From assembly GCA_949298405.1 (NCBI GenBank), contig CASFWA010000001.1, positions 129,883 to 193,882 of the forward strand: a stretch of 64,000 nucleotides of DNA. The letters run 5' to 3'. The notes below the pieces were generated by a model, which worked only from the letters and a program-made list of their open reading frames with translations, made no database searches and had not been told where the DNA came from. Origin of the DNA: an uncultured Pseudomonadota bacterium (GTDB lineage Bacteria > Pseudomonadota > Alphaproteobacteria > Rs-D84). The stretch's first letter is position 1, and each line of letters opens with the position of its first letter. The translations under genes and the position numbers were made by a program. Positions 1-64,000 of the stretch are shown piece by piece.

Positions 1-409
1 GTCTATCTGTATGACCAATAGGACTATACATGTCCCGTGATGTCGGTGTATCGTATCTTAACGGTACAAGGTGCATCATATAAAAATCTTCTGGTGTAGA
101 TATCTGTGAAATTTGTGTTTGTAAGTCAGCAGATGTTATTTTGTGTTCCGTATTCCATATCGTGTTTTTGCCCGCCATTTCAAACTGTGAATCACCAAAG
201 TTTCCAGTTATATATGCGGTATCAAAATGAGAACCAATCTGCTTTTCTAATTCGTCAATAACTGATTTTAGCGCAAAAACAGTGTCAAAACTATCAACTG
301 TATGAATTGCTGACCTTTCTATATGACCAGATTGAACACGGTGAGCAATACCACGCACACCACTGCTGCCAATGTCTAAGCATAAAAAAGAAGAGTCAAA
401 TAAATTCAT
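1..409 (-). CDS. ftsA: Cell division protein FtsA, 5' part (runs off window start)
   Basis: Hand translation from ATG at 409 gives MNLFDSSFLCLDIGSSGVRG..., with the actin-like LDIGS motif; lies directly downstream of ftsQ. Confidence 0.8.
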   Translation of the reverse strand, partial: MNLFDSSFLCLDIGSSGVRGIAHRVQSGHIERSAIHTVDSFDTVFALKSVIDELEKQIGSHFDTAYITGNFGDSQFEMAGKNTIWNTEHKITSADLQTQISQISTPEDFYMMHLVPLRYDTPTSRDMYSPIGHTDR

Positions 410-412
410 TTC

Positions 413-1093
413 TTATTTTACCAAAATTCTTGAACTATCGCGCATGTCTATAATTGTTAGTTTCTTTGATAAAATCTGATGATTGTTGTTTAAAACTATC
501 AAGGAACCTATCGCCCCAGCAGGGTCTTTTTCTGGTAATAATACAGTTATGCCACCAGTTGTATGAAGATTCCAACGTCTGCCTTCTATCCATTCCATAT
601 AATCTAGGTCTGATAATAAATTATGTGCCGCTTTTGTGATTTCGCTTATGTCGTTAGGAACAGAACCACGAAAAACAACAGTGCCTTCGTCGCGTGTTTC
701 TTTTGGACGTTTTACAATAGTTCCATCCGCTGACAATGGAAAATAATTTTCCCCATCTGTCCATAACGCAACCGCTTTATATAACTCAACCTTAACAGAT
801 AAATTACCATCAGGTTTTCTGCGTACCGCAGATTCCTTTACACCCGGTACCGCATTTATGCGGGCATTTATCTGCTCTAAATCAATAGAATAAGTTTTTG
901 TCGCAGGTGCAACTGCTGCCGCAGCCGCAATCGCGGTTAAGTCTTTGTTTTTAGAATCCGTAGTTATGGATATGTTGCGTACATATGCGTTTTGACCGTA
1001 TCCAAGCCCTGTCATTATGATACGGGTAGCAAAGTATACTGCCAGTATAATCGCAATTACAAAATATAACCAAAACCAGAAAGAACGTTTCAT
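413..1093 (-). CDS. ftsQ: Cell division protein FtsQ/DivIB
   Basis: N-terminal TM helix, POTRA-like segment (VKESAVRRKPDG), RRWNL and IDMR motifs; upstream of ftsA. Confidence 0.85.
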   Translation of the reverse strand: MKRSFWFWLYFVIAIILAVYFATRIIMTGLGYGQNAYVRNISITTDSKNKDLTAIAAAAAVAPATKTYSIDLEQINARINAVPGVKESAVRRKPDGNLSVKVELYKAVALWTDGENYFPLSADGTIVKRPKETRDEGTVVFRGSVPNDISEITKAAHNLLSDLDYMEWIEGRRWNLHTTGGITVLLPEKDPAGAIGSLIVLNNNHQILSKKLTIIDMRDSSRILVK

Positions 1094-1146
1094 GGGTTCA
1101 ATTATATCACAAAATCATATAATTGGAAATGATTGTAGAAAAATTT

Positions 1147-1527
1147 TTAACTTGCGCGTAATAAGTACCCGCGTCTGAACATACATTTTCTATAAGAACC
1201 AACACTTTTGGATGTCGTGTTGCGTGGAACAGATAATAATGAGCGTTGCCCCACATCTTTATATTCGTTTGATTGAAAAGTTACCCACAGACCGTCCCAA
1301 TCAGGCATAACATCACTTTGGTTTGGGGCAATTAATTTTGCAATTCTAGATCGTGGCATATAAGACGGTCGGTCAATGCCCAGACATGCCTTGTGGTCGC
1401 GGACAAATTGCTCCATTGTCACAGACTCGTTTTCCCAGTTAAGTATTGTCGCATCATCAAGGCTTCCACGATTAGGAGATGCACATGCAGATAATGCTAA
1501 TAATAAAACTAGGTATTTAATTCTCAT
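1147..1527 (-). CDS. Small lipoprotein of unknown function
   Basis: Lipobox LSAC; D-x3-C ... CMFRRGY pattern. Confidence 0.7.
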   Translation of the reverse strand: MRIKYLVLLLALSACASPNRGSLDDATILNWENESVTMEQFVRDHKACLGIDRPSYMPRSRIAKLIAPNQSDVMPDWDGLWVTFQSNEYKDVGQRSLLSVPRNTTSKSVGSYRKCMFRRGYLLRAS

Positions 1528-1603
1528 GTTTTGTATTATAATTTAATTGCCTTTATGGGGCAATAGTTTTTATAATAGGGAAAAAGGGACATAGGACAGA
1601 GAC

Positions 1604-1930
1604 ATGGCGATAACAGTTCAGAATTTTATTAAACTTGCTAATTTCTATAATCAGATGGCCATGATGATGTCCGCTATCTGTGTAGAAAAGGGGGGTATCG
1701 CACAGGAAAATTATGTAGGCCGTTTCTTTGCGGCAGATACATTGGAATTTGTTGCAGAGTACGGACGCAGATTGATGGCTAATAATCCTAAATCTGTATC
1801 TGCAGATGTTGCGGCGGTGATAAAAAAGTTTGAAGAACAGTTTAAAAAAGTGCAAAATTTAACTACGCCAACGCAAAGACCTATATATGAAATGACATTG
1901 GAAGAATTTGAAAGGGTTATGAATATTTAA
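1604..1930 (+). CDS. Hypothetical protein
   Basis: 108-aa ORF with AGGA SD upstream; no recognisable motif. Confidence 0.6.
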   Translation: MAITVQNFIKLANFYNQMAMMMSAICVEKGGIAQENYVGRFFAADTLEFVAEYGRRLMANNPKSVSADVAAVIKKFEEQFKKVQNLTTPTQRPIYEMTLEEFERVMNI

Positions 1931-1958
1931 TGTGTGCTGGAAAGGATAAGGGGATAAT

Positions 1959-3305
1959 ATGAAATTAATCAGACTGACATGTGATTTTCTGTTTGCGTGT
2001 GTGGGCCTGGGCTTGGTTGCAGGGTGTGCATTAAATCAACAACAGGAAGAACAGCCTTTGTATGATACAATCACTGTTGTAGATAATTTAGTTATTGATG
2101 AAAATTCTGTTCCCATTTTCCCAAAAAAAGCAGCATTAACTACTGATACTGCAAGACGGTTTTCTATCGATTTGCCTAAACGTTGCGAGGTTAACTGGGA
2201 TAATCAAACGGTTGTTTCGGTTGTTCCAGAAGAAAAAATAGAAATAGTGCGTCTGGGGGTGGGGGACCCGTTGCCAGATTTACAAGTTTCTGATTACGAG
2301 TTCAAAGAAAGAACTGTAAAAGAAGCGATGGACAAATTATTAGAAGGAACTGATATTTCTGTAATCGAAGACGAAGATATGTTCGAAACTATATCCGGTT
2401 CTGTATCTAATGGTGGCTTGACAGAAACTATTGAACTTATGGCGAAAATGGGGCGCGTTTATTATTCTTATGATGCGGTAAATGCAGAACTTCATTTAAA
2501 CCACAGGGCAAAGTGGATGATAAAAATGCCAAAAAATGAAAGTATTATCATGGCGTTATTAGACGCTATGCATGGTGCAGATATGCGTAATTTATTGGTT
2601 GATTGGCAAGATAAGACTGTCGTTTTCGAAGGTAATTATCAGACAGAACGCGAAGTCGCAAAAATTATATCTGATATCTCTTCAAAAAAGTATATGTTGG
2701 CTTGGGATATCGATGTATACCGCGTTTATCCGCGTACAGATAATCCTATTATATGGATGAACTTGTTGCCTGCATTTGGTGATAAAAATATAAAAATGTC
2801 TATCCCAGGTGTTGTAGGTCGGGCCTTGGTAGTTAGTCCAGAAATAAACACAAAAACTTTACAAGAGTTTTTATCACAGCAAGCAAATGTTGTTTTAATT
2901 TCACAGGGAACTTTTGTTATACCTAATGGTTGGCAGTCAAGATTTGATATCGGGCAATGTAGTAAAGAAGATAGACTTGAAACAGACCTTATAATAGGTG
3001 CAACTGGTAAATACGGTGATTTTGGTGGACGTAATAAAATTGATGCAAAAATTGTGTTGCGTACAAGTCAAGGAGAATTGTCGTCATTTAATATACCATC
3101 TAGTGTAGGGGATAACTATGTTATTATTGGAATCCCGACTCATTCTTTTGTGACAACACCAGAAACTTTAATAAGTCCGTTTGCGGAATTAGTTGTATTT
3201 ATGTCGCCACGTATAATTTCGATTGTTGATGCAGCAGATATACCAATAGAATCTACACCTCTTATAGGTGACGCATTACGCGAATTTTTAAGCCAAAGTG
3301 AATAA
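1959..3305 (+). CDS. Lipidated secretin-like outer membrane protein (BfpB/PilN/TcpC-like, divergent)
   Basis: Lipobox LVAGC; secretin N3-like segment KTVVFEGNYQTEREVAKII...WDIDVYRV; C-terminal ELVVFMSPRII resembles the secretin terminal motif. Confidence 0.55.
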   Translation: MKLIRLTCDFLFACVGLGLVAGCALNQQQEEQPLYDTITVVDNLVIDENSVPIFPKKAALTTDTARRFSIDLPKRCEVNWDNQTVVSVVPEEKIEIVRLGVGDPLPDLQVSDYEFKERTVKEAMDKLLEGTDISVIEDEDMFETISGSVSNGGLTETIELMAKMGRVYYSYDAVNAELHLNHRAKWMIKMPKNESIIMALLDAMHGADMRNLLVDWQDKTVVFEGNYQTEREVAKIISDISSKKYMLAWDIDVYRVYPRTDNPIIWMNLLPAFGDKNIKMSIPGVVGRALVVSPEINTKTLQEFLSQQANVVLISQGTFVIPNGWQSRFDIGQCSKEDRLETDLIIGATGKYGDFGGRNKIDAKIVLRTSQGELSSFNIPSSVGDNYVIIGIPTHSFVTTPETLISPFAELVVFMSPRIISIVDAADIPIESTPLIGDALREFLSQSE

Positions 3306-3320
3306 AGGAAAGTTTTTTAA

Positions 3321-4574
3321 ATGTTTTCTAAATTAGAAAGAAAAATTGCTTTTAGATATTTATCTGCAAAGAAACGTGGATTTGGTTCTGTCGTATCATG
3401 GGTTTCTTTAATTGGTATTATGCTTGGTGTAGCAACTTTAATCGTTGTTATGTCTGTAATGGGCGGTTTTCATGATACATTGTTATCACGTATTGTTGGT
3501 ATGAATGGGCATGTGGTTGTTTATCATCAAGATGGTGCAATTCAAGATTACGACTTCTTGATTGATAAGATGAAACAAAATAAAGTTGTTGCCGCAAATG
3601 CTGTCGGTATTGTGCCAATTGCCGAAGGGCAGGTTATGGCAACCGCAAATGGTAATAATACAGGTGCTATGATACGTGGTATCAGAATGTCTGATTTGGC
3701 AGCGAAAACTGTAACTGGTACAAAAATTTATGGAAAGGCACTTGATAAAATTACAGATGGCGAATTAGTCGCAGGTGCTTCTTTGACACGTGCGTTGCAT
3801 GTTGGAATGGGGGATAATATTTCACTTGTTTCTGCAAATGCTGCAACACCGACACCATTTGGTTCTATGCCCAGAATTATGGCGTATCCTGTTATGTCTT
3901 CTTTCTTTATGGGAATGTATGAGTATGATTCCGGGTATATCTTTATGCCGCTGGAAACTGCGCAGAAGTACTTAAATATAGGTGAAGCGGTCACCCATAT
4001 TGATTTATTCTTGAAAGACCCAGAAGATACAACAGAGGTGCGGGATGCTTTGGCTACTTTGTTGCCAACGGGCTTCGTTGTCCGTGATTGGCGTGATTTA
4101 AATAGAGGCTTTGTAGGTGCCTTGCAGGTTGAATCAAATGTTATGTTTTTGATTCTGATGCTTATTGTAATTGTTGCAGCCTTTAATATAGTTTCTAGTT
4201 TAGTTATGCTGGTAAAAGATAAATCCAAAGATATTGCGGTGCTTCGTACTTTCGGCGTTTCCCGCAGGTCTATGATGAAAATATTTATTCTGTCTGGTAC
4301 TAGTATCGGGGTAATAGGTGCTTCATTTGGAACTGTATTTGGTGTCCTTATTGCTATATATATAGAACCAATTAGACAGTTTTTCCAATGGGCAACAGGA
4401 CGTGATTTGTTCCCGGCAGAATTATATTATTTGTCTGAACTGCCATCAAAATTAGTGCCAAGTACCGTTGTTGGTATCGCAATTTTGGCAATTGCACTTT
4501 CTTTCTTGGCAACTCTTTACCCTGCTTGGAAGGCAGCAAGTACAGACCCAGTTGAAGTTTTAAGAAATGAATAA
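3321..4574 (+). CDS. lolC: Lipoprotein-releasing ABC transporter permease LolC/E
   Basis: IAFRYL, LGVATLIVVMSVMGGF, VAAFNIVSSLVMLVKDK, ATLYPAWKA...DPVEVLR. Confidence 0.95.
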   Translation: MFSKLERKIAFRYLSAKKRGFGSVVSWVSLIGIMLGVATLIVVMSVMGGFHDTLLSRIVGMNGHVVVYHQDGAIQDYDFLIDKMKQNKVVAANAVGIVPIAEGQVMATANGNNTGAMIRGIRMSDLAAKTVTGTKIYGKALDKITDGELVAGASLTRALHVGMGDNISLVSANAATPTPFGSMPRIMAYPVMSSFFMGMYEYDSGYIFMPLETAQKYLNIGEAVTHIDLFLKDPEDTTEVRDALATLLPTGFVVRDWRDLNRGFVGALQVESNVMFLILMLIVIVAAFNIVSSLVMLVKDKSKDIAVLRTFGVSRRSMMKIFILSGTSIGVIGASFGTVFGVLIAIYIEPIRQFFQWATGRDLFPAELYYLSELPSKLVPSTVVGIAILAIALSFLATLYPAWKAASTDPVEVLRNE

Positions 4575-4586
4575 AGGACACGCATA

Positions 4587-5297
4587 ATGGCAAATATTTT
4601 GAATTCTTTGTCAAAGGTTTCTAAAGGTGACATTGTCTTGTCTGTACGTGATATTAAAAAAACTTTTATGGAAGGTGGACAACCACTACATATTTTGCGC
4701 GGGGGTGGGTTTGATTTGCATCGCGGGGAAATTATCGCTCTGGTTGGACCGTCAGGAAGCGGAAAATCTACTTTATTACAGTGTGTGGGTTTGCTGGATA
4801 AGCCAACTTCTGGTAGTATTTTACTAGACGGAACGCCTGTTCAAAAAATGGATGACGAAATGCGTACGATGATGCGCCGTCGTAAAATAGGTTTCGTGTA
4901 TCAACGTCATAATTTATTATCTGATTTTACCGCAATCGAAAATGTCGTTTTACCTATGTTATCGAATGGGGTTGATGAGCAAACCGCAAATGTGCGTGCT
5001 TTGAAGTTATTAAAAGCTGCAAATGTTGCACATAGAGCGTCACATTTACCAGGGGAAATGTCGGGGGGGGAACAACAAAGAACCGCAGTTGCACGCGCTT
5101 TGGCGAACAATCCAGAAATTTTATTGGCAGACGAACCAACTGGTAGTTTGGACCCTGCTCATGCAACAACTGTTTTTGATTTGCTGGTGGATTTAGTCAG
5201 AAAAAATAAGATGGCTATGCTTTTTGTTACGCATGATATGAATTTAGCCGCAAAAGCAGATAGAAAAATTACTATAAATTGTGGTATAATAGAATAA
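4587..5297 (+). CDS. lolD: Lipoprotein-releasing ABC transporter ATPase LolD
   Basis: Walker A GPSGSGKS, signature SGGEQQR, LADEPTGSLD; follows lolC/E. Confidence 0.93.
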   Translation: MANILNSLSKVSKGDIVLSVRDIKKTFMEGGQPLHILRGGGFDLHRGEIIALVGPSGSGKSTLLQCVGLLDKPTSGSILLDGTPVQKMDDEMRTMMRRRKIGFVYQRHNLLSDFTAIENVVLPMLSNGVDEQTANVRALKLLKAANVAHRASHLPGEMSGGEQQRTAVARALANNPEILLADEPTGSLDPAHATTVFDLLVDLVRKNKMAMLFVTHDMNLAAKADRKITINCGIIE

Positions 5298-5321
5298 CGA
5301 AAAGGTGAGAAAGGAGAGATT

Positions 5322-6020
5322 ATGAAAAAAACAGCAAAAAAAGAATTAAAAACAGTTCAGAACTGTACTTGCAGTACAAGCCATAAAATTTGGGGTGCAG
5401 TTGCATTGGCGGGGTTGTTCTCTTGCGGATTGTTGTTAGGGCTGTCTTACAGCATCGATGGTATGAACAATCGTAAACTTTTGCTTGGTGCAGAAGAATG
5501 TGACGCAATAGCACAAGAAATAGTAAATATTACAACTGCTGGTGCAAATGAAGGAAATATTGATGCTTTGCGCGAATTAAATGAAGCATATTCAAATGGT
5601 TGTGCAGGTCGTTTAGTTATAATAGAAAAAAGTACGCCTGTGCAAGTTTCTAATCAAACGCCTAAAATTATGGCTACATGTAGTCGTATAGAACAGTTGT
5701 TAAAAGAAAGACTCTTTTCAGAGGATTCTGTAGAAGCATGGAAACATGCATCTAATGCTTATACTTATAGTACTCTTGCAGAAAAGGGGTGTGCAGAAAA
5801 TGCAGATATGTATAAAACTTTGGCTTTGCGTGAAATAGAAATTACGACTGCTTTGCAACCAGAAGAAAATTTGGGAACTCGTGAAGTGGAAACAGTAATT
5901 GATGCTTATAAAAAGTTAGATATGCAACGTGAAGCACAGGCTTTTTTAGATAAAGTTGAAAAACTTAGTGAACCTGCAATTGATTTCATATTAAAAATGG
6001 AAAAGATAATAAATGAATAA
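5322..6020 (+). CDS. Membrane-anchored Cys-containing hypothetical protein
   Basis: GGAG SD, N-terminal TM helix, C-x~30-Y-x3-C motif. Confidence 0.7.
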   Translation: MKKTAKKELKTVQNCTCSTSHKIWGAVALAGLFSCGLLLGLSYSIDGMNNRKLLLGAEECDAIAQEIVNITTAGANEGNIDALRELNEAYSNGCAGRLVIIEKSTPVQVSNQTPKIMATCSRIEQLLKERLFSEDSVEAWKHASNAYTYSTLAEKGCAENADMYKTLALREIEITTALQPEENLGTREVETVIDAYKKLDMQREAQAFLDKVEKLSEPAIDFILKMEKIINE

Positions 6021-6723
6021 GCTAAAATTTAAATTTTTTGTAACATTATTTTTATCGGTTTGTTGTGTACCTTGTTTCGCTGAAGATGGGGAAGGTACTA
6101 TAAGTAATGTTGTAGAAAGAATGGACTGTACGGAAATTCAATCAAGGATATCAGAACTTTCCGCAATTGAAAACCCAACAGAAGAAAGTGTTAATGAATT
6201 AACACAATTGCAAAATAAATATCGTAGTGATTGTGTTAAAAGTGCGTCTGGACGTAGAACAATTGGTCGCGTATCTGTGCTAAGTGCTGCACCAAAAGTA
6301 AGCGTTGAGGCAAAAGCAGCAGTTGCAATCGCACCATCGGTAAAAATAGCAGATGCAACAAGTGTTTTAAATTCTTTCGTAGAAAAGCAGAAATCTAATT
6401 GTCAGTCGTTTAAATCTTCAATTGATAGTTTAAAACAAAACTCTTCAACAGCTTCGGAAGATTTGGAAAAATTACAAAAACAGTATTCAGAAGATTGTGC
6501 AAAATATGATGAAACAGTAGTTGCTGTAGAAGAAGTGGAGGTTGACCCTGAAAAAATTGCTGCAAATATAGAAGCGGGGTTATGCGCAGATGGTAGTAAA
6601 CCGAATCGGTTTGGTTGCTGCGCGGGTGAAACCTTTAAAGATATGGGTAATCTTGTTTTTGCTTGTTGCCCAGATGATGGTGGTGATTGCTATCCACCGA
6701 TAACAGCGGGGACTTTGTTATGA
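6013..6723 (+). CDS. Secreted Cys-rich hypothetical protein
   Basis: Signal peptide, two C...Y-x3-C repeats, C-terminal 6-Cys domain. Confidence 0.7.
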   Translation: MNKLKFKFFVTLFLSVCCVPCFAEDGEGTISNVVERMDCTEIQSRISELSAIENPTEESVNELTQLQNKYRSDCVKSASGRRTIGRVSVLSAAPKVSVEAKAAVAIAPSVKIADATSVLNSFVEKQKSNCQSFKSSIDSLKQNSSTASEDLEKLQKQYSEDCAKYDETVVAVEEVEVDPEKIAANIEAGLCADGSKPNRFGCCAGETFKDMGNLVFACCPDDGGDCYPPITAGTLL

Positions 6724-6965
6724 AAATAAAATTTTCTATGTCGTGGTGCATTTATGCCGCAGTATTTTTAGTTGGTGTTTTAGTAGGGTGGGGGATAACG
6801 GCTTATTCATATTCACCAAAATATGAAAGTGGTATGTCGTGTCCAAATGGTGAAGCACCAGATAAAAATGGTTGTTGTGCAGGTGAGATTTATACCGATA
6901 TGGGTGATTTAGGTTTTAATTGCTGCCCAGAAGATGGCTCTGATTGTTTCCCGCCAATAAGATAA
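6720..6965 (+). CDS. Small membrane-anchored Cys-rich protein; C-terminal domain paralogous to the upstream gene
   Basis: ATG at 6720 overlaps the upstream TGA (ATGA); TM helix then GCCAGE..DMG.L.F.CCP.DG.DC.PPI. Confidence 0.75.
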   Translation: MKIKFSMSWCIYAAVFLVGVLVGWGITAYSYSPKYESGMSCPNGEAPDKNGCCAGEIYTDMGDLGFNCCPEDGSDCFPPIR

Positions 6966-6989
6966 AAGGTGGTGTTTTATAATAAACGC

Positions 6990-7017
6990 TTGCGTTTAGT
7001 GAAAAATAGTATATAAT
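6990..7017 (+). promoter_or_regulatory. Sigma70-type promoter for the tRNA locus
   Basis: TTGCGT-16 bp-TATAAT, ending 20 bp upstream of tRNA-Gly. Confidence 0.6.
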
Positions 7018-7037
7018 CACAGGGCTTTGAATTTGTT

Positions 7038-7105
7038 GCGGGCATAGTACAAAGGCTAGTATGCAAGCCTTCCAAGCTTGAAATGCGGGTTCGATTCCCG
7101 CTGCC
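7038..7105 (+). tRNA. tRNA-Gly(TCC), 3' acceptor strand incomplete
   Basis: GCGGGCA 5' strand, D arm, CAAGC-CTTCCAA-GCTTG anticodon arm and GCGGG-TTCGATT-CCCGC T arm are present. The 3' strand reads TGCCGAG instead of TGCCCGC and there is no NCCA. Confidence 0.8.
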
Positions 7106-7110
7106 GAGCC

Positions 7111-7172
7111 GGGGCAGACTGTAAATCTGTTGGCTTAAGCCTGAGGTGGTTCGAATCCACCCACTCCCACCA
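7111..7172 (+). tRNA. tRNA-Tyr(GTA), 3' two-thirds only (5' acceptor strand and D arm missing)
   Basis: GCAGA-CTGTAAA-TCTGT anticodon arm, long variable arm, GGTGG-TTCGAAT-CCACC T arm and CACTCCC-A-CCA end; the required GGGAGTG 5' strand is absent upstream. Confidence 0.8.
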
Positions 7173-7179
7173 AAATAGG

Positions 7180-7208
7180 AACCGACCGAGTAGGTCGGTT
7201 TTTGTTTT
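7180..7208 (+). terminator. Intrinsic terminator after the tRNAs
   Basis: AACCGACC-gagta-GGTCGGTT followed by a T-rich tail. Confidence 0.75.
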
Positions 7209-7333
7209 GCGCTAGGGGTGGTGAGATGAGAACCACAGGTTCGACAATGAGTAGATTTTGTAAGCAAAGCGAAATGAACTTTTCAAGAATGACGCGCAGA
7301 AAAAATCTAGGTAAAAATTTGTTTTTTTGTAAT

Positions 7334-7358
7334 AAAAAACTCCCAATCGGGAGTTTCT
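7334..7358 (-). terminator. Terminator downstream of argS
   Basis: AAACTCCC-aatc-GGGAGTTT with an A-run (U-tract on minus strand). Confidence 0.65.
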
Positions 7359-9058
7359 TACATTTCTTCTGGAAATTTTAATCCCATTAAATTTATTGCC
7401 TGTGATAATACGCGTAATGATTGCTTTACTATCGCAAGTCTTTGTGCCTTTACTTCTGAACTTATATCGTCACGCATTATAGGGCAGGTATGATAAAATG
7501 TATTTATCAATTTGCACAAATCATACGCGTAATTTGCCAATATATATGGTGCACGACGTTCAAATGATATTTCTACAATTCTATTAAAGTCTAGTAAGAA
7601 CATTAATAAATCGCGTTCTTCCGGTAGAAGGTCAACTTTTGTTATTTCTGCTTTTTCAGATGTTTTCTTTAATATAGAATTTAATCTGACCGCAGTATAT
7701 AAAATGTATGGCCCGGTTCTGCCTTCGAAATTAGTCACCGCATCAACATCAAAGATATAGTCTGATTTTACATCGTGCATCAAGTCATTAAACTTTAATG
7801 CAGCAAGCGCGATTTCTTCTATTGTTTCATCTGGTAGATTTTTACCCGAATCATTAACGCGTGTGCGTACAGAGTCTGCAACGATATTTATCATCTCGTC
7901 TAAACTTGGGACATTCCCATCACGGGTTTTAAAAGGTTTCCCGTCTGCACCGGTTATCGTACCAAAACCAATGTGTTGTAATTCAATGTCTTTTGCAAAT
8001 CCTGCCATGCGAGCGGCACGAAAGATTTGTTTAAAGTGCAGTGTTTGACGGTTGTCTGTAAAGTAAACGATTGCGTCAGGATTGTCTGTCTTTTCACGAT
8101 AATAAACTGCCGTTAAGTCTGCGGCTGCATAGGTTTGTGCACCTGCGCTGGATTTCCACATAACAGGTGGCATAGGTTCTGTGTCTGTGTCTTGTTTTAC
8201 AGATATTATTTCTGCACCGTCACTGTGTTCAATAATTCCTTTTTGATTTAGAATATTTTGTACTTCTGGTACATATTCCGCGATTAAGCGTTCACCTTTG
8301 TTTTCATCAAAAGTTAAAATATTTAATCTTTTTAATAAACCGTTTACTTGATTTAATGACATCGGAATAAATGTGTCATAAATCTTTTTGTATTCTTTGT
8401 TCCCATTTTGTAATTCAACAGTTATTTTCTGTGCTTTTTCTAACCATGCTGGGTCTTCCTTGGCACGTGCAGATGAAGCAGGGTACATACGATTTACATC
8501 ATCCACATTTTCTGGCATACCATATTCTAATACCCATGCGATTATCAATCCCATAGGACGACCCCAGTCCCCCATATGATTATAAGATTTTGTTTTATGT
8601 CCTAAAAACTGTGCTATGCGGTTAAATGTGTCGCCTACAACAGTTGTACGCAAATGACCGATATGTAAATTTTTACCAACATTATAGCCACCATAATCTA
8701 GGTCGATTTTTTGCGATTTTTCTGTGTCTGGTTTTAAGTCATCTGTTAAAGCAGATTTTTTTATATATTCGTCTTTCAATTTTATATTTATAAAACCAGG
8801 ACCCGCAACAGATACAGTTTCTATATTTGGAATTTGACGTAAATAAGAAACTAAAATATCTGCAATTTCACGCGGTTTTTTGCCAACACTTTTTGTTAGC
8901 AGCATAGCGATGTTTGTTGAAAAATCACCGAAGTCACGAACTTTCGGAATTTCGATAGTTGTGTTATTTAAAATTTGTGGCGTGATATAATCTTTGATTT
9001 CTGGAATTTCTTTTATTTTAGAAATTACAGCATTTGATATCTCTTTATAAATATTCAT
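7358..9058 (-). CDS. argS: Arginine--tRNA ligase
   Basis: FGDFSTN, GPGFIN, HIGH, NHMGDWG, FKTR, FEGRTGPY, EEM C-terminus. Confidence 0.97.
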   Translation of the reverse strand: MNIYKEISNAVISKIKEIPEIKDYITPQILNNTTIEIPKVRDFGDFSTNIAMLLTKSVGKKPREIADILVSYLRQIPNIETVSVAGPGFINIKLKDEYIKKSALTDDLKPDTEKSQKIDLDYGGYNVGKNLHIGHLRTTVVGDTFNRIAQFLGHKTKSYNHMGDWGRPMGLIIAWVLEYGMPENVDDVNRMYPASSARAKEDPAWLEKAQKITVELQNGNKEYKKIYDTFIPMSLNQVNGLLKRLNILTFDENKGERLIAEYVPEVQNILNQKGIIEHSDGAEIISVKQDTDTEPMPPVMWKSSAGAQTYAAADLTAVYYREKTDNPDAIVYFTDNRQTLHFKQIFRAARMAGFAKDIELQHIGFGTITGADGKPFKTRDGNVPSLDEMINIVADSVRTRVNDSGKNLPDETIEEIALAALKFNDLMHDVKSDYIFDVDAVTNFEGRTGPYILYTAVRLNSILKKTSEKAEITKVDLLPEERDLLMFLLDFNRIVEISFERRAPYILANYAYDLCKLINTFYHTCPIMRDDISSEVKAQRLAIVKQSLRVLSQAINLMGLKFPEEM

Positions 9059-9123
9059 TTTTTTACCTTATTAATAAAGCAATATTAATTTATAAAAACG
9101 TGTTTTCAAGAAATATATAAGGA

Positions 9124-10755
9124 TTATTCTTCAATTTCAACGCTGTCTATATAAGTTCTGTTTACTGATTCTAAAGATACAGGTTGAAAGTCTGGTGATA
9201 TAAATGCATCACTGTCGTCTTCTGGAAGAATTACGATGTTTTCGTGAACAGGTGTTGTTTGTACCTCGTGCGTTATGTTTGCACCATATGTTTTTGACCT
9301 GTACTGACTTCGTAAGCGTTCAGGTATGTTTATATAATCCATAGGATTTATACCAGATGTTTCAAGTTTCATTGAATTTGCTGGTTTAATATTGTGTTGT
9401 TCTATGTTATAAACAGGGCTCATAAAGTTCTGCGGTGCTTCGCGTACTGTTTCTGTTATGCCACCACCTGTTATCTGTACTATACGTAATGCACGTTCAC
9501 TTTCACCAGCCGGTTTTAACCTGAATAAACCGTCAACACCAACATAACCACTTGGGTCTAATAAATATGCTGCATCTGATTTGTTAGAATAAATCATTCC
9601 TATCGCCATGTTTGCAGCATCATAACCAAAGGTTGCTAATCTATTAGGTGCTTTGCCCGACATTTGTTCATATAAGTTAGCAAAACTTTGTGAGATTTCT
9701 GGTAATATTGCATATTTTGCACCATACATTGTAAAGTCACTTGCTATATCAGAACCGTCCCAGACCGCGGTACCATAAAATCTTGCGCTTCTTGAATCAA
9801 CACCATAATATCGTAAGAAAGACGCAAGGTTCTTTGTGTCATCACCGTTGCCTAAGAATAAAACGGCATCATATGGTAAATTGCCTAATGTATCTGATTT
9901 AGAAATTTTTTCTAACTGTATTGTTAAAGAAGATTTTTCAATCGCAGTTAAACGTTCTTTGGTTAGTATATCTGATAATATTTCACGTGCTTTTGTATTC
10001 GCGGCAGTACGTGCAGCATTCATAGATGCTTCTTGGGTCGCTGTTTTTATAGATTCTGAATCGTTTTCTTTGTAATAGAATATGCCGACAGCAGGCGTGT
10101 TATAAATTTCAGATGCTTTTAATGCGGTTCCTGCCATTAGTTTTCCAGACGGTGTGTCAGGAGCAAGAATTACGAAATTTTTTACCCCATCATAAGACAT
10201 TTCTTTGACTATTGCTTCAACACTATTAGTTGGCATTAATGCCATCGTCATTACCCCACCACCAAGTGACGCGGCGTCAGATGTAAATGATAATACTGGT
10301 AAGAGTTCTGGCTTTGCATTACGTAATGTCTTTGCATCGTTTGAGAAAACAGGTCCAACTATTATTTCTGGATTTTCTGTCAGTGCACTGATTATAGCGT
10401 CATTTGTTCCTGTGGCGGTATCATAAAAAGATACAGATAAATTTTGTGGTGCGTTTTGTAAAACGGCAGTCTCAATGGAAGTTCTTATCGTTTGACCAGT
10501 TTGAGCATTGTCACCAGATAAAGGTAATAAAACCGCCATCCTGCGAACAGGTGCACCAATTAAATTATCCGATGGTGTTCCAACTTGGAAATCAGGAGAA
10601 CCATATTGCATATATGCAGGGGAACCAGTCTCTAATGTGCCGTATTCACCAAACCAGTCTTCTTGTGGGGCGCCACAACCGGCAACTAAAACTGATAAGC
10701 AAAATGCAAAAAATCTCTTTATATACATTGAAAAATCCATTTTATTCTGTATCAT
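9124..10755 (-). CDS. LppC/LpoA-family penicillin-binding protein activator lipoprotein (start may be a later Met)
   Basis: Lipobox LVAGC, AVLLPLSG, IIVGP, GYDAA, GVDGLFRL; divergent from rsmI as in other proteobacteria. Confidence 0.85.
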   Translation of the reverse strand: MIQNKMDFSMYIKRFFAFCLSVLVAGCGAPQEDWFGEYGTLETGSPAYMQYGSPDFQVGTPSDNLIGAPVRRMAVLLPLSGDNAQTGQTIRTSIETAVLQNAPQNLSVSFYDTATGTNDAIISALTENPEIIVGPVFSNDAKTLRNAKPELLPVLSFTSDAASLGGGVMTMALMPTNSVEAIVKEMSYDGVKNFVILAPDTPSGKLMAGTALKASEIYNTPAVGIFYYKENDSESIKTATQEASMNAARTAANTKAREILSDILTKERLTAIEKSSLTIQLEKISKSDTLGNLPYDAVLFLGNGDDTKNLASFLRYYGVDSRSARFYGTAVWDGSDIASDFTMYGAKYAILPEISQSFANLYEQMSGKAPNRLATFGYDAANMAIGMIYSNKSDAAYLLDPSGYVGVDGLFRLKPAGESERALRIVQITGGGITETVREAPQNFMSPVYNIEQHNIKPANSMKLETSGINPMDYINIPERLRSQYRSKTYGANITHEVQTTPVHENIVILPEDDSDAFISPDFQPVSLESVNRTYIDSVEIEE

Positions 10756-10776
10756 TTTACTATAAAAGGATTACGA

Positions 10777-11571
10777 ATGCAATCTGGGCTTTATATTGTT
10801 GGTACACCAATAGGTAATTTATCTGATATATCTGCGCGTGCACTGGAAGTCTTGCGTAATGTAGATTTGGTCGCGGCAGAAGATACGCGTGTTTTCGGTA
10901 AGTTAGCGAGTCATTTTGATATAAAAACACCACGTGTTTCTTGTCATGAACATAATGAACGTGATGTTGTGCCAGAATTAATAGAAAAAATCGCAGCAGG
11001 TGCTTCTGTCGCTGCTGTATCTGATGCAGGTATGCCAGGAATAAGTGACCCTGGGTTTCGCCTAGTGCGCGCAGCAAGAGAGGCTAAATTACCAGTTTTT
11101 GTAGTGCCAGGTCCTGTTGCAGCAATATCTGCTTTGGTTTTATCAGGCTTCCCAACAGATAGATTTACTTTCTGTGGGTTCTTTGATGAAAAGAAATTGC
11201 GTGAAGATAATAAAATAAGGCACACAATAATTTATTACGAAAGCCCTAATAGAATTATGACAACTATATCTGCTTTGGCACGTGTAATGCCGGAAAGAAA
11301 AGTTGCAATTGTTCGTGAAATTACAAAAATTCATGAAGAAACTATTATAGGATATCCTGCTGATTTATTAAATATTGTACCACCACGTGGGGAGATAGTA
11401 ATTGTTGTTGCGCCGGCTCCAGAACATAAAATGTCAGATAGTGAAATTACAGAACTTGTTAATGATATTTCTGCTTCTTCTATGAAGTCCGCTGCAGCGG
11501 ACTTGGCGGCGCGTACAGGTATATCTAAAAAAGAAGCATATAAAAGACTGCTAAATAAAGAGGATAAGTAA
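10777..11571 (+). CDS. rsmI: 16S rRNA C1402 2'-O-methyltransferase
   Basis: LYIVGTPIGNLSDIS, AEDTR, SDAGMPGISDPG, YESPNR, REITKIHEE. Confidence 0.96.
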   Translation: MQSGLYIVGTPIGNLSDISARALEVLRNVDLVAAEDTRVFGKLASHFDIKTPRVSCHEHNERDVVPELIEKIAAGASVAAVSDAGMPGISDPGFRLVRAAREAKLPVFVVPGPVAAISALVLSGFPTDRFTFCGFFDEKKLREDNKIRHTIIYYESPNRIMTTISALARVMPERKVAIVREITKIHEETIIGYPADLLNIVPPRGEIVIVVAPAPEHKMSDSEITELVNDISASSMKSAAADLAARTGISKKEAYKRLLNKEDK

Positions 11572-12126
11572 ATGATAAAATTTGTGGGCAGTTTTGAAAC
11601 AGTAGAAAGTTTACCTAAAACCCAATTCCCTGAATATGCTTTTGTCGGGCGCAGTAATGTCGGAAAGTCTTCTTTAATAAATGCGGTTTTGGGTGAAACG
11701 GTTGCAAGAACTTCAAATACTCCTGGGCGTACACAATCTTTAAACTTATTCAATGTTGATGATAAGGTAATGATTGTGGACTTGCCGGGATATGGATATG
11801 CAAAAGTTTCAAAAGAGCAGGCTATGCGCTGGTTGCAAAGGCTAGAAGACTATTTGATGAATCGACGTCAATTAACACGACTTTTTATACTGGTTGATTC
11901 AAGAATAGGTGTTCGTGATTCTGATTTAGATTTAATGGATTTTTGTGACGCAAATGGTATTGTTTATCAAATAGTTTATACAAAAAAAGATAAAAAAGTT
12001 CGCGAGAAAAATCAACGTGAAGTATCTCATGAAAATCATCCTGCTATGATAGCAGATGTTTTGGAAACATCCGCGGAAAAGAAAACAGGCTTGGAACCTA
12101 TAAGGAATATAATTGGCATCAAATAA
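11572..12126 (+). CDS. engB: Ribosome biogenesis GTPase YihA/YsxC
   Basis: GRSNVGKSSLIN, TPGRTQ, DLPGYGYA, TKKD. Confidence 0.95.
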   Translation: MIKFVGSFETVESLPKTQFPEYAFVGRSNVGKSSLINAVLGETVARTSNTPGRTQSLNLFNVDDKVMIVDLPGYGYAKVSKEQAMRWLQRLEDYLMNRRQLTRLFILVDSRIGVRDSDLDLMDFCDANGIVYQIVYTKKDKKVREKNQREVSHENHPAMIADVLETSAEKKTGLEPIRNIIGIK

Positions 12127-14626
12127 AAATATTTTTTATGCAACTAACCCTGCACATATGCTGGATGCTTTATGGCAAGTGTTAAACACATCTGGTGTTC
12201 CGCTGGAAGACATGTTGATATTTGTGCCTAGTCGTCGTGCAGTTCGGGGACTTGAGAAATTTTTAGTTGAAAAATCAGAACATAGTATCATTTTACCGCG
12301 TTTGGTTGCTTTGGGTGAGGGCGCAGAAGATTTAGATGAAGAAGAAACAGAATTCCAAGATGTTGTATCTAATACGGAACGGCTTGTTTTAATTACTAAA
12401 CTTTTAGCACAAGATGCAAGCATTGGAAATATTGCAACTGCATTACCGGTGGCACGTGATTTATTGCGTATGCAGGATTATTTGGAAAACGAAGGTGTGG
12501 ATGCTGCGCAAATTAATTGGATTGATTTAGTCGATGAAAAATATGCGGCTCATTTTCAGCATAAAGCACAACTTTTGAATATTTTGTCTAGAGTGCATGA
12601 TTTATATACCGAAAATAAGCGGACAGAAGTAAATGCTAGAAATCAAGATATTCGGGCGTGGATAAAACATTTAGATGAATATAAGTTGGTCGTTGTATGT
12701 GGGTCTACGGCAAGTGTGCCTGCAACTGCTGATTTAATGGCGGCTATTTCTGAAAAAGAACACGGACGAATAATTTTATCGGGTAAAATTTCAGGGCGTA
12801 GTGAAGATTTCGAATTAGATACTAATCCTTATAATGCAGAGTATAAGTTTTTAAAACGTATAGGGGCATCTATATCAGATATTCAGCCTATTGATGTGGG
12901 AGATAGCGCAATAGACTTTTTTAATTATGCCTTTGGTAATGATACAAAGCGTTTAGAATTTGGTGATTCTTTGCAACATTGTCATATGGTTGAATGCGCC
13001 ATTGAAAGCGAAGAAGCAAAAGTTGTTGCAGAAATAGCGAACAGGTCAATTAAAGATAATAAATCTGTCTTAGTTATTACCCCGGACGCAGCAGGAAATC
13101 AACGTATTGCAACAGAGCTGTCCGCGCTTGGATTGAGTGCGGATTTTTCTGGTGGACTGCCAGGAACAATGACCTCAACAGGACGCGCAATTTTAAACTT
13201 ATTTGATGACTGGATAGAGCAGGGTAACACGAATACTTTTGATAAACTATATTCTGAATATGAATGTGATTTATTTAAGACTATTATAAATTTAGTAGAT
13301 AATTCTGATACCGCGTTTGAACCTCTGTTTGATATGACCGATTCGGTATCTATGCAAATATGGCAAGCAATAAAGAATTTATCTGATTGTTTAAATAAAG
13401 CGGATTTAAAGTTAACTTTATCCGATGCGCGTGCAATATTAGCAGACGCAATAGGTGGTGTGTCTGTTCGTGGGGTTATGGATGATAGCGCGAAAATAGT
13501 TGTCCTGGGTACAATAGAGTCCAGAATGCAGACCGCAGATGTAATTATTCTGACCGGGTTAAATGAAGGTATGTTCCCTGCGCAAGGATATGAAAATGCA
13601 TGGCTACCTCGAAACTTGGCAAAAGAAATAGGTTTGCCGTCGCCTGACAGGAAGGTATCTTTACAAGCATTAGATTTTATGAATCTTTCTTGTGGAAAAG
13701 AAGTTTATTGGTTGCGCAGTTGTGTGTCTGGTGGTGTGCAAACTGCTGAATCCAGATTCCTGTCTCGTGTTGCGGCTAGATACGGAGATTTGGGTAAGGA
13801 ACATGGAAAAGATATTTTAAATTCTGTTCGTGCTCGTGATGATATTGCTTTAAGACCGTTAGATTATTCTGCACCAGTACCTCCTGCAGATTGGACTAAG
13901 GTTTTTGTGACGGAATTAGAGTTATTAATTCATAATCCGTATGCTTTTTATGTTCGTCATATTTTGCGTCTGCAGCCAAAAGATGACTATTGGTTGCCGC
14001 CAGATGCAAGGGTTTTTGGAAATCTTGTTCATGATGTTATAAAAGATGCTAAAGATTTTTCTGCCGATTCGCTTGTTCGTGAAATGGATTTGCGTGCACG
14101 TGATATTTTAGGGAGTGATAGCATATTGTTCCATTTTTGGCATAAACGTTTTTTAGAAATTGCACCAGTTGTGTCAGCAGAATTATCTGATATTAAAAAT
14201 GCATGTATAGAAGTTGATGGCAGTTTCTATATTGGTGGACGCGAAATTTGTGCACGTGCAGATAGAATTTGGGATGGTGGCGTTATGGATATAAAAACTG
14301 GTGCGGCACCTAGTAAAAAACAATTGGAAGAGGGTAATATGCCTCAATTACCATTAGAAGCATATATCTTAAAAAATGGCGGTTTCCCAATACATACAAC
14401 TGAAAAATCTAAAACGCCAGTAATGATGTTTTTACAATTAAAGCATAATAATGTAAAACCTATATTATATGATGAAAAGACAACAGAAAATATGATGAAT
14501 GCGGCGGTAGAAAAAACAAAAGAATTAATCAATATATTTTCTGTCGGATGCGCTCCATATGAATATAGAGAAACAGGCGACAGAAAATATAAGGCATATG
14601 ATGATTTGGCTAGATGTGATGATTAA
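12113..14626 (+). CDS. addB: Double-strand break repair protein AddB-like (PD-(D/E)XK nuclease)
   Basis: VPSRRAVR, GSTASVPATA, GLNEGMFP, ESRFL, NPYAFY, ARADRI, DIKTG, PQLPLEA; TTG start. Confidence 0.85.
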   Translation: MASNKNIFYATNPAHMLDALWQVLNTSGVPLEDMLIFVPSRRAVRGLEKFLVEKSEHSIILPRLVALGEGAEDLDEEETEFQDVVSNTERLVLITKLLAQDASIGNIATALPVARDLLRMQDYLENEGVDAAQINWIDLVDEKYAAHFQHKAQLLNILSRVHDLYTENKRTEVNARNQDIRAWIKHLDEYKLVVVCGSTASVPATADLMAAISEKEHGRIILSGKISGRSEDFELDTNPYNAEYKFLKRIGASISDIQPIDVGDSAIDFFNYAFGNDTKRLEFGDSLQHCHMVECAIESEEAKVVAEIANRSIKDNKSVLVITPDAAGNQRIATELSALGLSADFSGGLPGTMTSTGRAILNLFDDWIEQGNTNTFDKLYSEYECDLFKTIINLVDNSDTAFEPLFDMTDSVSMQIWQAIKNLSDCLNKADLKLTLSDARAILADAIGGVSVRGVMDDSAKIVVLGTIESRMQTADVIILTGLNEGMFPAQGYENAWLPRNLAKEIGLPSPDRKVSLQALDFMNLSCGKEVYWLRSCVSGGVQTAESRFLSRVAARYGDLGKEHGKDILNSVRARDDIALRPLDYSAPVPPADWTKVFVTELELLIHNPYAFYVRHILRLQPKDDYWLPPDARVFGNLVHDVIKDAKDFSADSLVREMDLRARDILGSDSILFHFWHKRFLEIAPVVSAELSDIKNACIEVDGSFYIGGREICARADRIWDGGVMDIKTGAAPSKKQLEEGNMPQLPLEAYILKNGGFPIHTTEKSKTPVMMFLQLKHNNVKPILYDEKTTENMMNAAVEKTKELINIFSVGCAPYEYRETGDRKYKAYDDLARCDD

Positions 14627-15397
14627 TTAATCTAACTTTAACATCAAGCCACAATGGTCAGTTGGTTTTGTTGCAAGTCTTGGTTCGATATCTATTTCGC
14701 AATTTTTTATAATTTTCATTGCAGCAGGGTTTGCTAGGAAATAGTCTAGGCGCAATCCTTGCTTTTTCCCAACAGTATCACCACCGCGATAACCGTACCA
14801 TGTGTAATCTATTGTGTCAGGGTGTTGTGTGCGCCATACGTCTGTCCAACCAGAGTTTAACCATTGGTTCATAATTTCTCTGGCTTGTGGAGCAGCAATT
14901 GCAATACCTACGTAATTTTGTGGTTTCCAAACATCCTTGTCTTCTAATGCTACATTAAAGTCACCGCCAATAATTACAGGTTCTTCAGAATTTATGTATT
15001 GTGAAATGTAGTCTGTAAATGCTTTCATCCATTCTAGTTTATATGGAAACTTTGGCGATTCGATTGTGTCACCGTTCGGCATATATACATTTATTAAACG
15101 AATTCGTCCGTCTACAACACATTCAAGAAATCTTGCATTTACATCTGGATAGGTTGGAAGACCTGTTGTGACATCTTCAATAGAATATTTAGAAAAAGTC
15201 GCAACTCCATTCCAACTTTTTTGCCCAAAAACCTTTATGTTATAGCCGTATTCGTCAAATAAATTATGCGGAAAACTGGCATTTTCTACTTTAAGTTCTT
15301 GAACCATTATCGTGTCGTATTTGCCGCGACGTAAAATATCTAAAAAACTCTCTGCATGGGCGCGGATAGAGTTTATATTCAGTGTTAGTATTTTCAT
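14627..15397 (-). CDS. xth: Exodeoxyribonuclease III
   Basis: MKILTLNINSIR, QELK, NVYMPNG, GDFNVA, GLRLDY, TDHC; start set at ATG 15397. Confidence 0.93.
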   Translation of the reverse strand: MKILTLNINSIRAHAESFLDILRRGKYDTIMVQELKVENASFPHNLFDEYGYNIKVFGQKSWNGVATFSKYSIEDVTTGLPTYPDVNARFLECVVDGRIRLINVYMPNGDTIESPKFPYKLEWMKAFTDYISQYINSEEPVIIGGDFNVALEDKDVWKPQNYVGIAIAAPQAREIMNQWLNSGWTDVWRTQHPDTIDYTWYGYRGGDTVGKKQGLRLDYFLANPAAMKIIKNCEIDIEPRLATKPTDHCGLMLKLD

Positions 15398-15466
15398 ATT
15401 TGCAATCTGTCTCCTTCTGGATATAATAATTCCTGTCCAATATAAAAAAAACAAGGATTTTTTATT

Positions 15467-17047
15467 ATGAATATGTATCAATTACTGGAACGTGCAGCAA
15501 GTACATGGCCAGACAATTTGTTCTTGGTTCGCGAAAATGTCACGTTCGCAGGATTTGTAGATTTAGTTAAAGCGCGCGCCGCTTCATTAGATGCTATCGG
15601 TGTAAAGCGCGGTGATGTTGTTGGTGTTTTAGCACATAATATTCCAGAATTTCCGATAACTTTGTTCGCTATATGGTATCTTGGCGGAAAGGCGTTATTG
15701 CTGGATACTAATTTAACACCGTTTGAATATGACAATATGACAGAAGTCACAGATTGCCATCTTGTATGTGCAGAAAAATCTTTCTTTTATAAAACAGATA
15801 AGTTCAAGTTTTATGATATAACCAAGAAAGATGGAAAAATAAATCCAGATTTGAAACCTGCACCGACAGAATCTTTGGACATTGCAACTATGTCTTTCAC
15901 ATCGGGGTCAACTGGTACACCAAAAGTTGTACCTTTGAGTCACTTTAATTTAATCGAATGTTCAAATTCTTTGGAAGATATGCATGAATGGATACAGCCA
16001 GGGTTCGTTATGTATGGTTTCTTGCCGATGTATCATATTTTCGGCTTTGCTGTCGAGTTGCTGGCGACTTTGCATTATGGAGCAGGGGTATTATTGCAAC
16101 CAACAGTTAACCCAAAAGAAATTTTGGCTGATTTTAAACAGTATAGACCTCATGTTATACCGGCTGTTCCGCGTTTGTGGGAGGTTTTCCGTAATAAAAT
16201 TATCGATAATATAAAATCTCAACATAAATGGTGGTTGGCTTCAATCGTTCTTAAATATGGTAATGTGTTAAAGAAAATAGGATTAGGGGCTTTAGTTCGT
16301 AAAGTTCAAGAACCTGTTTTGGCCGTATTCGGTGGTCGTGCAAAGTTATTAATCGCAGGTGGTGCGGCAACGAAACCAGAAGTAGAAACTTTTTATGAAC
16401 GCCTTGGGTTGACCTTTATACAAGGTTACGGTATGACAGAAACTGTTGGACCTATCTGTATTTCTAAACCAACTAAAAAGCGTTTGCCTTTTGCGTTTGG
16501 TGGCCCAACAACTAATAACGAATGCGAAATTCGTGATAAAAACGAAGATGGTGTCGGCGTTTTATGGTTGCGTGGTCATCAGGTCTTTGGTGGTTACCTA
16601 AATAACCCTGGGGCTAATGAAGACTCTTTTGATGAACGTGGTTTCTTTAATACTGGGGATATGGTTACCATGGATAAAAATGGTGAATTGCATTTCGCAG
16701 GTCGAAAAAAGCAAGTAATCGTCTTGGATTCTGGTAAAAATGTATATCCAGATGAATTGGAAGGATTGTTTATCACAATTCCTGGTGTTAAAAATGTTGC
16801 GGTGTTTGAACATAAAGTAAAAGACAAAACTGTCACATACGGTGTGTTCAGTGTAGAACCAACGATGACGCTTGAAAAATTGGCGGCTGCAATTGCACAA
16901 GCAAATAAGAAAGTTGCTTCTTATAAATGGGTGACCCATTTCGCTATGACAACAGATGATTTACCACTTACAAGTACGCAAAAGGTAAAACATCATGTCG
17001 TTCGTCAGAACTTGATTGATGGTAAATATCCAATAAGAAAAGAGTAA
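15467..17047 (+). CDS. Long-chain acyl-CoA synthetase (AMP-binding enzyme)
   Basis: FTSGSTGTPK, QGYGMTE, FNTGD, GRKK..IVLDSGKNVYP. Confidence 0.9.
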   Translation: MNMYQLLERAASTWPDNLFLVRENVTFAGFVDLVKARAASLDAIGVKRGDVVGVLAHNIPEFPITLFAIWYLGGKALLLDTNLTPFEYDNMTEVTDCHLVCAEKSFFYKTDKFKFYDITKKDGKINPDLKPAPTESLDIATMSFTSGSTGTPKVVPLSHFNLIECSNSLEDMHEWIQPGFVMYGFLPMYHIFGFAVELLATLHYGAGVLLQPTVNPKEILADFKQYRPHVIPAVPRLWEVFRNKIIDNIKSQHKWWLASIVLKYGNVLKKIGLGALVRKVQEPVLAVFGGRAKLLIAGGAATKPEVETFYERLGLTFIQGYGMTETVGPICISKPTKKRLPFAFGGPTTNNECEIRDKNEDGVGVLWLRGHQVFGGYLNNPGANEDSFDERGFFNTGDMVTMDKNGELHFAGRKKQVIVLDSGKNVYPDELEGLFITIPGVKNVAVFEHKVKDKTVTYGVFSVEPTMTLEKLAAAIAQANKKVASYKWVTHFAMTTDDLPLTSTQKVKHHVVRQNLIDGKYPIRKE

Positions 17048-17048
17048 G

Positions 17049-17078
17049 AAAAAAAGCCCCTAAAAAAGGGGCTTCTTT
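17049..17078. terminator. Bidirectional terminator between acyl-CoA synthetase and mnmE
   Basis: AAGCCCC-loop-GGGGCTT with A/T flanks between convergent genes. Confidence 0.75.
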
Positions 17079-18378
17079 ATTTGCCTAAGCATAATTGTGA
17101 GAATGTTGCGTCCATAACTTCCGCTGCAGTTATTGTACCTAAGATTTTTCCTATGTTATCAGCGGCTAGTCTTACATGTTCTGAAAAAATATCATAATTT
17201 TCATCAGGGGCATTCAGTGCTTTTTTTAATTCTTCTGCCGCGTCTGTTAATAATGCTTTTGTTCTAGTATTGACCGCTATACCCGATTCGGCGTCGTTTG
17301 TTAAATCATGAATTTTATCTTTTATTGCTTTCATAAGGCTATCAATACCTTCATCTGTTTTGGTTGATATATATATGCCTTCTTTACTTTTTTTGCCTTT
17401 GAATAAATCTAATTTATTAAATACTATAAGTTCTTTTTCGGTAGGTTTTTTGTCTGTTTTTTCGGTTGCTTCGAATACATGTAAAACTAAATCTGCATTT
17501 TCTATTTCGGTTATCGTTCTTTCGATACCCATTTTTTCAACTGTATCTGTAGCTTCGCGAATACCTGCTGTGTCAGATAAATTGACTAAATATCCATCTA
17601 TATCAAGTTGCGCAGAAACAACATCGCGTGTTGTACCTGGTACGTCAGAAACAATTGCACGAGATGAACCAACCATTAAATTAAATAGAGACGATTTGCC
17701 GACGTTTACTGCACCTGCAAGCGTTATGTTAAATCCGCTGCGGATAGCGCGTACAGCTGTATAGCGCGAAATTGTATCATTGATTTCTTTATATAATTTT
17801 GCTGTTTTTTCTTTTATTGTTTTATTAATGTTTTGTGGTAATTCATCTTCCGAATAATCTAAAATTGCAGCAGCGTATGCTGATATTTCTATCATTTGAT
17901 TTCGCCACGTGTCATATTGCTTGCTGTCTGTGCCAATCATAGATTTTAACGCACTTTGACGCTGTTTGTCTGTCTGGGCGTCTAGTAATGCGGCAAGACC
18001 ATCTATGTCGGCTAAATCCATTTTATTGTTATAGAAGGCACGTTTAGAAAATTCACCAGGTGTTGCCATACGCATCCCCAGACCTTGAAGGTGTTCAAAT
18101 ATTTTTTCTATAACTGCTTGGGCACCATGGCTATGTATTTCAATTATATCTTCCCCAGTAAAAGATTGTGGTGCTTCAAAATAAACACAAATTACTTGGT
18201 CTATTAAATAATTACTGGCATCTTTTAAGTTCGCAAAGTATGCATGGCGCGGAGTAAATATTTTTTTATTTATAAATTTTGAAAATATATATTTAAGATT
18301 TGTACCACTGATTCTTATTACTGCAACTCCAGATTTACCATGACCACTTGATAACGCAAATATTGTTTCGTTATTCAT
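17077..18378 (-). CDS. mnmE: tRNA modification GTPase MnmE
   Basis: SFTGED, PGEFSKRAF, GAVNVGKSSL, PGTTRD, DTAGIR, NKLD, CLGK C-terminus. Confidence 0.97.
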   Translation of the reverse strand: MNNETIFALSSGHGKSGVAVIRISGTNLKYIFSKFINKKIFTPRHAYFANLKDASNYLIDQVICVYFEAPQSFTGEDIIEIHSHGAQAVIEKIFEHLQGLGMRMATPGEFSKRAFYNNKMDLADIDGLAALLDAQTDKQRQSALKSMIGTDSKQYDTWRNQMIEISAYAAAILDYSEDELPQNINKTIKEKTAKLYKEINDTISRYTAVRAIRSGFNITLAGAVNVGKSSLFNLMVGSSRAIVSDVPGTTRDVVSAQLDIDGYLVNLSDTAGIREATDTVEKMGIERTITEIENADLVLHVFEATEKTDKKPTEKELIVFNKLDLFKGKKSKEGIYISTKTDEGIDSLMKAIKDKIHDLTNDAESGIAVNTRTKALLTDAAEELKKALNAPDENYDIFSEHVRLAADNIGKILGTITAAEVMDATFSQLCLGK

Positions 18379-18379
18379 T

Positions 18380-18961
18380 TTATTTATTCCCGCTTATTTC
18401 TTTTAATGCCATAGGCACTAGTTTTGCTACATCTGCATTTGGATTTTCTGATACTAATTTTTGTGCCATATCTATTATATCCAACCTTCTATATCCCAAT
18501 GATTCAAGCGCAGACAATAAATCGGGTAGGGCGCTTCCTGTGCTTGAATCCAAAGTATTAAATTCAAATGATGCACCACCGATTTTATTCTTTAATTCTA
18601 ATATTATTTTTTCTGCCATCTTTTTACCAACACCAGGTGCGGTTGCTATTGTTTTTGCGTCCCCAGTTGCAATTGCAGATATTAATGTATCTGTCTTTAT
18701 TGTGCCCATTATTGCCAATGCAACCTTGGGACCAACACCAGATACGCCTGTTAACTGATTAAAAAGATTTTGACTGGAAATTGTAGAAAAACCGAAAAGC
18801 CGGATAGAGTCTTCGCGGACAACCGTTTCTATCCATAAAGATACAGTCGATTTCGGCGTTAAGTATTCCGGGGTAAAAACTTTGTAACCAACGCCACCTG
18901 TCATCAAAATAACAAAACCGTCGCCAGTATAATCAACAACTCCTTGCAATTTGCCAATCAT
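18380..18961 (-). CDS. ruvA: Holliday junction branch migration protein RuvA
   Basis: MIGKLQG, GVGY, VREDS..LFGF, VSGVGPKVAL, PGVGKKMAEKIILEL. Confidence 0.97.
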   Translation of the reverse strand: MIGKLQGVVDYTGDGFVILMTGGVGYKVFTPEYLTPKSTVSLWIETVVREDSIRLFGFSTISSQNLFNQLTGVSGVGPKVALAIMGTIKTDTLISAIATGDAKTIATAPGVGKKMAEKIILELKNKIGGASFEFNTLDSSTGSALPDLLSALESLGYRRLDIIDMAQKLVSENPNADVAKLVPMALKEISGNK

Positions 18962-19011
18962 TTGTTATCCTTTTGGGGTAATTCTAATCTAATAAAATTA
19001 AAAGGTCAAAT

Positions 19012-19728
19012 ATGAGTGGACACAGTAAATGGCATAATATTCAGCACAAAAAGGGTGCAAATGATGCTGCTCGTAGCGGTTTGTTTACGAAGTTAGCACG
19101 CGAAATTACAATGGCTGCAAAGTTAGGTGATAAGAACCCAGATAATAACCCTCGGTTGCGTTTGGCTGTTTTAAATGCTCGTAAAAATTCTATGCCGAAC
19201 GATAATATTAAACGTGCTATTGAAAAAGCATCTGGCGCTAATACAGAAAACTATGTCGCAGTACGTTATGAAGGTTATGGCCCAGGTGCAGTCCCTGTTA
19301 TTGTAGAGGCTTTGACTGATAATCCACGTCGTACTGTTCCAGAAATTCGTAATATATTTGCTAAAAATGGCGGAAATATGGGCGAAGAAGGTAGTGTTGT
19401 ATTTATGTTTACTCGTGCAGGTCAGATTTTCTATCCTGCGTCTATCGGTAAGACAGAAGATGAAATGATGGAAATTATCATGGATGCAAATGCTGATAAC
19501 TTAGAAACTTCTGAAGAAGGTTTTATTATCACAACAAAACCAGATGATTTTATGACCGTTCAAAAGGCATTAAATGATAAGTTAGGTGAACCAGAAAGTG
19601 CAGAACTGACATGGATTCCAAATATGCCTATGGATTTAGACGAAGAAACTTATGCAAAAATTGAAAAGTTAGTAGACGCTTTGGATGATAATGACGATGT
19701 TCAGAAAGTCTTTACTGCAGCAGCATAA
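19012..19728 (+). CDS. yebC: YebC/PmpR family protein
   Basis: MSGHSKWHNIQHKKG, NPRLRLA, YEGYGPG, DDNDDVQKVF. Confidence 0.96.
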   Translation: MSGHSKWHNIQHKKGANDAARSGLFTKLAREITMAAKLGDKNPDNNPRLRLAVLNARKNSMPNDNIKRAIEKASGANTENYVAVRYEGYGPGAVPVIVEALTDNPRRTVPEIRNIFAKNGGNMGEEGSVVFMFTRAGQIFYPASIGKTEDEMMEIIMDANADNLETSEEGFIITTKPDDFMTVQKALNDKLGEPESAELTWIPNMPMDLDEETYAKIEKLVDALDDNDDVQKVFTAAA

Positions 19729-19744
19729 GTTTTGTGTTTTTACA

Positions 19745-19778
19745 AATAAAAAATGTCGCAGTTGCGGCATTTTTTATT
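19745..19778 (+). terminator. Terminator after yebC
   Basis: AAAAAATGTCGCA-gt-TGCGGCATTTTTT. Confidence 0.6.
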
Positions 19779-19806
19779 GTATAATTTATGGAAAAGAAGG
19801 TTTCTT

Positions 19807-20286
19807 ATGACGCGTATAATTGGAATTGACCCGGGGCTTTTGCATACAGGTTGGGCAATAATAGAAAGTGTTGGTCCGAATCGGAAATATATCGCAAGTG
19901 GTGTTGTTGTGCCGCCTAAATCAGGGTCTTTGCCGGGTAGACTAGATTTTATTTTCCGCGAAGTTTCGAAACTTTGTGACGGTTTTCAACCTGATGAATG
20001 TAGTATTGAAATTACCTTTGTAAATAAAAATCCTCAAACAACGCTTATTCTTGGACATGCGCGCGCAGCAGCGATTGTAGCGGTGGCAGACAAAAATATC
20101 CCTATATTCGAATATGAACCTAATAAAATAAAAAAGGCTTTAACATCTGCGGGGCATGCAGATAAAGAGCAAGTGTATAAAATGGTTCGTATGTTATTGC
20201 CTGCCGCACAACCAAAAACACCAGATGAAAGTGATGCGATTGCTATCGCGTTGGCGCATTCCAATATGAATAAATTTAAGTTCTAA
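19807..20286 (+). CDS. ruvC: Holliday junction resolvase RuvC
   Basis: IIGIDPGL, IEITFV, GHADKEQV, DESDAIAIA; start set at ATG 19807. Confidence 0.95.
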   Translation: MTRIIGIDPGLLHTGWAIIESVGPNRKYIASGVVVPPKSGSLPGRLDFIFREVSKLCDGFQPDECSIEITFVNKNPQTTLILGHARAAAIVAVADKNIPIFEYEPNKIKKALTSAGHADKEQVYKMVRMLLPAAQPKTPDESDAIAIALAHSNMNKFKF

Positions 20287-20339
20287 CTTTTTATTGTGAT
20301 ATGTTATAATGAAAGTATAGGAAGCCAAAGGAGGCAGCA

Positions 20340-20618
20340 ATGAAAAAAGAATATATGGAAAATTGCGAAGCGAAACTGTTATCTAAACAGCGCATTTATT
20401 TAAAATCGTTTTTAATCAATTTGCTGCTGGTGGTACTAGTTTGGTTGCTTACTTTGTGGCCCACATTTATGTATCTGGCAGTTAGAATTACCGGTATTTC
20501 TTTGCCTTATCTTTATGTGTCCGCTATTAGTTTCTTGGCTATATGGATGTTGGCAGGAATCGTGTTTTTCCTTGTGCCGGCACTTGCTGTGTGGTGGGAA
20601 AGAAAGGTTATAAAATAA
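20340..20618 (+). CDS. Small two-TM membrane protein
   Basis: AGGAGG SD; two hydrophobic segments. Confidence 0.7.
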   Translation: MKKEYMENCEAKLLSKQRIYLKSFLINLLLVVLVWLLTLWPTFMYLAVRITGISLPYLYVSAISFLAIWMLAGIVFFLVPALAVWWERKVIK

Positions 20619-20651
20619 TAAAAAAAGCCGGTGTTTGCCGGCTTTTTTATT
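20618..20651. terminator. Bidirectional terminator
   Basis: AAAAAAGCCGG-loop-CCGGCTTTTTT between convergent genes. Confidence 0.8.
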
Positions 20652-20976
20652 TTCTGAAACTTATTTTCTCTACGGCGTCACGACCAAAATATTTATTAAT
20701 ACGCGTTTTAATTTCTTCTGCCATATAAGACAATTGAAGTGTATATGCAGGGTTTGTAGGTCTAATTACTATATTAAATTTATTGTCGTGCGTTTTCTTT
20801 ATTGCTGCGATTGTTGCAATGCTAGAAATTTCTGGTCCCATTATTTCAGACCATCTTGCAACGAGGTCAGAATCTGATGCGCGAATACCAAATATTTTTA
20901 ATAGTCCACCCATCGCGCCCGCAATAGTTTGGGGGCGAGAGGTGCGCTGGTTAAACTTATTTGGTTGGTTTGACAT
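20647..20976 (-). CDS. DUF721/DciA family protein
   Basis: WSEIMGPEI, LQLSY..EEIKTRINKYFG..AVEKI. Confidence 0.8.
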   Translation of the reverse strand: MSNQPNKFNQRTSRPQTIAGAMGGLLKIFGIRASDSDLVARWSEIMGPEISSIATIAAIKKTHDNKFNIVIRPTNPAYTLQLSYMAEEIKTRINKYFGRDAVEKISFRK

Positions 20977-22060
20977 AACTATATTCTTTTGGCATTAAAA
21001 TAAACATTTGACCTTGTGCATGTTGACCATGTGCAAATTTATATGCTTCATCCCCTTTGCCAAAGAATATATCTGCGCGTATCCAACCGCGTATCGCACT
21101 GCCAGTATCTTGGGCAATCATAAGACGACTGAACCTGCGTCCGTCAGATAAATTTGTATCTATGTATACCGGCATACCCAGGGTATAAATGTCGTCATCC
21201 ATCGCTATGGAACGAATTTTTGATAACGGTGTGCCAAGTTTACCAATTACATCTGGTGGAACAGATTCATAAAAATACACATATCTAGGATTAGCATAAA
21301 TTACTTCTTTTGCAAGAGCAGGGTTCTTTTTTAAATATGTCCAAACTGCATCCGCAGAATATCCGCCATCTGGTCTGATACCGCGATTCTTTAACTGTTC
21401 CCCGATAGATTTAAATGGCATATCATTTACTGCGGCGAAGTTCAATTTTACAGGTGTTCCGTCTTCGAGTTGCAGCATACCACTACCTTGAATCTGAATA
21501 TTTTGTACATCAACTATGTTTGCCCAATACAAAACGCGACCGATTCGGTTCTCTACAATTGTTTTCTTATCAACACCTTTATAATTTCTGCCGTCTGTCG
21601 GAACACCCATTAAAGGTTCATTGCATTGCGCTGTTTGTGTCCTGCATGCAGGAATTATCGGGGAATAATAACCAGTGTATGTCCCGCGTTTGCCGCCTTC
21701 ATCATTATAAACTTGATATGGTTGAAAGTTTGATTCAAACCATGCACGGACGGTCGCAACATCTGCGCTGGCACTGGGGAGCATGCGACATTTTTCTTCA
21801 AATAATGCGCGGTCCGGAATTACGCGACCTGTATATTGAATCTTTGCTTTGCAAGAATTTCTAAACGCTTGCAGTGCATAACGAACATCATCATTGTCCC
21901 AGCCAGGCAGGTCGTCATAAGAAACCTTTTTTAAGTTTGATGGTATTACAGAGTCGTCACCTTGGTGTGTAGGGGTAGATAAATCACAAGATGTTAATGC
22001 AAAAGCGCAACATATACCTAAAAGACCGCGCAAAATACCCCTTTTTAGAAAAATTGACAT
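20957..22060 (-). CDS. mltA: Membrane-bound lytic murein transglycosylase A
   Basis: Lipobox LTSC, LPGW, TGYY, QIQGSG, NPRYVYF, AQDTGSAIRG..RADIFFG (3D domain). Confidence 0.92.
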   Translation of the reverse strand: MSIFLKRGILRGLLGICCAFALTSCDLSTPTHQGDDSVIPSNLKKVSYDDLPGWDNDDVRYALQAFRNSCKAKIQYTGRVIPDRALFEEKCRMLPSASADVATVRAWFESNFQPYQVYNDEGGKRGTYTGYYSPIIPACRTQTAQCNEPLMGVPTDGRNYKGVDKKTIVENRIGRVLYWANIVDVQNIQIQGSGMLQLEDGTPVKLNFAAVNDMPFKSIGEQLKNRGIRPDGGYSADAVWTYLKKNPALAKEVIYANPRYVYFYESVPPDVIGKLGTPLSKIRSIAMDDDIYTLGMPVYIDTNLSDGRRFSRLMIAQDTGSAIRGWIRADIFFGKGDEAYKFAHGQHAQGQMFILMPKEYSYVKPTK

Positions 22061-22167
22061 TTTCTTCCTTCCCCCCACTTGTAAAATACTTTTATAATGT
22101 TATATTACCATAAAATGGGGTGTTAAGTCCAGATGGGTTTTTATCCCGCCAAAAAGGAGTAAATATA

Positions 22168-22596
22168 ATGTCTAATTTTAAAATCATATCTCAGTTCTTG
22201 AAAGATATTTCTTTCGAAAGTCCAAATGTACCAGAATTGTTCTTTAAGCAGGATAATGGTCAGGCTAAATTAGAAATCAATATCGATATTCAAATCAAAG
22301 GCGCAGAAAATAATTTGTTTATGGTTGATTTGATTACAAAAGTTCATTCAAAACTGGAAGCAGGGGATAAATCTATCTTCTTGATTGAATCTACTTATTC
22401 TGGTCTGGTTCAAATGGGCGAAGAAAAAGACGAAGAAGCCAAAAAACGTACTTTGTTAATTGATGTGCCAACTTTATTGTTCCCATCTGTTCGTGCTTTG
22501 ATTGCAAGATTGACTAGTGAATCTGGATTCCCAACATTTGTTATGCAACCTGTTGATTTTGCAAAATTGTATGAAGATAAACAGGCTCAAAAATAA
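22168..22596 (+). CDS. secB: Protein export chaperone SecB
   Basis: QFLKDISFESP, PTLLFP, GFP..PVDF..LY; AAGGAG SD before ATG 22168. Confidence 0.93.
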   Translation: MSNFKIISQFLKDISFESPNVPELFFKQDNGQAKLEINIDIQIKGAENNLFMVDLITKVHSKLEAGDKSIFLIESTYSGLVQMGEEKDEEAKKRTLLIDVPTLLFPSVRALIARLTSESGFPTFVMQPVDFAKLYEDKQAQK

Positions 22597-22615
22597 GTTT
22601 TATATTTTCTTTCCC

Positions 22616-22641
22616 AAATCCGCCAAAAGGCGGATTTTTTA
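22616..22641 (+). terminator. Terminator after secB
   Basis: AAATCCGCC-aaaa-GGCGGATTTTTT. Confidence 0.85.
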
Positions 22642-22691
22642 TTTGTCTTGAATTTGGTGTTTTGACCTTTTTATGATAAAATACGCCAGAC

Positions 22692-23876
22692 ATGGCAAAA
22701 GATAAATATATTTCTGTAAAAAGCGGCGTAAGCGGTTTTTCGTTCGCAAACCTTGGTTTGTTTACCGGGTTCGCAGACGGTATTTATAATGCTGTATATT
22801 CTTTGGTATTATTAGAAATTTTTAGAAATTCTGCTGTTGTTGGTATCTATGTCGCTATATATGCGGCGTTCTGTATGATTGTTGGGCTTTTCGCAAATGA
22901 GTTGTTTAGACGCTTTTCAAAAGTAAAAGTTTTTTACTTCGTTATGATGATGCTGGCTGTTTGCTATGCGATGATGAGTTTTTCTATAAGAACAAGCACC
23001 TTTGTTATTTTGGATTATACAACTGGTATAGCAATTACTCTGGTAGGAGTGTTAATTCCTTTATTTATGTCTGATTTTTCAAAAAATATCGGAATGGCTA
23101 AATTAAATTCGCGTTATCATTTGTGGCTAAATATCGGTGCTTTGTTTGCACCAACGATTGCGGTTGCAATCGCAAATCATTTTGATAATAGAGCGGCATT
23201 CTTTGCGTCTGCTTTAATTTATTTAGCAGGTTGGTTCTTTTTCAGGTATTTCCATATAGTCCAAGAAGATAAAAAAATAAGCCCCGTTGACCCACGAAAA
23301 ACTTTTAAAGCATTGTGGAAAAATGCGCTGCAGTTTTTTGCGCGACCTGGTATGGCGCGGGCGTACGCAGTAAATTTTGGATATTATTCTTTGCGTGCAA
23401 TGCGATATTTATATGTACCAATCGTTGTTATAGAAAACGGTTTTTCAAAAGATGTTTTAGGTTGGGTATTAACTTTGGGAATTATACCTTATCTATTCTT
23501 GTCTGAATTAATGGCAATTTTAGTTAGAAAGTATGGGAAAAAACTTTGGCTGATGATTGGTTTTGTTTCGTTTGCTGTTTTTTCTGCACTGGCAACTTTT
23601 GTGACAGGTTTCCCACTGCTTGCAATCTTTGTTGTTTGGCAAGTCTCGGGCGCTTTAATGGAATCTGTCCATGATTTGTTATTCTTTGACACGGCTAAAA
23701 AAACAGAACAGACGAAGTTTTATGGTGTGTTTAGAACAAGTGTGAATTTGCCTAATGTTGTTGCACCGATGCTTGGTGCGGCATGCATTACCGCCTTTGG
23801 GGGAACGTCAGCAGTTTGGATTGTGACCGCTGTAATAGGTGCTTTGTCTGCTTTGATTTTGTTGTCAAAAAAATAA
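22692..23876 (+). CDS. MFS transporter
   Basis: About 12 hydrophobic segments in two halves, 394 aa. Confidence 0.75.
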   Translation: MAKDKYISVKSGVSGFSFANLGLFTGFADGIYNAVYSLVLLEIFRNSAVVGIYVAIYAAFCMIVGLFANELFRRFSKVKVFYFVMMMLAVCYAMMSFSIRTSTFVILDYTTGIAITLVGVLIPLFMSDFSKNIGMAKLNSRYHLWLNIGALFAPTIAVAIANHFDNRAAFFASALIYLAGWFFFRYFHIVQEDKKISPVDPRKTFKALWKNALQFFARPGMARAYAVNFGYYSLRAMRYLYVPIVVIENGFSKDVLGWVLTLGIIPYLFLSELMAILVRKYGKKLWLMIGFVSFAVFSALATFVTGFPLLAIFVVWQVSGALMESVHDLLFFDTAKKTEQTKFYGVFRTSVNLPNVVAPMLGAACITAFGGTSAVWIVTAVIGALSALILLSKK

Positions 23877-23963
23877 TTTAGTGTTTTCTATGTCTTTGCT
23901 TATTTTCGTTGCGTGACGGTGCGTTTCCTTGTATCATTCTATTCAAAAGAAAAGGGGAATTTT

Positions 23964-25052
23964 ATGGCAAAAAAAGAAGTAGCAAAAGAAACAAATGCGC
24001 CTGCAAAAAATCCTGCATTGGAATCGGCGTTGGCACAAATTCAAAAGCAGTTTGGTAAAGAAGCCATTATGAAAATGGGTGATGGCAGTCAGCAAAATAT
24101 AGAAGCGATTTCATCAGGGTCTTTGGGATTGGATATTGCGCTGGGTATAGGTGGTTATCCACGTGGGCGCATTGTTGAAATTTATGGGCCGGAAAGTTCA
24201 GGTAAAACAACTTTGGCGTTGCACGCTGTTGCAGAAGCACAGAAAAAAGGCGGCACATGCGCTTATATTGACGCAGAAAATGCGCTTGACCCGTCTTATG
24301 CAAAAAAACTAGGTGTTGATGTTGCGAATTTAATTATTTCTCAACCTGATTCTGGTGAACAGGCTTTGGAAATTGCAGATACTTTAATTAAGTCTGGCGC
24401 GGTAGATGTTGTGGTTATCGATTCGGTCGCTGCATTGGTGCCAAAGGCAGAATTGGAAGGTAATATCGGTGATTCCTTTGTTGGAACAACGGCGCGTCTT
24501 ATGAGTCAATCTTTGAAAAAGTTGGCTGGTAGTGTTTCACGTAGTAATACTTTGTTAATCTTTATTAATCAGATTCGTATGAAGATAGGTGTAATGTTTG
24601 GGAATCCCGAAACTACATCTGGTGGTAACGCGTTAAAGTTCTATGCGTCTGTACGTCTTGATATCCGTCGTACAGGGCAGATCAAAGAAAAAGAAAATAT
24701 TGTAGGAAATGAAACGCGCGTGAAGATTGTAAAAAATAAAGTTGCCCCACCTTTCCGTACAGTTGATTTTAAAATTATGTATGGTGAAGGTATTTCAAGA
24801 ATCAGTGAAATACTGGACATGGGCGTTAAATATGATTTAATAGAAAAAGCAGGAAGTTTTTATTCTTATAATAATGAACGCATGGGGCAGGGTGAAGCAA
24901 ATGCGCGTCAATGGTTGAAAGATCATGAAGATGCTCAGAAAGAGTTATTAGATAAGATAATGGCTCGTGCTAGTGGTATCGCAGAAGAAATGACAACTGG
25001 ACCTGTAGATGATGACGTAGATATTGTTTCTACAGACGTGGTTGAAGAATAA
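23964..25052 (+). CDS. recA: Recombinase RecA
   Basis: [43 protein letters not shown]; start ATG 23964. Confidence 0.99.
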
Positions 25053-25062
25053 AGGTGAACGT

Positions 25063-25971
25063 ATGAATTTGGCAAAGGCAATAGCAGTGTCTGATGTTAT
25101 TTTACGAGGGCACATTTTGAATTGGTTTTGGCGTGATAGAAATACTCGTCGTGTGGTTCGTAGCGATGTTATTTCAAAAATTATCCCAAGATATTTCAAA
25201 CGCTATTTGCCCGCCGCCGCTGCAATAGAAGAACGTAAAGTTATAAAAGACGATAAAAACGAAAAGATTTTTACCATCTGGTTGCAGGGTGAAGAAAATG
25301 CGCCCGATTTGGTAAAGGCTTGTTATAGAAGTGTGCGAAAAAATTGCAAACAGGAATTAGTTGTTTTAGATGAAAAGACATTGTTTGATTATATAAAATT
25401 GCCAGATGTCATTATGGAAAAACGCAGAAAGGGTATGATTAAAAATGCTCATTTTGCGGATATTTGTCGTGTGGAACTGCTATACAATTATGGTGGTTTT
25501 TGGTTGGATTCAACGGGATTCGCAACAGGTCCTATCCCAGATTGGATTGTAAAAGAAGATTTCTTTGTATATCTTGCAGGACAAAATGTAGGAAGCCCTT
25601 ATAGTTTTATGCAAAACTGTTTTATCCGCAGTAGAAAAGGCGCTTATTTGTTAGATGCTTGGCGTGCGATGATTTTAGATTATTGGATGCACGAAAATCA
25701 TAATTTTGACTATTTTATGCATCAACTCTTGTTTAAGACTTTGGTCTTAAATGATGAACGTGCAAAAAAATATTTTGCGAAAATGCCGCATGTGGACCAA
25801 GACCCAACTCATATGTTGTGGTGGTCGTATCAGAATAAACCTTTTAATCAGAAAACTTTTGATGAAGTCACATCTGGGGCATTTTTTCAGAAATTAACTT
25901 ATCGTGGTGCAGACAACCCCGTACCAGGTAGTTATGCAGATGTTATGATAAATAAAATGTATAAAGACTAA
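25063..25971 (+). CDS. Capsular polysaccharide synthesis protein (GT32-like)
   Basis: IWLQGEENAP, DICRVELLYNYGGFWLDST, DYF..H, KLTY. Confidence 0.85.
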   Translation: MNLAKAIAVSDVILRGHILNWFWRDRNTRRVVRSDVISKIIPRYFKRYLPAAAAIEERKVIKDDKNEKIFTIWLQGEENAPDLVKACYRSVRKNCKQELVVLDEKTLFDYIKLPDVIMEKRRKGMIKNAHFADICRVELLYNYGGFWLDSTGFATGPIPDWIVKEDFFVYLAGQNVGSPYSFMQNCFIRSRKGAYLLDAWRAMILDYWMHENHNFDYFMHQLLFKTLVLNDERAKKYFAKMPHVDQDPTHMLWWSYQNKPFNQKTFDEVTSGAFFQKLTYRGADNPVPGSYADVMINKMYKD

Positions 25972-25985
25972 TAAGGGAGGCCTTT

Positions 25986-27020
25986 ATGCCAGTAGTGTCG
26001 GTCATAATACCTATATATAATGTAGAAAAATATTTGCGTAGATGTTTGGATAGCGTTTTAAATCAGACTTTCTCAGATTGGGAAGCAATTTGTGTAAATG
26101 ACGGCAGTCCTGATGGGTCTGCCGCTATTTTATCGGAATATGCAGCAAAAGATGATAGGTTTAAAATTGTAAATAAAGAAAATGGCGGTTTGTCTGATGC
26201 CAGAAATGCAGGTATGCAAGTCGCAAAAGGGGAATATATATTATATCTGGATAGTGACGATTTTATACATCCACAGACATTGGAAATAACGCATTATTTA
26301 GCAAAACGCGATAATTCAGATATTGTGTCTTTTACCTATGACCGTATATATAGACCACAACTTATGATTAGACATAAGTTGGGCTTGGATACAGATAGGG
26401 TTGTGCCAGGACGTATGAACAAAAAATATGATGTTAATCAAATAGCAACCTTGATAACAGATGATGTTTATGTATATGCTACTGAAAGAGCACACAATGC
26501 TTTTAATCGTAATAAAAAATGGCTGATAAAGCATTGTCAGGTTTGGAAGAATTTATATAAACGCGAATTAATAGAAGATACCCCATTTATAAAAGGCATT
26601 TTATTCGAGGATTTCCCATGGTGGTCAGCTGTGATGTTGAAAAATCCACGCGTCACAATTTGTGCGTTGCCGTTATATTTCTATGTGCCTAATTTTGGTG
26701 GTATCGTTTTATCAGCAAAGCAACTGCGCATATTACAAAGTTTGTGCGAAGGTATAAAAAGTGCTTATCTTTTATATAAAGAAAAAGCGTCTGATTATCA
26801 AATGCAACAGTGGTCCGAAAAATTTAAGTGGTATTTTATTAAATGGGCTTTTCGTAAAGTAAAATACTTGGATAATAAGGCTGATTTAGAAGTTGCAAGA
26901 AAACGTTTCTGTGAATTAGAAAAAATAGGCGCTTTGGATAATCCGCCTGCTAAATGGGCTAAACAATTACATGCAGATATTCGTAAGTTTATAAAGGATA
27001 TGTGTCCAAATGCCAGGTAG
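25986..27020 (+). CDS. Glycosyltransferase family 2
   Basis: SVIIPIYNVEKYL, VNDGSPD, NGGLSDARN, LDSDD, FED. Confidence 0.93.
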   Translation: MPVVSVIIPIYNVEKYLRRCLDSVLNQTFSDWEAICVNDGSPDGSAAILSEYAAKDDRFKIVNKENGGLSDARNAGMQVAKGEYILYLDSDDFIHPQTLEITHYLAKRDNSDIVSFTYDRIYRPQLMIRHKLGLDTDRVVPGRMNKKYDVNQIATLITDDVYVYATERAHNAFNRNKKWLIKHCQVWKNLYKRELIEDTPFIKGILFEDFPWWSAVMLKNPRVTICALPLYFYVPNFGGIVLSAKQLRILQSLCEGIKSAYLLYKEKASDYQMQQWSEKFKWYFIKWAFRKVKYLDNKADLEVARKRFCELEKIGALDNPPAKWAKQLHADIRKFIKDMCPNAR

Positions 27021-28038
27021 AAAACCATTAGTTTCTTTTGTAATTCCTATATATAACGTAGAAAAATATTTGCGTAGATGCTTGGATAGTGTTTTGAATC
27101 AGACTTTTACTGATTGGGAAGCGATTTGCGTAAATGACGGCAGTCCTGATGCGTGTGCAGAAATTTTAAAAGAATATGCAGCAATTGATTCGCGATTTAA
27201 AATTATAAATAAAGAAAATGGTGGCATTTCTGATGCAAGAAATGTTGGCGTTGATGCTGCAAAAGGAGATTTTATTTTTTTCTTGGATAGTGATGATTTT
27301 ATTCATGTTCAGACATTAGAGATTTTAACTGCTTTGGCAGAAAATAAAAACGCTGATATGGTTTTGTTTAAATTTGATACGCGGTTTCATGAATTTATGA
27401 GTAAGAAAATTCGTAATAAAGAAGATGTGTCAAATTTTTTACCTGAATCTAGAAATGTTATTTATAAACGAAATAGAATAAAATCGTATGGTACAGAAAA
27501 TATACTTTTCCATAGTACCGAAAGAAAAAGAACCTTGCGTGTGTTCCATCCTGTGCGCAGACATTGTTATCCAGTGCTGGCATTGTATCGTAAAAGTTTG
27601 ATTGCAGAAGTACCTTTTATTCGTGGAATTATTATGGAGGATTTCCCATGGTGGTCCGCCATAATGCTGTGTAGACCCAAGACGGTTATGACAAATTTAC
27701 CTTTATATTTTTATATGCCAAACGTTTCTTCTATTCTTAATAGTTCAAAGGCTTTGCGTATGATAGAGTCTATTGCAACAGGTATAGAAAATGTTTTTAG
27801 TCTTTATTCTGCTTATGCTTCGGATCGTGAATTTAGACATTTTAATAGGGAGTTTTTATGGCCATTTACTATTATTGCGATGCGTAAAGTAAAAGAGTTA
27901 GATAATAAACTTGATGTTGCGGTTGCACAACGTGCTTTTGAAAATTTGTATAAGCAAGGAGTGTTTGATAAAACACCAACTTTACGTGCTAGAAAATATC
28001 GAAGAAAAATAAAAAAATTTATAAACCAAAATATATAA
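27010..28038 (+). CDS. Glycosyltransferase family 2 (tandem paralog)
   Basis: Same GT-A motifs as the upstream gene, plus shared EDFPWWSA. Confidence 0.93.
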   Translation: MPGRKPLVSFVIPIYNVEKYLRRCLDSVLNQTFTDWEAICVNDGSPDACAEILKEYAAIDSRFKIINKENGGISDARNVGVDAAKGDFIFFLDSDDFIHVQTLEILTALAENKNADMVLFKFDTRFHEFMSKKIRNKEDVSNFLPESRNVIYKRNRIKSYGTENILFHSTERKRTLRVFHPVRRHCYPVLALYRKSLIAEVPFIRGIIMEDFPWWSAIMLCRPKTVMTNLPLYFYMPNVSSILNSSKALRMIESIATGIENVFSLYSAYASDREFRHFNREFLWPFTIIAMRKVKELDNKLDVAVAQRAFENLYKQGVFDKTPTLRARKYRRKIKKFINQNI

Positions 28039-28067
28039 AAAACTGCGTTAATCGCAGTTTTTTATAT
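28033..28067. terminator. Bidirectional terminator between convergent GT genes
   Basis: ATATAAAAAACTGCG-ttaat-CGCAGTTTTTTATAT. Confidence 0.75.
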
Positions 28068-28910
28068 GTCTAAATTTTTAAATCTTTTCGGAATTGTTGT
28101 TATCCATTTTAACCCAAGCATGGCAGGCTTGTTTATGTCGTATATAGGACGCAGCAAGGTCTGCAGCGTGCGCGCAAGTTTCGGCGATTTGTTTTTGTTT
28201 TTCGTATTAGTTATGATATCAATTGTGCGTGCACGTTTCTTTAAATGCTTTTCCCATGACGGATTACGGTCACCAATTTTATTTTTTATCATCTCTAAAT
28301 CCACGCTGCCAAAGTGAAGTAAATATAAGTTTTTATCAATATGGAAGTTATGCCCCTTGATACTGTGAAACCCGCTGCCCCATGTTGCAGGCTTTAACAT
28401 TACAACTGGTTTTGTATATCTTGTTGATAGCAGCGCATAATTACGTTGAGTTAAAAAAGGTTCTGCCATTTTTAATGCAGGTTCTGTTTTTAAATCTTGT
28501 CCAACATCTAGCCCCAGACCAGATAGTGAATAGAAGAATGTGTCTTTTTTAGATAAATATTCTTTTAAAGATGTTTTTAAATCTGGGTCAACAATTAAAA
28601 ATTCATCGCAATCGCAACCGATTACAATGTCATAGCCTTTTTTAAATAGTTCGTTGGCTAAACTTGAAAGTAATAGAATTCTTGTTTTATCACCACGTTG
28701 TACTGCTTCTTCTTTGTGAGGCAATTTTTTTATGTTTGCTTTTCCTGCCTTGCTGGGCGTTTTTTGTTCAAAACCATCTAAATATATATATAAATTTTCT
28801 TCGCCTAGTTCTTTGCCATAATATGAAATCCAGCGGTTTAGAAAAAACTCATCATTGCGAGCCATTGTTATAGCAGCAATTCTTTTTATATTTGTTTTTT
28901 TGTTTTTCAT
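28062..28910 (-). CDS. GT2-like glycosyltransferase (Glyco_tranf_2_4-like)
   Basis: ITMARND.FFLNRWISYY, DCDEF (DxD), WGSGFH, LLHF. Confidence 0.75.
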   Translation of the reverse strand: MKNKKTNIKRIAAITMARNDEFFLNRWISYYGKELGEENLYIYLDGFEQKTPSKAGKANIKKLPHKEEAVQRGDKTRILLLSSLANELFKKGYDIVIGCDCDEFLIVDPDLKTSLKEYLSKKDTFFYSLSGLGLDVGQDLKTEPALKMAEPFLTQRNYALLSTRYTKPVVMLKPATWGSGFHSIKGHNFHIDKNLYLLHFGSVDLEMIKNKIGDRNPSWEKHLKKRARTIDIITNTKNKNKSPKLARTLQTLLRPIYDINKPAMLGLKWITTIPKRFKNLDI

Positions 28911-29758
28911 AGGCCCTCTGTAAATATTTTGTGAATAGCGTATTTTATGTTCCTGTATAATATCTTAATAGGATTTTTTGTTAAAAGCCAGTTTATATAT
29001 TCATTGCCCCAGGTACGCTTTGCATTTAAAAAAATAACTGATGTAATATCCTTTGATGTATGGCTTAATACATAGTTTATTTGTCGACCCAGACTGCCAT
29101 TGTGTCTGTTAAATGCCGCTTTCTTTATAAATGGAAGTTTTTGTTTATATAATTTTTTTATATCGTTATATATCCCGCGACCAGGTACTTGATATAAGCA
29201 TTCCCAAGACTTGCCTTTCTGACTAATTAGTTGTGAAAAACCATGCTCATACACTTTTGTAATACTGCCTTTGTCGGATAACTTTTTTACTGATAATATG
29301 AATTCATCAAACCAAGAACTTAGAAATACTGATTTTCGCATTCCTATAAACCATGATTGTATATGAGGATGCGTTGGGTGTGGATTACATACCAAACCAA
29401 AAGCGTCTGTTCCTTTTGATTCCATTTTTTCTAAATATGGTTCTATGTCGTATAGCGGTCCATATACAGAATCATTTATTAAATATAAAAATTCGTAATT
29501 ATTTAATATGTCGTTTTCTTTTGCATATTGATATGCACGTTTATAAGACCCGAAATCATATTCACTGTGACGCGTGGCATCCGAGTAAATGCAAAAAGAA
29601 CCAAACTTTGAAAGTTGGTCCTTGTCGCAATCATTGTCCATGAATAAAATTACATCACCGCATTTCGCCATGCTTTGCACTAAATATAACAGTGATTTAT
29701 CTGCTATATTTTGTGCATCGTATCCAGCAATTAAGAATAAACGTTTATTCTTCGACAT
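28907..29758 (-). CDS. Rhamnan synthesis protein F (RgpF)-like glycosyltransferase
   Basis: YDFGSY, LINDSVYGP, HIQSWF, YEHGFS, PFIKK. Confidence 0.75.
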   Translation of the reverse strand: MSKNKRLFLIAGYDAQNIADKSLLYLVQSMAKCGDVILFMDNDCDKDQLSKFGSFCIYSDATRHSEYDFGSYKRAYQYAKENDILNNYEFLYLINDSVYGPLYDIEPYLEKMESKGTDAFGLVCNPHPTHPHIQSWFIGMRKSVFLSSWFDEFILSVKKLSDKGSITKVYEHGFSQLISQKGKSWECLYQVPGRGIYNDIKKLYKQKLPFIKKAAFNRHNGSLGRQINYVLSHTSKDITSVIFLNAKRTWGNEYINWLLTKNPIKILYRNIKYAIHKIFTEGL

Positions 29759-31580
29759 TCTTTCTTGTTTTTTTGCGAATGTTGCTATCCAATTCTTTCT
29801 TGCGTAGACGAATTGTTGCAGGTGTCACTTCTACTAACTCATCATCTTGAATATATGATAGCGCTTCTTCCAAAGACATTTTACGAGGAGGTGCCAAGAA
29901 TAATTTTTCGTCCGCAGTCACAGAACGCATATTTGTTAATTCTTTACCTTTTATCGGGTTTACTTCCAAATCGTTTTCTTTGCTGTGTTCACCGATAATC
30001 ATACCAGAATAAACTTCTGTCTGTGGTCCGATAAATAGTGTGCCACGTGGTTGCAAGTTAAATAATGCGTATGTCGCAGCAGTACCGTTTTCCATAGATA
30101 CTAATACACCTGGTCGATATTGCATAATTGGACCACGATATGGTTCGTATCCTGAAAAGACGCGGTTCATAATACCTGTACCTCTGGTATCTGTGCGGAA
30201 TTCTGATAAATATCCGATAAGACCGCGCGATGGTGCAGAAAATACTATACGGGTTTTTCCGTTGCCTGATGCTTTCATCTCTGTAATTGTTGCTTTACGT
30301 TTTGTCATTTTTTCAATTACAACACCGCTGAATTCATCATCTACATCAATTACAACTTCTTCAATTGGTTCTAACTTTTCACCGTTTTCGCCTTCTTGCA
30401 TAACGACGCGTGGACGTGATACGGACAGTTCAAAGCCTTCACGACGCATTGTTTCAATTAAAATACCTAGTTGTAATTCACCACGACCAGATACTTCAAA
30501 TGCTTCGTTGTTTTCACTTTGGGTGACGCGTAATGCAATATTCGTTTCTGCTTCTTTGAATAATCTTTCACCAATCATACGTGATGTTAGTTTTTTACCT
30601 GATTTACCAGCAAGTGGTGAAGTGTTAACAAAGAATGTCATAGTTAGGGTAGGTGGGTCAATTGGCATTGCAGGTATTGGTTCGGTAACTTCTGGTGCGC
30701 AAAGTGTATCTGCCACGGTTGCTTTTGAAAAACCTGCAATAACTACGATGTCACCCGCAGATGCAGAATCTAATGATACTTTTTCAACCCCGCGATGCTC
30801 GATAATCTTTGTTATTTTGGCGTTTTCTATGAATTCACCTTTCATATTTATTGCTTTGACGGATTGACCGACTTTTACTGTACCTGATTCTATTTTGCCT
30901 GTTAGAATTCTACCTACATATGGGTCTGCTTCTAGTGTTGTTGCTAGCATTTTAAATGGCGCATCCAATTGACAACGGGTACCATTACAATCTGGTGCAG
31001 GTACGTGGTCTATTATTAATTGAAATAGTGGGGTCAAATCTTTGTGTTCATCATTTAAATCACGAACTGCCCAACCATCACGACCAACTGCATATAAATA
31101 TGGGAAATCTAATTGAGAATCTGTTGCACCTAATTTATCAAATAAATCAAATGTTTCTGTTAGTACTTCATCTGGACGTGCGTCTGCACGGTCTACCTTG
31201 TTTATGCAAACAATTGGGCGCAGCCCCAATTTCAATGCTTTTGATAATACGAACTTTGTTTGAGGAAGTGGGCCTTCGGCAGAATCAACTAATAACACAA
31301 CACCATCTACCATGGATAAAATGCGTTCTACTTCACCACCAAAATCTGCGTGCCCTGGGGTGTCTACAATATTGATTTTATACCCGTTCCATAAAATAGA
31401 TGTAGGTTTCGCAGAAATCGTAATACCGCGTTCGCGTTCAATATCACCACTGTCCATAACGCGTTCAGCAACTTTTTCATTTTCGCGGAAAGTTCCCGCT
31501 TGTTTTAACATGTTGTCAACCAAAGTTGTCTTGCCATGGTCAACGTGCGCAATTATTGCAATATTACGAATTTTCATCAA
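29745..31580 (-). CDS. typA: Translational GTPase TypA/BipA
   Basis: [45 protein letters not shown]. Confidence 0.98.
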
Positions 31581-31686
31581 TTTTTCCCTATACTTTTATA
31601 TGCTATAATTTTTTTAACCCATAGATTATACCATAATTTCTGTTTTTCAAGAAGTATGCACTATGAATATTTTTTGATTTTAATAA

Positions 31687-31714
31687 TTGACATAATACGT
31701 CGTTTGTCTATAAT
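31687..31714 (+). promoter_or_regulatory. Consensus sigma70 promoter for the 31745 orphan gene
   Basis: TTGACA-16 bp-TATAAT. Confidence 0.75.
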
Positions 31715-31744
31715 GTAAAGAAAAATATTTCATGGGGGATAAAT

Positions 31745-32302
31745 ATGCAAAAAGAGTTCTCAGAAGAGAAAGTTTATTCAGATATAAAGTCTGGCTTCGG
31801 TAGTTTTAAGGTTTTAGCAAAAGCGAGTTTGGCTAAAAGGTGGAAAGACTTGTCACGTTCACAAAAATATGACGCGGGCAGGGCGTTGGTAAAAATCGCG
31901 GATGTTGCAAAATACCCTGAAATTTATTTTTCGCGTGCTGCAACAGAAAAAGACTATATGAACAGAATAAAAAATTGGATTGAAAAAAATAATGTTGCAC
32001 CAGAAAATGCAAAATGTGCATTTTATATGGTATGGCGACCTTCGGATTATGTTGTAAATGATGCAGCAAATGCTTTTTGGTATAATGCAGATTTAAGAAG
32101 TGCTTTTTATAGGTTTTGTGATCTGGTTCAAGATTGGGAATATGGCAGAACTGCAGATGGTGAAAAAGGGCGAAGTTCTTTTACATTTTTGGCAGAAAAA
32201 ATAGAAGAAAAAGCAAAAGATTTAAATAAACAAGCAAAAATAAAACAGGCGAATATTTTTGTTCGACCAATTAAGGAATTCCTTTATTCTTTTCAAAAAT
32301 AA
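31745..32302 (+). CDS. Hypothetical protein (orphan with its own promoter and terminator)
   Basis: 185-aa ORF with GGGGGA SD; no recognised motif. Confidence 0.7.
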   Translation: MQKEFSEEKVYSDIKSGFGSFKVLAKASLAKRWKDLSRSQKYDAGRALVKIADVAKYPEIYFSRAATEKDYMNRIKNWIEKNNVAPENAKCAFYMVWRPSDYVVNDAANAFWYNADLRSAFYRFCDLVQDWEYGRTADGEKGRSSFTFLAEKIEEKAKDLNKQAKIKQANIFVRPIKEFLYSFQK

Positions 32303-32328
32303 AAAAACGGGGAAAGTCCCCGTTTTTT
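32301..32328. terminator. Bidirectional terminator (orphan gene / serS)
   Basis: AAAAAACGGGGA-aag-TCCCCGTTTTTT. Confidence 0.85.
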
Positions 32329-33607
32329 AATGTTTGCCACCAATTTTAGTTCTGCCACCCATAAGAGGTTGTAATTTCTTTGGTATATTTACAGAACCAT
32401 CTGCATTTTGATGGTTTTCTATTACAGGTACCAATGCGCGTGGAACTGCAATACCTGTATTGTTTAATGTCGCAACAAATTTAACATCACCCGTTGCATT
32501 TTCACGATATCTGGTATTTGTTCTACGTGCTTGGAATGTACCAATCGAAGAACAACTGCCTAGTTCTTTGTACGCGTTTTCACTTGGAACCCATGCTTCA
32601 ACGTCGTTCATTTTTACTTTGTTGAATCCCATATCTCCTGTCGAATTAGCAATTACGCGGTATGGTAATTCCAGGTCCTCCATTACTTCACAAAGGTTGT
32701 TTAATATATGTTCATGCATTTCGTCAGACTGTTCTGGTTTGCAATATATATATTGTTCGACCTTATTAAATTGGTGGAATCTTGCCAGACCCCTTGTGTC
32801 ACGACCTGCGGCACCGGCTTCTTTGCGGAAGCATGGTGAGAATCCTGCGTATTTTATTGGTAGTGCATTTTCAGGTAGAATTTCACCACTATGTAGCGAG
32901 TTCAATATTATTTCTGCGGTACCTGCCAAGCATCTATCGGTATCTGTTAACATAAATACATCATTATTCATTACAGATAAATCAGAGCCCATAAAGTGAC
33001 CAGCGTCAAATATTGTTTGTGGTTTTGTAATGGATGGGCATTCTATAAATGTAAAGCCTTTGGATATCAATTTCTGTATAACATAAGTTTCTATTGCTAA
33101 TTGTAATTCCGCTGCTTCTCCCATTAAACAATAGGTACGTGTTCCACATATTTGACCGATTTTTTCTGGTAACCACCAATTGTTCATGTCTAATAAGTCC
33201 CACTGTGCACGCGGTGTAAAGTCAAATTTTGTCGGTTCGCCTACACGACGGACTTCCACATTATCACTATCATCTGCGCCAATTGGTGCATCTGGACTGG
33301 GAATTTGTGGAACGCGATGTAATAAATCATTTAGTTTTTCTTCCTTTTCGGCAAGTTCTGCTAAATCTGCAGCAATTTCTTCGCCTATTTTTTTCGATTC
33401 TGCGATTAATGGTGCTTTGTCTGCAGCAGTCGGAATTTCACGAGTTATTTTATTCTTTTCTGCGGTTTTTGTTTGTGTAATTGTTTTTAGTTCTCTTACG
33501 CGTGTGTCTAAGGTTAAGATTTCATCTACATGATCTTCAAAGCCTTTTACTTTACACGCATTCTTTACTGTGTCTGGATTTTCACGAATAAATCGAATGT
33601 CTAACAT
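32327..33607 (-). CDS. serS: Serine--tRNA ligase
   Basis: MLDIRFIREN, GTAE, CFRKEAG..GRDTRGL.R.HQFNKVE, ELGSCS, FQARR, TLNNT. Confidence 0.98.
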   Translation of the reverse strand: MLDIRFIRENPDTVKNACKVKGFEDHVDEILTLDTRVRELKTITQTKTAEKNKITREIPTAADKAPLIAESKKIGEEIAADLAELAEKEEKLNDLLHRVPQIPSPDAPIGADDSDNVEVRRVGEPTKFDFTPRAQWDLLDMNNWWLPEKIGQICGTRTYCLMGEAAELQLAIETYVIQKLISKGFTFIECPSITKPQTIFDAGHFMGSDLSVMNNDVFMLTDTDRCLAGTAEIILNSLHSGEILPENALPIKYAGFSPCFRKEAGAAGRDTRGLARFHQFNKVEQYIYCKPEQSDEMHEHILNNLCEVMEDLELPYRVIANSTGDMGFNKVKMNDVEAWVPSENAYKELGSCSSIGTFQARRTNTRYRENATGDVKFVATLNNTGIAVPRALVPVIENHQNADGSVNIPKKLQPLMGGRTKIGGKH

Positions 33608-33679
33608 TTCTTATGCCCTTAATTGTTTTTTGTTTTTGTAAGAATTGTTTTTGCGATATAAATCGCGATTTTTTATGAA

Positions 33680-33745
33680 TTAATAATTGAAACGTACCCC
33701 AAAAGGGGATGAGTAAGAACTAAAAAAGTAATATTCTTTTATCAT
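33680..33745 (-). CDS. Putative serS leader peptide MIKEYYFFSSYSSPFGVRFNY (21 aa)
   Basis: Hand-translated uORF ending 72 nt upstream of serS; Ser codons AGT TCT (TAC) TCA TCC; homologous to the thrS uORF. Confidence 0.8.
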   Translation of the reverse strand: MIKEYYFFSSYSSPFGVRFNY

Positions 33746-33755
33746 AACAATATAA

Positions 33756-33784
33756 ATCATAAAATATTGACTGAAAAAAAGCAA
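33756..33784 (-). promoter_or_regulatory. Promoter of the serS leader
   Basis: TTGCTT-17 bp-TATGAT, 10 nt before the leader ATG. Confidence 0.7.
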
Positions 33785-33820
33785 TAAAAAATAGGGCGTT
33801 TTCATGGTGATAGAAAAAAA

Positions 33821-33856
33821 TTGCGCCATTGGGGGCTTTATGTTATGCTAAGCCCC
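33821..33856 (+). promoter_or_regulatory. trxB promoter overlapped by an inverted repeat
   Basis: TTGCGC-17 bp-TATGCT; GGGGCTT-N11-AAGCCCC brackets the -10. Confidence 0.55.
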
Positions 33857-33880
33857 GAAAAGATAACTAGGAGATTTTTT

Positions 33881-34792
33881 ATGACAGATATTGTTATGCA
33901 TGACGTTATAATTTTGGGCTCTGGTCCCGCTGGACTTACTGCAGCGCTTTATTGCGCACGCGCAGGAAAGAAAACGCTTGTTCTGGGTGGTGATAGATTA
34001 GGGGGGCAGACCGCAGGAATTGCAGTTCTGGAAAACTACCCAGGTTGGAAAGGAAGTGGCTTAGAACTTGCAGAGTTTATGAAAACACAGGCCGAAACAT
34101 TTGGCGCAGAAATTATTTTTACGTCTGCAAAAAATATTTCCGGTGATGCAGAAAGTGCTTTTAGTATTTTAGCAGATGACGGAAATAGATATGTTGGTAA
34201 AACTGTCATAATTGCAACAGGTGCTTCACCACGTAAGTTGGAAATAGAAGGTGCAAAAGAATTCTTTGGCAAGGGCGTTTCTTATTGTGCGACTTGTGAT
34301 GGATTCTTCTATGCTTATAAAGATGTCATTGTTATGGGTGGCGGAAATTCTGCTTTAAATGATGCTTTGTATTTAGCAGATATCGCAAAAAGCGTAAAGA
34401 TTGTTTATCGCAAAGGTGCGTTTACTCGTGCAGAGGCAGTTTTGCGTAATCGCGTCGCAGAACGTGAAAATATAGAATGCTTATTTAATATGGATTTAAA
34501 GAAAATAGCAGCGTTGCCAGATTCTGATAGATTAGTTGTGACAACTACAGATGATAAAGAAATTGTTTGTGATGGCTTGTTCGTTGCAATAGGGCATGAG
34601 GCAAATACTGATTATTTAACAGAAGATATTCGTCGTGATAATATGGGGCGCTTGATACCAGCAGAATTACCAGAAGGTGTATTTGTAGCAGGTGATGTTC
34701 AGTCAGAACTAAAAATGCAAATCGCAACAGCAGTAGGAACGGGTTGCAGTGCAGGTATGGATGCAATCGCGTATTTAAATTCGCGTGGTTAA
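33881..34792 (+). CDS. trxB: Thioredoxin reductase
   Basis: GSGPAG, GVSYCATCDG, GGGNSA, VFVAGD; AGGAG SD before ATG 33881. Confidence 0.9.
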   Translation: MTDIVMHDVIILGSGPAGLTAALYCARAGKKTLVLGGDRLGGQTAGIAVLENYPGWKGSGLELAEFMKTQAETFGAEIIFTSAKNISGDAESAFSILADDGNRYVGKTVIIATGASPRKLEIEGAKEFFGKGVSYCATCDGFFYAYKDVIVMGGGNSALNDALYLADIAKSVKIVYRKGAFTRAEAVLRNRVAERENIECLFNMDLKKIAALPDSDRLVVTTTDDKEIVCDGLFVAIGHEANTDYLTEDIRRDNMGRLIPAELPEGVFVAGDVQSELKMQIATAVGTGCSAGMDAIAYLNSRG

Positions 34793-34823
34793 TAAAAAGG
34801 TCTGGGAAACAGACCTTTTTATT
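34791..34823. terminator. Bidirectional terminator
   Basis: AATAAAAAGGTCT-loop-AGACCTTTTTATT. Confidence 0.75.
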
Positions 34824-35322
34824 TTTTACTAAAATGTTTTTTTAGAATTTCATATGCGGCAGAAATTTTTGTAAATTCTGTCGTTGCTTTATCTTTTTCA
34901 GATGCTGTGTCTGGATGATACTTTTTGGCAAGTGCACGGTACCTTGCAGAAATTTCACGCCATGATGCACTTATCGGTAATTCAAATGTTTTTAATGCAG
35001 ATACAACATTTGTGGGTAGTTTGCTTTTAGGTGGCATTTTATCAAATGTACCGCGCCCAGTTATAAAATCGTTTAAAAAATTTACATATTCTGCTTCGTC
35101 TGCGTTTGCTTTATTTTTATCTTTAAGCGGTGCACCAAATGTCTGACGTTCCCAATCTGCTTCTATTTCTTCTGGGGTCATATCTGCATAATAATTCCAA
35201 TTCTTATTATATTCAGCAGCGTGTTCTTTGCAGAAAAACCAATAGTCTTTTAATTCGCGCGTCTTGGGTGCACGACAAGTACCAGCCTTGGTACAGCCTG
35301 GATGATCACATTTTTTTATCAT
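34819..35322 (-). CDS. DnaJ-domain protein (alphaproteobacterial type, C-terminal J domain)
   Basis: CDHPGC..G..RAPK..FC.EH..EYNKNWNYY N-terminus; HPD motif in C-terminal J domain. Confidence 0.88.
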   Translation of the reverse strand: MIKKCDHPGCTKAGTCRAPKTRELKDYWFFCKEHAAEYNKNWNYYADMTPEEIEADWERQTFGAPLKDKNKANADEAEYVNFLNDFITGRGTFDKMPPKSKLPTNVVSALKTFELPISASWREISARYRALAKKYHPDTASEKDKATTEFTKISAAYEILKKHFSKK

Positions 35323-36185
35323 ATATCGGATTCCTTTTTATGACCTAACGGATGATGCATTTGTACAGTTTCACGCAATTTTTCTGGCAGGACATGCGTA
35401 TAGATTTGCGTGGTTGATATATCTTCATGCCCAAGCATGGTCTGTATTATTCGTAAATTTGCACCACCTGCAAGAAGGTGGGAAGCAAAAGAGTGACGCA
35501 GAACATGCGGACTTACCCGATGGGGGTCAATCCCTGCAAGAACAGCACATTTTTTCAGAATTTTAAAAAATCCGTCCCGGGTTATATGACCGTCTTTCCC
35601 ATTAGATGGAAACACGTATTTTGATTTTTCATCGTCACGAATGGATAACCATTTTTCTAAAGCATGTTTTGCGCGTTCATGTATCGGTACCATTCTTTCT
35701 TTTGCGCCTTTGCCATGAATTAATAATTTATCACCTAAATATGCGGTCGTTGGCAATTCGCATAATTCTGAAACACGCAAACCTGATGCGTATAATAACT
35801 CTATCATAGCACGAAGTCGAATAGAGTTCTTTATATCACCTGCAGAAGATATTAATAATTCTATTTCTTCAACTGATAAAAATTTAGGAAGTGCACGCAT
35901 TCTTTTTGGTAATTCCAGATTAGATGTTGGGTTTTCTTTTATTATCTTTTCCAACATTAAAAATTTATAAAATCCGCGTAATGCGCTGGCTTTCCTAGCA
36001 ACGGAAGATGCTTTGTCGGGAAGGTCTGATAAATATTTTTGTATGTCTGCGCTTGTTGCACCCATTAAACCGTTCGGTATGCTTTCATCCGCATGACGCA
36101 AGTCACTGGCATAACTTTCCAGTGTTTTTTGACTGCGACCTTTTTCTGCAGAAAGTGCTTCTAAAAAAATATCTATATAGTTCAT
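35319..36185 (-). CDS. xerD: Tyrosine recombinase XerD
   Basis: LYASGLRVSEL, GKGAKER, SPHVLRHSFASHLL, LGHEDISTTQIYTHV; start set at ATG 36185. Confidence 0.9.
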   Translation of the reverse strand: MNYIDIFLEALSAEKGRSQKTLESYASDLRHADESIPNGLMGATSADIQKYLSDLPDKASSVARKASALRGFYKFLMLEKIIKENPTSNLELPKRMRALPKFLSVEEIELLISSAGDIKNSIRLRAMIELLYASGLRVSELCELPTTAYLGDKLLIHGKGAKERMVPIHERAKHALEKWLSIRDDEKSKYVFPSNGKDGHITRDGFFKILKKCAVLAGIDPHRVSPHVLRHSFASHLLAGGANLRIIQTMLGHEDISTTQIYTHVLPEKLRETVQMHHPLGHKKESDI

Positions 36186-36313
36186 GGGTATAAAACGATT
36201 TCTGTTACATTCTGAGCAGGTGGAAATGATATTATCATTAATACGATTAAGATAACTATCAAAGCCCATATTATTATTTTATTCCTGGTTGTATTCTTTT
36301 TACGAATAGGCAT
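36182..36313 (-). CDS. Small single-TM protein, 43 aa, not in the ORF track
   Basis: MPIRKKNTTRNKIIIWALIVILIVLMIISFPPAQNVTEIVLYP; AAGGA SD 8 nt upstream; its TGA overlaps the xerD ATG. Confidence 0.75.
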   Translation of the reverse strand: MPIRKKNTTRNKIIIWALIVILIVLMIISFPPAQNVTEIVLYP

Positions 36314-36331
36314 GTGGGTTATCCTTTTGGC

Positions 36332-37405
36332 TTATATTGTATCAAAACTTGCGATAAATGCGCCCGCACCAGCAATTATTATAAGTTGCGGTGCAACAAT
36401 TGCTAGTAATGGTGGCAGTACACCTGTTGAACCAAGGGCATTAAACATATTTGTTAAAAAATATACCGCAAAGCATGTAATTATACCTATGCCAAATTTT
36501 AAACCGAAACTATAATTCCTACGCTGCTTCGTTTGCGAAAAAGCGACACCAAGTGTTGCCATTGCTATCATTGTTAACGGTAAAAATAGCAGAGTCCAAA
36601 ACTGAACAAGGTGACCGCGTACTGTCACGCCGATTGCCTGCATCTTTTTTATGAAGTTCGGTAAATCCCAGAATGATATTTGATCCGGTTGTAAATAACG
36701 GTCTAGAACAGTTTGCGGGTTTAGTAGTGTATTTATATGCCAATCAACGGTTTTGGGAATTCCATTGTCGTCCCATGTGGTTGCTTTTTTTGCGTCTAAA
36801 CCTGCATCAGATAGTGTCAATGTTTCTGCTTCTACACGTTGGGTTAACTTAAATGTTTTGTCTTGTACATATACAGTGGCATTTTCAAACAATAAAATAT
36901 TTCCAGATTTATGCATGTTTTTGGCGTTCATTGTTATATAACCGTTATCAGACGATTCGCGTAGCCATATTGCATCATCAATTAAAACCAGGTGGTCTGG
37001 TGTGATATTCTTTTCATTTAGACCAACGGAATATGGATTGATAATCGTTGTCGCGATAATACCAACAAGTGCGGCACCAAGCAAAAATGGGCGTGCCATT
37101 TGATAAGGTGATAAACCTGCGCTGGCAATAATTATTTTTTCGCTTGATTTTGTAAGATTATATGAGGCAAGTAAGGTTCCCATAAAAACGGCCAGCGGTA
37201 AAAATAGAGGTACATATTCAAGCAATCTTACCCATGTTTCTGATAAAGCATCCATAACAGTCGGGTTTGAAGGCAGTCTTTCTACAAAAGTTACCGCCAT
37301 GATTATGCCGCATACCACAAGCATAACCAAACCAAAGCCAGAAAAAAATCGGCGCATTAAAAATCTATTTAATATATTAAGTCTAAACATATATATATCC
37401 ACCAT
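36332..37405 (-). CDS. lptG: LPS export permease LptF/LptG family (start may be ATG 37390)
   Basis: 3 TM + periplasmic domain + 3 TM; SSE...ASAGLS, PDQISFWDL, GVLPPLLA..AP. Confidence 0.85.
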   Translation of the reverse strand: MVDIYMFRLNILNRFLMRRFFSGFGLVMLVVCGIIMAVTFVERLPSNPTVMDALSETWVRLLEYVPLFLPLAVFMGTLLASYNLTKSSEKIIIASAGLSPYQMARPFLLGAALVGIIATTIINPYSVGLNEKNITPDHLVLIDDAIWLRESSDNGYITMNAKNMHKSGNILLFENATVYVQDKTFKLTQRVEAETLTLSDAGLDAKKATTWDDNGIPKTVDWHINTLLNPQTVLDRYLQPDQISFWDLPNFIKKMQAIGVTVRGHLVQFWTLLFLPLTMIAMATLGVAFSQTKQRRNYSFGLKFGIGIITCFAVYFLTNMFNALGSTGVLPPLLAIVAPQLIIIAGAGAFIASFDTI

Positions 37406-37492
37406 TAACTAAAAAAGTATACCTTGTTCAATTGACAATTGCAAAATTAAAATGAATGCTTATAATTTCGATACAATATATAGGATTTAGAT

Positions 37493-37963
37493 ATGGAAAA
37501 AAGGCCGATTTCAAGGGCTGGGTTTGACAGCCTTATTAAAGAATTAAAAGATTTAAAAGAAGTTCAACGTCCAGAAATTTTAAAGACTGTTCAATGGGCG
37601 CGTTCGTTGGGGGATTTGTCTGAAAATGCAGATTATAGTGCTGCAAAGGAAAAACAACGTCAAATTGATAAGCGTATACAGTTTATCGAAGAAGTTATAA
37701 ATAATGCGACAATAATAGATGTTGATTCTTTGTCAGGTGACCGTGTTGTGTTTGGTGCGCGCGTCGTTGCAGAAGACGAAGACGGTAACAGAATGCAATG
37801 CAGAATTTTGTCTGATATCGAATCTGATGGAAAACAAGTGATTTCTTGTACTTCACCTGTGGGACGCGCTTTGATAGGTCGTTGTGTCGGTGATACCTGT
37901 ATTGTTAAGTTGCCTAGTGGTGAAAAAGAATATGAAATCTTGGAAGTAAAATTTAAGGACTAA
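37493..37963 (+). CDS. greA: Transcription elongation factor GreA
   Basis: ARSLGDLSENADY.AAKE, VVFGA, IS..SPVGRALIG. Confidence 0.95.
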   Translation: MEKRPISRAGFDSLIKELKDLKEVQRPEILKTVQWARSLGDLSENADYSAAKEKQRQIDKRIQFIEEVINNATIIDVDSLSGDRVVFGARVVAEDEDGNRMQCRILSDIESDGKQVISCTSPVGRALIGRCVGDTCIVKLPSGEKEYEILEVKFKD

Positions 37964-37966
37964 GTT

Positions 37967-39736
37967 TTGCCTGTTCGCGTTCTGCCTGATTTTTTAGTTA
38001 ATCAAATTGCCGCAGGTGAGGTAGTGGAACGTCCTGCGAGTGTCGTAAAAGAACTGGTAGAAAACGCGTTGGATGCTGGTGCAGACCAGATTATGATAGA
38101 TGTTATTGATGGTGGCAGAACTTTAATTTCTGTTATAGATAATGGTTCGGGAATGTCGCGTGATGACTTGGCAAAAAGTATCACAAGGCATGCGACATCA
38201 AAATTACCAGATGATGATTTGTTGAATATTAATTTTATGGGATTTCGTGGCGAGGCTTTGCCTTCAATCGCATCTGTATCTGATATGACAATTGATACTT
38301 GCAACGGAATGGATGAAAATGGTTGGTGTTTAAATTGCACAACAGGTGATATCAGGCCTTCTGACTGGGAAACAGGAACAAGAATAAGAGTTAATAATTT
38401 ATTTTCTAAAACTCCTGCTAGATTAAAGTTCTTGCGTGGTGACCGTGCAGAAATGATTTCTGTGTTAGACGTTGTAAAGCGTTTGGCTATGGCGCGCCCT
38501 GATGTGGGGTTCGTTTTAAATAACAAATGGCGCTTCCCAAAAAATCAAGATATGTTGGAACGTATCGCTGCAGTTATGGGTGATGATGCGCGTGGGCGTA
38601 TGTTGGAAGTAAATGCAGTTTCTTCTTCAAACAAATTATTAAAATTTCGTGGCTTTATTTCTGAACCGACATTGCGTCGTGCTTCATCTGTTGACCAATA
38701 TTTATTTGTAAATGGCAGACCTGTAAAAGATAAGGTTTTAGTCGGTGCTTTGCGTGCCGCATATATGGACGTTATGCATGCACGCGAATTCCCGCTATGT
38801 GCACTGTATCTTGACTTAGAGCCAAGAAGTGTGGATGTAAATGTATCACCTGCAAAGACAGAAGTTCATTTCTTAGAACCGTCCCATATTAGAGGCTTTA
38901 TTATTAAATCACTTCGCAGTGCGCTGGCAAAAACTTTGGAAGAAAAAGTTGATGAGAGTCCTTCAAATGTTTCTGCCGTTTCTGCATTTCAGACAAGCGC
39001 ACCTAAATTAAATTTTGGTATAAATAATCGTATGTGTGTTTCTTCTCCTAATAGAAATGCACCTGATGTTGCTTTTATGTTTAAACCTGTAATAAACAAT
39101 GGAACTAATGTCGCATCGCAGGAAGAAGACAGGTCCCTTTATACAGAGACAGGTAATCCAGTAGAAAATGATTTGCCGTTGGGGCGTGTTATAGGGCAGG
39201 TAGGTAATAAATATATCCTGGCACAAAGCGGTGAAAATCTGGTAATTGTTGATCAACATGCCGCGCATGAACGTATTACTTATGAGAAACTTCGTAAATA
39301 TGAAATAAAAGTACAACCATTATTAACTCCAATTGTTGTAAATATGCGTATTGAAGATGTTGAAGCGGTTTTGTCTATCGTAGAAGAAATGAAAAAGTCG
39401 GGGTTGCATATCGATTCTTTCGGTGATGACGCAATTGCTATTTTTGAAAAACCTGCAGATTGGGACTTAAATTGGAAAGATTTGTTCCATAGTATAGCGG
39501 ATGAAGTACGTGAATACGGACATTCTTCCCAATTAGGAGAAAAATTACACTTAAAACTTGCAAATTATGCTTGTCATCATAGTGTAAGAGCAGGACAAAA
39601 ATTAGACTTTAATCAAATGGATGCACTGCTTCGAGATATAGAAAAAACTACGCGTGGTGGTGAATGCAATCATGGAAGGCCTGTTTATAAAATCATACCA
39701 CTTACAGAAATTGACGGTTGGTTTGAACGTATTTGA
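37967..39736 (+). CDS. mutL: DNA mismatch repair endonuclease MutL
   Basis: NQIAAGEVVERPASVVKELVEN, GFRGEAL, DQHAAHER, ACH, CNHGRP; TTG start. Confidence 0.97.
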   Translation: MPVRVLPDFLVNQIAAGEVVERPASVVKELVENALDAGADQIMIDVIDGGRTLISVIDNGSGMSRDDLAKSITRHATSKLPDDDLLNINFMGFRGEALPSIASVSDMTIDTCNGMDENGWCLNCTTGDIRPSDWETGTRIRVNNLFSKTPARLKFLRGDRAEMISVLDVVKRLAMARPDVGFVLNNKWRFPKNQDMLERIAAVMGDDARGRMLEVNAVSSSNKLLKFRGFISEPTLRRASSVDQYLFVNGRPVKDKVLVGALRAAYMDVMHAREFPLCALYLDLEPRSVDVNVSPAKTEVHFLEPSHIRGFIIKSLRSALAKTLEEKVDESPSNVSAVSAFQTSAPKLNFGINNRMCVSSPNRNAPDVAFMFKPVINNGTNVASQEEDRSLYTETGNPVENDLPLGRVIGQVGNKYILAQSGENLVIVDQHAAHERITYEKLRKYEIKVQPLLTPIVVNMRIEDVEAVLSIVEEMKKSGLHIDSFGDDAIAIFEKPADWDLNWKDLFHSIADEVREYGHSSQLGEKLHLKLANYACHHSVRAGQKLDFNQMDALLRDIEKTTRGGECNHGRPVYKIIPLTEIDGWFERI

Positions 39737-39821
39737 TTTTTGGGCTTTTTGATAACTATTTCCTTTACATAATCGGCTTTTTTTACTATTCTGAACCCAT
39801 AAATATACAAGGAGAAATATT

Positions 39822-40121
39822 ATGAATGAAACAGCAGTTGTTGATAATGTAGCGCAAACTACACCTACATGGGATTGGATGGGGCTGTTGCTGTATTGCG
39901 TTGTTGTTTTTGCAATCATTTATATCTTTATGGTCAGACCAAATAAAAAGCGTATGGCTGAATATCAAAAGATGTTGGATTCTTTGAAAGTCGGTAATCG
40001 TGTTTTGGCGGCTGGCATATATGGAACTATCAAAAAGATAAACGAAAATACAATCGAAATGGAAATCGCAAAAGGCGTTGTTATCGAAGTTAATAAAAAC
40101 GCAGTTGCAAATGTTGAATAA
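39822..40121 (+). CDS. yajC: Preprotein translocase subunit YajC
   Basis: TM helix then RPNKKR, LKVGNRV..GIYGTI; precedes secD. Confidence 0.93.
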   Translation: MNETAVVDNVAQTTPTWDWMGLLLYCVVVFAIIYIFMVRPNKKRMAEYQKMLDSLKVGNRVLAAGIYGTIKKINENTIEMEIAKGVVIEVNKNAVANVE

Positions 40122-40133
40122 AAGGGTTTGGTT

Positions 40134-41693
40134 ATGTTTAAAAAACTAGCAATAATATTTGTCGCGGTATTTGGCGTATTGCTGGCAGTGCCTACATTGG
40201 CACCTAGTTTGGCACCTTATTTTCCTTCTTGGATTCAGCCTATTTCTTTGGGGTTGGATTTAAAGGGCGGGGCACAACTTCTGTTAGAGGTTGATACCGA
40301 TACAATGTTTCGTGAAAAGGGAATGCAATTATATGATGATGTGCGTAGCGCATTGATTGATCGTGATAAAGGTGTAATTCGTTTCTCTAATTTACGTAAC
40401 AATGACGGTGTTGTGTCTTTGGTTGTTCGTGAAGAAGCAGAAGTTTCTGATGCAAAAGGTCGTTTAAGAAGCGTTCTTGGGGATTCTGTTGATATTTCTT
40501 CTGATGATAAAACACTTACGTTGGCTTATACTGCAAAAGCAAAAGAAGAAATGGTGCAAGACGCATTGGCACGTAGTATAGAAATTGTGCGTCGCCGTAT
40601 TGACGCGTTGGGTACGAAAGAACCTTCTATTCAAAGTCAGGGTGGAAAGTATATCTTGATTCAATTGCCTGGTGTTGATAACCCGGAACGTATAAAAGAG
40701 TTAATTGGTCAAACCGCAAAAATGACTTTCCATTTGGTAAATGAAAATGTGACTCAGGAACAGTTGTCTTCTGGTCATGCACCAAAAGGAACAGAATTCT
40801 TGCCATTTATGGATGCGCCCGACCAGAAGATTCCTGTTTATACGCGTATAGAGGTTTCTGGTGAATCTTTAAAAGATTCTCAGGCTGATTTTGACCAGCA
40901 TAATATGCCTGTTGTGACAACTACTTTTGATGCAACGGGTGCGCGCAAATTTGCAAAGTTAACAACGGACCATGTAAATGAACGCTTTGCAATAGTTTTG
41001 GACGGCAAAGTTTTGTCCGCACCAACTATTCGTGAACCAATTCCAGGGGGACGTGGGCAGATTTCAGGTGGTTTTACTTTGCAAGGTGCAAAAGATTTGG
41101 CGGTTCTTTTGCGTAGTGGTGCGTTGCCCGCACCTTTGCAGGTTATCGAAGAACGTACCGTCGGTGCAGGCTTGGGTGCTGATACTATTGCCGCCGGTAA
41201 AGTTGCTTCTTTGGCAGGTATGATATTTATTATGATTTTCATGATTTTCTGCTATAGAGCCTTTGGGGTTATTGCAAGTTTTGTTTTGGTTGTAAACTTA
41301 GCGATGATTATAGGTATTTCTGCATTGCTTGGGGCAACGCTTACATTGCCTGGTATTGCAGGTATCGTGCTTACCTTGGGTATGGCGGTTGATGCAAATA
41401 TTTTACCGTTTGAGAGAATCCGCGATGAAATTAGAGAAGGGGTGACGCCATTACGCGCAGTAGAGGCAGGTTTCCATCGTTCTATGAAAGCGGTTATGGA
41501 CGGAAATTTAACCAATTTAATTTGTTCGTTGGTATTGTTCCAGTTCGGTGCAGGTCCGATTCGCGGTTTTGCAGTCACTTTGTCGGTCGGTGTTTTGACC
41601 ACATTGTTTACATGTGTATCGTTGTCTAAGGTCATCATCGACTGGTATATGAACGGCAAAAATAAAAAAATTGGATACGTAAAAAATAAGTAA
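40134..41693 (+). CDS. secD: Protein translocase subunit SecD
   Basis: LGLDLKGG, RRRID.LG..EP, LRSGALP, LTLPGIAG..LTLGMAVDAN. Confidence 0.97.
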   Translation: MFKKLAIIFVAVFGVLLAVPTLAPSLAPYFPSWIQPISLGLDLKGGAQLLLEVDTDTMFREKGMQLYDDVRSALIDRDKGVIRFSNLRNNDGVVSLVVREEAEVSDAKGRLRSVLGDSVDISSDDKTLTLAYTAKAKEEMVQDALARSIEIVRRRIDALGTKEPSIQSQGGKYILIQLPGVDNPERIKELIGQTAKMTFHLVNENVTQEQLSSGHAPKGTEFLPFMDAPDQKIPVYTRIEVSGESLKDSQADFDQHNMPVVTTTFDATGARKFAKLTTDHVNERFAIVLDGKVLSAPTIREPIPGGRGQISGGFTLQGAKDLAVLLRSGALPAPLQVIEERTVGAGLGADTIAAGKVASLAGMIFIMIFMIFCYRAFGVIASFVLVVNLAMIIGISALLGATLTLPGIAGIVLTLGMAVDANILPFERIRDEIREGVTPLRAVEAGFHRSMKAVMDGNLTNLICSLVLFQFGAGPIRGFAVTLSVGVLTTLFTCVSLSKVIIDWYMNGKNKKIGYVKNK

Positions 41694-41705
41694 AAGGTTA
41701 GTGTT

Positions 41706-42572
41706 ATGAAACTGAAATTTATGAAGTATCGTAAATTGTCCTATTGGATTTCTGGCTTGTTAGTCGCTTTGTCGATTTTATCTTTGGCAACGCGTGGTCT
41801 GAATTATGGTATTGATTTTGCTGGTGGTATTTCTATGGAGGTCACACCTGTATCCGCAGATTATACAATTGATAAAATGCGTCATGCTTTGGCCGATTTT
41901 AATCCAGAATTGCAATCGATTGATAATAAGTCTATTTTGGTTCGTGTTGGTTTGCCAAAAGGTGCAACTGATGCGCAGCAAAATCAACGTGTCGCAGAAA
42001 TTAAAAATATCTTGGGTGATAATGTTCAATATTCCCAAGTACAAATAGTTGGACCAAAAATTGGTGGCGAACTTGTTCGTGGTGGTATTTTGGCGGTATT
42101 ATTCTCGTTCATATTAATGGCGGTCTATGTATGGGTGCGCTATCGCGGTGGTTATGCTGTCGGTTCTTTCCTGTCTTTGGTTTTGGACTTTATTATAATG
42201 TTTGGATTTTTCTCTGTCACAGGACTAGAATTTAATCAGACGTCTATTGCGGTAATTTTGATGGGGGTTGGATATTCTATTAACGATAAGGTCGTAAATT
42301 ATGATAGAATAGAAGAAAATATTAAAAAATATCATAAAATGCCAATGTCTGATTTAATTGATTTGTCTGTAAATGAAATGTTGCGCAGAACTATTATGAC
42401 AGGTGTGTCTACTATACTTGCTATGGTTGCACTGTATTTGTTTGGTGGAACAATGTTGCAAGAATTTGCAATATCTATGACTTTTGCCGTTATTATGGGT
42501 ACGATGACAAGTATATATATTTCAAATGTAATTTTGTATCACTTTAACCTGCGTGATAATGAAGAGAAATAA
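41706..42572 (+). CDS. secF: Protein translocase subunit SecF
   Basis: GIDFAGG, VGPKIG.EL, GYSINDKVV.YDRI. Confidence 0.96.
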   Translation: MKLKFMKYRKLSYWISGLLVALSILSLATRGLNYGIDFAGGISMEVTPVSADYTIDKMRHALADFNPELQSIDNKSILVRVGLPKGATDAQQNQRVAEIKNILGDNVQYSQVQIVGPKIGGELVRGGILAVLFSFILMAVYVWVRYRGGYAVGSFLSLVLDFIIMFGFFSVTGLEFNQTSIAVILMGVGYSINDKVVNYDRIEENIKKYHKMPMSDLIDLSVNEMLRRTIMTGVSTILAMVALYLFGGTMLQEFAISMTFAVIMGTMTSIYISNVILYHFNLRDNEEK

Positions 42573-42612
42573 AAAGTTGTGTTGCATCAAAGCAAAAAAA
42601 GAGGAGGGTAAA

Positions 42613-44118
42613 ATGAGATTCTTTAAATTCGTTTTATGTGCTTTTTTGGCTTTTGGTGCAACGCCGCTTTATGCAGAAAGCTTGTTCTTTGAAGATGAAC
42701 CAGTCCAAGACGGGTTAAATGTTTTTGATGTTTCTGCGACTTTCGCTGATATTTATAAAAAATTAGATAGTGTTAGTTGGGCTGGGAAAAATATAAATGT
42801 AGCCATTGAAAGTTTAGAAAAATTAAATTCTGATGCACATATTGCTGCAACAGATGAACGGGTTGTCCTTGTTTGGAAAGATTCTATAATCGCAAATTAC
42901 CCAAGACCAAAAGCAGGAGATTGGAATGGTTTTGGTGAAATTACAACTGCGCTTGTATTAAAATTACGTGCAAATGACCCTGTGCTTCATAATGCTAGTG
43001 AAAGTGAAATGTATCAGATGGTTGTGGATAGTCTTATGCGCGGCATAGATGAAAATGGAAGATATATATTTTCACGCGAAGCAGAAATAAATGAAGACGG
43101 AAGAATTTTGACAAGTGTTGGATTAGAAGGCGCGCGTGATGAACGTGGAAATTATCGCGTCACAGGAATTTATAAAGATTCCCCGGCAGATACGGCAGGT
43201 ATTCGAGAAGGGGATTTAATTACTGCCATAAATGGATTGTCTGTTGCTTCTATGTCTGATGCGGATTTATCTGGTGTGATGTCTGGCTTTAATTCTGGTA
43301 CTTCTAAATTAAAGTTGTTAACCCCAGCAGGCGGAAAAGATGTTGTATTGCGTAGAGCAACTATTATTTTAGCAGATGCAGATGTTGTTCATCGTAGTGA
43401 CCCAGAAAGTGGTGGCTTGTTAGAAATAGTGGTTCATAAAATATCAGATAATTCTGCAGCAATCGTAAATGAAGCGTTATTATCATATCCTGATATTACA
43501 GGAATTGTTTTGGATTTACGCGCAGCAATAGGAGACGACGAAAAAGCGGCTGCAAAGTTGGCTGGATTATTTATAGGCCCCGAACCTGTATTACGTATAG
43601 TAGAAACAGCACGGGATGAAGTCGAAGTTGTCCCTGGTGGAAAAGCAGTGACAGATGCACCTGTTGTTGTTTTGATGTCTGATATGACGCGGGGTACCGC
43701 AGAAGCAGTAGCCGCGGCTTTTTATGAATATGAACGCGGGGTGTTAGTTGGTACGCCTACTGCGGGTAGTGCGCGAATCGCAACCCGAATAAATTTAGAT
43801 AATGGCGGTGCGTTAGAATTATTGAATAAATCTATTAAGACAGGTAAGGGTAGAAATATAGATGGCCGCGGTCTTTTCCCTATTGTATGTTTGTCTAATA
43901 TTCGTACTTCTTCACAACAACATGCTTTCTTCTTAAATGTTATAAATAATGATTTTAATTCTAAGGATTTTAACCAGGACGATGAAACCAAAGTAGAAGA
44001 TATTAGACGCGGTTGTCCTACGATAACAAGCGGTGCGGATGAAGATGCTTTGGCTTCTGCTGTTGCGGTTAAAATTTTAACTGATAAAAAAGTATATAAC
44101 AAATTATTTGCAGATTAA
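42613..44118 (+). CDS. PDZ + S41 peptidase-like protein, catalytic residues substituted
   Basis: Signal peptide, PDZ (SPADTAGIREGD), GIVLDLR, TRGTAEAV and GTPTAGSA; GGAGG SD before ATG 42613. Confidence 0.75.
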   Translation: MRFFKFVLCAFLAFGATPLYAESLFFEDEPVQDGLNVFDVSATFADIYKKLDSVSWAGKNINVAIESLEKLNSDAHIAATDERVVLVWKDSIIANYPRPKAGDWNGFGEITTALVLKLRANDPVLHNASESEMYQMVVDSLMRGIDENGRYIFSREAEINEDGRILTSVGLEGARDERGNYRVTGIYKDSPADTAGIREGDLITAINGLSVASMSDADLSGVMSGFNSGTSKLKLLTPAGGKDVVLRRATIILADADVVHRSDPESGGLLEIVVHKISDNSAAIVNEALLSYPDITGIVLDLRAAIGDDEKAAAKLAGLFIGPEPVLRIVETARDEVEVVPGGKAVTDAPVVVLMSDMTRGTAEAVAAAFYEYERGVLVGTPTAGSARIATRINLDNGGALELLNKSIKTGKGRNIDGRGLFPIVCLSNIRTSSQQHAFFLNVINNDFNSKDFNQDDETKVEDIRRGCPTITSGADEDALASAVAVKILTDKKVYNKLFAD

Positions 44119-44138
44119 TTCAATTAGGATGGTTAAGC

Positions 44139-44831
44139 ATGTTTTTAACAAAAGACAATAAAATAAAATGGAAATTTTTGGGTTATTCAGGAATAGTGAC
44201 TATATTTTTGGTCTTCTTGGGAATATTCTGGTTTGATAAACCTCTTTATTTATTTATGCGCAATTTTGATTGTCGATTGTGGGGGGTATTTGATGCGGTT
44301 TTTGATGCAAAAAATTGGTTGATTGTTTCTGCGGTTTTATTGTTATTCTTTTATATAAAAAAAATATGGCATTCTAAACCGCTGTATAAAAATGAAAAAA
44401 ATAAGTTTAGTATGGTCGTTCTTTGTAAAGATGCTTTATATAAAGTTCGTAATAGTTATGCGTTTTATGTGTTTTGTTCTGTCTTGGCGGCAAGTGTTGT
44501 TGGGCAAATATTAAAGGTTTTAATAGGTAGAGCACGCCCAATCTTTTATGAGGCTTTGGATATGACCGGTTTCTTCCCTTTATCAACAGAGTGGGCGTTT
44601 AATTCCATGCCATCGGGGCATTCATTTGCTTCTTTTGCTGGACTTGTTATGTTGGGCTTGCTTGCACCAAAAATAAAATGGATTACTTGGTCTTTGGCAA
44701 TACTAATTGGTATGTCGCGTGTTTGTTATGGGGCGCATTGGCCGACAGATGTTCTTTTTGGTGCCTTTATTGGTATGGTAATGGCCGATTTGGTAAAGGC
44801 GGTATTGAAAGCAAAAAATATGGAAAAATAA
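44139..44831 (+). CDS. PAP2-family membrane phosphatase (LpxE/PgpB-like)
   Basis: K-x6-RP, PSGH and SR-x5-H-x3-D motifs. Confidence 0.9.
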   Translation: MFLTKDNKIKWKFLGYSGIVTIFLVFLGIFWFDKPLYLFMRNFDCRLWGVFDAVFDAKNWLIVSAVLLLFFYIKKIWHSKPLYKNEKNKFSMVVLCKDALYKVRNSYAFYVFCSVLAASVVGQILKVLIGRARPIFYEALDMTGFFPLSTEWAFNSMPSGHSFASFAGLVMLGLLAPKIKWITWSLAILIGMSRVCYGAHWPTDVLFGAFIGMVMADLVKAVLKAKNMEK

Positions 44832-44877
44832 AATAAGGTTCTAACAAAATTACTATTTTTGTGATAAAATGCATGAA

Positions 44878-47115
44878 ATGGAAAAACAATCAAAATTTTT
44901 ACCAGATAGGGTTTCTGGCGCACTTAAAAGTCTGATTAAACGTATAGCAGGTGGGGTTTTGCTTGCCATAGGGCTGTGGGCTTTGTGGGCTTTGTTCTTT
45001 TTTAATCCTTATTTAAATGGTTTTGCAGCAGCAAGTACTTTTGGTGAGCAGTCTATTATGGGGCAGGTCGTCGGCTTTTTGCGTTATGGTGTTGGCTTTA
45101 TCCCAGCTATGTTTTTGATACTTTGTATAGCCAGATGGGGACTTGCATGGATTGCAGGTTGGGAAGAAGAAACTGCACCTGAATATAATTTTTTGCGTTG
45201 TTTTGTTGTTTTGTGTTTGGGAACGGCTGGTTTTGGACTTGTAATGCCTTCTGCTACTTTCGGAGGTTTGGCAGGGCGTTTGGTTGCGACTGATGTTGCT
45301 TCTGTTATAGGTGGCTGGGGGGTAATAATAGGCATTCTTTGTATTGGAGGATTCTTTGTTTTGGGCGCCTTGTTATTACATATAAAATGGGAGCATGTTA
45401 AAAGTGCTGTAAGCGTTTTATATAAGTCTGTTCGTTGGTTAATGTCTGTTTTTCATTTAACAAAGGTTGAAGCAGAAAACTATTATGAAGATGTGGAAGA
45501 GGAAGATGATTTTGTCGATGATGAAGAAAATAATGAAGTAGAGGAAAAGGTTAAGAAAACGCGCGCTGTAAAGAAAAAAGTACATAGCGTTTCAAGAAAC
45601 ATTAGTGTTGTAGATGGGGTGCATCAATATGAATTACCTGACCCCGCATTTTTAGAACGGTCTTCTTTTGGTAAAAATGTTATCACACCAGAATTAAAAA
45701 GAAATGCGACTGCGATGGAATTCCATTTTACGGAATATAATGTTTATGGAAAAGTTGTGGGAATTAAACCTGGACCGATTGTTACTCTTTATGAATATTT
45801 ACCAGAAAGTGGAACTCGTATGGTTGATATAAGCAAAACGGTAAATGATATGACACGTGCAATGGCCGCAGAAAATATTCGTATTGCGCCCATACCAAGT
45901 ACACAATTTATCGGTGTGGAAATGGTTAATCTTAATAGACAAACTGTCCGTTTCCAGTCGTTGGTAGATAATGATACTTTTATACATTCTAAATATAGAA
46001 TACCTTTGGCATTGGGGGTTGATATTGGCGGTAATCCAATGTATTTTGATTTGGCAAAAATGCCCCATGTATTAATTGCTGGGCGTACTGGGTCTGGTAA
46101 GTCAGTTTTTGTTCAATCCATTATTATGTCAATTCTGTATCATTTTACTCCTGATAGATGTAAGTTGATGATAATTGACCCTAAGGGTGTTGATTTTACT
46201 TTGTGGGATAATATACCGCATTTGATAACACCTGTTTTGACAGATGCAAATGCTTCTGTGAATGCTTTAAAATGGTCTGTTCGTGAAATGGAAGAACGCT
46301 ATAAACGCTTACAATTATTAGGTGTCCAGAATATAGAAGGATATAATGAAGCCGTTGCTAAAAAACGTGCAAGCGGTGAAAAATTAACAAGACAAGTTGC
46401 AGTTGGTACAGACCCTGAAACAGGTGAATTAGAATTTGAAACACAAGAAGTTGATTTGTCTGATATGCCGTATTTGGTTATCGTAATAGACGAGGTCGCA
46501 GATTTGATGTCTGTTGCACGCAAAGATTTAGAAGCCTGTGTTTTACGTTTGGCACAGAAAGCACGTGCCGCAGGAATTCATCTTGTTGCTGCAACTCAAC
46601 GTCCTGATACTTCTGTTATTACAGGTGTTATTAAGGCTAATTTCCCAACCCGTATATCTTTCCAGGCACGTAGTGCAATCGACTCTATGACGACATTGGG
46701 TGAAAAAGGAGCAGAGCAGTTGTTGGCATGTGGTGATATGTTATTTAGTGAGGCTGGAAAACGACCTGTTCGTATACATGGTGCTTTTATAGAAAATACA
46801 GAAATTAATCGTGTTGCGGATTTCTTGCGCGCACAAGGTGAACCAGAATATGTTGCAGGGGTATCAGATGGAGATGATGTAGGAATGTCGGCGGGAATAT
46901 CTATCCCTGGTGCTGCGCCAAATAAATCAGATAAGGATGCAGATCTTTATACGCAAGCAAAAGAATGTGTCTTGAGAGATAGAAAACCTACAATTTCTTA
47001 TATACAGCGTCGTTTGGGCGTTGGATATAATAAAGCTGCAGGGTTTATGGAACGTATGGAAAAAGAAGGTATCGTCAGCCCACCAGATGCAAAGAATAAA
47101 AGACAGATTCTATAA
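44878..47115 (+). CDS. ftsK: DNA translocase FtsK
   Basis: N-terminal TMs, MPHVLIAGRTGSGKS, IDPK, DEVADLM, ARAAGIHL, gamma domain ISYIQRRLGVGYNKAA; start set at ATG 44878. Confidence 0.97.
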   Translation: MEKQSKFLPDRVSGALKSLIKRIAGGVLLAIGLWALWALFFFNPYLNGFAAASTFGEQSIMGQVVGFLRYGVGFIPAMFLILCIARWGLAWIAGWEEETAPEYNFLRCFVVLCLGTAGFGLVMPSATFGGLAGRLVATDVASVIGGWGVIIGILCIGGFFVLGALLLHIKWEHVKSAVSVLYKSVRWLMSVFHLTKVEAENYYEDVEEEDDFVDDEENNEVEEKVKKTRAVKKKVHSVSRNISVVDGVHQYELPDPAFLERSSFGKNVITPELKRNATAMEFHFTEYNVYGKVVGIKPGPIVTLYEYLPESGTRMVDISKTVNDMTRAMAAENIRIAPIPSTQFIGVEMVNLNRQTVRFQSLVDNDTFIHSKYRIPLALGVDIGGNPMYFDLAKMPHVLIAGRTGSGKSVFVQSIIMSILYHFTPDRCKLMIIDPKGVDFTLWDNIPHLITPVLTDANASVNALKWSVREMEERYKRLQLLGVQNIEGYNEAVAKKRASGEKLTRQVAVGTDPETGELEFETQEVDLSDMPYLVIVIDEVADLMSVARKDLEACVLRLAQKARAAGIHLVAATQRPDTSVITGVIKANFPTRISFQARSAIDSMTTLGEKGAEQLLACGDMLFSEAGKRPVRIHGAFIENTEINRVADFLRAQGEPEYVAGVSDGDDVGMSAGISIPGAAPNKSDKDADLYTQAKECVLRDRKPTISYIQRRLGVGYNKAAGFMERMEKEGIVSPPDAKNKRQIL

Positions 47116-47134
47116 GTTATAGGTTAGGTTTGTT

Positions 47135-47170
47135 TGCCCATAAAACTTAGGTTTTTATGGGCATTTTTAT
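47135..47170 (+). terminator. Terminator after ftsK
   Basis: TGCCCATAAAA-loop-TTTTATGGGCA followed by TTTTT. Confidence 0.8.
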
Positions 47171-47228
47171 TTAAATGCTTTTTTGGACTGATTTTTTATG
47201 ATATAATTTTCCAAAAGGAGTTTTTGTA

Positions 47229-48437
47229 ATGAAAAAACATGTTTCTTTATTTATGTTGGGTGTTGCTTTGTTCGGCATATCACCTGTGTGGGCAGCAACT
47301 AATTCTGGAACACGTGCAGGGTCTAGCGCGGATTTAACGGGGCAACCTGCGGTGCGTGAACGTACACAAGTAAATTATGAAAAGTATGAGACTCGTACAT
47401 CTACGAAGACATATGATCAAAAAGATGCAAAAAATATATATTATACTCAACCTGCTAATCGTAGTGACTTGTATAAGCAATATTCTAGCAGTTCTAATTC
47501 TTCGGCAAATGTTCGTACAACACGTGCAGAAACTTATCGTAGTGAACTTAGAAGAAAATATTATTTAGCACATCCGTTCTTCCAACCGCTACAAGGAGAT
47601 TTCGGTTCTGTCACAGATTTGTCTTATACAATGAGTTCTTATGACATTTTACTGACTCCATCAGAAGGTGGGTATGTTTCTGACCCTAATGGTAAATGGG
47701 ATATGGGACAGTTTTCTATCAAGGAAGATTTTAGTTATGGTATTACAGATCGTATCGCTGTACTTGCTATGTTGAGATATGATATGTCTGACTATAAGTT
47801 TGATTGGTCTACTGCACCAGATGATACTATGGATGATAGTGGTTTGAATTTGTTGGGGCTGGGCGCACAATGGCGTTTCGTTGATAATGAAAAATGGATT
47901 GCAACACTATCTGGTTATTATCAGTATCAAAAAGATATATCAAACAATTTCTTGTTGGACTTGAAAGGCGGATATAAAATCGGTACTTCTACTATTTATG
48001 GTCTAGCGCGTGCGTGGTATGTAAACTTTGACGGTAATTCATATGGTAATGGAATAGAAGGTGAAACCGCCGAAGGTACAAAGGCTACAATATTCTTGGC
48101 ATATGATACAAATGTTGGGAATGTATTTTACCTGGAAGGTGGTCTGGGCGTGTTCAGCGTCTTGGATGAAGATTGGACATTAAACTTTGAGGCCATATTT
48201 GGGGATTATGATTGGCATAATCAGGCAAGTTTAAAGGCAGCAATTGGTTGGCAACCTAATGATTGGTTCGCTTTGAATCTGTATGCAAAAACGGCTGTAT
48301 ATGATTCCGCAGATGGCAAGGATTTGACTTTCTGGGGAACAGATGCAGATACTGGTTTGTTTGTACAAATGGGTAATGCTAATATTGATAATTATTCCGA
48401 AACTTCAATCGGGTTACAGGCAATATTCTCATTCTAA
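47229..48437 (+). CDS. Putative outer membrane beta-barrel protein
   Basis: Signal peptide (VWA), amphipathic aromatic-rich strands, C-terminal Phe (LQAIFSF). Confidence 0.7.
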   Translation: MKKHVSLFMLGVALFGISPVWAATNSGTRAGSSADLTGQPAVRERTQVNYEKYETRTSTKTYDQKDAKNIYYTQPANRSDLYKQYSSSSNSSANVRTTRAETYRSELRRKYYLAHPFFQPLQGDFGSVTDLSYTMSSYDILLTPSEGGYVSDPNGKWDMGQFSIKEDFSYGITDRIAVLAMLRYDMSDYKFDWSTAPDDTMDDSGLNLLGLGAQWRFVDNEKWIATLSGYYQYQKDISNNFLLDLKGGYKIGTSTIYGLARAWYVNFDGNSYGNGIEGETAEGTKATIFLAYDTNVGNVFYLEGGLGVFSVLDEDWTLNFEAIFGDYDWHNQASLKAAIGWQPNDWFALNLYAKTAVYDSADGKDLTFWGTDADTGLFVQMGNANIDNYSETSIGLQAIFSF

Positions 48438-48446
48438 TTGATGCGT

Positions 48447-48484
48447 GTATAGTTCAGGCTCTTTAATTAGAGCCTGAACTATAC
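48447..48484. repeat. Perfect 16-bp inverted repeat between two OMP genes
   Basis: GTATAGTTCAGGCTCT-ttaatt-AGAGCCTGAACTATAC. Confidence 0.85.
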
Positions 48485-48527
48485 GCAGTTGTGCGCTTTT
48501 TTATTTTGATAAAACTCGGGGGAGAGA

Positions 48528-49253
48528 ATGCGTAAATTTTTTTCATTATTATTTGCTTTGGTTTTGGTTGAGCCTTTCTTTGCTGAAAATGCACGTGCGA
48601 ATACTTTGGAACAAGATACTTCAGATCCTTTGTATATGTTGAAAATAGAAGAGGTTTTATCCCAAACTTCTTTGATTTATTGGGATAATATTTTGCGTCT
48701 TGGACAAACTGTGTCTTATGGTTTGAATAATCGGTTAACAATTGCTGCAAATGTTCATTATCAGCAAGACTTTGATGGTCCAGAAGATGGATTTTCTAGT
48801 ATTGATTTAGGCGGTATTTATCGTGTCGGTATGGCAGAAGGAAATAGTGCACATATAATTTCTGATGTTTTGTTCGGATTAAAGTTTGGAGGTAGTTCGC
48901 GCGTTCGTACACCTTATTTCGCAGATTCCACATACTATGCAGGTTATCGTTTCGGTCGTCAGTGGGCAGGGGTCACTTTGGCTGCAACTATAAAGTCTAG
49001 TTGGATTTTTGACGATGTTCGTGGAATGGCTTATATAGATTTTATTCCAGAAGCGTATTTTCGTGTAAATCCTGATTGGCGATTGGGGACAAGTTTGACT
49101 TTACGTAAAGCAACAAACCCTCATTATAACCAAGAATGGTTGGGCGGTAAGGTGGTTCGTCAATATGGACGTACACAGTATATCGGTCATTTAGACTATG
49201 AATTCGAAAGTAATGAGTTGCAAGTCGGTGCCCAGGTAAATATTTTATTTTAA
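48528..49253 (+). CDS. Putative outer membrane beta-barrel protein
   Basis: Signal peptide (ARA), alternating beta-strand pattern, C-terminal VNILF. Confidence 0.7.
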   Translation: MRKFFSLLFALVLVEPFFAENARANTLEQDTSDPLYMLKIEEVLSQTSLIYWDNILRLGQTVSYGLNNRLTIAANVHYQQDFDGPEDGFSSIDLGGIYRVGMAEGNSAHIISDVLFGLKFGGSSRVRTPYFADSTYYAGYRFGRQWAGVTLAATIKSSWIFDDVRGMAYIDFIPEAYFRVNPDWRLGTSLTLRKATNPHYNQEWLGGKVVRQYGRTQYIGHLDYEFESNELQVGAQVNILF

Positions 49254-49259
49254 TATCTG

Positions 49260-49298
49260 ATACCATTGTGAGATAAAAAATCACAATGGTATTTTTTT
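49260..49298 (+). terminator. Terminator after the OMP pair
   Basis: ATACCATTGTGA-loop-TCACAATGGTAT followed by a T-run. Confidence 0.85.
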
Positions 49299-49344
49299 AT
49301 CTCGGTTTGTTGACATTTTTTATTTTTGTGTCATTATTGTGTCC

Positions 49345-50310
49345 ATGATGAATGAAAAGATTATTTTTGTATTCCCGGGGCAGGGTGCCCAGTATGTTGG
49401 TATGTGCAAAGACTTGTTTAATGAATTTGCGGCAGTTAGACATACTTTCGAGGAAGTGTCTGATATTTCACATAGAAATATTGCAAATATTTGTTTTGAA
49501 GGCCCAAGAGAAGATTTAAATAAACCGGAAAATACTTCTTTGGGAACTTTCGCTCATTCTGTATCTATTGCAAGATTGATAGAAGAAAAATTAGATGCAC
49601 CTTTATATGAGGTTGCTTATGCGATTGTAGGACATTCCATGGGGCAGTATTCCGCATTACATTGTGTGGGAAGCGTTTCTATGGAAGATGCTGTTCATTT
49701 GTTGTCCGCTAGGTCTTCTTATATGTCTATGACAAATCAAGCGGGTGGCGGAATGGCTTGTATTGTTGGTTTGTCCAAAGAAGATGTTGAACGTTCTTTA
49801 ATGGCGGCAACAGGGCATGGATATACGGCTATTGCTAATCATAATGCACGAGATCAGTTTATAATCAGTGGGCAAAATGAGGCATTGGATGCGGTTATTG
49901 CACGTGCACGTGAAAAAGGTGCAAGAATTGCAAGACGCTTAAATGTTGCTATACCTGCTCATTGTGCATTGATGCAAAATGCGGAAATTTTATTACGAAA
50001 AAGATTGGAAAATATTAATATAGAACCTCCAAAAACTAACTGGTTTTCAAATCAGACCGCAAACGTTATGGTAAAACCTTTGGACGTAAAAGAATCTTTA
50101 TCTGACCAAATGACACATGGGGTGCGCTGGTTGGAAATAATGGAAAAATTCCCTGCCTATAATATCACGCGTGCTTATGAATTAGGACCAGGAAAGGCTT
50201 TGACAGGGTTGATAAATCGTGCCAATGTTGGCTGCTTTGCTTCCGCAACAGATAATATCAAAAATGTAAAAAATATGTTGAATGAACTGGAACAACAAAA
50301 ATTACGTTAA
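49345..50310 (+). CDS. fabD: Malonyl-CoA-ACP transacylase
   Basis: FVFPGQGAQ, GHSMG, Q..ISG, AHC.LM, VRW, ELGPG. Confidence 0.92.
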   Translation: MMNEKIIFVFPGQGAQYVGMCKDLFNEFAAVRHTFEEVSDISHRNIANICFEGPREDLNKPENTSLGTFAHSVSIARLIEEKLDAPLYEVAYAIVGHSMGQYSALHCVGSVSMEDAVHLLSARSSYMSMTNQAGGGMACIVGLSKEDVERSLMAATGHGYTAIANHNARDQFIISGQNEALDAVIARAREKGARIARRLNVAIPAHCALMQNAEILLRKRLENINIEPPKTNWFSNQTANVMVKPLDVKESLSDQMTHGVRWLEIMEKFPAYNITRAYELGPGKALTGLINRANVGCFASATDNIKNVKNMLNELEQQKLR

Positions 50311-51587
50311 TTTTTCTTGTTAAGTTTTTCACGTAAAGAATCCCAGTATTCTAAACGTTTCTTTATTTCCCTTTCGAAACCACGCTCAATTGGGTTATAG
50401 AATTTTCGTCTTTGCATTTTTTCTGGAAAACAATTTTGACCGCTAAATCCCGATTCGGTATCTGGTTCGTATATATAGCCCGCACCATAGCCCATTTCTT
50501 TCATCATGCGTGTCGGCGCGTTTAATATATTTTTGGGAGGCATTAAACTACCTGTTTCGCGAGCAGCCTGGTATGCCGCATTTTGTGCACGATAATTTGC
50601 GGTGCTTTTTGGTGCCGTACCTAAGTAAATAACCAATTCTGTTAGAGCAAGGTCACCTTCGGGACTGCCCATGCGTTCATATAATTGCCATGCGCTTAAT
50701 GCGATTTGCATGGCGTTGGGATCTGCAAGACCTATATCCTCCATAGCAAATCGGCTTAATCGCCTGAATAAATACATCGGGTCTTGTCCGGATGTCATCA
50801 TTCGTGCTGTCCAGTATAATGCAGCATCTGTATCACTGGCTCTTAATGATTTATGCACCGCTGATATTAGGTTATAGTGTTCGTCACCACTTTTATCTGA
50901 TAATGGTGCACGTTTTTGTATGGCTTTGTCTAATGCTTCTGAATTTAGTTTCTTTTTAAAATTAGCAGATAATAAGTATTCAACAGTATTTAATAAAAAT
51001 CGAGCATCCCCATCTGCCATTTGGGCAAGGTGTATGCGTGCCGATTCGTCTAGTGGTAATTTCTTGTCTAAGAATTTTTCCGCACGTTCCATCAAAGTCA
51101 TTAAATCTTCTGTGGATAGACCTTGTAATACACCTGTGTGACAACGCGATAGTAAAGCATTATTTAAATTAAAACTGGGATTTTCTGTCGTTGCACCCAT
51201 AAATACGACTGTGCCATCTTCTAAATATGGCAGTAAGGTATCTTGTTGGGTCTTATTAAAACGATGAATTTCGTCTATGAATAATAAGGTGTTCCTGCCA
51301 ATCTCGCGATTCATTTTCGCGGCTTCCATCGCCTTTTTTATGTCTGCAGTACCAGAAAATACCGCAGACATCGGAACAAAGTCCATGTCCACAGATTTTG
51401 CAAGTGCACGCGCAATTGTTGTTTTCCCGCATCCAGGAGGTCCCCATAAAATTAAATTTGATAATTTATGGTTGTCTACCATTCGACGAACAAGACCATT
51501 TTCACCAAGTAATTGAGTCTGACCTACGATATCATCTATTGTCGCAGGACGCATCAAATCGGCAAGAGGGCGGTTTTCATTCTGCAT
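50307..51587 (-). CDS. rarA: Replication-associated recombination protein A
   Basis: PLADLMRP, WGPPGCGKTT, DEIHRFNK, ATTENPSF, EDIGLADP, NAPT. Confidence 0.96.
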   Translation of the reverse strand: MQNENRPLADLMRPATIDDIVGQTQLLGENGLVRRMVDNHKLSNLILWGPPGCGKTTIARALAKSVDMDFVPMSAVFSGTADIKKAMEAAKMNREIGRNTLLFIDEIHRFNKTQQDTLLPYLEDGTVVFMGATTENPSFNLNNALLSRCHTGVLQGLSTEDLMTLMERAEKFLDKKLPLDESARIHLAQMADGDARFLLNTVEYLLSANFKKKLNSEALDKAIQKRAPLSDKSGDEHYNLISAVHKSLRASDTDAALYWTARMMTSGQDPMYLFRRLSRFAMEDIGLADPNAMQIALSAWQLYERMGSPEGDLALTELVIYLGTAPKSTANYRAQNAAYQAARETGSLMPPKNILNAPTRMMKEMGYGAGYIYEPDTESGFSGQNCFPEKMQRRKFYNPIERGFEREIKKRLEYWDSLREKLNKKN

Positions 51588-51664
51588 TATAAATTTTACT
51601 TAGGTTTTATTTATGCTTTATTTGTGATATAATGGATTGTATTAAATAAATAAGGGTTTCGCAA

Positions 51665-52030
51665 TTGGTAAATAATAATAAAAATCCTGAATTTACATTG
51701 GCTGTGGCTAATTTAGCCGCTGCGGCAATCGCTGCTAATCCCGCCCTTACAATGGAGGCGGCGGTAAAAGCCGCACGCGAGTCTTTGCGTGGAACGTCTG
51801 TCACACCACAACAAATTGCTGATTCTGTCCAGCCTGATAGAATTCAATGCCTTGAAGATGGGACTTGGCATGTTATGTTGCGCCGTTATGTGAAAAGAAA
51901 GTTTAATTTAACACCACAACAATATCGTGAAAAATGGGGCTTGCCGGATGATTACCCTTTTGTTGCACCTAAATATTCTGCAAAACGTTCGAAAATTGCA
52001 AAAAAAACGGGACTTGGTAAAAATAAATAA
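51665..52030 (+). CDS. MucR/Ros family regulator (start uncertain, TTG)
   Basis: SVQPD.I.CLEDG, LTPQQYREKWGLPDDYP.VAPKYS.KRS.IAK..GLG. Confidence 0.88.
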   Translation: MVNNNKNPEFTLAVANLAAAAIAANPALTMEAAVKAARESLRGTSVTPQQIADSVQPDRIQCLEDGTWHVMLRRYVKRKFNLTPQQYREKWGLPDDYPFVAPKYSAKRSKIAKKTGLGKNK

Positions 52031-52043
52031 TGAGGCTTTATAA

Positions 52044-53966
52044 ATGACCGAAAAGTTTAGAAAAATTGTCGCAAAACCAGAATTGCTGGCAAAAAAATTG
52101 CGTCAGGCTATAGAAAAAACAAATCCAGTGGATTACGTTGATGAACAAAGAAAAATTAAAAATGAAGCAGGAATAAAAGATGGTTATGCTTCTGTAAAAG
52201 ACGATTTAGAAAAATTTGCACTTAGTTCCGCAAAAGGTGCAGGGTGGCTTGCAGCAGGTGGTACACAATTTTTATTAACACTGACTAGGTGGATTACATT
52301 GGATAATGTTTTTTTGCGTAAGTTAGAAAAAAAACTTGGGGAAATAAAAGTCGAAAAAAATAAAAAGGGTAAACCAAAAAAATTGCAATCGTTTGCAAAA
52401 AAATATCCTAATTTATCCGCTCATATAATGTGGTATTTTATGTTGGCCGCAGCAATTGGGGGGGGGAAAGTCGCAGTAAACGAGGGAAAAGAAGCAGTAT
52501 CTTCATACAAAGAATGGAAAATAGATAAAGAAGTAGAAGAAAATACACGCGGAACTTATGCCGCTTTCTTAAATAAAATGCGCCCGGTAACACCGTTCTT
52601 GATAGCGGATTTGATAGCCAAAGAAGGTGTTCATATCGATACAACAACAGGTTTACATACCCCTTATTTGGATTCAAAGGGCATACCAACAATCGGGTTT
52701 GGTTCTACTATGTTAAAAGACGGTACGCGCGTCACAATGAATACAAAACCTATAACCACAGATGAAGCATATGAATTGGCCCGTTGGCATCTTGAAGATG
52801 GAGAAACTTATTTCGTCCTATATTGCTATGATGTTGCAAGTGATAATATAAATATTAATAATACCAATGAAGCATTGGGGATGAGTTCTATTATTTATAA
52901 TGCCTATTCAAAGTTGATAGAAAATAAATCTGATAGAAATCATCAAAAAAGATTTAGGGAATTAAGAATTTTGTATGATGAATATGGTTATGCCGTCCCT
53001 GATTCTTTGGTAAAAAATACATTCAAAAAATATCCTATTACAGATCCAACAAGTTTTGGAAAAGCATGGCTGGGAAATGAAAATAAAAATTCTACCGCAG
53101 ATAAACTTGGCGGTTTCTTGGCAGGAGGAAGAGGACTATATTGGCGCCGCTGGCTAGAGGCAGGTTTGTTTACAGGTGACGTTACACCACAGATGTTATT
53201 AGATTGCCCGTCAAATGGTATGTATGAGTTCTTTAAAGTAATGGGGGAAAAGAAAAGTGCTTTCTTTACTGGTGATATAGATGATAGGCATGTAAATAAA
53301 AAGACCTATGAAGAGTTTAGAAAGTGGTTGAAAAATCCAGTTAATGAAAAAGGTGAATCTTTAAAACATTGGAAAAAAGTAAAAGATCATCTGCCTAAAG
53401 ATGTTCTGGCTTTTTGTGAAACTGGTAAATGTGAACTTGGTAATCGTGAGTTCGCACAAATTATAAAAAAACGCGAGAATGTAGAAGTAAAAACTTATGT
53501 AATCGGATATGATGAAATGTATAAAAAATCGCTATCCGCGTTTAAGCAGGGAGATTATAAAAATGCCGCCAGTGGGTTTGAAAATATGATAAAGCAGTAT
53601 CCTGGAAATGCTTTGTTGCATAATGATTTAGCGGCTGCTTATAATAAACTTGGAAAATATAAAGAAGCAGTTAAAGAAGCACGAAAGGTTCTGTTTGATA
53701 TAGGCGATAAAAGTCAGTATGCGGCAGCACAATATAATGCTGGTGTCGCGTACGAACAGTTGGGTGATTTAGAACGCGCTTTGGCTAACTATAAACTAGC
53801 GGTAGTAAACGGTAATAAAAGAGTACAATCTGATGTATCAAGAATTGAAAAGAAATTAAAAAAATCTAAAACTTTGGCTTTTAATCAAGCAGCAAATAAC
53901 ATGAAACAAAATAATAAAAATTCAGATTTTATTACTTTTGTTTTTGATGAAAATTATTTGGGATAA
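52044..53966 (+). CDS. Membrane-anchored lysozyme-like (GH24-like) + TPR protein
   Basis: Hydrophobic segment at about aa 125-141, KEG...PYLDSKGIPTIGFGST, C-terminal TPR repeats (AQYNAGVAYEQLGDLERALANY). Confidence 0.65.
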   Translation: MTEKFRKIVAKPELLAKKLRQAIEKTNPVDYVDEQRKIKNEAGIKDGYASVKDDLEKFALSSAKGAGWLAAGGTQFLLTLTRWITLDNVFLRKLEKKLGEIKVEKNKKGKPKKLQSFAKKYPNLSAHIMWYFMLAAAIGGGKVAVNEGKEAVSSYKEWKIDKEVEENTRGTYAAFLNKMRPVTPFLIADLIAKEGVHIDTTTGLHTPYLDSKGIPTIGFGSTMLKDGTRVTMNTKPITTDEAYELARWHLEDGETYFVLYCYDVASDNININNTNEALGMSSIIYNAYSKLIENKSDRNHQKRFRELRILYDEYGYAVPDSLVKNTFKKYPITDPTSFGKAWLGNENKNSTADKLGGFLAGGRGLYWRRWLEAGLFTGDVTPQMLLDCPSNGMYEFFKVMGEKKSAFFTGDIDDRHVNKKTYEEFRKWLKNPVNEKGESLKHWKKVKDHLPKDVLAFCETGKCELGNREFAQIIKKRENVEVKTYVIGYDEMYKKSLSAFKQGDYKNAASGFENMIKQYPGNALLHNDLAAAYNKLGKYKEAVKEARKVLFDIGDKSQYAAAQYNAGVAYEQLGDLERALANYKLAVVNGNKRVQSDVSRIEKKLKKSKTLAFNQAANNMKQNNKNSDFITFVFDENYLG

Positions 53967-53978
53967 AGGTTGTGCGTT

Positions 53979-55988
53979 ATGAAGGTTTATGTGGATTACA
54001 AAGATTCTAGGTGGAATCGTTATAATATAGATTTTTCTGCCGTTGCAAATGCAGTTGTAGGTACAACACATAAAAAATCAGAAGTGTCTATAATTTTAAC
54101 AGACGATAAAGAAATACATGAACTAAACCGTCAATATAGAAATATTGATAAGCCAACGAATGTACTGTCATTTGAATTAGGTGACGATGTTTTGTTGGGG
54201 GATATTTATATATCTCTAGATACAGTTATGCGTGAAGCAAAAGATTTGAATATCACAGTAGAAGAACATACTGCACATATGGTAGTTCATGGAGTTTTGC
54301 ACCTGTTGGGGTATGACCATATAAAGGATGATGATGCAATTGTAATGGAAACAAAGGAAATAAGTGTTTTAAAAAAGTTGGGTATAAAAAATCCGTATGA
54401 AGCGGATTTGCCTATATGCAGCGATTCTTCATGTTGCCCGGGTGGAAAATTTTTTTCTTGGTTAAAAAAAATAAAAATACGTAAAAATAGTTTAGAACAA
54501 TACTTGATTTTATTTTTATTGGGGGGATTTGCGTCTTTGGGTTTTGCGCCTTTTTATATGTGGTGGGCGACAATTTTGGCAATTGCGCTGGCGTATAAAA
54601 TAATAGTTCGTGCTGCAGATAAGAAAGACAGTTTGGTAAAAGATTTTTTGCGTGTTCTTCCTTTTAGTGCTGCATATGCTATGTCTATGTTTTGGTGGGT
54701 GTTGCATTCTATTTATGTCGTACCAGAATTGACTGCGCAATTTGCTGTGTGGACTGTGCCGGGGTTAATAGGAATAGGTGTTTTGGGTGGAATTGTTTTT
54801 GCGGTTCCTTTTGTCGTAATCTCTCGTATGTGCACGATTCCGGCGCATAGAGCGATTCTGTTCGCGGCAAGTTGGGCACTTGTTTTATGGTTGCGTGAAT
54901 GGCTTTTAACAGGTTTCCCTTGGAATCCAATTGCTAATATAACTATGCCTTTCCCTGTACTAGCAAATTCTATGTCTGTATGGGGGGCGTTGGGACTTAC
55001 TTTTATTATAATCGGATTGATTGCGTTAATAGTGGAGGTCTTAACCGATAAAAAATCTAAGTACTGTTGGTTGCTTGTTGGTGTTTTTAGTGTTTTATTA
55101 ATTGGTGGAATCTTTGCAGGATACAATAATATAAAAAAGTCTCAGAATGATGCCAATGCTTCGCCGATTGTAAGAATTGTGCAACCTGCACAAAGTGCTG
55201 TGCAAAAAGCAACTCATTCTAGGGCAGAAGCATTAAAAAACGCAGAAGAAAATATAAAGAATTTGATAATGCTTGCGGCTGCGCCCAATAAACCAGATTT
55301 AATTATTTTTCCTGAAACTTCGTATCCTTTTGTCGTTGTGCCTGGTGACGATATGCCCGTCGCAAATGCTTTAAATTCTAATGTTGTAATAGGTGCAACA
55401 ACATATGATAACGGTAAAATGTATAATTCAATGTTAGTTATATCCCCAGAAGGAGTAATTAAAAAAATATATAGCAAATCGCATTTGGTGCCATTCGGTG
55501 AATATCGACCATTAGGCGATATAATACCAACGCCTGGACAATTAACTGCGGGCAAAGGACCGGAAATAATAAATATTAATTTGGGAAGTAAAAACTTTAC
55601 TTTCGTTCCCGCAATATGTTATGAAATTATTTTTTCTGATTCTTTGCAACCCCAGGAAAACATGCATATAGACGCAATTATAAATATAACAAATGATACT
55701 TGGTTTGGAAAAACACCAGGTTCATATCAGCATCTTGATATGGTACGTCGTTATGCAATAGAATCAGGATTGCCTATTATTAGAGCAAATTATTCTGGTA
55801 TCAGTGCGTTTGTTTCATCTGACGGTGAAATTATATCATCGCTGTCGATAGGGCAGGCCGGGACTTTGGACGGTTTTGTGTGGGGGGCACATGATACTTT
55901 ATATCATCTAATTGGACGTGATGGTTGGATGATTGTTATATTGTTATTTTCTATTGTTTTGATTTTTGGAACCAGAAAAAAGAATTAA
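53979..55988 (+). CDS. ybeY-lnt: Fusion of rRNA maturation endoribonuclease YbeY and apolipoprotein N-acyltransferase Lnt
   Basis: YbeY motifs DKPTNVLSF, LGDIYIS, HGVLHLLGYDH; Lnt motifs GFPWN, FPET, KSHLVPFGEY, ICYE, NDTWFG; one uninterrupted frame. Confidence 0.9.
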   Translation: MKVYVDYKDSRWNRYNIDFSAVANAVVGTTHKKSEVSIILTDDKEIHELNRQYRNIDKPTNVLSFELGDDVLLGDIYISLDTVMREAKDLNITVEEHTAHMVVHGVLHLLGYDHIKDDDAIVMETKEISVLKKLGIKNPYEADLPICSDSSCCPGGKFFSWLKKIKIRKNSLEQYLILFLLGGFASLGFAPFYMWWATILAIALAYKIIVRAADKKDSLVKDFLRVLPFSAAYAMSMFWWVLHSIYVVPELTAQFAVWTVPGLIGIGVLGGIVFAVPFVVISRMCTIPAHRAILFAASWALVLWLREWLLTGFPWNPIANITMPFPVLANSMSVWGALGLTFIIIGLIALIVEVLTDKKSKYCWLLVGVFSVLLIGGIFAGYNNIKKSQNDANASPIVRIVQPAQSAVQKATHSRAEALKNAEENIKNLIMLAAAPNKPDLIIFPETSYPFVVVPGDDMPVANALNSNVVIGATTYDNGKMYNSMLVISPEGVIKKIYSKSHLVPFGEYRPLGDIIPTPGQLTAGKGPEIININLGSKNFTFVPAICYEIIFSDSLQPQENMHIDAIINITNDTWFGKTPGSYQHLDMVRRYAIESGLPIIRANYSGISAFVSSDGEIISSLSIGQAGTLDGFVWGAHDTLYHLIGRDGWMIVILLFSIVLIFGTRKKN

Positions 55989-56018
55989 AAGAAAAATAAA
56001 TAAGTCGTAAATTGCGGC

Positions 56019-56225
56019 TTATTTATTTTTTATTTTATTTAGAATCCATATTCTGATTGCAGATGATAGGTTTGTGTCAGGTGTTCGATTTGAGTCTATT
56101 TCTGTGATAATTGATGCAATAGATTTGTTTTCTGCTTTTGCAATATCATGTAAACATTCTATGAATTCTGATTCCATAGAAATACTTGTTTGATGACCTG
56201 ATAAAGAAACTGATATTTTTTTCAT
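56019..56225 (-). CDS. Ribbon-helix-helix domain protein (RHH_4-like)
   Basis: SVSLSGHQTSISME..F...L..IA, NLSSAIRIWIL. Confidence 0.85.
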   Translation of the reverse strand: MKKISVSLSGHQTSISMESEFIECLHDIAKAENKSIASIITEIDSNRTPDTNLSSAIRIWILNKIKNK

Positions 56226-56229
56226 AATT

Positions 56230-56664
56230 TTAATTTTTACCAGCCATTAAGCAATCTGTCAATGCCTTGTAAGGGTCATCGTATTTGCGTAGTGGATTTA
56301 GGGATAGATTATCTAACATATAGCATGTACCAAAAGAATCTACTGCGAACCAAAATAAATCATTTCGACCGAATACTGTTTTCCCCCTCATACGTGCGTG
56401 TTTTATAACGGATTTGTTTATTTCTGTTATGTTGGGAACAGGAAAATTGGAACCAATTTGGTATTCTGATGGACCAAAAATATAGCCATTGCCAAGATTT
56501 ATCCCCCCGGTCTTTTCATATATTTTTATTAAAAAAGCCGGCAACATCGCTGCACACATTTGTTGCAATGACATGTTAGATAAACTTATTTCTTGGTTGT
56601 TTGTTGCAGGGGCAAATGTTGCGCCTTGTTTCTTTATGCCGGATAAAAATTCTTCTTGGGTCAT
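56230..56664 (-). CDS. SMI1/KNR4 (SUKH)-like protein
   Basis: PATNNQEI...LPAFLIKIYEKTGG pattern resembles the SMI1/KNR4 N-terminus. Confidence 0.45.
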   Translation of the reverse strand: MTQEEFLSGIKKQGATFAPATNNQEISLSNMSLQQMCAAMLPAFLIKIYEKTGGINLGNGYIFGPSEYQIGSNFPVPNITEINKSVIKHARMRGKTVFGRNDLFWFAVDSFGTCYMLDNLSLNPLRKYDDPYKALTDCLMAGKN

Positions 56665-56677
56665 AAGCGTTCTCTTT

Positions 56678-57181
56678 TTACATATCTCGTTCCGCAGATA
56701 TCTGGGCTGCTAGTTGCGATAGTCTATCTTCTGTCGCGTTTCCACCGTCCCCACCAGATGCTGTGTGCGCCGGAACATAAATCTTTTTTACTGGATTTGG
56801 TAACCATATAGTTTCGTTACCATATTGGTCTATTATAAATAGGTCTAGGTTATGTGAGTGTGGAAATGTTTTGCACATAAATAGGTTGTCTATCGATAAT
56901 TTACCACCCCATACCAATGGTATTCTGAACCTTATAGATAAGTTAGCAGGAATTTTCCTGCCCATTATTAATGCCATAAATTCTTCTTGGCTTAGGTTCA
57001 TAAAAGCAAGTTCTTCAACAGAATCTGTTAAACTTGTTATAAATTCGTGGCAGAGTTTTTTATATTGCTGAAACCAATCAGAAGGTACTTGCGCAGGAAT
57101 AGGGGATATGCTTATTATTGGCATATCTTCCATTCGCATATCGGCTAATTTTTGTTCTGCGGATTCTTTACTTAATTGCAT
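56678..57181 (-). CDS. Hypothetical protein with degenerate HNH-like motif
   Basis: IRFRIPLVWGGKLSIDNL...PHSH resembles HH-x2-P-x3-GG-x5-NL...H without the first histidines. Confidence 0.5.
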   Translation of the reverse strand: MQLSKESAEQKLADMRMEDMPIISISPIPAQVPSDWFQQYKKLCHEFITSLTDSVEELAFMNLSQEEFMALIMGRKIPANLSIRFRIPLVWGGKLSIDNLFMCKTFPHSHNLDLFIIDQYGNETIWLPNPVKKIYVPAHTASGGDGGNATEDRLSQLAAQISAERDM

Positions 57182-58101
57182 TAAATTTTCCCTATATAAT
57201 TAATAACGGTGTCAATGTATTGGGAGTATGCGTCAAAATTACCGTCATCATCGTCTGGAATGGCCGGATTAGGTACGTTCTGAATATAACTTTTTAATTC
57301 TTCAATAGTTTTAAACATTAATATATCTTGGAATTCTGATGTAGATGCATCAGGTGCGTCTATTATAAAACCATTTATATTTATATATATATCATCTAAT
57401 GTGTCAGAGAATATTTGAGATAGTTTGTCTATCATTCCACGTAAGTCTGTTGTCTTTATTCCAACCGCACCAATCCATAAATTTTCATTTGTACCTATGG
57501 CTAATAAATTAGTTTTTATTCCATTAATACGTGGGTCTTGTTTGACAATATATCCTGCGTTAGAAAATATTTCTTTGATTTCAGAATAATCTTGTTCTGT
57601 ATGTGGATTGGCTGTGGATAGATGTGACAGCGGCGTAGCGCTGTTTTCAGTGCTATGATTTGTTAGGTTAAAAGTAGGTATGTTTAACCGTGGCGGACGT
57701 GAAATAGAAATACTTGATACAGGTGTTTGATGTGGTGCAGTCTGCGTTTGTGCAGGCAGAACTTCTAATGTTGATGCATCATCAATCGGCGTGTCCTTTT
57801 TTTCTGATTTTGTAGGTGCATTATTAGATGTGGTATGTATTTTTGGTAGTTTTATTTTTCGTAGTTTGGGGCGTACAATAGTGTATAAACCAAATAGCAT
57901 TACGAATATTGTAATAACAAGAGATACATAAAATTTTGAATCTATAGGGGATTTTGCTGCTTGTAAATAAGATAAATATTCCCAGTGCTGTAATGAAAAA
58001 ATGTTAAAACCGAATATTGTGTTAAACCAAAAACTTGCCCCCAGGGTGACGGCAATTAACCACAACATTCCAAGTAATATATTGTCTATTTTGTTTTTCA
58101 T
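57181..58101 (-). CDS. Two-TM membrane protein with Pro/Thr-rich linker and C-terminal alpha/beta domain
   Basis: Two hydrophobic helices, low-complexity linker, C-terminal domain FSNAGYIV...LLAIG..LWIG. Confidence 0.7.
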   Translation of the reverse strand: MKNKIDNILLGMLWLIAVTLGASFWFNTIFGFNIFSLQHWEYLSYLQAAKSPIDSKFYVSLVITIFVMLFGLYTIVRPKLRKIKLPKIHTTSNNAPTKSEKKDTPIDDASTLEVLPAQTQTAPHQTPVSSISISRPPRLNIPTFNLTNHSTENSATPLSHLSTANPHTEQDYSEIKEIFSNAGYIVKQDPRINGIKTNLLAIGTNENLWIGAVGIKTTDLRGMIDKLSQIFSDTLDDIYININGFIIDAPDASTSEFQDILMFKTIEELKSYIQNVPNPAIPDDDDGNFDAYSQYIDTVINYIGKI

Positions 58102-58144
58102 TTGTCTTTGATTATATCATATTTATGATAAAGTAAAAAGAGTT

Positions 58145-58819
58145 ATGATAAATACAGATTTCTTTATTGGTGATGATTTTAAAGGGTTTGCTTTATGGAT
58201 AAAGTCTGTCGCAGAGCAAACTGATTTAGCATATGCTGCAGAATGTGCCATTGAACAAAATTTGGACTTCGTTTCTGTTGCTCCTAAATCGGTACCTGTC
58301 ATATGGCCATGGCTGGAAAATAAAAAAATAAAAATATTTGCTCGGTTTTATTTAGATGGTTCTGCTGATTCTGTTGATACTTTGTCTGAATTAACGATAA
58401 ATATTAATACTGTCTTAAAGCAGGGGGCTGATGGCGCGCAGGTGTTTATTAGATTTAAAGATTTGGATTCTTTTGTATCTCAACTATATCTAATTAGAGA
58501 TGATTTGTTCTTTAATAAAGATTTATATGTCGGTATTAATATCGCAGATATAGGACCTTTTGATTGGGATGATGTTTGGAAGAATTTAAGTAAAATTCAT
58601 GCAACTGGGCTAATACTTGCATTGCCTATGGATAATGGAGATAAATCCGATTTTGTTGGACGTATATATTCTGCACTTGAATCTTGGAATAAAAATTATG
58701 ATTTTAATTTACATTTTGCCTTGGGGGAAAATCCTTTGCGGATAGAGCAAACTAAGCGTTTGATGCAATCAATGCAACCAGATTTGGTTGATAAAATAAG
58801 ATTCTTTATCAATGTTTAA
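58145..58819 (+). CDS. Hypothetical protein, possibly a degenerate DeoC-like TIM barrel
   Basis: FVSVAP and VLKQGADGAQV loosely echo DeoC (VCVxP; GADEIDMV); no catalytic Lys motif seen. Confidence 0.4.
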   Translation: MINTDFFIGDDFKGFALWIKSVAEQTDLAYAAECAIEQNLDFVSVAPKSVPVIWPWLENKKIKIFARFYLDGSADSVDTLSELTININTVLKQGADGAQVFIRFKDLDSFVSQLYLIRDDLFFNKDLYVGINIADIGPFDWDDVWKNLSKIHATGLILALPMDNGDKSDFVGRIYSALESWNKNYDFNLHFALGENPLRIEQTKRLMQSMQPDLVDKIRFFINV

Positions 58820-59448
58820 TTTTTTATTACTAGATATTTGGGGTGGGTTGTGCCCGCCTTGTTTTTGTGTTGATACCTAGTTTCTATGGTTGGTAGGTCG
58901 GGTGTTTGTACCTTTAAATTCGTCTTTTTTAATTCTTCTAGTATCCAATCATAATATTCCCAATGGTCTGTGCCTATTATTATCTCGCCATTATCGGTTA
59001 AATGATTGGAAAGGTTTTTGATAAATTCTGCATGTAATAATCTGCGCTTCTCGTGTTTTGCTTTTGGCCATGGGTCAGGATGTAATATCCAAATTTGTTC
59101 AAACTTCGAATCGGTATTCCTTAGAAAATCGCGAACGTCATCAGCAAAAATACGAATGTTTTTATATTCTGGGCGAACAGAATTTGTTTCATCTGTAATC
59201 GCAGATAATAATGACGCAACGCCATTCATAAAAGGTTCTGCACCAATTACCGTTTTGCCAGGATTGTTTTCTGCAAGTTCACGAAGATGCTCGCCAGCAC
59301 CAAAGCCTATTTCTAGGATATTTAGTTCGTTTTCCGATTCGTTTTTAGGTAATAGGGTTGGCAAAATATTATCCAGCAGCCATTGTTGACGTGCAGATAG
59401 TTTTTTTCCATGCCTGCGACCAAATGTTCTTATTTCTTGTTTTTCCAT
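58816..59448 (-). CDS. trmB: tRNA (guanine-N7)-methyltransferase
   Basis: RTFGRR, LEIGFGAGEHL, GAEPFMNG, HPDPWPKAKHEKRRL, TD, TRY; start ATG 59448. Confidence 0.94.
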   Translation of the reverse strand: MEKQEIRTFGRRHGKKLSARQQWLLDNILPTLLPKNESENELNILEIGFGAGEHLRELAENNPGKTVIGAEPFMNGVASLLSAITDETNSVRPEYKNIRIFADDVRDFLRNTDSKFEQIWILHPDPWPKAKHEKRRLLHAEFIKNLSNHLTDNGEIIIGTDHWEYYDWILEELKKTNLKVQTPDLPTIETRYQHKNKAGTTHPKYLVIKN

Positions 59449-59493
59449 ATAATTAGTATAAAATTCGAAAAATAAGAATACAAGGAAATATAA

Positions 59494-60042
59494 ATGATTG
59501 AGTTTCCAAATGTCATAAATTGTGATGGTTTTAATCTTGAAAAAGTTGAACCTTCTTTTGATGTGGCGAAGTACTTGTTTAATATCGTTGATTCGCAACG
59601 GGAATATCTTGGTAAGTGGCTTATATGGGTTGAAAAATCAAATAAACCAGAAGATATGTATGACCATTTAAATAAAGCGTCTAAAACTAATAATGGAAGT
59701 TATTATATTGTCCTAGACGGTAAAATCATTGGTAGTGTTGGTTTGGGAATTATATCAGAAACACATAAAATTGGTGAAATAGGATACTGGCTATCAAAAG
59801 ATTATAACGGTCGCGGGATAATGACTAACGCAGTTAAAACGTTGAGTGATTTCGGATTTAATACTTTGGGTTTAGATAGAATAGAAATTCTTGTGGATAC
59901 AGAAAACCGTGCTTCACAGGCTGTTGCGGAAAGGGCAGGGTTTGAAAAAGAAAGTGTATCAAGACATTCTTTTATTCTGCATGGTAAATCTCGTGATAAT
60001 ATAGTTTTTGTGAAATTTAGAAAGGGTTTAGAAAATGCGTAA
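59494..60042 (+). CDS. GNAT N-acetyltransferase (RimJ/RimL family)
   Basis: EIGYWL...GRGIMT, NRASQAVAERAGF..E. Confidence 0.9.
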   Translation: MIEFPNVINCDGFNLEKVEPSFDVAKYLFNIVDSQREYLGKWLIWVEKSNKPEDMYDHLNKASKTNNGSYYIVLDGKIIGSVGLGIISETHKIGEIGYWLSKDYNGRGIMTNAVKTLSDFGFNTLGLDRIEILVDTENRASQAVAERAGFEKESVSRHSFILHGKSRDNIVFVKFRKGLENA

Positions 60043-61615
60043 TGGTTTAAGTAAAGATTTAATTGTTCGTGTGTTGGGTGCAGAACCTAAATATACTTTG
60101 GCAGAATTGGAAGAAAAATATCCATTGCGTGATTTGCCAGATGGTGCGTTTGTGACGCGTTTCGCGCCAAGTCCGACAGGCTATATGCACATTGGGGGTC
60201 TGTATCAGGCCTTGGTTGATTGTAAGTTAGCACAGCAAACTGGAGGCGTTTTTATGCTGCGCATAGAAGATACGGATACAAAACGTGAAGTCGCAGATGC
60301 TGTTAAAATTATCGAAGATTCTATGCATAGATTTGGTCTTCAATATAATAAGGATGAAAAATATGCACCTTATTATCAATCTAAGCGTAAAGATATTTAT
60401 CACAGTGTCGCAGCAGATTTATTGGCACGTGGCTTGGCATATCCTTGCTTTTTGACTGCGGAAGACATGGAAAAAATACGCGAAAATCAAAAAGCAGCAG
60501 GTTTTGCAACTGGTATATACGGTGAATTTGCTCGTGATCGCAATTTAACAGAAGAAGAAATAATTGCGCACTTGGATAACGGTGAAGTACCGACGATTCG
60601 TTTGTATTCAATGGGTAACCCTGAAAATCGTATCTTCTGTAAAGATGCTGTTCGCGGTTCAATAGGTTTTCCAGAAAACAATGAAGATATTGTTTTAATT
60701 AAATCTAATGATGGACTTCCTACTTATCATTTTGCACATTTATGTGATGACCACTTTATGCGTACAACACATGTTGTTCGTGGTGAAGAATGGTTGCCTT
60801 CTTTCCCGTTGCATGTGCAATTATTCCGTATGATGGGGTGGCAGACACCTATGTATATTCATACATCTACTATTGATAAAATCGATTCGGAAACAGGTAA
60901 ACAACGTAAATTGTCAAAACGCCATGATCCAGAAGCAAATGTTGCATTCTTCTTGGCAGACGGTTGGCCAACAGAAGCGGTTTTAGAATATCTTGGAAAT
61001 ATCGCTGCGTCTGGTTACGAAGAAGCAAAAATGAAAGGGCAGGTTAAATCTATCTGGGAATATGAAATGCGCCCAAAGAAAATATCTATGTCTGGCGCGC
61101 TGTTTGATATGAAAAAGTTAGAATGGTGGGCAAAAGAATTTATTGCTTCTTTACCTGTTGATGAGTTAGTAAAACGTGTTCGTGATTGGGCGGATGAATA
61201 TGATGCTGTATGGGCAGCAAGAATCGCAGATAAGCCAGAATACTTAAAAAATATTTTGGCAATTGAACGCGATAATCCAAAACGCATTCGGAAAGACTTT
61301 ATTACTTGGAAACAAACTTTACAGGAAGTTGCTTATTTCTGGGATGATTTGTTTGTGCCTAATACGGAATATGTTTATAACAAAGATGTTTTATCTGCTT
61401 TCTTAGAAACTTTTAATGTGTCAGATGATAAAGACACTTGGTGGAACAAAATTGTCGCCATTGCTACAGAAAAAGGTGTTAAAAATGGTGACGTGGCGAT
61501 GAATTTGCGTGTCGCATTGACAGGACGCACAAATACACCCGACTTATATTCTATTATGCATGTAATGGGTGAAGAAAAAGTTATTGAACGTATAAAGGGC
61601 GCTATAAATGGTTAA
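60035..61615 (+). CDS. gltX: Glutamate--tRNA ligase
   Basis: TRFAPSPTGYMHIGG, LRIEDTD, PTYHFA..DDH.M..THVVRGEEW, KLSKR, LRVALTG. Confidence 0.96.
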   Translation: MRNGLSKDLIVRVLGAEPKYTLAELEEKYPLRDLPDGAFVTRFAPSPTGYMHIGGLYQALVDCKLAQQTGGVFMLRIEDTDTKREVADAVKIIEDSMHRFGLQYNKDEKYAPYYQSKRKDIYHSVAADLLARGLAYPCFLTAEDMEKIRENQKAAGFATGIYGEFARDRNLTEEEIIAHLDNGEVPTIRLYSMGNPENRIFCKDAVRGSIGFPENNEDIVLIKSNDGLPTYHFAHLCDDHFMRTTHVVRGEEWLPSFPLHVQLFRMMGWQTPMYIHTSTIDKIDSETGKQRKLSKRHDPEANVAFFLADGWPTEAVLEYLGNIAASGYEEAKMKGQVKSIWEYEMRPKKISMSGALFDMKKLEWWAKEFIASLPVDELVKRVRDWADEYDAVWAARIADKPEYLKNILAIERDNPKRIRKDFITWKQTLQEVAYFWDDLFVPNTEYVYNKDVLSAFLETFNVSDDKDTWWNKIVAIATEKGVKNGDVAMNLRVALTGRTNTPDLYSIMHVMGEEKVIERIKGAING

Positions 61616-62354
61616 AACAAAAAAAGTAGTTCGTGCAAAATTGAAAGCGTTAAAGTCCGATTCTAGGGGCAGTAGATTACTTAGAATTTTGCAGGCAACA
61701 GGATTGTTCCGTTGGGAAAGACCTTCTACTAAATCAGAAGAAGTTTTGAATATTCTAACGCATGGTATAGGTATAGGTTTGGCAATTGCAGGACTTACAT
61801 TGTTAGTCGTATTTGCTGCGCTGGCAGGTAATGCTTGGGCTATTGTATCTTGTGCTATATTCGGTCTGACAATGTTCACATTATATTTTGGTTCGACTAT
61901 GTGTCATGCAACAATCGGGCAAAAAAGTGAGTGCTTTTTTGAAGTGTGGGATAGTGTCGCGATATATGCTTTGATTGCAGGTACTTATACCCCGTTCTTG
62001 TTAGTTAATTTACGCGGGTGGACTGGTTGGACTGTGTTCGGAATACTGTGGGCAATCGTTATATTCGGCGCAATTATGAAAATCAGAAACCCAAGACAGC
62101 AACCAAAATGGATGGTCGCTTTATACCTTGTTATGGGGTGGACTTTGATATTTATTTTGCCTGCGATGCTTAGAAATATTCCAGCACGTGGATTGTGGTT
62201 CATTCTGGCTGGCGGATTGTCTTACTCTTTGGGGGTTATATTCTATCTGTGGCGTAAAATGAAATACTCGCACGCAATATGGCATCTGTTCGTTATAGGA
62301 GGAAGTGTATGTTTCTTCTTCGCCGTATTGTTCGGGTGCATTATCGATTTTTAA
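61608..62354 (+). CDS. Hemolysin III/PAQR family membrane protein
   Basis: EE.LN.LTH, IAGTYTPF, YLVMGW, GG..Y..G..FY, HAIWHLFV. Confidence 0.92.
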   Translation: MVKTKKVVRAKLKALKSDSRGSRLLRILQATGLFRWERPSTKSEEVLNILTHGIGIGLAIAGLTLLVVFAALAGNAWAIVSCAIFGLTMFTLYFGSTMCHATIGQKSECFFEVWDSVAIYALIAGTYTPFLLVNLRGWTGWTVFGILWAIVIFGAIMKIRNPRQQPKWMVALYLVMGWTLIFILPAMLRNIPARGLWFILAGGLSYSLGVIFYLWRKMKYSHAIWHLFVIGGSVCFFFAVLFGCIIDF

Positions 62355-62365
62355 GTCTTATAAAG

Positions 62366-62394
62366 TTGACTTATTTTAATAATAGTATTAATAT
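62366..62394 (+). promoter_or_regulatory. Promoter of the thrS leader
   Basis: TTGACT-17 bp-TAATAT, 10 nt before the leader ATG. Confidence 0.65.
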
Positions 62395-62404
62395 ATTTGT
62401 CAGC

Positions 62405-62461
62405 ATGATAAAAAATATATTGTTCTTCATTACAACTACAACAACCCCTTTGGGGGTGTAG
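62405..62461 (+). CDS. Putative thrS leader peptide MIKNILFFITTTTTPLGV (18 aa)
   Basis: uORF with five tandem Thr codons (ACA ACT ACA ACA ACC) ending 83 nt upstream of thrS; homologous to the serS uORF. Confidence 0.88.
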   Translation: MIKNILFFITTTTTPLGV

Positions 62462-62544
62462 TTTCTATTTGCGATTTCTTCGCACAGTGCAATAATCAAA
62501 ATAATCTATAAGTTTTAATTTATAAAAAAATAAAGGTTTTTATT

Positions 62545-64000
62545 ATGTCTTATCCAATTGAAACGATACGTCATTCTTTGGCTCATGTTATGGCAGCAGC
62601 AGTGAAAAATTTGTATCCAGATGTTAAATTTGCTGGGGGGCCTGCTATTGAAAATGGTTTTTATTATGATTTTGATACAGAACATCGCTTTTCAGAAGAA
62701 GACTTTGAAAAAATAGAAAAAGAAATGCGTGACTTAATCAAGTCTAATGGCAGATTCGAACAAAGAAACATTGATTTAAATGAAGCCAAAGAAATCTTTG
62801 CAAATCAACCTTATAAAATGGAATGGTTAAATGAATATGATGCCGCAGGTGAGGCTCTGTCTATTTATACGTTCCGCGATTTCGTAGATTTGTGTCGTGG
62901 ACCGCATGTTGAAAGTTCAAAAGATTTACCTCGTGACGGTTTTAAAATTCGTAATGTCGCAGGTGCTTATTGGAAAGGCGATTCCAAAAATAAAATGTTG
63001 CAACGTATTTATGTAGATGCGTTTGCAAGCAAGGAAGAACTGGACCAGCATTTGAAAAATATGGAAGAAGCGGCTGCGCGTGATAACCGTAAACTTGGTA
63101 AAGATATGGACTTGTTCCATTTTGAACCAGATTATGCGCCAGGTGCTGTGTTCTGGCATGATAAGGGATATAAGATTTATCGTAAATTGATTGAATATAT
63201 CCGTGGTCGTCAGGAAAAAGCAGGGTACTTAGAAATTTCTACACCGGCTGTTATGGATCGCTCTTTGTGGGAACGTAGCGGTCACTGGGCAAAGTACGGT
63301 GAACATAATTATTCTGGAAAAACGCAAGACGGTAAAACGTTCTGTGTAAAGCCTATGTCTTGCCCTGGTGGAATGCTTGTGTTTGGTCAGGGGATTAAGT
63401 CTTATAAAGATTTACCTATGTATTTGGCTGAATTCGGAAAAGTAAATCGTTATGAAGCGGCAGGCGGTTTGTCTGGATTAATGCGCGTTCGTGAATTTAC
63501 TCAAGATGATGCACATATCTTTTGCACAGAAGAACAGTTAGAAGAAGAAGTTGTTAAAATACTGCGCTTCATTAAAGATATTTATGGCAAGTTCGGGTTT
63601 GATAAGATATCCATGAAACTTGCAACACGTAAAGAATCTGAATTCCGTATCGGTTCTGATGAAGTTTGGGATAAAGCAGAAGGCGCTTTAAAGCATGCTT
63701 TGGATGCAAATGGTATCGAGTATGAAATTGCAGAAGGTGATGCCGCTTTCTATGGGCCAAAAATTGATAACTATTTGAAAGATTCTATGGGGCGCACTTG
63801 GCAGTGTGGTACGGTTCAGTTGGATATGAATTTGCCTGAACGCTTTGATTTGTCCTATATCGGTGAAGATGGTGAAAAACATCGTCCGATTATGCTGCAT
63901 CGTGCTATGTTGGGCTCTATTGAACGTTTTATGGGAATCTTGTTGGAATCAACAGGCGGAAATCTTCCTTTGTGGTTGTCGCCAGAACCTGTTGTCGTGA
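62545..64000 (+). CDS. thrS: Threonine--tRNA ligase, 5' part (runs off window end; short form lacking the N-terminal TGS domain)
   Basis: Hand translation MSYPIETIRHSLAHVMAAAV..GPAIENGFYYDFD, DLCRGPH, GAYW, KPMSCP, GLMRVREFTQDDAH, MLHRA. Confidence 0.97.
   Translation, partial: MSYPIETIRHSLAHVMAAAVKNLYPDVKFAGGPAIENGFYYDFDTEHRFSEEDFEKIEKEMRDLIKSNGRFEQRNIDLNEAKEIFANQPYKMEWLNEYDAAGEALSIYTFRDFVDLCRGPHVESSKDLPRDGFKIRNVAGAYWKGDSKNKMLQRIYVDAFASKEELDQHLKNMEEAAARDNRKLGKDMDLFHFEPDYAPGAVFWHDKGYKIYRKLIEYIRGRQEKAGYLEISTPAVMDRSLWERSGHWAKYGEHNYSGKTQDGKTFCVKPMSCPGGMLVFGQGIKSYKDLPMYLAEFGKVNRYEAAGGLSGLMRVREFTQDDAHIFCTEEQLEEEVVKILRFIKDIYGKFGFDKISMKLATRKESEFRIGSDEVWDKAEGALKHALDANGIEYEIAEGDAAFYGPKIDNYLKDSMGRTWQCGTVQLDMNLPERFDLSYIGEDGEKHRPIMLHRAMLGSIERFMGILLESTGGNLPLWLSPEPVVV

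Follow-up and report, generated by a model that had tools for sequence, protein, structure and literature searches.

A conserved serine-codon leader upstream of serS, and codon-matched leaders before other synthetase genes, in a 0.9-Mb alphaproteobacterial genome

In an uncultured gut bacterium of the alphaproteobacterial order Rs-D84, the seryl-tRNA synthetase gene serS is preceded by a short upstream open reading frame (uORF) whose serine codons run into an RNA hairpin. Comparison among relatives establishes this leader as real and conserved, and it is almost certainly regulatory. We have high confidence that it senses amino-acid supply, or the charging of tRNA-Ser; the strongest evidence for charging as the signal is that the codon matches the synthetase in six genes. 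Ribosomes very probably use the leader to step up production of the synthetase when charged tRNA is low. For the output step, our best model is a ribosome-gated attenuator without a terminator, in which a stalled ribosome would keep Rho from terminating a booster transcript that starts upstream. We give this model an even chance of being right.

Anatomy of the serS leader

The window, a stretch of 64,000 nucleotides, comes from a genome of 898 kb. serS (426 aa) lies on the minus strand at 32327 to 33607, with its ATG at 33607. It was identified by TIGR00414 (413 bits, cut-off 301.65) and is the predicted regulated gene. A preliminary description, made from the window's letters, had listed a promoter, a uORF, Ser codons, two hairpins, a G-free tract and a serS ribosome-binding site (RBS), and all were recovered on the minus strand where it had placed them. 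Promoter P1 (33756 to 33784) consists of TTGCTT (33784-33779), a 17-nt spacer and TATGAT (33761-33756). The uORF ATG follows 10 nt on, at 33745, and the P1 transcript probably starts about 3-4 nt 5' of it. In all 60 serS leaders found in this study, 6-11 nt separate the ATG from the -10 box of a conserved TTGAnT/TAnAAT promoter that precedes it. A second in-frame ATG at 33760, upstream of the uORF start, overlaps the P1 -10 box and should fall outside any P1 transcript.

The uORF, MIKEYYFFSSYSSPFGVRFNY, has 21 codons (33680 to 33745, minus strand, the stop codon ending at 33680). It is predicted to be near-leaderless and lacks a Shine-Dalgarno sequence. Its putative control codons are codons 9-13, AGT TCT TAC TCA TCC (33707 to 33721). 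Four Ser codons had been described as sitting immediately before the hairpin; the four are present, but the last, TCC (33709-33707), overlaps hairpin 1 as part of its 5' arm. Hairpin 1, AUCCCC-UUUU-GGGGU (33696 to 33710, core CCCC-TTTT-GGGG at 33708-33697), is recognised by its local fold and by pair covariation, and is probably an RNA polymerase pause hairpin. Hairpin 2, GCGAT-TTAT-ATCGC (RNA GCGAU-UUAU-AUCGC, 33653 to 33666), was read from the sequence and from the spacers of kin. Next comes the G-free A/C tract with the serS RBS (33608 to 33652), AAGGG being at 33620-33616.

On the other side of the leader a divergent thioredoxin-reductase-like gene (trxB) lies on the plus strand at 33821 to 34792, with its ATG at 33881. 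TIGR01292 is its best match, below cut-off, and it has its own promoter-like site, TTGCGC-17-TATGCT, from 33821 (plus strand). At the 3' side of serS, the hairpin AAAACGGGGA..TCCCCGTTTT (window 32295-32333) resembles a bidirectional terminator shared with a convergent ORF, and weak Rfam sRNA matches there are terminator artefacts.

Judged from this window by itself, the parts of the leader are within chance expectation. Folding of the whole leader was not significant (z -1.11), a generic promoter scan of the window did not list P1, and no Rfam family matched the leader within 32000-36000. The case for the leader being real is its conservation among relatives. All four types of tRNA-Ser (UGA, GGA, CGA and GCU) are encoded in this genome.

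Conservation and loss in the order Rs-D84

After removal of duplicates, 141 distinct serS upstream regions of the order Rs-D84 (Ca. Enterousia-like) were available, and 60 of them carry the leader. Removed before counting were eight exact duplicates among loci L001-L110, further identical upstream regions, and L155, for which no start was found; the truncated L002 has the motif yet was scored as lacking the leader. By rank, the leader was found in 51 of 104 regions of the genus, 5 of 15 from the family's other genera, 4 of 19 from the order's other families and none of three paralogs. In other alphaproteobacterial families, none of the 30 serS loci examined (the 30 best of 91 genomes) showed it. 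Because related genomes are not independent samples, the evidence is weaker than these counts suggest.

Our peptide search pattern demanded S-P/A and thus pre-selected for it. We therefore ran an independent frame test anchored on the DNA hairpin motif alone. At all 58 loci with this motif the Ser register held an open frame starting from an ATG; the other frames scored 3 and 1. Among the five codons that precede the last Ser in the 60 serS leaders, 46% are Ser, compared with 0.8% in thrS leaders, 6.7% in hisS leaders and 6.4% genome-wide. The position of the last Ser ranges from codon 13 to codon 17, and 43 of the 60 leaders have it at 13. A Ser-codon leader peptide before serS, as first proposed from the single sequence, is thus conserved.

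Comparison of the upstream regions of relatives, along the lines of the check proposed at that time, bore this out: the Ser codons are kept, and those outside the stem vary synonymously. Ser occupies offset -1 in 58 and offset -4 in 36 of the 60 leaders, and the codons used at -4 are AGT (23), TCT (6), TCA (4), TCG (2) and AGC (1). The last Ser codon is TCC throughout (60/60), which the search pattern imposed and the stem also needs; the penultimate one is TCA or TCG in 58. The preliminary description further held that tRNA-Ser is sensed across isoacceptors. The leaders give this less backing than was claimed: an AGY codon is present in just 26 of the 60 leaders, so that on codon usage coverage of both Ser boxes is no requirement. 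Codons 2-6 of the uORF are 17% identical between relatives, leaving the N-terminus of the peptide unconserved. Together with the lack of an NCBIfam match, this leads us to reject a functional small peptide as the product of the leader.

The presence of the leader follows the arrangement of the locus. Among L001-L110 with a divergent trxB, nearly all long intergenic regions have it (43 of 45) and the short ones never do (0 of 26); where trxB stands in tandem 5' of serS, it was found in 0 of 20 loci. These 20 loci form one clade (L009, L011, L014-L016, L020, L021, L024 and others), in which trxB is inverted, lies directly 5' of serS and the leader is lost. In a SerS tree, read by eye and with many weak nodes, leader-less clades are nested several times inside leader-bearing ones, which suggests repeated loss. 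The leader is dispensable, since it is missing from 81 of the 141 regions. Some genus members also carry divergent extra SerS copies (33-38% identity; L157-L159; G019:C14, G006:C8) that have no leader.

Hairpins, spacer and a second promoter-like element

The 60 serS leaders share a layout that reads, in order, P1, a predicted near-leaderless uORF with Ser codons 9-13 over hairpin 1, the stop, a spacer with hairpin 2 and often a second promoter-like element (P2), and serS. The local fold of hairpin 1 has a median of -8.65 kcal/mol. Its C-G pair is kept in 43 of 46 ser loci, and two distant loci have a compensatory G-C; the equivalent in hisS leaders shows double changes in 3 of 19 loci, and most cysS leaders lack hairpin 1. 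RNAalifold, run on ungapped hairpin windows, recovered just two (ser) and four (his) pairs, because loop length varies.

The spacer between uORF and serS measures 59-124 nt (median 79). A spacer hairpin of -3 kcal/mol or lower is found in 42 of the 60 serS leaders, with variable arms and loops, and a second hairpin occupies the spacer of every cys leader (19 of 19) and of 24 of the 25 thr leaders. Given the variation in arms and loop length, we reject a protein operator at hairpin 2. In many relatives P2 (TTGCGN-17-TANNAT) lies between uORF and synthetase, the left arm of hairpin 2 doubling as its -35 box; it is clearest in the thrS leaders of relatives. In the serS leader of this genome P2 has decayed and hairpin 2 is retained. 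On a matrix trained on P1, P2 scores below P1 (median 5.5 against 14.3).

Codon-matched leaders before other synthetase genes

A promoter-anchored scan of the whole genome gave 12 candidate rows, five of which are codon-matched leaders. They precede cysS (MILYKFNICCCCCCR; G000:C4, about 43972-44104, minus strand), serS, hisS (..KFHHA..; G000:C5 19232-19371, plus), thrS (..ITTTTTP..) and trpS (..LVWWRR; G000:C6 42517-42649, plus), and the gene identities were confirmed by profile search. The thrS leader, MIKNILFFITTTTTPLGV, has the same design and lies inside the window (62405-62544, plus strand; G000:C1 192287-192426).

In relatives the leader was found at 25 of 27 thr, 21 of 28 his, 8 of 25 trp and 19 of 30 cys loci, after three thr, two his and five trp loci, out of 30 each, had been dropped as partial or lacking a start. 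In thrS leaders 83% of the last five codons encode Thr; hisS leaders have His, trpS leaders Trp and cysS leaders Cys. In all five leader types, otherwise unrelated, the last control codon is at 11-17, and the synthetase start lies 92-111 nt farther on (medians of the five types). TrpS of this genome (G000:C6 42650-43705, plus) is about 35% identical to that of most genus members and 85% to that of one; the sequences suggest that trpS was replaced from outside and that the WWRR leader, like that of L232, was retained.

Two further leaders are of other kinds. The ileS leader, MKQKSIIIIK (G000:C1 78692-78800, plus), has four Ile codons, alternative GC helices and a U-tract terminator. The Ile4 leader with GC stem and U-tract was found at 24 of 30 loci, which are all 24 genus loci examined (L115; relatives L288-L310). 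By its sequence it is a classical-looking attenuator, unlike the five terminator-less leaders. The aspS gene has a T-box-like leader (G000:C1, about 120920-121098, plus; L116/L347; relatives L348-L369), in which a conserved stretch, ACTGACAACC, contains a GAC (Asp) triplet and CAGGG-TGGCACC-GCGC..GCGC-CCCTG resembles an antiterminator. The leader's core motif occurs at 22 of 24 loci, and the Rfam T-box matches fall below gathering (best 45.8 bits, E 5.5e-7). Among Alphaproteobacteria, T-boxes are uncommon.

In this genome we saw no cognate leader before the valS, leuS, metS, lysS, glyS, proS, tyrS, gltX, argS, alaS and pheS candidates, which were named from Pfam matches in this one genome and several of which have approximate start codons. 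Shortly upstream of the metS-like gene (L119) and 3' of a tRNA gene, at about 72200-72270 of G000:C1 (plus), there is a GC hairpin and T-run, which may be no more than the tRNA terminator.

The output step

The preliminary description had read the leader as an attenuator. The leader peptide in that reading is supported, but an attenuator of the thr/his/trp type is not, there being no terminator/antiterminator pair. No intrinsic terminator (GC stem with proximal U-tract) was found on the minus strand before serS, the only terminator-like site being on the opposite strand. Neither hairpin is followed by a canonical U-tract in this genome, and after hairpin 2 the sequence is A-rich. Pairing of the 3' arm of hairpin 1 with downstream RNA was stronger in native than in chimeric combinations in just 21 of 60 leaders, and no conserved duplex sequesters the serS RBS (native uORF-RBS pairing above chimeric in 32 of 60, chance level). 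Neither antiterminator pairing nor Shine-Dalgarno sequestration showed co-evolution at serS. We reject ribosome re-initiation because its gap is 10-11 nt (PMC4833913), compared with 59-124 nt here. A T-box riboswitch (RF00230) had no match within 32000-36000 up to E 5.

In the Rho-dependent model, RNA polymerase from P1 would pause at hairpin 1 until a ribosome loads. When Ser-tRNA is plentiful, the ribosome would complete the uORF and depart, leaving over 100 nt of U/C-rich RNA bare. Rho could load there and end the P1 transcript, probably while the polymerase pauses at hairpin 2. When Ser-tRNA is scarce, the ribosome would stay parked on codons 9-13, with the U/C-rich patch and hairpin 1 beneath it. 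The stretch still exposed would then be too short for Rho, the polymerase would get to the serS start, and translation of serS would protect the transcript. P2, where present, would supply a basal level of the essential SerRS. We infer all of these kinetic steps.

A length gate is favoured by simple subtraction. Allowing for the ribosome footprint and the RBS, some 60-70 nt of the 92-111 nt (medians) would remain free, at the low end of the optimal Rut length of 60-90 nt (PMC12360218). Since most cysS leaders have no hairpin 1, the common factor would be ribosome occupancy and not a structure switch.

The frame test, the codon that follows the gene, the shared geometry, the lack of a canonical U-tract, and the Rho (TIGR00767, 654 bits) and NusG encoded in this genome are all consistent with the Rho model, as is the classical terminator that ileS keeps in the same genus. 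Against it stand a modest C>G bias, the distal U-run after 34 of 60 ser hairpins, the absence of the leader at 81 of 141 loci and the decay of P2 here. The C/G ratio is 2.1 in the Ser uORF patch. Over whole leaders it is 1.22 for ser and 0.83-0.84 for his and trp, compared with 0.93 in 232 control 5' regions, whose 90th percentile is 1.67; the bias of the leaders is weak and codon-driven, and is absent in his and trp leaders.

The same sensor could instead act on translation, although we think this unlikely. A ribosome-free, U-rich uORF would pair with the A-rich/RBS region and hide the serS start, and stalling would free it. The MFE fold of this genome's leader does pair the uORF patch with the RBS, and the predicted near-leaderless uORFs resemble the mycobacterial polycysteine case (10.1101/834739). 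Stalling is also predicted to lower the RBS opening cost by more than 2 kcal/mol in 6 of 8 trp leaders and by more than 1 in 10 of 21 his leaders. In ser leaders, however, the median cost is 6.17 free and 5.88 stalled, with a change above 2 kcal/mol in just 7 of 60, and the chance-level result for native duplexes counts against the idea as well. Among leader types, the trp leaders have the best predicted RBS sequestration.

Also improbable, in our judgement, is that hairpin 1 and its A/U-then-U tail form a weak intrinsic terminator assisted by NusA/NusG, whose folding the stalled ribosome would prevent. U frequencies of 0.73-0.88 at +5 to +7 after the ser stem favour such a tail, as do at least five T within 8 nt after hairpin 1 in 34 of 60 ser and 16 of 25 thr leaders. 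Yet the proximal Us are absent (0.35/0.72/0.25 at +1 to +3), the same rule picks out 1 of 21 his leaders, and hairpin 1 itself is missing from most cys leaders. The stop codon would also fall within the polymerase footprint, making a fed ribosome too late to clear the hairpin.

Promoter interference, which we hold to be quite improbable, would make P2 the productive promoter. A P1 polymerase paused at hairpin 2 would occlude it, and the uORF ribosome would set how often. The fixed spacing of the P2 boxes argues for this. The pattern T[TA]G..-16/18-TANNAT (16-18 nt, peak 17) is found in 31 of 60 ser, 18 of 25 thr, 18 of 21 his and 16 of 19 cys leaders, for shuffle means of 3.1, 1.3, 2.2 and 0.9, and in none of the 24 terminator-bearing ile leaders. 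At several leader-less loci a P2-type element is the sole promoter, and the hairpin there is weaker (median -2.85, n=12, one being the truncated L002, against -6.1, n=26). On the other side, this genome's P2 has decayed, the element went undetected in 29 of the 60 ser leaders and in 7 of the 8 from trp (present in 1 of 8), read-through from P1 would make serS mRNA too, and the kin are not independent.

That there is no charging sensor, and that the conserved TCATCCCC..GGGG acts as an operator bound by SerRS, on the model of E. coli thrS autoregulation, or as a stability hairpin, the ORF being incidental, is very unlikely: the most invariant letters are stem letters as well, but an in-frame ATG at 58 of 58 loci, the synonymous spread AGT/TCT/TCA/TCG/AGC at -4 and a cognate residue that tracks the downstream synthetase in six genes all speak against it.

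In a wider reading, the genome would carry a terminator-less tandem-promoter sensor set, in which five hungry-codon uORFs (Ser, Thr, His, Trp and Cys) gate a P1 polymerase that feeds or occludes P2. We put this forward tentatively and consider it rather doubtful as a whole.

Significance and relation to known systems

A large attenuator prediction study reportedly listed hisS, trpS, thrS, leuS and pheST, and not serS. Our literature searches found no serS leader peptide and, for serine, no characterised leader-peptide attenuator, in keeping with the preliminary description, which knew of none for serS; large prediction tables in supplements could list some. The words serS and seryl are absent from the main text of a paper on hisS-paralog leaders (PMC2965389), and the portion of PMC1183508 considered here contains no serine attenuator. 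Nor did the literature searched yield a paper describing the output mode proposed here. The tandem-promoter sensor set, if true, would give the first serine leader-peptide control of serS together with such an output mode.

In PMC12306168 the order Rs-D84 is described as missing amino-acid biosynthesis and as probably living in dependence on partners, yet its synthetases keep putative amino-acid sensors. This 0.9-Mb gut-bacterium genome holds five leaders without a terminator, besides a classical attenuator (ileS) and a T-box-like leader (aspS). The five share geometry, not sequence, and natural losses exist, which makes them a compact test set for terminator-less regulation by stalled ribosomes. 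Such leaders could act as small biosensors of tRNA charging.

Classical leader-peptide attenuators include trpL, hisL, thrL and pheM-pheST. Like them, the serS leader has a short, conserved uORF with cognate codons entering a hairpin, 5' of an amino-acid or synthetase gene, and a predicted pause-type hairpin over the control codons. It differs in the residue it would sense, Ser, in having no terminator/antiterminator pair, in its predicted near-leaderless uORF and, in many relatives, in an internal second promoter-like element. On these features it lies outside the classical family. Synthetase genes have been linked to leaders elsewhere: trpS and leuS leaders are predicted in Streptomyces (PMC1262725), His leaders precede hisS paralogs in bacilli (PMC2965389), and a small CDS lies before trpS in Caulobacter, where leaderless translation is common (PMC4117421).

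A second point of comparison is the uORF-gated Rho attenuators tnaC, speFL, mgtL, corL and Bordetella cruR, in the last of which a stalled ribosome shields a Rut inside the uORF (PMC12360218). The serS leader resembles them in lacking an intrinsic terminator and in the proposed shielding from Rho by the ribosome, within the uORF as in cruR. Those systems, as described there, sense a metabolite or ion, several via the nascent peptide, whereas in the serS leader the peptide is unconserved, sensing would be by hungry codons and Rho dependence is only proposed.

Terminator-less cys leaders are known (PMC1262725), and the mycobacterial polycysteine leaderless sORFs have been termed a 'Cys ribulon' (10.1101/834739). 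Both that system and ours have a cognate-codon uORF without a terminator, repeated at several loci; the uORF is leaderless there and predicted to be near-leaderless here. The polycysteine system, as presented there, serves one amino acid and several operons through Shine-Dalgarno sequestration; in this lineage five amino acids are each paired with their own synthetase, and sequestration is unsupported for serS.

In Firmicutes, serS is under T-box control. The physiological signal and the target are the same as those proposed here, but in this lineage it is aspS that has a T-box-like leader, and at serS, which has no T-box, the proposed sensor is the translating ribosome.

What the first reader, a model, noticed from the sequence alone, without database searches (positions are those of the whole stretch)
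33653..62484. Shared modular leader cassette on two unlinked tRNA synthetases with a swapped amino-acid sensor
Seen: the serS (33680-33745, minus) and thrS (62405-62461, plus) leaders are homologous. They have the same 17-bp-spacer promoter with exactly 10 nt from -10 to ATG and no SD, and the same ATG ATA AAA start. Each has FF at codons 7-8, then a 5-codon cognate block (SSYSS vs TTTTT), then CCT TT(T/G) GGG GT(A/G) = P-F/L-G-V. The last cognate codon (TCC/ACC) supplies the 5' arm of a CCCC-TTTN-GGGG hairpin. A GTTTC.ATT stretch and a second GCGA-TTT..-TCGCA hairpin follow, then an AU-rich spacer. Neither has a GC stem plus U-tract, so this is not a classic terminator/antiterminator attenuator. 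Inference: one portable scaffold re-tuned by changing its codon block. It may act through Rho-dependent termination, an RNAP pause hairpin, mRNA decay or translational control, with FF...P(F/L)GV possibly aiding stalling. This is the best candidate for an undescribed system in the window.
Basis: partly seen in the sequence, partly recalled or inferred. Interest (0 to 1): 0.92.

Follow-up and report, generated by a model that had tools for sequence, protein, structure and literature searches.

The report
Leader-peptide switches on tRNA synthetase genes
Two tRNA-synthetase genes of a tiny gut bacterium are each preceded by a very short gene rich in codons for the amino acid that the enzyme handles, a known kind of amino-acid sensor, built here in an unusual, shared, modular form.

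Summary

**What is there**
- serS and thrS each carry an upstream promoter (P1) placed so that transcription starts at or next to an ATG.
- A 19-22 codon ORF follows, with a run of cognate codons (Ser or Thr).
- A CCCC-loop-GGGG hairpin starts inside the last cognate codon. A U-rich linker and a second GC hairpin follow.

**Conservation**
- A covariance model built from thrS leaders hits 114 of 151 genomes of the order, and 103 of 107 in the genus.
- It also picks up serS leaders, so the two cassettes are related.
- The second hairpin covaries (5 of 5 pairs). It overlaps the -35 of a conserved internal promoter, P2.

**Wider regulon**
- The same genome has cognate leaderless leader ORFs on ileS, cysS, hisS and trpS.
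- The ileS leader is followed by a canonical terminator.

**Prior art**
- Leaderless cognate leader peptides upstream of aaRS genes, thrS included, are already described in Deinococcus and Streptomyces.
- This is therefore a new variant of a known kind.

**Mechanism (unresolved)**
- Most likely, a ribosome stalled on the cognate codons keeps hairpin 1 open, so that P1 transcripts reach the gene.
- RBS sequestration, frameshifting and a classical antiterminator were tested and not supported.

The parts
62366..62397 (+). thrS P1 promoter: TTGACT (62366-62371), 17 nt, TAATAT (62389-62394). An overlapping TATATT (62392-62397) ends 7 nt before the leader ATG.
   Evidence: Promoter scan. In 53 of 53 thrS leaders of relatives, a promoter-like site ends 2-12 nt (mostly 7 or 9) before an in-frame ATG.
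62405..62461 (+). thrS leader ORF MIKNILFFITTTTTPLGV*, with no room for a Shine-Dalgarno. The Thr codon block is 62432-62446.
   Evidence: Conserved in 23 of 23 same-genus loci and 3 of 6 loci of other families.
62444..62457 (+). thrS hairpin 1: ACCCC / TTTG / GGGGT. Its 5' arm starts in the last Thr codon.
   Evidence: terminator-like. The CCCC/GGGG pairs are invariant in 52 of 52 aligned leaders.
62458..62468 (+). U-rich linker (GTAGTTTCTAT), which also holds the leader stop codon TAG at 62459-62461.
   Evidence: T fraction is 0.53 in the 16 nt after hairpin 1 over 56 leaders, against 0.32-0.35 background.
62470..62484 (+). thrS hairpin 2: TGCGA / TTTCT / TCGCA.
   Evidence: All 5 pairs show changes on both sides, 94.8% of cells are paired, and 0 of 500 shuffles reach the observed values.
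62469..62496 (+). Internal promoter P2: TTGCGA, 16 nt, AATAAT preceded by TG. The -35 hexamer is the 5' arm of hairpin 2.
   Evidence: In relatives the TTGNNN-to-(-10) spacer is 17 nt in 45 of 54 and 16 nt in 7 of 54, although the hairpin span varies from 11 to 19 nt (r = -0.96 between span and remaining gap).
62497..62544 (+). A-rich 5' UTR with AAAGG (62532-62536) ahead of the thrS ATG.
62545..64000 (+). thrS (threonine-tRNA ligase). It runs off the end of the window.
   Evidence: TIGR00418, 588 bits against a cut-off of 384.
33749..33777 (-). serS P1 promoter: TTTTCA (33777-33772), 17 nt, TATATT (33754-33749).
   Evidence: In relatives TATAAT lies 9 nt before the leader ATG in 6 of 11.
33680..33745 (-). 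serS leader ORF MIKEYYFFSSYSSPFGVRFNY*. The Ser block (AGT TCT TAC TCA TCC) is 33721-33707.
   Evidence: A cognate leader is present in 11 of 24 same-genus loci by my rule.
33697..33708 (-). serS hairpin 1: CCCC / TTTT / GGGG. Its 5' arm starts in the last Ser codon.
   Evidence: A relative of another family has TCCGC...GCGGA at the same place, which is a compensatory change (L027).
33653..33666 (-). serS hairpin 2: GCGA / TTTATA / TCGC.
   Evidence: No convincing internal promoter is found here in this genome (best 8 of 12, no T at the last -10 position).
32327..33607 (-). serS (serine-tRNA ligase).
   Evidence: TIGR00414, 413 bits against a cut-off of 302.

Best explanation
The two leaders are copies of one cis-regulatory cassette that senses charged tRNA through a ribosome.

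How it is built:
- A promoter (P1) starts transcription at or within about 3 nt of an ATG, so the short ORF is read as a leaderless message.
- The ORF runs into 4-7 codons for the amino acid of the downstream synthetase.
- A short all-GC hairpin begins inside the last of these codons.

How I think it works:
- When the cognate aminoacyl-tRNA is scarce, the ribosome stops on the codon block. From about the second cognate codon onward it covers the 5' arm, so hairpin 1 cannot form.
- When the tRNA is charged, the ribosome runs through to the stop codon just behind the hairpin and leaves, and the hairpin folds.
- I take hairpin 1 with its U-rich tail to be a negative element for the P1 transcript. 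Most likely it is a weak termination or pause signal.
- Stalling therefore lets more P1 transcripts reach the synthetase gene.
- In thrS, most cysS and hisS leaders and some serS leaders, an internal sigma-70-type promoter (P2) behind the leader gives a basal level that the sensor cannot shut off.

Shown versus inferred:
- Shown: the parts, their conservation, the cognate match, the covariation and the P2 spacing.
- Inferred: the start site, the stalling, and what hairpin 1 does.

My odds:
- About 0.9 that it is a cognate-amino-acid sensor of this kind.
- About 0.35-0.4 that the output step is hairpin-1-dependent premature termination or pausing.
For: Cognate match:
- Thr codons before thrS in 23 of 23 same-genus loci, and in 56 distinct leaders overall.
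- Ser before serS in 11 of 24 same-genus loci.
- In the same genome: IIII before ileS, CCCCCC before cysS, HH before hisS and WW before trpS. Gene identities are above NCBIfam cut-offs.
- These are conserved in 24 of 24, 20 of 21 and 18 of 21 same-genus loci for ileS, cysS and hisS.
- ileS carries a canonical GC-stem plus T5-7 terminator behind its leader. So leader-peptide attenuation by intrinsic termination is in use in this lineage.

Leaderless start:
- The -10 ends 6-10 nt before an in-frame ATG in nearly all leaders of the five genes.

Hairpin 1:
- It is the most conserved element. It is invariant in 52 of 52 aligned thrS leaders.
- It is present in other genera and families that lack hairpin 2.
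- It shows compensatory variants in serS (L027) and hisS (L186).
- In two genera the stop codon lies in its loop, so the RNA and not the peptide is conserved.
- It meets a terminator-like rule in 31 of 56 thrS and 7 of 11 serS leaders. Its tail is T-enriched (0.53 and 0.42 against about 0.33).

Productive read-through:
- This genome's serS has no convincing P2. So P1 transcripts must read through both hairpins to express an essential gene.

Biological context:
- The order lacks amino-acid biosynthesis (PMC12306168, passages).
Against: Weak terminator signal:
- There is no antiterminator partner for hairpin 1.
- The U-tract is interrupted.
- The rule is met in 0 of 14 hisS leaders and not in this window's serS.

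Geometry (my own reasoning from recalled expressome dimensions, about 34 nt from ribosomal P site to the RNA polymerase active site):
- When the polymerase is at the tail of hairpin 1, the first ribosome can be no further than the first or second cognate codon.
- So a stall there cannot differ much from normal passage at the moment of an intrinsic-termination decision.
- A long hairpin-stabilised pause would give regulation in the wrong direction.

Unexplained by this reading:
- Why hairpin 2 covaries.
- Why a GC hairpin sits on or next to the -35 of P2 in thrS and cysS (11 of 11 cysS leaders with a good P2).

Missing data:
- No transcript ends are known. The RNA runs held no cover of the leader.
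Confidence: 0.5

Rival explanations
1. Rho-dependent attenuation. After normal translation the leader RNA is left bare. Rho loads on it and stops the polymerase before the synthetase gene, perhaps at a pause set by hairpin 2 or the -10-like element. A ribosome parked on the codon block hides the loading site.
For: - It gives regulation in the right direction without an antiterminator, and it is free of the timing problem of an intrinsic terminator.
- rho is present (654 bits against a cut-off of 509).
- Thr and Ser blocks are C-containing.
- A stalled ribosome masking a Rho site is known from the E. coli tna operon (recalled).
Against: - There is no clear rut signature. C is only 0.15-0.16 and C/G is 0.99 (thrS) and 1.22 (serS) over the P1 transcript. 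C/G is 0.79 in the last 45 nt of the thrS UTR.
- serS leaders use AGT and CGN codons with G.
- Cys and Trp blocks are G-rich, so the idea cannot hold for the whole regulon.
Confidence: 0.17
2. Control of mRNA life. The stalled ribosome near the 5' end, and the open or closed state of hairpin 1 beside the AU-rich linker, decide how fast the P1 transcript is cut by RNase E. Hairpin 2 protects the 5' end of the processed message.
For: - It needs only the parts conserved in all families: leader, hairpin 1 and an AU-rich stretch.
- An RNase E/G homologue is present (460 bits against a cut-off of 326).
- The linker is conserved between serS and thrS cassettes.
- Stabilisation of erm messages by a stalled ribosome is known (recalled).
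Against: - There is no direct evidence at all.
- AU-rich linkers are common in a 37% GC genome.
- The linker also serves as the region just upstream of P2.
Confidence: 0.13
3. The cassette works on the internal promoter. The leader and hairpin 1 gate how many P1 polymerases run over P2, and the synthetase is made mainly from P2. The passing or pausing polymerase blocks or helps P2, and hairpin 2 stops or eases these polymerases.
For: - A GC hairpin overlaps or abuts the -35 of P2 in thrS (52 of 56 leaders) and in cysS (11 of 11 with a good P2). In hisS it lies 3-7 nt before it.
- P2 spacing is held at 16-17 nt despite hairpin indels.
- The distance from hairpin 1 to the -35 is fixed at 11-13 nt in most leaders.
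- One cysS locus keeps the palindrome and P2 without a leader ORF (L156).
Against: - Read-through P1 transcripts would themselves encode the synthetase, so interference would largely cancel out.
- Hairpin 2 has no U-tract.
- This genome's serS and the leaders of two other families have no clear P2.
- ileS has none.
Confidence: 0.1
4. Translational attenuation as in the mycobacterial poly-Cys leaders. An RNA structure hides the synthetase ribosome-binding site, and the stalled ribosome opens it.
For: This is the proven mechanism for leaderless cognate sORFs without terminators (bioRxiv 10.1101/834739, abstract).
Against: - The computed unpaired probability of the SD-to-AUG window does not change when the leader is masked as by a stalled ribosome: thrS 0.46 to 0.50 (n = 56), serS 0.53 to 0.53 (n = 11).
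- The RBS lies 80-90 nt away, behind an internal promoter.
- The hairpin loops that could pair with the SD are not conserved.
Confidence: 0.03

Closest known systems
Leaderless thrL leader peptide upstream of thrS in Streptomyces lividans TK24 (PMC8079986; passages and Table 4 read)
   Same: - The leader ORF starts at the transcript 5' end.
- It has Thr codons followed by Pro-Gly (MKRVRPFLETTPGFVPAR).
- It has one hairpin and no U-rich tract.
- It lies upstream of thrS, and its mechanism is stated as unclear.
- The same paper lists leaders for alaS, trpS and leuS.
   Different: - It has only two Thr codons.
- It is from another phylum.
- The passages I read describe no shared cassette between genes, no internal promoter and no second covarying hairpin.
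[quoted passage not shown]
   Same: - The transcript starts at the AUG of a short cognate-rich ORF ahead of an SD-led aaRS gene (cysS is shown).
- They are read as attenuation sensors forming a regulon over several aaRS genes.
   Different: - Start sites are mapped there by dRNA-seq, whereas mine are inferred.
- The structures behind the ORFs are not analysed in the passages I saw.
- The list of the 14 is in a supplement that I could not open.
Classical ribosome-mediated attenuators (E. coli trp, his and thr operons, and pheST; recalled. Streptomyces trpS and leuS: PMC1262725 passages)
   Same: - A short ORF with cognate codons, where ribosome position decides the fate of the transcript.
- The ileS leader of this genome fits this type, with a canonical terminator.
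   Different: - The thrS and serS cassettes have no antiterminator alternative and no clean U-tract.
- The leader is leaderless.
- The hairpin begins inside the last regulatory codon.
- A promoter lies between leader and gene.
Mycobacterial poly-Cys leaderless sORF attenuators, the 'ribulon' (bioRxiv 10.1101/834739; abstract read)
   Same: - Leaderless sORFs with a cognate codon run and no terminator.
- Several loci respond together through ribosome pausing.
   Different: - There the stalled ribosome opens a structure that hides the next gene's RBS. That is not supported here.
- The targets there are Cys metabolism genes, not aaRS genes.

Membership tests
Leader-peptide (ribosome-mediated) attenuator, classical trp/his/pheST type | Short upstream ORF with a run of codons cognate to the regulated gene | tested here: met
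   - TTTTT before thrS and SSYSS before serS.
- Conserved in 23 of 23 and 11 of 24 same-genus loci.
Leader-peptide (ribosome-mediated) attenuator, classical trp/his/pheST type | Intrinsic terminator (GC stem followed by a U run) between leader and gene | tested here: inconclusive
   - thrS hairpin 1 passes a loose terminator-like rule.
- The rule is met in 31 of 56 thrS, 7 of 11 serS and 0 of 14 hisS leaders.
- This window's serS leader does not pass on its own strand.
- Tails are interrupted.
Leader-peptide (ribosome-mediated) attenuator, classical trp/his/pheST type | Mutually exclusive antiterminator pairing selected by the stalled ribosome | tested here: not met
   - The consensus fold of 51 thrS leaders gives only hairpin 1.
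- By reading the sequences I found no arm of either hairpin with a complementary partner.
- For contrast, ileS leaders do show such an alternative in masked folds.
Leaderless leader peptides upstream of aaRS genes (Deinococcus/Streptomyces type) | Transcript starts at the start codon of the leader ORF | tested here: inconclusive
   - Promoter-like sites end 6-10 nt before an in-frame ATG in nearly all leaders, and there is no room for an SD.
- No 5'-end data exist, because the runs were held as contigs without cover of the leader.
Leaderless leader peptides upstream of aaRS genes (Deinococcus/Streptomyces type) | Cognate-rich short ORF directly upstream of an SD-led aaRS gene | tested here: met
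   -.
- Six of 19 aaRS genes examined in this genome have one (pheS and pheT counted as one).
Translational attenuator by RBS sequestration (mycobacterial Cys type, erm type) | Structure that pairs the downstream RBS and is opened by the stalled ribosome | tested here: not met
   The unpaired probability of the SD-AUG window is unchanged by masking: 0.46 against 0.50 and 0.53 against 0.53.
Described Rfam leader or riboswitch families (Thr_leader, T-box and others) | Match to the family covariance model | tested here: not met
   - There was no gathering-score hit in the window other than one tRNA.
- At E up to 10, only unrelated weak matches were found on both leaders.
Rho-dependent leader control (tna type) | C-rich, G-poor loading region next to the stall site | tested here: inconclusive
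   - C/G is 0.99 (thrS) and 1.22 (serS) over the P1 transcript, with C only about 0.15.
- rho is present.

The most novel reading that the evidence does not exclude
The cassette may be a new way of wiring an attenuator: a ribosome-gated stream of polymerases from P1 that acts on the gene's own promoter.

- The covarying GC hairpin is always placed on or beside the -35 of P2 (thrS, cysS, hisS).
- It would couple leader translation to P2 firing, by occlusion, by hand-over of the polymerase, or by easing passage through a promoter-like pause.
- It would not simply pass or stop a transcript.
- This would also explain why a hairpin without a U-tract and without an antiterminator partner is enough.
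Probability: 0.1. Interest if true: 0.8.

Novelty: new variant of a known kind. Interest (0 to 1): 0.6.

Why it matters
**A missing case for aaRS control.** Proteobacteria are not known to control most aaRS genes by amino-acid supply. T-boxes are a Gram-positive device, and E. coli has a leader peptide only on pheST (recalled). Here a gut alphaproteobacterium with a genome under 1 Mb and no amino-acid synthesis (PMC12306168) seems to run six aaRS genes on leader-peptide sensors.

**A natural swap experiment.** Two of the sensors are visibly the same cassette with only the codon block exchanged. That is a natural version of a codon-swap experiment, and a clean example of how such sensors spread from gene to gene.

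**A test bed for an open question.** The architecture is a hairpin starting inside the last regulatory codon, with no antiterminator, followed by a promoter whose -35 sits in a covarying hairpin. It is compact and well defined. It could show how terminator-less leader peptides work, a question the Streptomyces paper also leaves open.

**Annotation.** Such ORFs are missed by gene callers.

Tried and rejected
**Rfam.** There was no family at gathering score, and only unrelated weak matches at E up to 10.

**RNA evidence.**
- One search for runs listed 8, of which 2 were on record as RNA and 2 were guessed RNA.
- All four that I laid were contigs. None covered 62318-62465, so nothing can be said about transcript starts, ends or co-transcription.

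**Programmed frameshift at hungry codons.** The two alternative frames are not consistently open, and their stops fall at varied places. Rejected.

**RBS sequestration.** Rejected.

**Rut signature.** Weak.

**Classical antiterminator.** Not found for thrS and serS (and reading).

**Conserved peptide motif P-x-G-V as an arrest peptide.** Rejected, because the stop codon lies in the hairpin loop in L054 and L057.

**Hairpin 2 as a protein operator.** Unlikely, because its arms covary and its loop varies from 3 to 9 nt.

**Hairpin 2 as a terminator.** Unlikely, because its tail is not U-rich by reading.

**Direct pairwise alignment of the two leaders of this window.** Marginal on its own.

**Simple regex scan of the genome for CCCC-T-rich loop-GGGG.** It gave 5 hits. 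Two are the leaders. At least one of the other three (C4) looks like an ordinary terminator, and one (C5) lies in what looks like coding sequence.

**Loose ORF filters.** The filters list many chance ORFs (137, 146 and 89 rows). I picked the aaRS-linked ones by eye and then checked them by conservation.

**Rows left out.**
- L033 has only 9 nt of upstream sequence, and L002 has a truncated upstream region.
- L030 and L029 are spurious ORFs inside the upstream gene.
- L003 has a leader with only two Ser codons and is counted as 'none' by my rule.
- L054, L056, L057, L080 and L088 were left out of the consensus fold.

**Not available.**
- Supplements of papers were closed. The list of the 14 Deinococcus leaders, and any Streptomyces tables there, may bear on novelty.

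Full report
**1. What the sequence shows**

On the + strand a short ORF (62405-62461, MIKNILFFITTTTTPLGV*) lies 83 nt before thrS (ATG at 62545). On the - strand a short ORF (33745-33680, MIKEYYFFSSYSSPFGVRFNY*) lies 72 nt before serS (ATG at 33607). Both genes pass the NCBIfam equivalog cut-offs.

In each leader the last cognate codon (ACC or TCC) supplies the first bases of a CCCC-loop-GGGG hairpin. A T-rich stretch and a second small GC hairpin follow.

The promoter scan finds TTGACT-17-TAATAT before the thrS leader and TTTTCA-17-TATATT before the serS leader. It also finds a second promoter-like site behind the thrS leader: TTGCGA-16-AATAAT with an upstream TG. Its first hexamer is the 5' arm of hairpin 2.

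Rfam holds no matching family.

**2. Where it comes from**

The window lies in an 898 kb, 37% GC genome of 7 contigs. Public records with near-identical thrS are titled Candidatus Enterousia or uncultured gut Alphaproteobacteria. A paper on this order (Rs-D84) reports genomes under 1 Mb that lack amino-acid biosynthesis (PMC12306168, abstract and passages).

**3. Conservation and the cognate match**

Upstream of thrS, a Thr-rich leader ORF is present in:
- 23 of 23 same-genus loci that have enough upstream sequence;
- 3 of 6 loci from other families of the order;
- 56 distinct leaders in all, once the named records are added.

The peptide varies freely before the block. The block itself (3-7 Thr codons ending in ACC) and the hairpin do not vary.

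Upstream of serS, a Ser-rich leader is present in 11 of 24 same-genus loci by my rule. It is also present in two other families. One of those has TCCGC...GCGGA in place of CCCC...GGGG.

In two genera the thrS leader stops inside the hairpin loop. So the RNA hairpin is what is kept, not the P-x-G-V peptide.

**4. Are the two cassettes related?**

The two leaders of this window align only marginally (z 2.4, 20 of 500 shuffles as high).

A covariance model built from 13 thrS leaders gives stronger evidence:
- It finds 52 of 56 thrS leader loci at E up to 0.002.
- It finds several serS leaders at 21-32 bits.
- Over 151 genomes of the order it hits 114. That is 103 of 107 in the genus, 111 of 121 in the family and 0 of 19 in family f3 (these tallies leave out the window's own genome).
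- The five second hits that I fetched were all serS leaders.
- In two other genera the serS cassette has the same or a closely similar linker, followed by a TTGCG. -35/hairpin-2 element and TATAAT, as in thrS.

I take the cassettes to be homologous, with the codon block exchanged. The model found no third kind of gene.

**5. Structure tests**

On the model-fitted alignment of 52 thrS leaders:
- Hairpin 1 is invariant, so it gives no covariation evidence.
- All five pairs of hairpin 2 change on both sides. 94.8% of cells are paired, and 0 of 500 shuffles reach the observed values. Slid controls fall to 28-78% paired.

The alignment leans towards the model's structure. However, an independent script that did not use the model found a hairpin at this place in 52 of 56 leaders. 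The arms it found include TGCGG/CCGCG, TGCGA/TCGCA, TGCAC/GTGCG and TGTGCTG/TGGCACG.

**6. The internal promoter P2**

- The TTG of the -35 and two positions of the -10 are invariant in the 53-sequence alignment.
- The hairpin span varies from 11 to 19 nt, yet the distance from TTGNNN to the -10 is 17 nt in 45 of 54 and 16 nt in 7 of 54. Span and remaining gap correlate at r = -0.96. Indels in the hairpin are therefore compensated to keep promoter spacing, which argues for a working promoter.
- serS loci without a leader have a single promoter at a similar distance from the ATG.
- This window's serS has no convincing P2. Its P1 transcript must therefore read through both hairpins.

**7. A wider regulon**

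A scan of the whole genome for promoter-proximal short ORFs with amino-acid runs found four more leaders:
- MKQKSIIIIK* before ileS;
- MILYKFNICCCCCCR* before cysS;
- MIYKTFVFSKFHHALAGDCL* before hisS;
- MINISSYFSFLVWWRR* before trpS.

The gene identities are confirmed.

In same-genus relatives the leaders are kept in 24 of 24 (ileS), 20 of 21 (cysS) and 18 of 21 (hisS) loci.

How each of these is built:
- **ileS:** the leader is followed by a canonical GC stem and T5-7 run. Masked folds show an alternative pairing of the usual kind.
- **hisS:** a GCCC...GGGC hairpin starts right after the His codons. One relative has a compensatory variant (L186). A conserved TG-extended -10 follows.
- **cysS:** there is a GCAAAC...GTTTGC hairpin. 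One arm overlaps the -35 of a P2 in 11 of 11 leaders that have a good P2.

The other 13 aaRS genes show no such leader: proS, glyS, valS, leuS, metG, alaS, pheS, pheT, aspS, lysS, tyrS, argS and gltX.

In all five gene sets the -10 of P1 ends 6-10 nt before an in-frame ATG in most leaders. This leaves no room for a Shine-Dalgarno and fits a leaderless start.

**8. Mechanism**

The cognate match across genes and genomes leaves little doubt that a ribosome reading the block is the sensor.

*What a stall changes.* A ribosome held from about the second cognate codon onward covers the 5' arm of hairpin 1. A ribosome that passes through reaches the stop just behind the hairpin and leaves, and the hairpin folds. 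So the state of hairpin 1 is the signal.

*What hairpin 1 does is not shown.* It looks like a weak terminator in about half of the leaders. The same lineage uses a true terminator on ileS. So premature termination or pausing of the P1 transcript is my first choice.

*Arguments against that choice:*
- The missing antiterminator.
- The interrupted U-tract.
- A timing argument from recalled dimensions of the ribosome-polymerase complex. When the polymerase is at the tail of hairpin 1, the first ribosome can only just have reached the first cognate codons.

*Rivals:*
- Rho (present) would avoid the timing problem. But the RNA has no clear C-over-G bias.
- Control of mRNA decay (RNase E/G present) fits the minimal conserved parts but has no direct support.
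- RBS masking is not supported.
- Frameshifting is not supported.
- The recurrent placing of a covarying GC hairpin on or beside the -35 of P2 is unexplained by all of these. It keeps open a link between the leader and P2.

**9. Comparison with what is known**

- Leaderless cognate-rich leader peptides ahead of aaRS genes were reported in Deinococcus deserti: 14 cases, with cysS shown (PMC4007540, abstract and passages).
- They were also reported in Streptomyces lividans for alaS, thrS, trpS and leuS. The thrS leader there has Thr-Thr-Pro-Gly, one hairpin, no U-tract, and termination 'not clear' (PMC8079986, passages and Table 4).
- Classical attenuators on trpS and leuS of Streptomyces are in PMC1262725 (passages).
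- Poly-Cys leaderless sORFs in mycobacteria act on translation (10.1101/834739, abstract).
- My searches for such leaders in Alphaproteobacteria or in this genus found none. That library lacks most subscription journals.

The finding is therefore a new variant of a known kind. What is new:
- the lineage;
- the six-gene set;
- the demonstrably shared cassette with an exchanged codon block;
- the hairpin that begins in the last regulatory codon;
- the internal promoter with a covarying hairpin on its -35.

**10. Verdict**

The mechanism is open between a few testable options. It is of moderate to good interest to people who work on attenuation and on reduced genomes.

Noticed in passing
L141:293-401 (G000:C1:78692-78800): The ileS leader MKQKSIIIIK* is followed by a canonical attenuator (GGCGC-ATAG-GCGCC plus T7), only about 25 nt before the ileS ATG. 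It is kept in 24 of 24 same-genus loci. In several genomes a tRNA gene lies directly upstream of the leader instead of a promoter.
   Followed up: partly
L142:1573-1705, minus strand (G000:C4:43972-44104): The cysS leader MILYKFNICCCCCCR* lies behind a perfect TTGACA-17-TATAAT, 7 nt before the ATG. In relatives the 5' AUG region can pair with the Cys codons in the free RNA. One relative (L156) keeps the palindrome and P2 but has no leader ORF.
   Followed up: partly
L143:233-372 (G000:C5:19232-19371) and L144:218-350 (G000:C6:42517-42649): There is a hisS leader with HH and a trpS leader with WW. The trpS of this genome is of a divergent type. Only 1 of 24 same-genus genomes has a close copy (85% identity), while the rest are 33-36% identical. 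That one close copy has no leader (L206).
   Followed up: partly
L259:752-1065 (G000:C1:120719-121032), upstream of aspS: There is a sub-threshold T-box match (30.8 bits, gathering score 93, E 1.7e-5 for the genome). Its 3' part looks like a T-box antiterminator. The match spans a tRNA gene at L259:879-949, so the 5' part is doubtful. A T-box in an alphaproteobacterium would be unusual.
   Followed up: partly
window 62545 onward, compared with L094-L118: The ThrRS of this genus starts where relatives of about 62% identity already have some 60 residues of N-terminal domain. In those relatives the 300 nt upstream are coding. This ThrRS therefore seems to lack the N-terminal domain.
   Followed up: no
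window 33651-33668, + strand: On the strand opposite to serS, the second hairpin followed by TTTTTT reads as a terminator-like site. This is probably a by-product of the A run before hairpin 2, and I saw no gene that it could end.
   Followed up: no

Follow-up and report, generated by a model that had tools for sequence, protein, structure and literature searches.

A threonine-codon leader peptide before thrS in an Rs-D84 alphaproteobacterium: a probable ribosome-stalling sensor without a classical terminator, followed by a likely second promoter

The threonyl-tRNA synthetase gene thrS, located at the end of the window (the whole stretch of 64,000 nt analysed here), is preceded by thrL, an 18-codon leader ORF with five consecutive Thr codons. 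Judging from the sequence and its conservation, thrL very probably senses charged tRNA-Thr by ribosome stalling (probability about 0.9). It works like a ribosome-stalling attenuator, yet it departs from the classical family in two defining tests. We favour, tentatively and at slightly less than even odds, a chain in which a ribosome stalled on thrL would block Rho-dependent termination of the transcript started at the promoter P1, while a second promoter, P2, would provide the basal supply. The elements of the locus, and a related leader found elsewhere in the window, are as follows.

62366..62394, plus strand: P1, a sigma-70-type promoter site TTGACT-17-TAATAT (-35 at 62366-62371, -10 at 62389-62394), found by the window promoter scan
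62405..62461, plus strand: thrL leader ORF of 18 codons (ATG at 62405, TAG at 62459-62461), read from the sequence and kept in all 29 same-genus loci whose upstream DNA is available
62408..62431, plus strand: U-rich (Phe-rich) codons preceding the Thr run, a candidate Rho loading stretch (53% U across leaders)
62432..62446, plus strand: five consecutive Thr codons, the proposed sensor (2-8 Thr in all 71 distinct leaders)
62444..62457, plus strand: hairpin 1, beginning at the last Thr codon and extended to 62434-62463 in the present genome (fold, -7.9 kcal/mol)
62462..62468, plus strand: U-rich linker from the leader stop to P2 (52% U across leaders)
62469..62496, plus strand: P2, a second sigma-70-type site TTGCGA-16-TG-n-AATAAT (window promoter scan; 64 of 71 leaders)
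62470..62484, plus strand: hairpin 2, over the -35 and spacer of P2, a candidate pause hairpin (fold, -6.0 kcal/mol, z -5.4)
62497..62544, plus strand: A-rich 5' UTR with a Shine-Dalgarno-like AAAGG at 62532-62536, read from the sequence
62545..64000, plus strand: thrS, threonyl-tRNA synthetase without TGS by Pfam, 577 aa in the genome, running off the window
33680..33745, minus strand: sister leader with Ser codons and a hairpin built as at thrS, 138 nt upstream of serS (32327-33607, minus strand), from sequence and fold

A sequence-only reading of this DNA had described P1 with 10 nt to the leader ATG, the leader with its five Thr codons, the core of hairpin 1, hairpin 2 and a stretch of about 60 nt to the thrS ATG; all of these are present, the ATG at 62545 lying 60 nt past hairpin 2. 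The whole genome has 742 ORFs of 150 aa or more, and thrS is the only one of them with an upstream short ORF containing at least three consecutive Thr codons, so the leader is not a chance occurrence. The distance between the P1 -10 and the leader ATG falls within 6-10 nt in 65 of 71 leaders, and the P1 transcript is predicted to be leaderless or near-leaderless. thrS itself is preceded by a Shine-Dalgarno-like word in 71 of 71 leader loci. A gene for a haemolysin-III-related (HlyIII) membrane protein (61608-62354) lies directly upstream of P1. The window scan found no terminator between this gene and P1, so upstream read-through may also enter the leader. A 60-aa upstream extension of the leader ORF (62279-62461) was rejected, as it has no Pfam match and overlaps the preceding gene. 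Seven sequencing runs are listed, four of which, all in the form of contigs, were compared; the leader is spanned by X5 only, whose run type is not stated, and the RNA runs have no coverage of the leader.

Relatives with about 90% identical ThrRS are assigned to Candidatus Enterousia, an alphaproteobacterial genus placed in the order Rs-D84, for which no amino-acid biosynthesis is reported in the available part of PMC12306168. Neither homoserine dehydrogenase nor threonine synthase families were found in the 898-kb, 99.5% complete genome of this gut bacterium; as judged from these two absent pathway families, the genome is unable to make threonine. Conservation of the Thr run in relatives, proposed earlier as a check, is clear: out of 30 same-genus loci taken, 29 had upstream DNA and all 29 carry the leader. 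It is also present in 15 of 20 further regions, which comprise all 7 taken from the genus and 8 of the 13 taken from other families; it is kept in four families outside the genus. The leader is missing in G037, G038, G043 and G052, while the G041 region is too short to judge; 12 of the 60 relatives lie outside this upstream comparison. Among 80 loci of ThrRS relatives, 34 have the leader (many of them repeating genomes of the same-genus set), 44 more distant alphaproteobacterial loci are without it, and two are without the N-terminus. For the anatomy, 77 upstream regions were reduced to 71 by removal of duplicates; since all were picked as leader-bearing, counts out of 71 describe the anatomy and not the spread of the leader, and related genomes are not independent observations. 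One genome (G028) has a second thrS copy, 55% identical, with a Thr leader of its own (L043, G028:C7:256930-257350).

The Pfam search bears out the earlier statement that this ThrRS lacks TGS (only tRNA-synt_2b and tRNA_SAD are matched). The loss of TGS is incidental to the leader: G045 has both TGS and the leader, G052 has TGS and no leader, and G038 and G043 appear to be TGS-less and are without the leader. A link between the two was therefore rejected.

Hairpin 1 has counterparts in the his, ser, trp, val and arg leaders, and in these as in thr leaders the hairpin begins at the final cognate codon; a ribosome held up on the last two such codons would therefore open it. The hairpin is retained even where the peptide tail differs or the stop codon shifts into the loop (G040, G042, G046). 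The proposal that stalling melts hairpin 1 thus agrees with the position of its start, while the long extension drawn with it is peculiar to the present genome: extensions of about 3 bp are usual in the relatives vs 6 bp here. The 7-bp version of this extension does not hold as drawn, because it shares base 62457 with the A-U pair of the core, and the fold takes a 6-bp extension with a 4-nt bulge instead. Alignment A2 gave no covariation for hairpin 1, since the hairpin is invariant there; two-sided changes of the arms are confined to the his and ser leaders. In all but two of 67 leaders hairpin 2 has a folding energy of at most -2 kcal/mol (65 of 67), with several different pairs of complementary arms.

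The absence of an intrinsic terminator, claimed in the sequence-only reading, holds in the strict sense, as the 8 nt past the hairpin-1 core contain at most four U in 66 of 67 leaders. It has to be qualified in that the window scan flags hairpin 1 (and no site at hairpin 2) as terminator-like and the 8 nt past the extended stem, that is, 4 nt further on, contain 5-6 U in 57 of 67 leaders; the extended stem has a mean of -10.2 kcal/mol. G042 and G045 have no U-run at all past hairpin 1. An antiterminator formed by the 3' arm of hairpin 1 with hairpin 2 was not found across 67 leaders: upstream pairing of hairpin 2 is 0.09 both with and without a modelled stall and exceeds 0.5 in 5 of 67. When a stall is modelled, less of the U-rich linker stays unpaired (a fraction of 0.56 instead of 0.73), and the change exceeds 0.2 in 27 of 67 leaders. 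Rfam gave no match near the gathering score at the thrS leader, no T-box was found there (the sole T-box match of the genome lies before aspS), and an anticodon-mimic loop for Thr (NGU) occurs in 8 of 67 hairpin-2 loops and in none of the UTR hairpins. A non-classical route, as suggested earlier, is in line with the lack of an antiterminator, a T-box and a tRNA-mimic operator at thrS.

The earlier reading overlooked P2, and also that thrL belongs to a set of synthetase leaders spread over the genome. A TTGC or TTGT comes after hairpin 1 in 67 of 71 leaders, 11-13 nt after the G-run of the hairpin in 54 of 67. A TATAAT-like hexamer (at least 5 of 6 matches) is present downstream of it in 64 of 71, at 16-17 nt in 61, compared with a mean of 10.5 and a maximum of 21 in 500 shuffles. 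The P2 spacer is much less variable than the loop of hairpin 2 (sd 0.49 vs 1.88), and TTGC is a frequent -35 start in this genome (29 of 78 sites at spacer 17). An extended TG goes with every one of the 13 AATAAT variants, but with none of the 42 that read TATAAT. Seven changes of the TG/AATAAT state are needed on a tree quickly built from 56 ThrRS proteins, at least three of these changes being forced by well-supported branches; on this tree, compensation of AATAAT by TG arose on several branches. P2 is likely a promoter and would give a basal supply of thrS mRNA, although its -10 can alternatively be read as a site of sigma-dependent pausing. Four of the 71 leaders have no P2 (G040, G042, G045, G046). 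P2-like geometry follows 8 of 10 his leaders and 7 of 8 cys leaders, whereas ile, lys, met, ser and trp leaders are not recurrently followed by such a site in 12 genus genomes. In both thr and cys leaders a palindrome overlaps the -35 of P2. The distance from P2 to the thrS ATG varies between 20 and 107 nt, in contrast to the fixed distance from hairpin 1 to P2.

In the present genome, cognate leaders also precede serS, hisS, trpS, cysS, ileS, lysS and metG, while that of alaS is doubtful. When one fixed rule for cognate doublets was applied to 12 chosen genus genomes, they were found before thrS in 11/12, hisS in 10/11, cysS in 8/12, ileS in 12/12, lysS in 7/10, metG in 6/12, serS in 3/12, alaS in 2/12 and trpS in 1/12; counts of non-cognate doublets before synthetases in the same genomes were mostly 0-2 and at most 6. 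The alaS leader was not counted, since in G017 and G031 it resembles the tail of a longer upstream ORF. In another family, G044 has Val and Arg leaders (L386 and L394), each found in one of five genomes. No convincing leader was found in relatives for leuS (0/5), tyrS (0/3), proS (0/3) and glyS (0/5); the upstream regions of pheS and gltX were looked at in the present genome only. Rfam matches at 14 synthetase loci were limited to tRNAs.

The leaders are of different designs. Those of ileS, lysS and metG are followed by GC-rich hairpins with U-runs and look, by eye, like classical attenuators; the leaders with terminator hairpins in the present genome (G000) are the following.

C1:78692-78724: Ile leader before ileS
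C6:37166-37198: Lys leader before lysS
C1:72175-72195: Met leader before metG

The thr, his, ser, trp, val and arg leaders, which have the hairpin at the last cognate codon, are without such a GC-rich hairpin and U-run. The cysS leaders lack a stable hairpin at their cognate codons. Several observations were made on these loci in passing. The Met leader before metG has only 5-6 codons, and the intact tRNA gene ahead of metG is immediately preceded by a degenerate partial copy of itself (L057:150-297, G000:C1). In family f6 the ileS leader (L221 and L228; G045 and G041) is not of the classical kind but follows the terminator-less design. The region upstream of aspS (G000:C1:120900-121098; L058, L353) is T-box-like, with a weak RF00230 match under the gathering score (30.8 bits, E 1.7e-5); the T-box core motif is found by pattern in 11 of 12 genus genomes, is visible in the twelfth and occurs also in G044. 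AlaRS (L056, alaS at G000:C6:47485-49599) has about 685 aa in the genus vs 860-900 in other families, so its C-terminal domain seems to be lost. The trpS product (L054) is 76-79% identical to those of two genus genomes and 31-36% identical to those of ten others (comparison of L118-L144), which suggests that trpS of the present genome has been replaced. L118 and L119 have no Trp leader, and G031 has a near-identical leader ahead of the other trpS type.

The base composition of the genome is relevant for the output step. Genes contain 54.4% purine (676 genes), and 54% purine is the B. subtilis figure tied to Rho avoidance according to the accessible text of PMC13323073. Terminators close to stop codons are used as an indicator of runaway transcription (PMC7858274, in part), and 61 of 96 terminator-like hairpins start at most 12 nt from a stop codon here (556 ORFs; a crude script with no E. 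coli control). By these two features, purine-rich genes and stop-proximal terminators, the genome looks runaway-like; in the available part of PMC13323073 the runaway or uncoupled state is not assigned to Proteobacteria. Both Rho and NusG are encoded. As leader-bearing relatives and those lacking the leader both have Rho (57 of 60 relatives, including all 44 near-complete ones), its presence cannot tell the two groups apart.

Leader composition does separate the two designs. The pyrimidine fraction of the terminator-less leaders is 0.59 (thr), 0.60 (his), 0.63 (cys), 0.62 (ser) and 0.51 (trp), compared with 0.40 (ile), 0.31 (lys) and 0.39 (met) for the terminator-bearing ones, but part of this contrast is forced, since Ile, Lys and Met codons are A-rich. 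Coding windows have a mean of 0.455, and only 4.3% of them reach 0.58. The 71 thr leaders contain 747 C vs 196 G and are more U-rich than C-rich. Upstream of the cognate run, U makes up 48-53% in thr, his, cys and ser leaders vs 9-30% in ile, met and lys leaders, and this U-richness could instead reflect selection for Phe residues. An excess of C is also required by B. subtilis Rho, according to the part of PMC13323073 available.

The chain we favour would run as follows. P1 would give a leaderless mRNA, which the ribosome enters at the first AUG, aided by a polymerase pause after hairpin 1. When tRNA-Thr is charged, the ribosome would finish the leader and depart, the bare U/C-rich and G-poor leader would load Rho, and transcription would stop at the pause after hairpin 2. 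When charged tRNA-Thr is short, a ribosome held on the last Thr codons would cover the Rho site and open hairpin 1, letting the polymerase continue into thrS. Transcripts from P2, being without the leader, would keep the essential thrS from being shut off. The stop codon lies no more than about 10 nt from the U-rich linker, so the ribosome could not finish and leave before the polymerase has passed the linker. The decision would therefore be made further on, at about the hairpin-2 pause, which favours Rho loading on the vacated leader.

Conservation, the cognate leaders, the hairpin start at the final cognate codon, the absent Thr pathway, the presence of Rho and NusG, the pyrimidine-rich leaders in a purine-rich genome with stop-proximal terminators and the recurrence of P2 are consistent with a Rho output backed by P2 and lead us to hold it with guarded preference. 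The analogy to cruR, in which a stalled ribosome masks a Rho site within the uORF (PMC12360218, as far as the available text goes), points the same way with similar reserve. Against it, no more than about 95 nt of RNA would separate P1 from the proposed pause, which is short for a Rho site, and this RNA holds a stable hairpin; a Rho site needs 60-80 unstructured nt. The fixed distance between hairpin 1 and P2 is the fact least explained by the favoured model. An 'inverse' attenuation, with an early stall allowing the terminator, is disfavoured, because what stays invariant appears to be the final pair of cognate codons, and these cover the hairpin.

Other outputs have to be weighed against termination by Rho. 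In the first, the P1 transcript would always be full-length, and occupancy of the leader would set its translation (through an anti-SD) or decay. We consider this unlikely, even though it requires no coupling and so suits a runaway-like genome. In the present genome pairing occurs between the 5' end and the region around the thrS start, and the modelled stall lowers the cost of opening the ribosome binding site from 6.7 to 3.5 kcal/mol. This release is not conserved, however: a gain over 1 kcal is seen in 15 of 71 native leaders vs 28 of 142 shuffled ones, with a mean gain of 0.60 (sd 1.58) in native leaders vs 0.17-0.20 in controls. A precedent is provided by the leaderless mycobacterial poly-Cys ORF (10.1101/834739, available part).

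The fixed position of P2 suggests another possibility, transcriptional interference. Polymerases started at P1 could pause over P2 and block it, at its -35 after hairpin 1 and at its -10 after hairpin 2, and a stalled ribosome could free P2 by removing the pause hairpin. This would be a case of a leader peptide controlling a promoter, with polymerases parked on P2, one RNA-DNA hybrid length after the hairpin, until released by a stall on the Thr codons; we rate it as unlikely. It would account for the conserved 11-13 nt between hairpin 1 and P2 beside a variable P2-to-ATG distance, for the palindrome across the -35, and for the occurrence of P2 after thr, his and cys leaders and not recurrently after the terminator-bearing ile, lys and met ones; occupancy effects at tandem promoters are known (PMC8830795, in the part available). 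An unstalled ribosome would also open hairpin 1, however, so the sign of the control is not secured. Moreover, read-through P1 transcripts would themselves encode thrS, and the four leaders without P2 do not fit.

A weak intrinsic terminator, aided by NusA or NusG, could be formed by hairpin 1, extended by a few pairs, and the U-rich linker, and be blocked directly by a ribosome on the Thr codons. The terminator-like flag of the scan, the 5-6 U past the extended stem, its mean stability and a similar U-rich word past the his hairpins agree with this, but the scarcity of U directly past the core and the lack of any U-run in G042 and G045 do not. With the stop codon at most about 10 nt from the U-run, stalled and moving ribosomes would probably act alike, and we find this mechanism quite improbable. 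Finally, that thrL is a chance ORF in AT-rich DNA with no regulatory function is hardly credible: although AT-rich DNA might produce such an ORF, only one of 742 genes has it, it is kept in four other families, cognate leaders precede other synthetases, and conservation refutes this explanation.

A terminator-less Thr leader before thrS is already in print (PMC8079986, as partly available), and the sensor is expected biology. The Streptomyces lividans thrL-thrS described in the accessible text of PMC8079986 likewise has 18 codons, with Pro coming after the Thr codons, one hairpin and no U-run; its ORF is leaderless, as is predicted for the one here, and S. lividans has, as here, several synthetase leaders per genome (also alaL, trpL2 and leuL2). 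It differs in belonging to an actinobacterium and in having two Thr codons vs five here, and no second promoter is described in that text; the likeness is one of description. The mechanism is left open there (PMC8079986, available part). In cruR, tnaC, mgtL and corL a stalled or released ribosome decides Rho loading, as proposed here, but these systems sense copper, tryptophan or magnesium via arrest peptides or Pro codons, and in the part of PMC12360218 available none is described as controlling a synthetase or as having a promoter past the stop codon. The mycobacterial poly-Cys ORFs are leaderless, as thrL is predicted to be, and share with it cognate codons near the end and absence of an intrinsic terminator, and two codons can suffice; the tested case differs in hiding the SD, a pairing not conserved in the thrL set, and the targets are biosynthetic (10.1101/834739, in part). 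PMC1262725 predicted Cys leaders of the terminator-less kind, one of which has been shown to work at the level of translation (10.1101/834739), both according to the portions available.

E. coli thrL and pheM-pheST are classical leader-peptide attenuators, in which a run of cognate codons is sensed by the ribosome. The thrS leader has the cognate run in common with these, but is without a U-run terminator, antiterminator pairing or an SD of its own and has a second promoter in addition; the ileS, lysS and metG leaders of the present genome resemble the classical type. The E. coli thrS operator (PMC7373986, accessible text) has the same target gene and purpose, while here there is no conserved anticodon-mimic loop and ThrRS is without TGS. 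The same target and purpose apply to the T-boxes of Firmicutes (PMC2965389, in part), with no T-box match at thrS here. Leaders of hisS and leader genes in general are covered by PMC2965389 and PMC4833913, as far as available. Our literature search, with subscription papers and supplements outside it, found no paper on synthetase leaders of Rs-D84 or on a leader ORF combined with a second promoter. A published prediction of thrS leaders in proteobacteria, mentioned in the sequence-only reading, was not found in the search, which left supplementary gene lists aside; Vitreschak 2004 and Lopatovskaya 2010 reportedly contain such predictions.

It is P2, together with the runaway-like background and the existence of two leader classes, that makes the output step testable. 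The lineage offers dozens of natural variants together with an internal contrast between terminator-bearing Ile, Lys and Met leaders and pyrimidine-rich Thr, His and Cys leaders with a second promoter, and the leader modules fit within about 180 nt and are clonable. If control of P2 by the leader were true, a leader-over-promoter module would have been reused for the Thr, His and Cys synthetases, in an alphaproteobacterium with RNA polymerase outrunning the ribosomes. The system bears on how sensing by ribosomes can work if transcription and translation are uncoupled. With about eight such putative sensors and a T-box in a 0.9-Mb amino-acid auxotroph, control of the synthetases appears to survive strong genome reduction.
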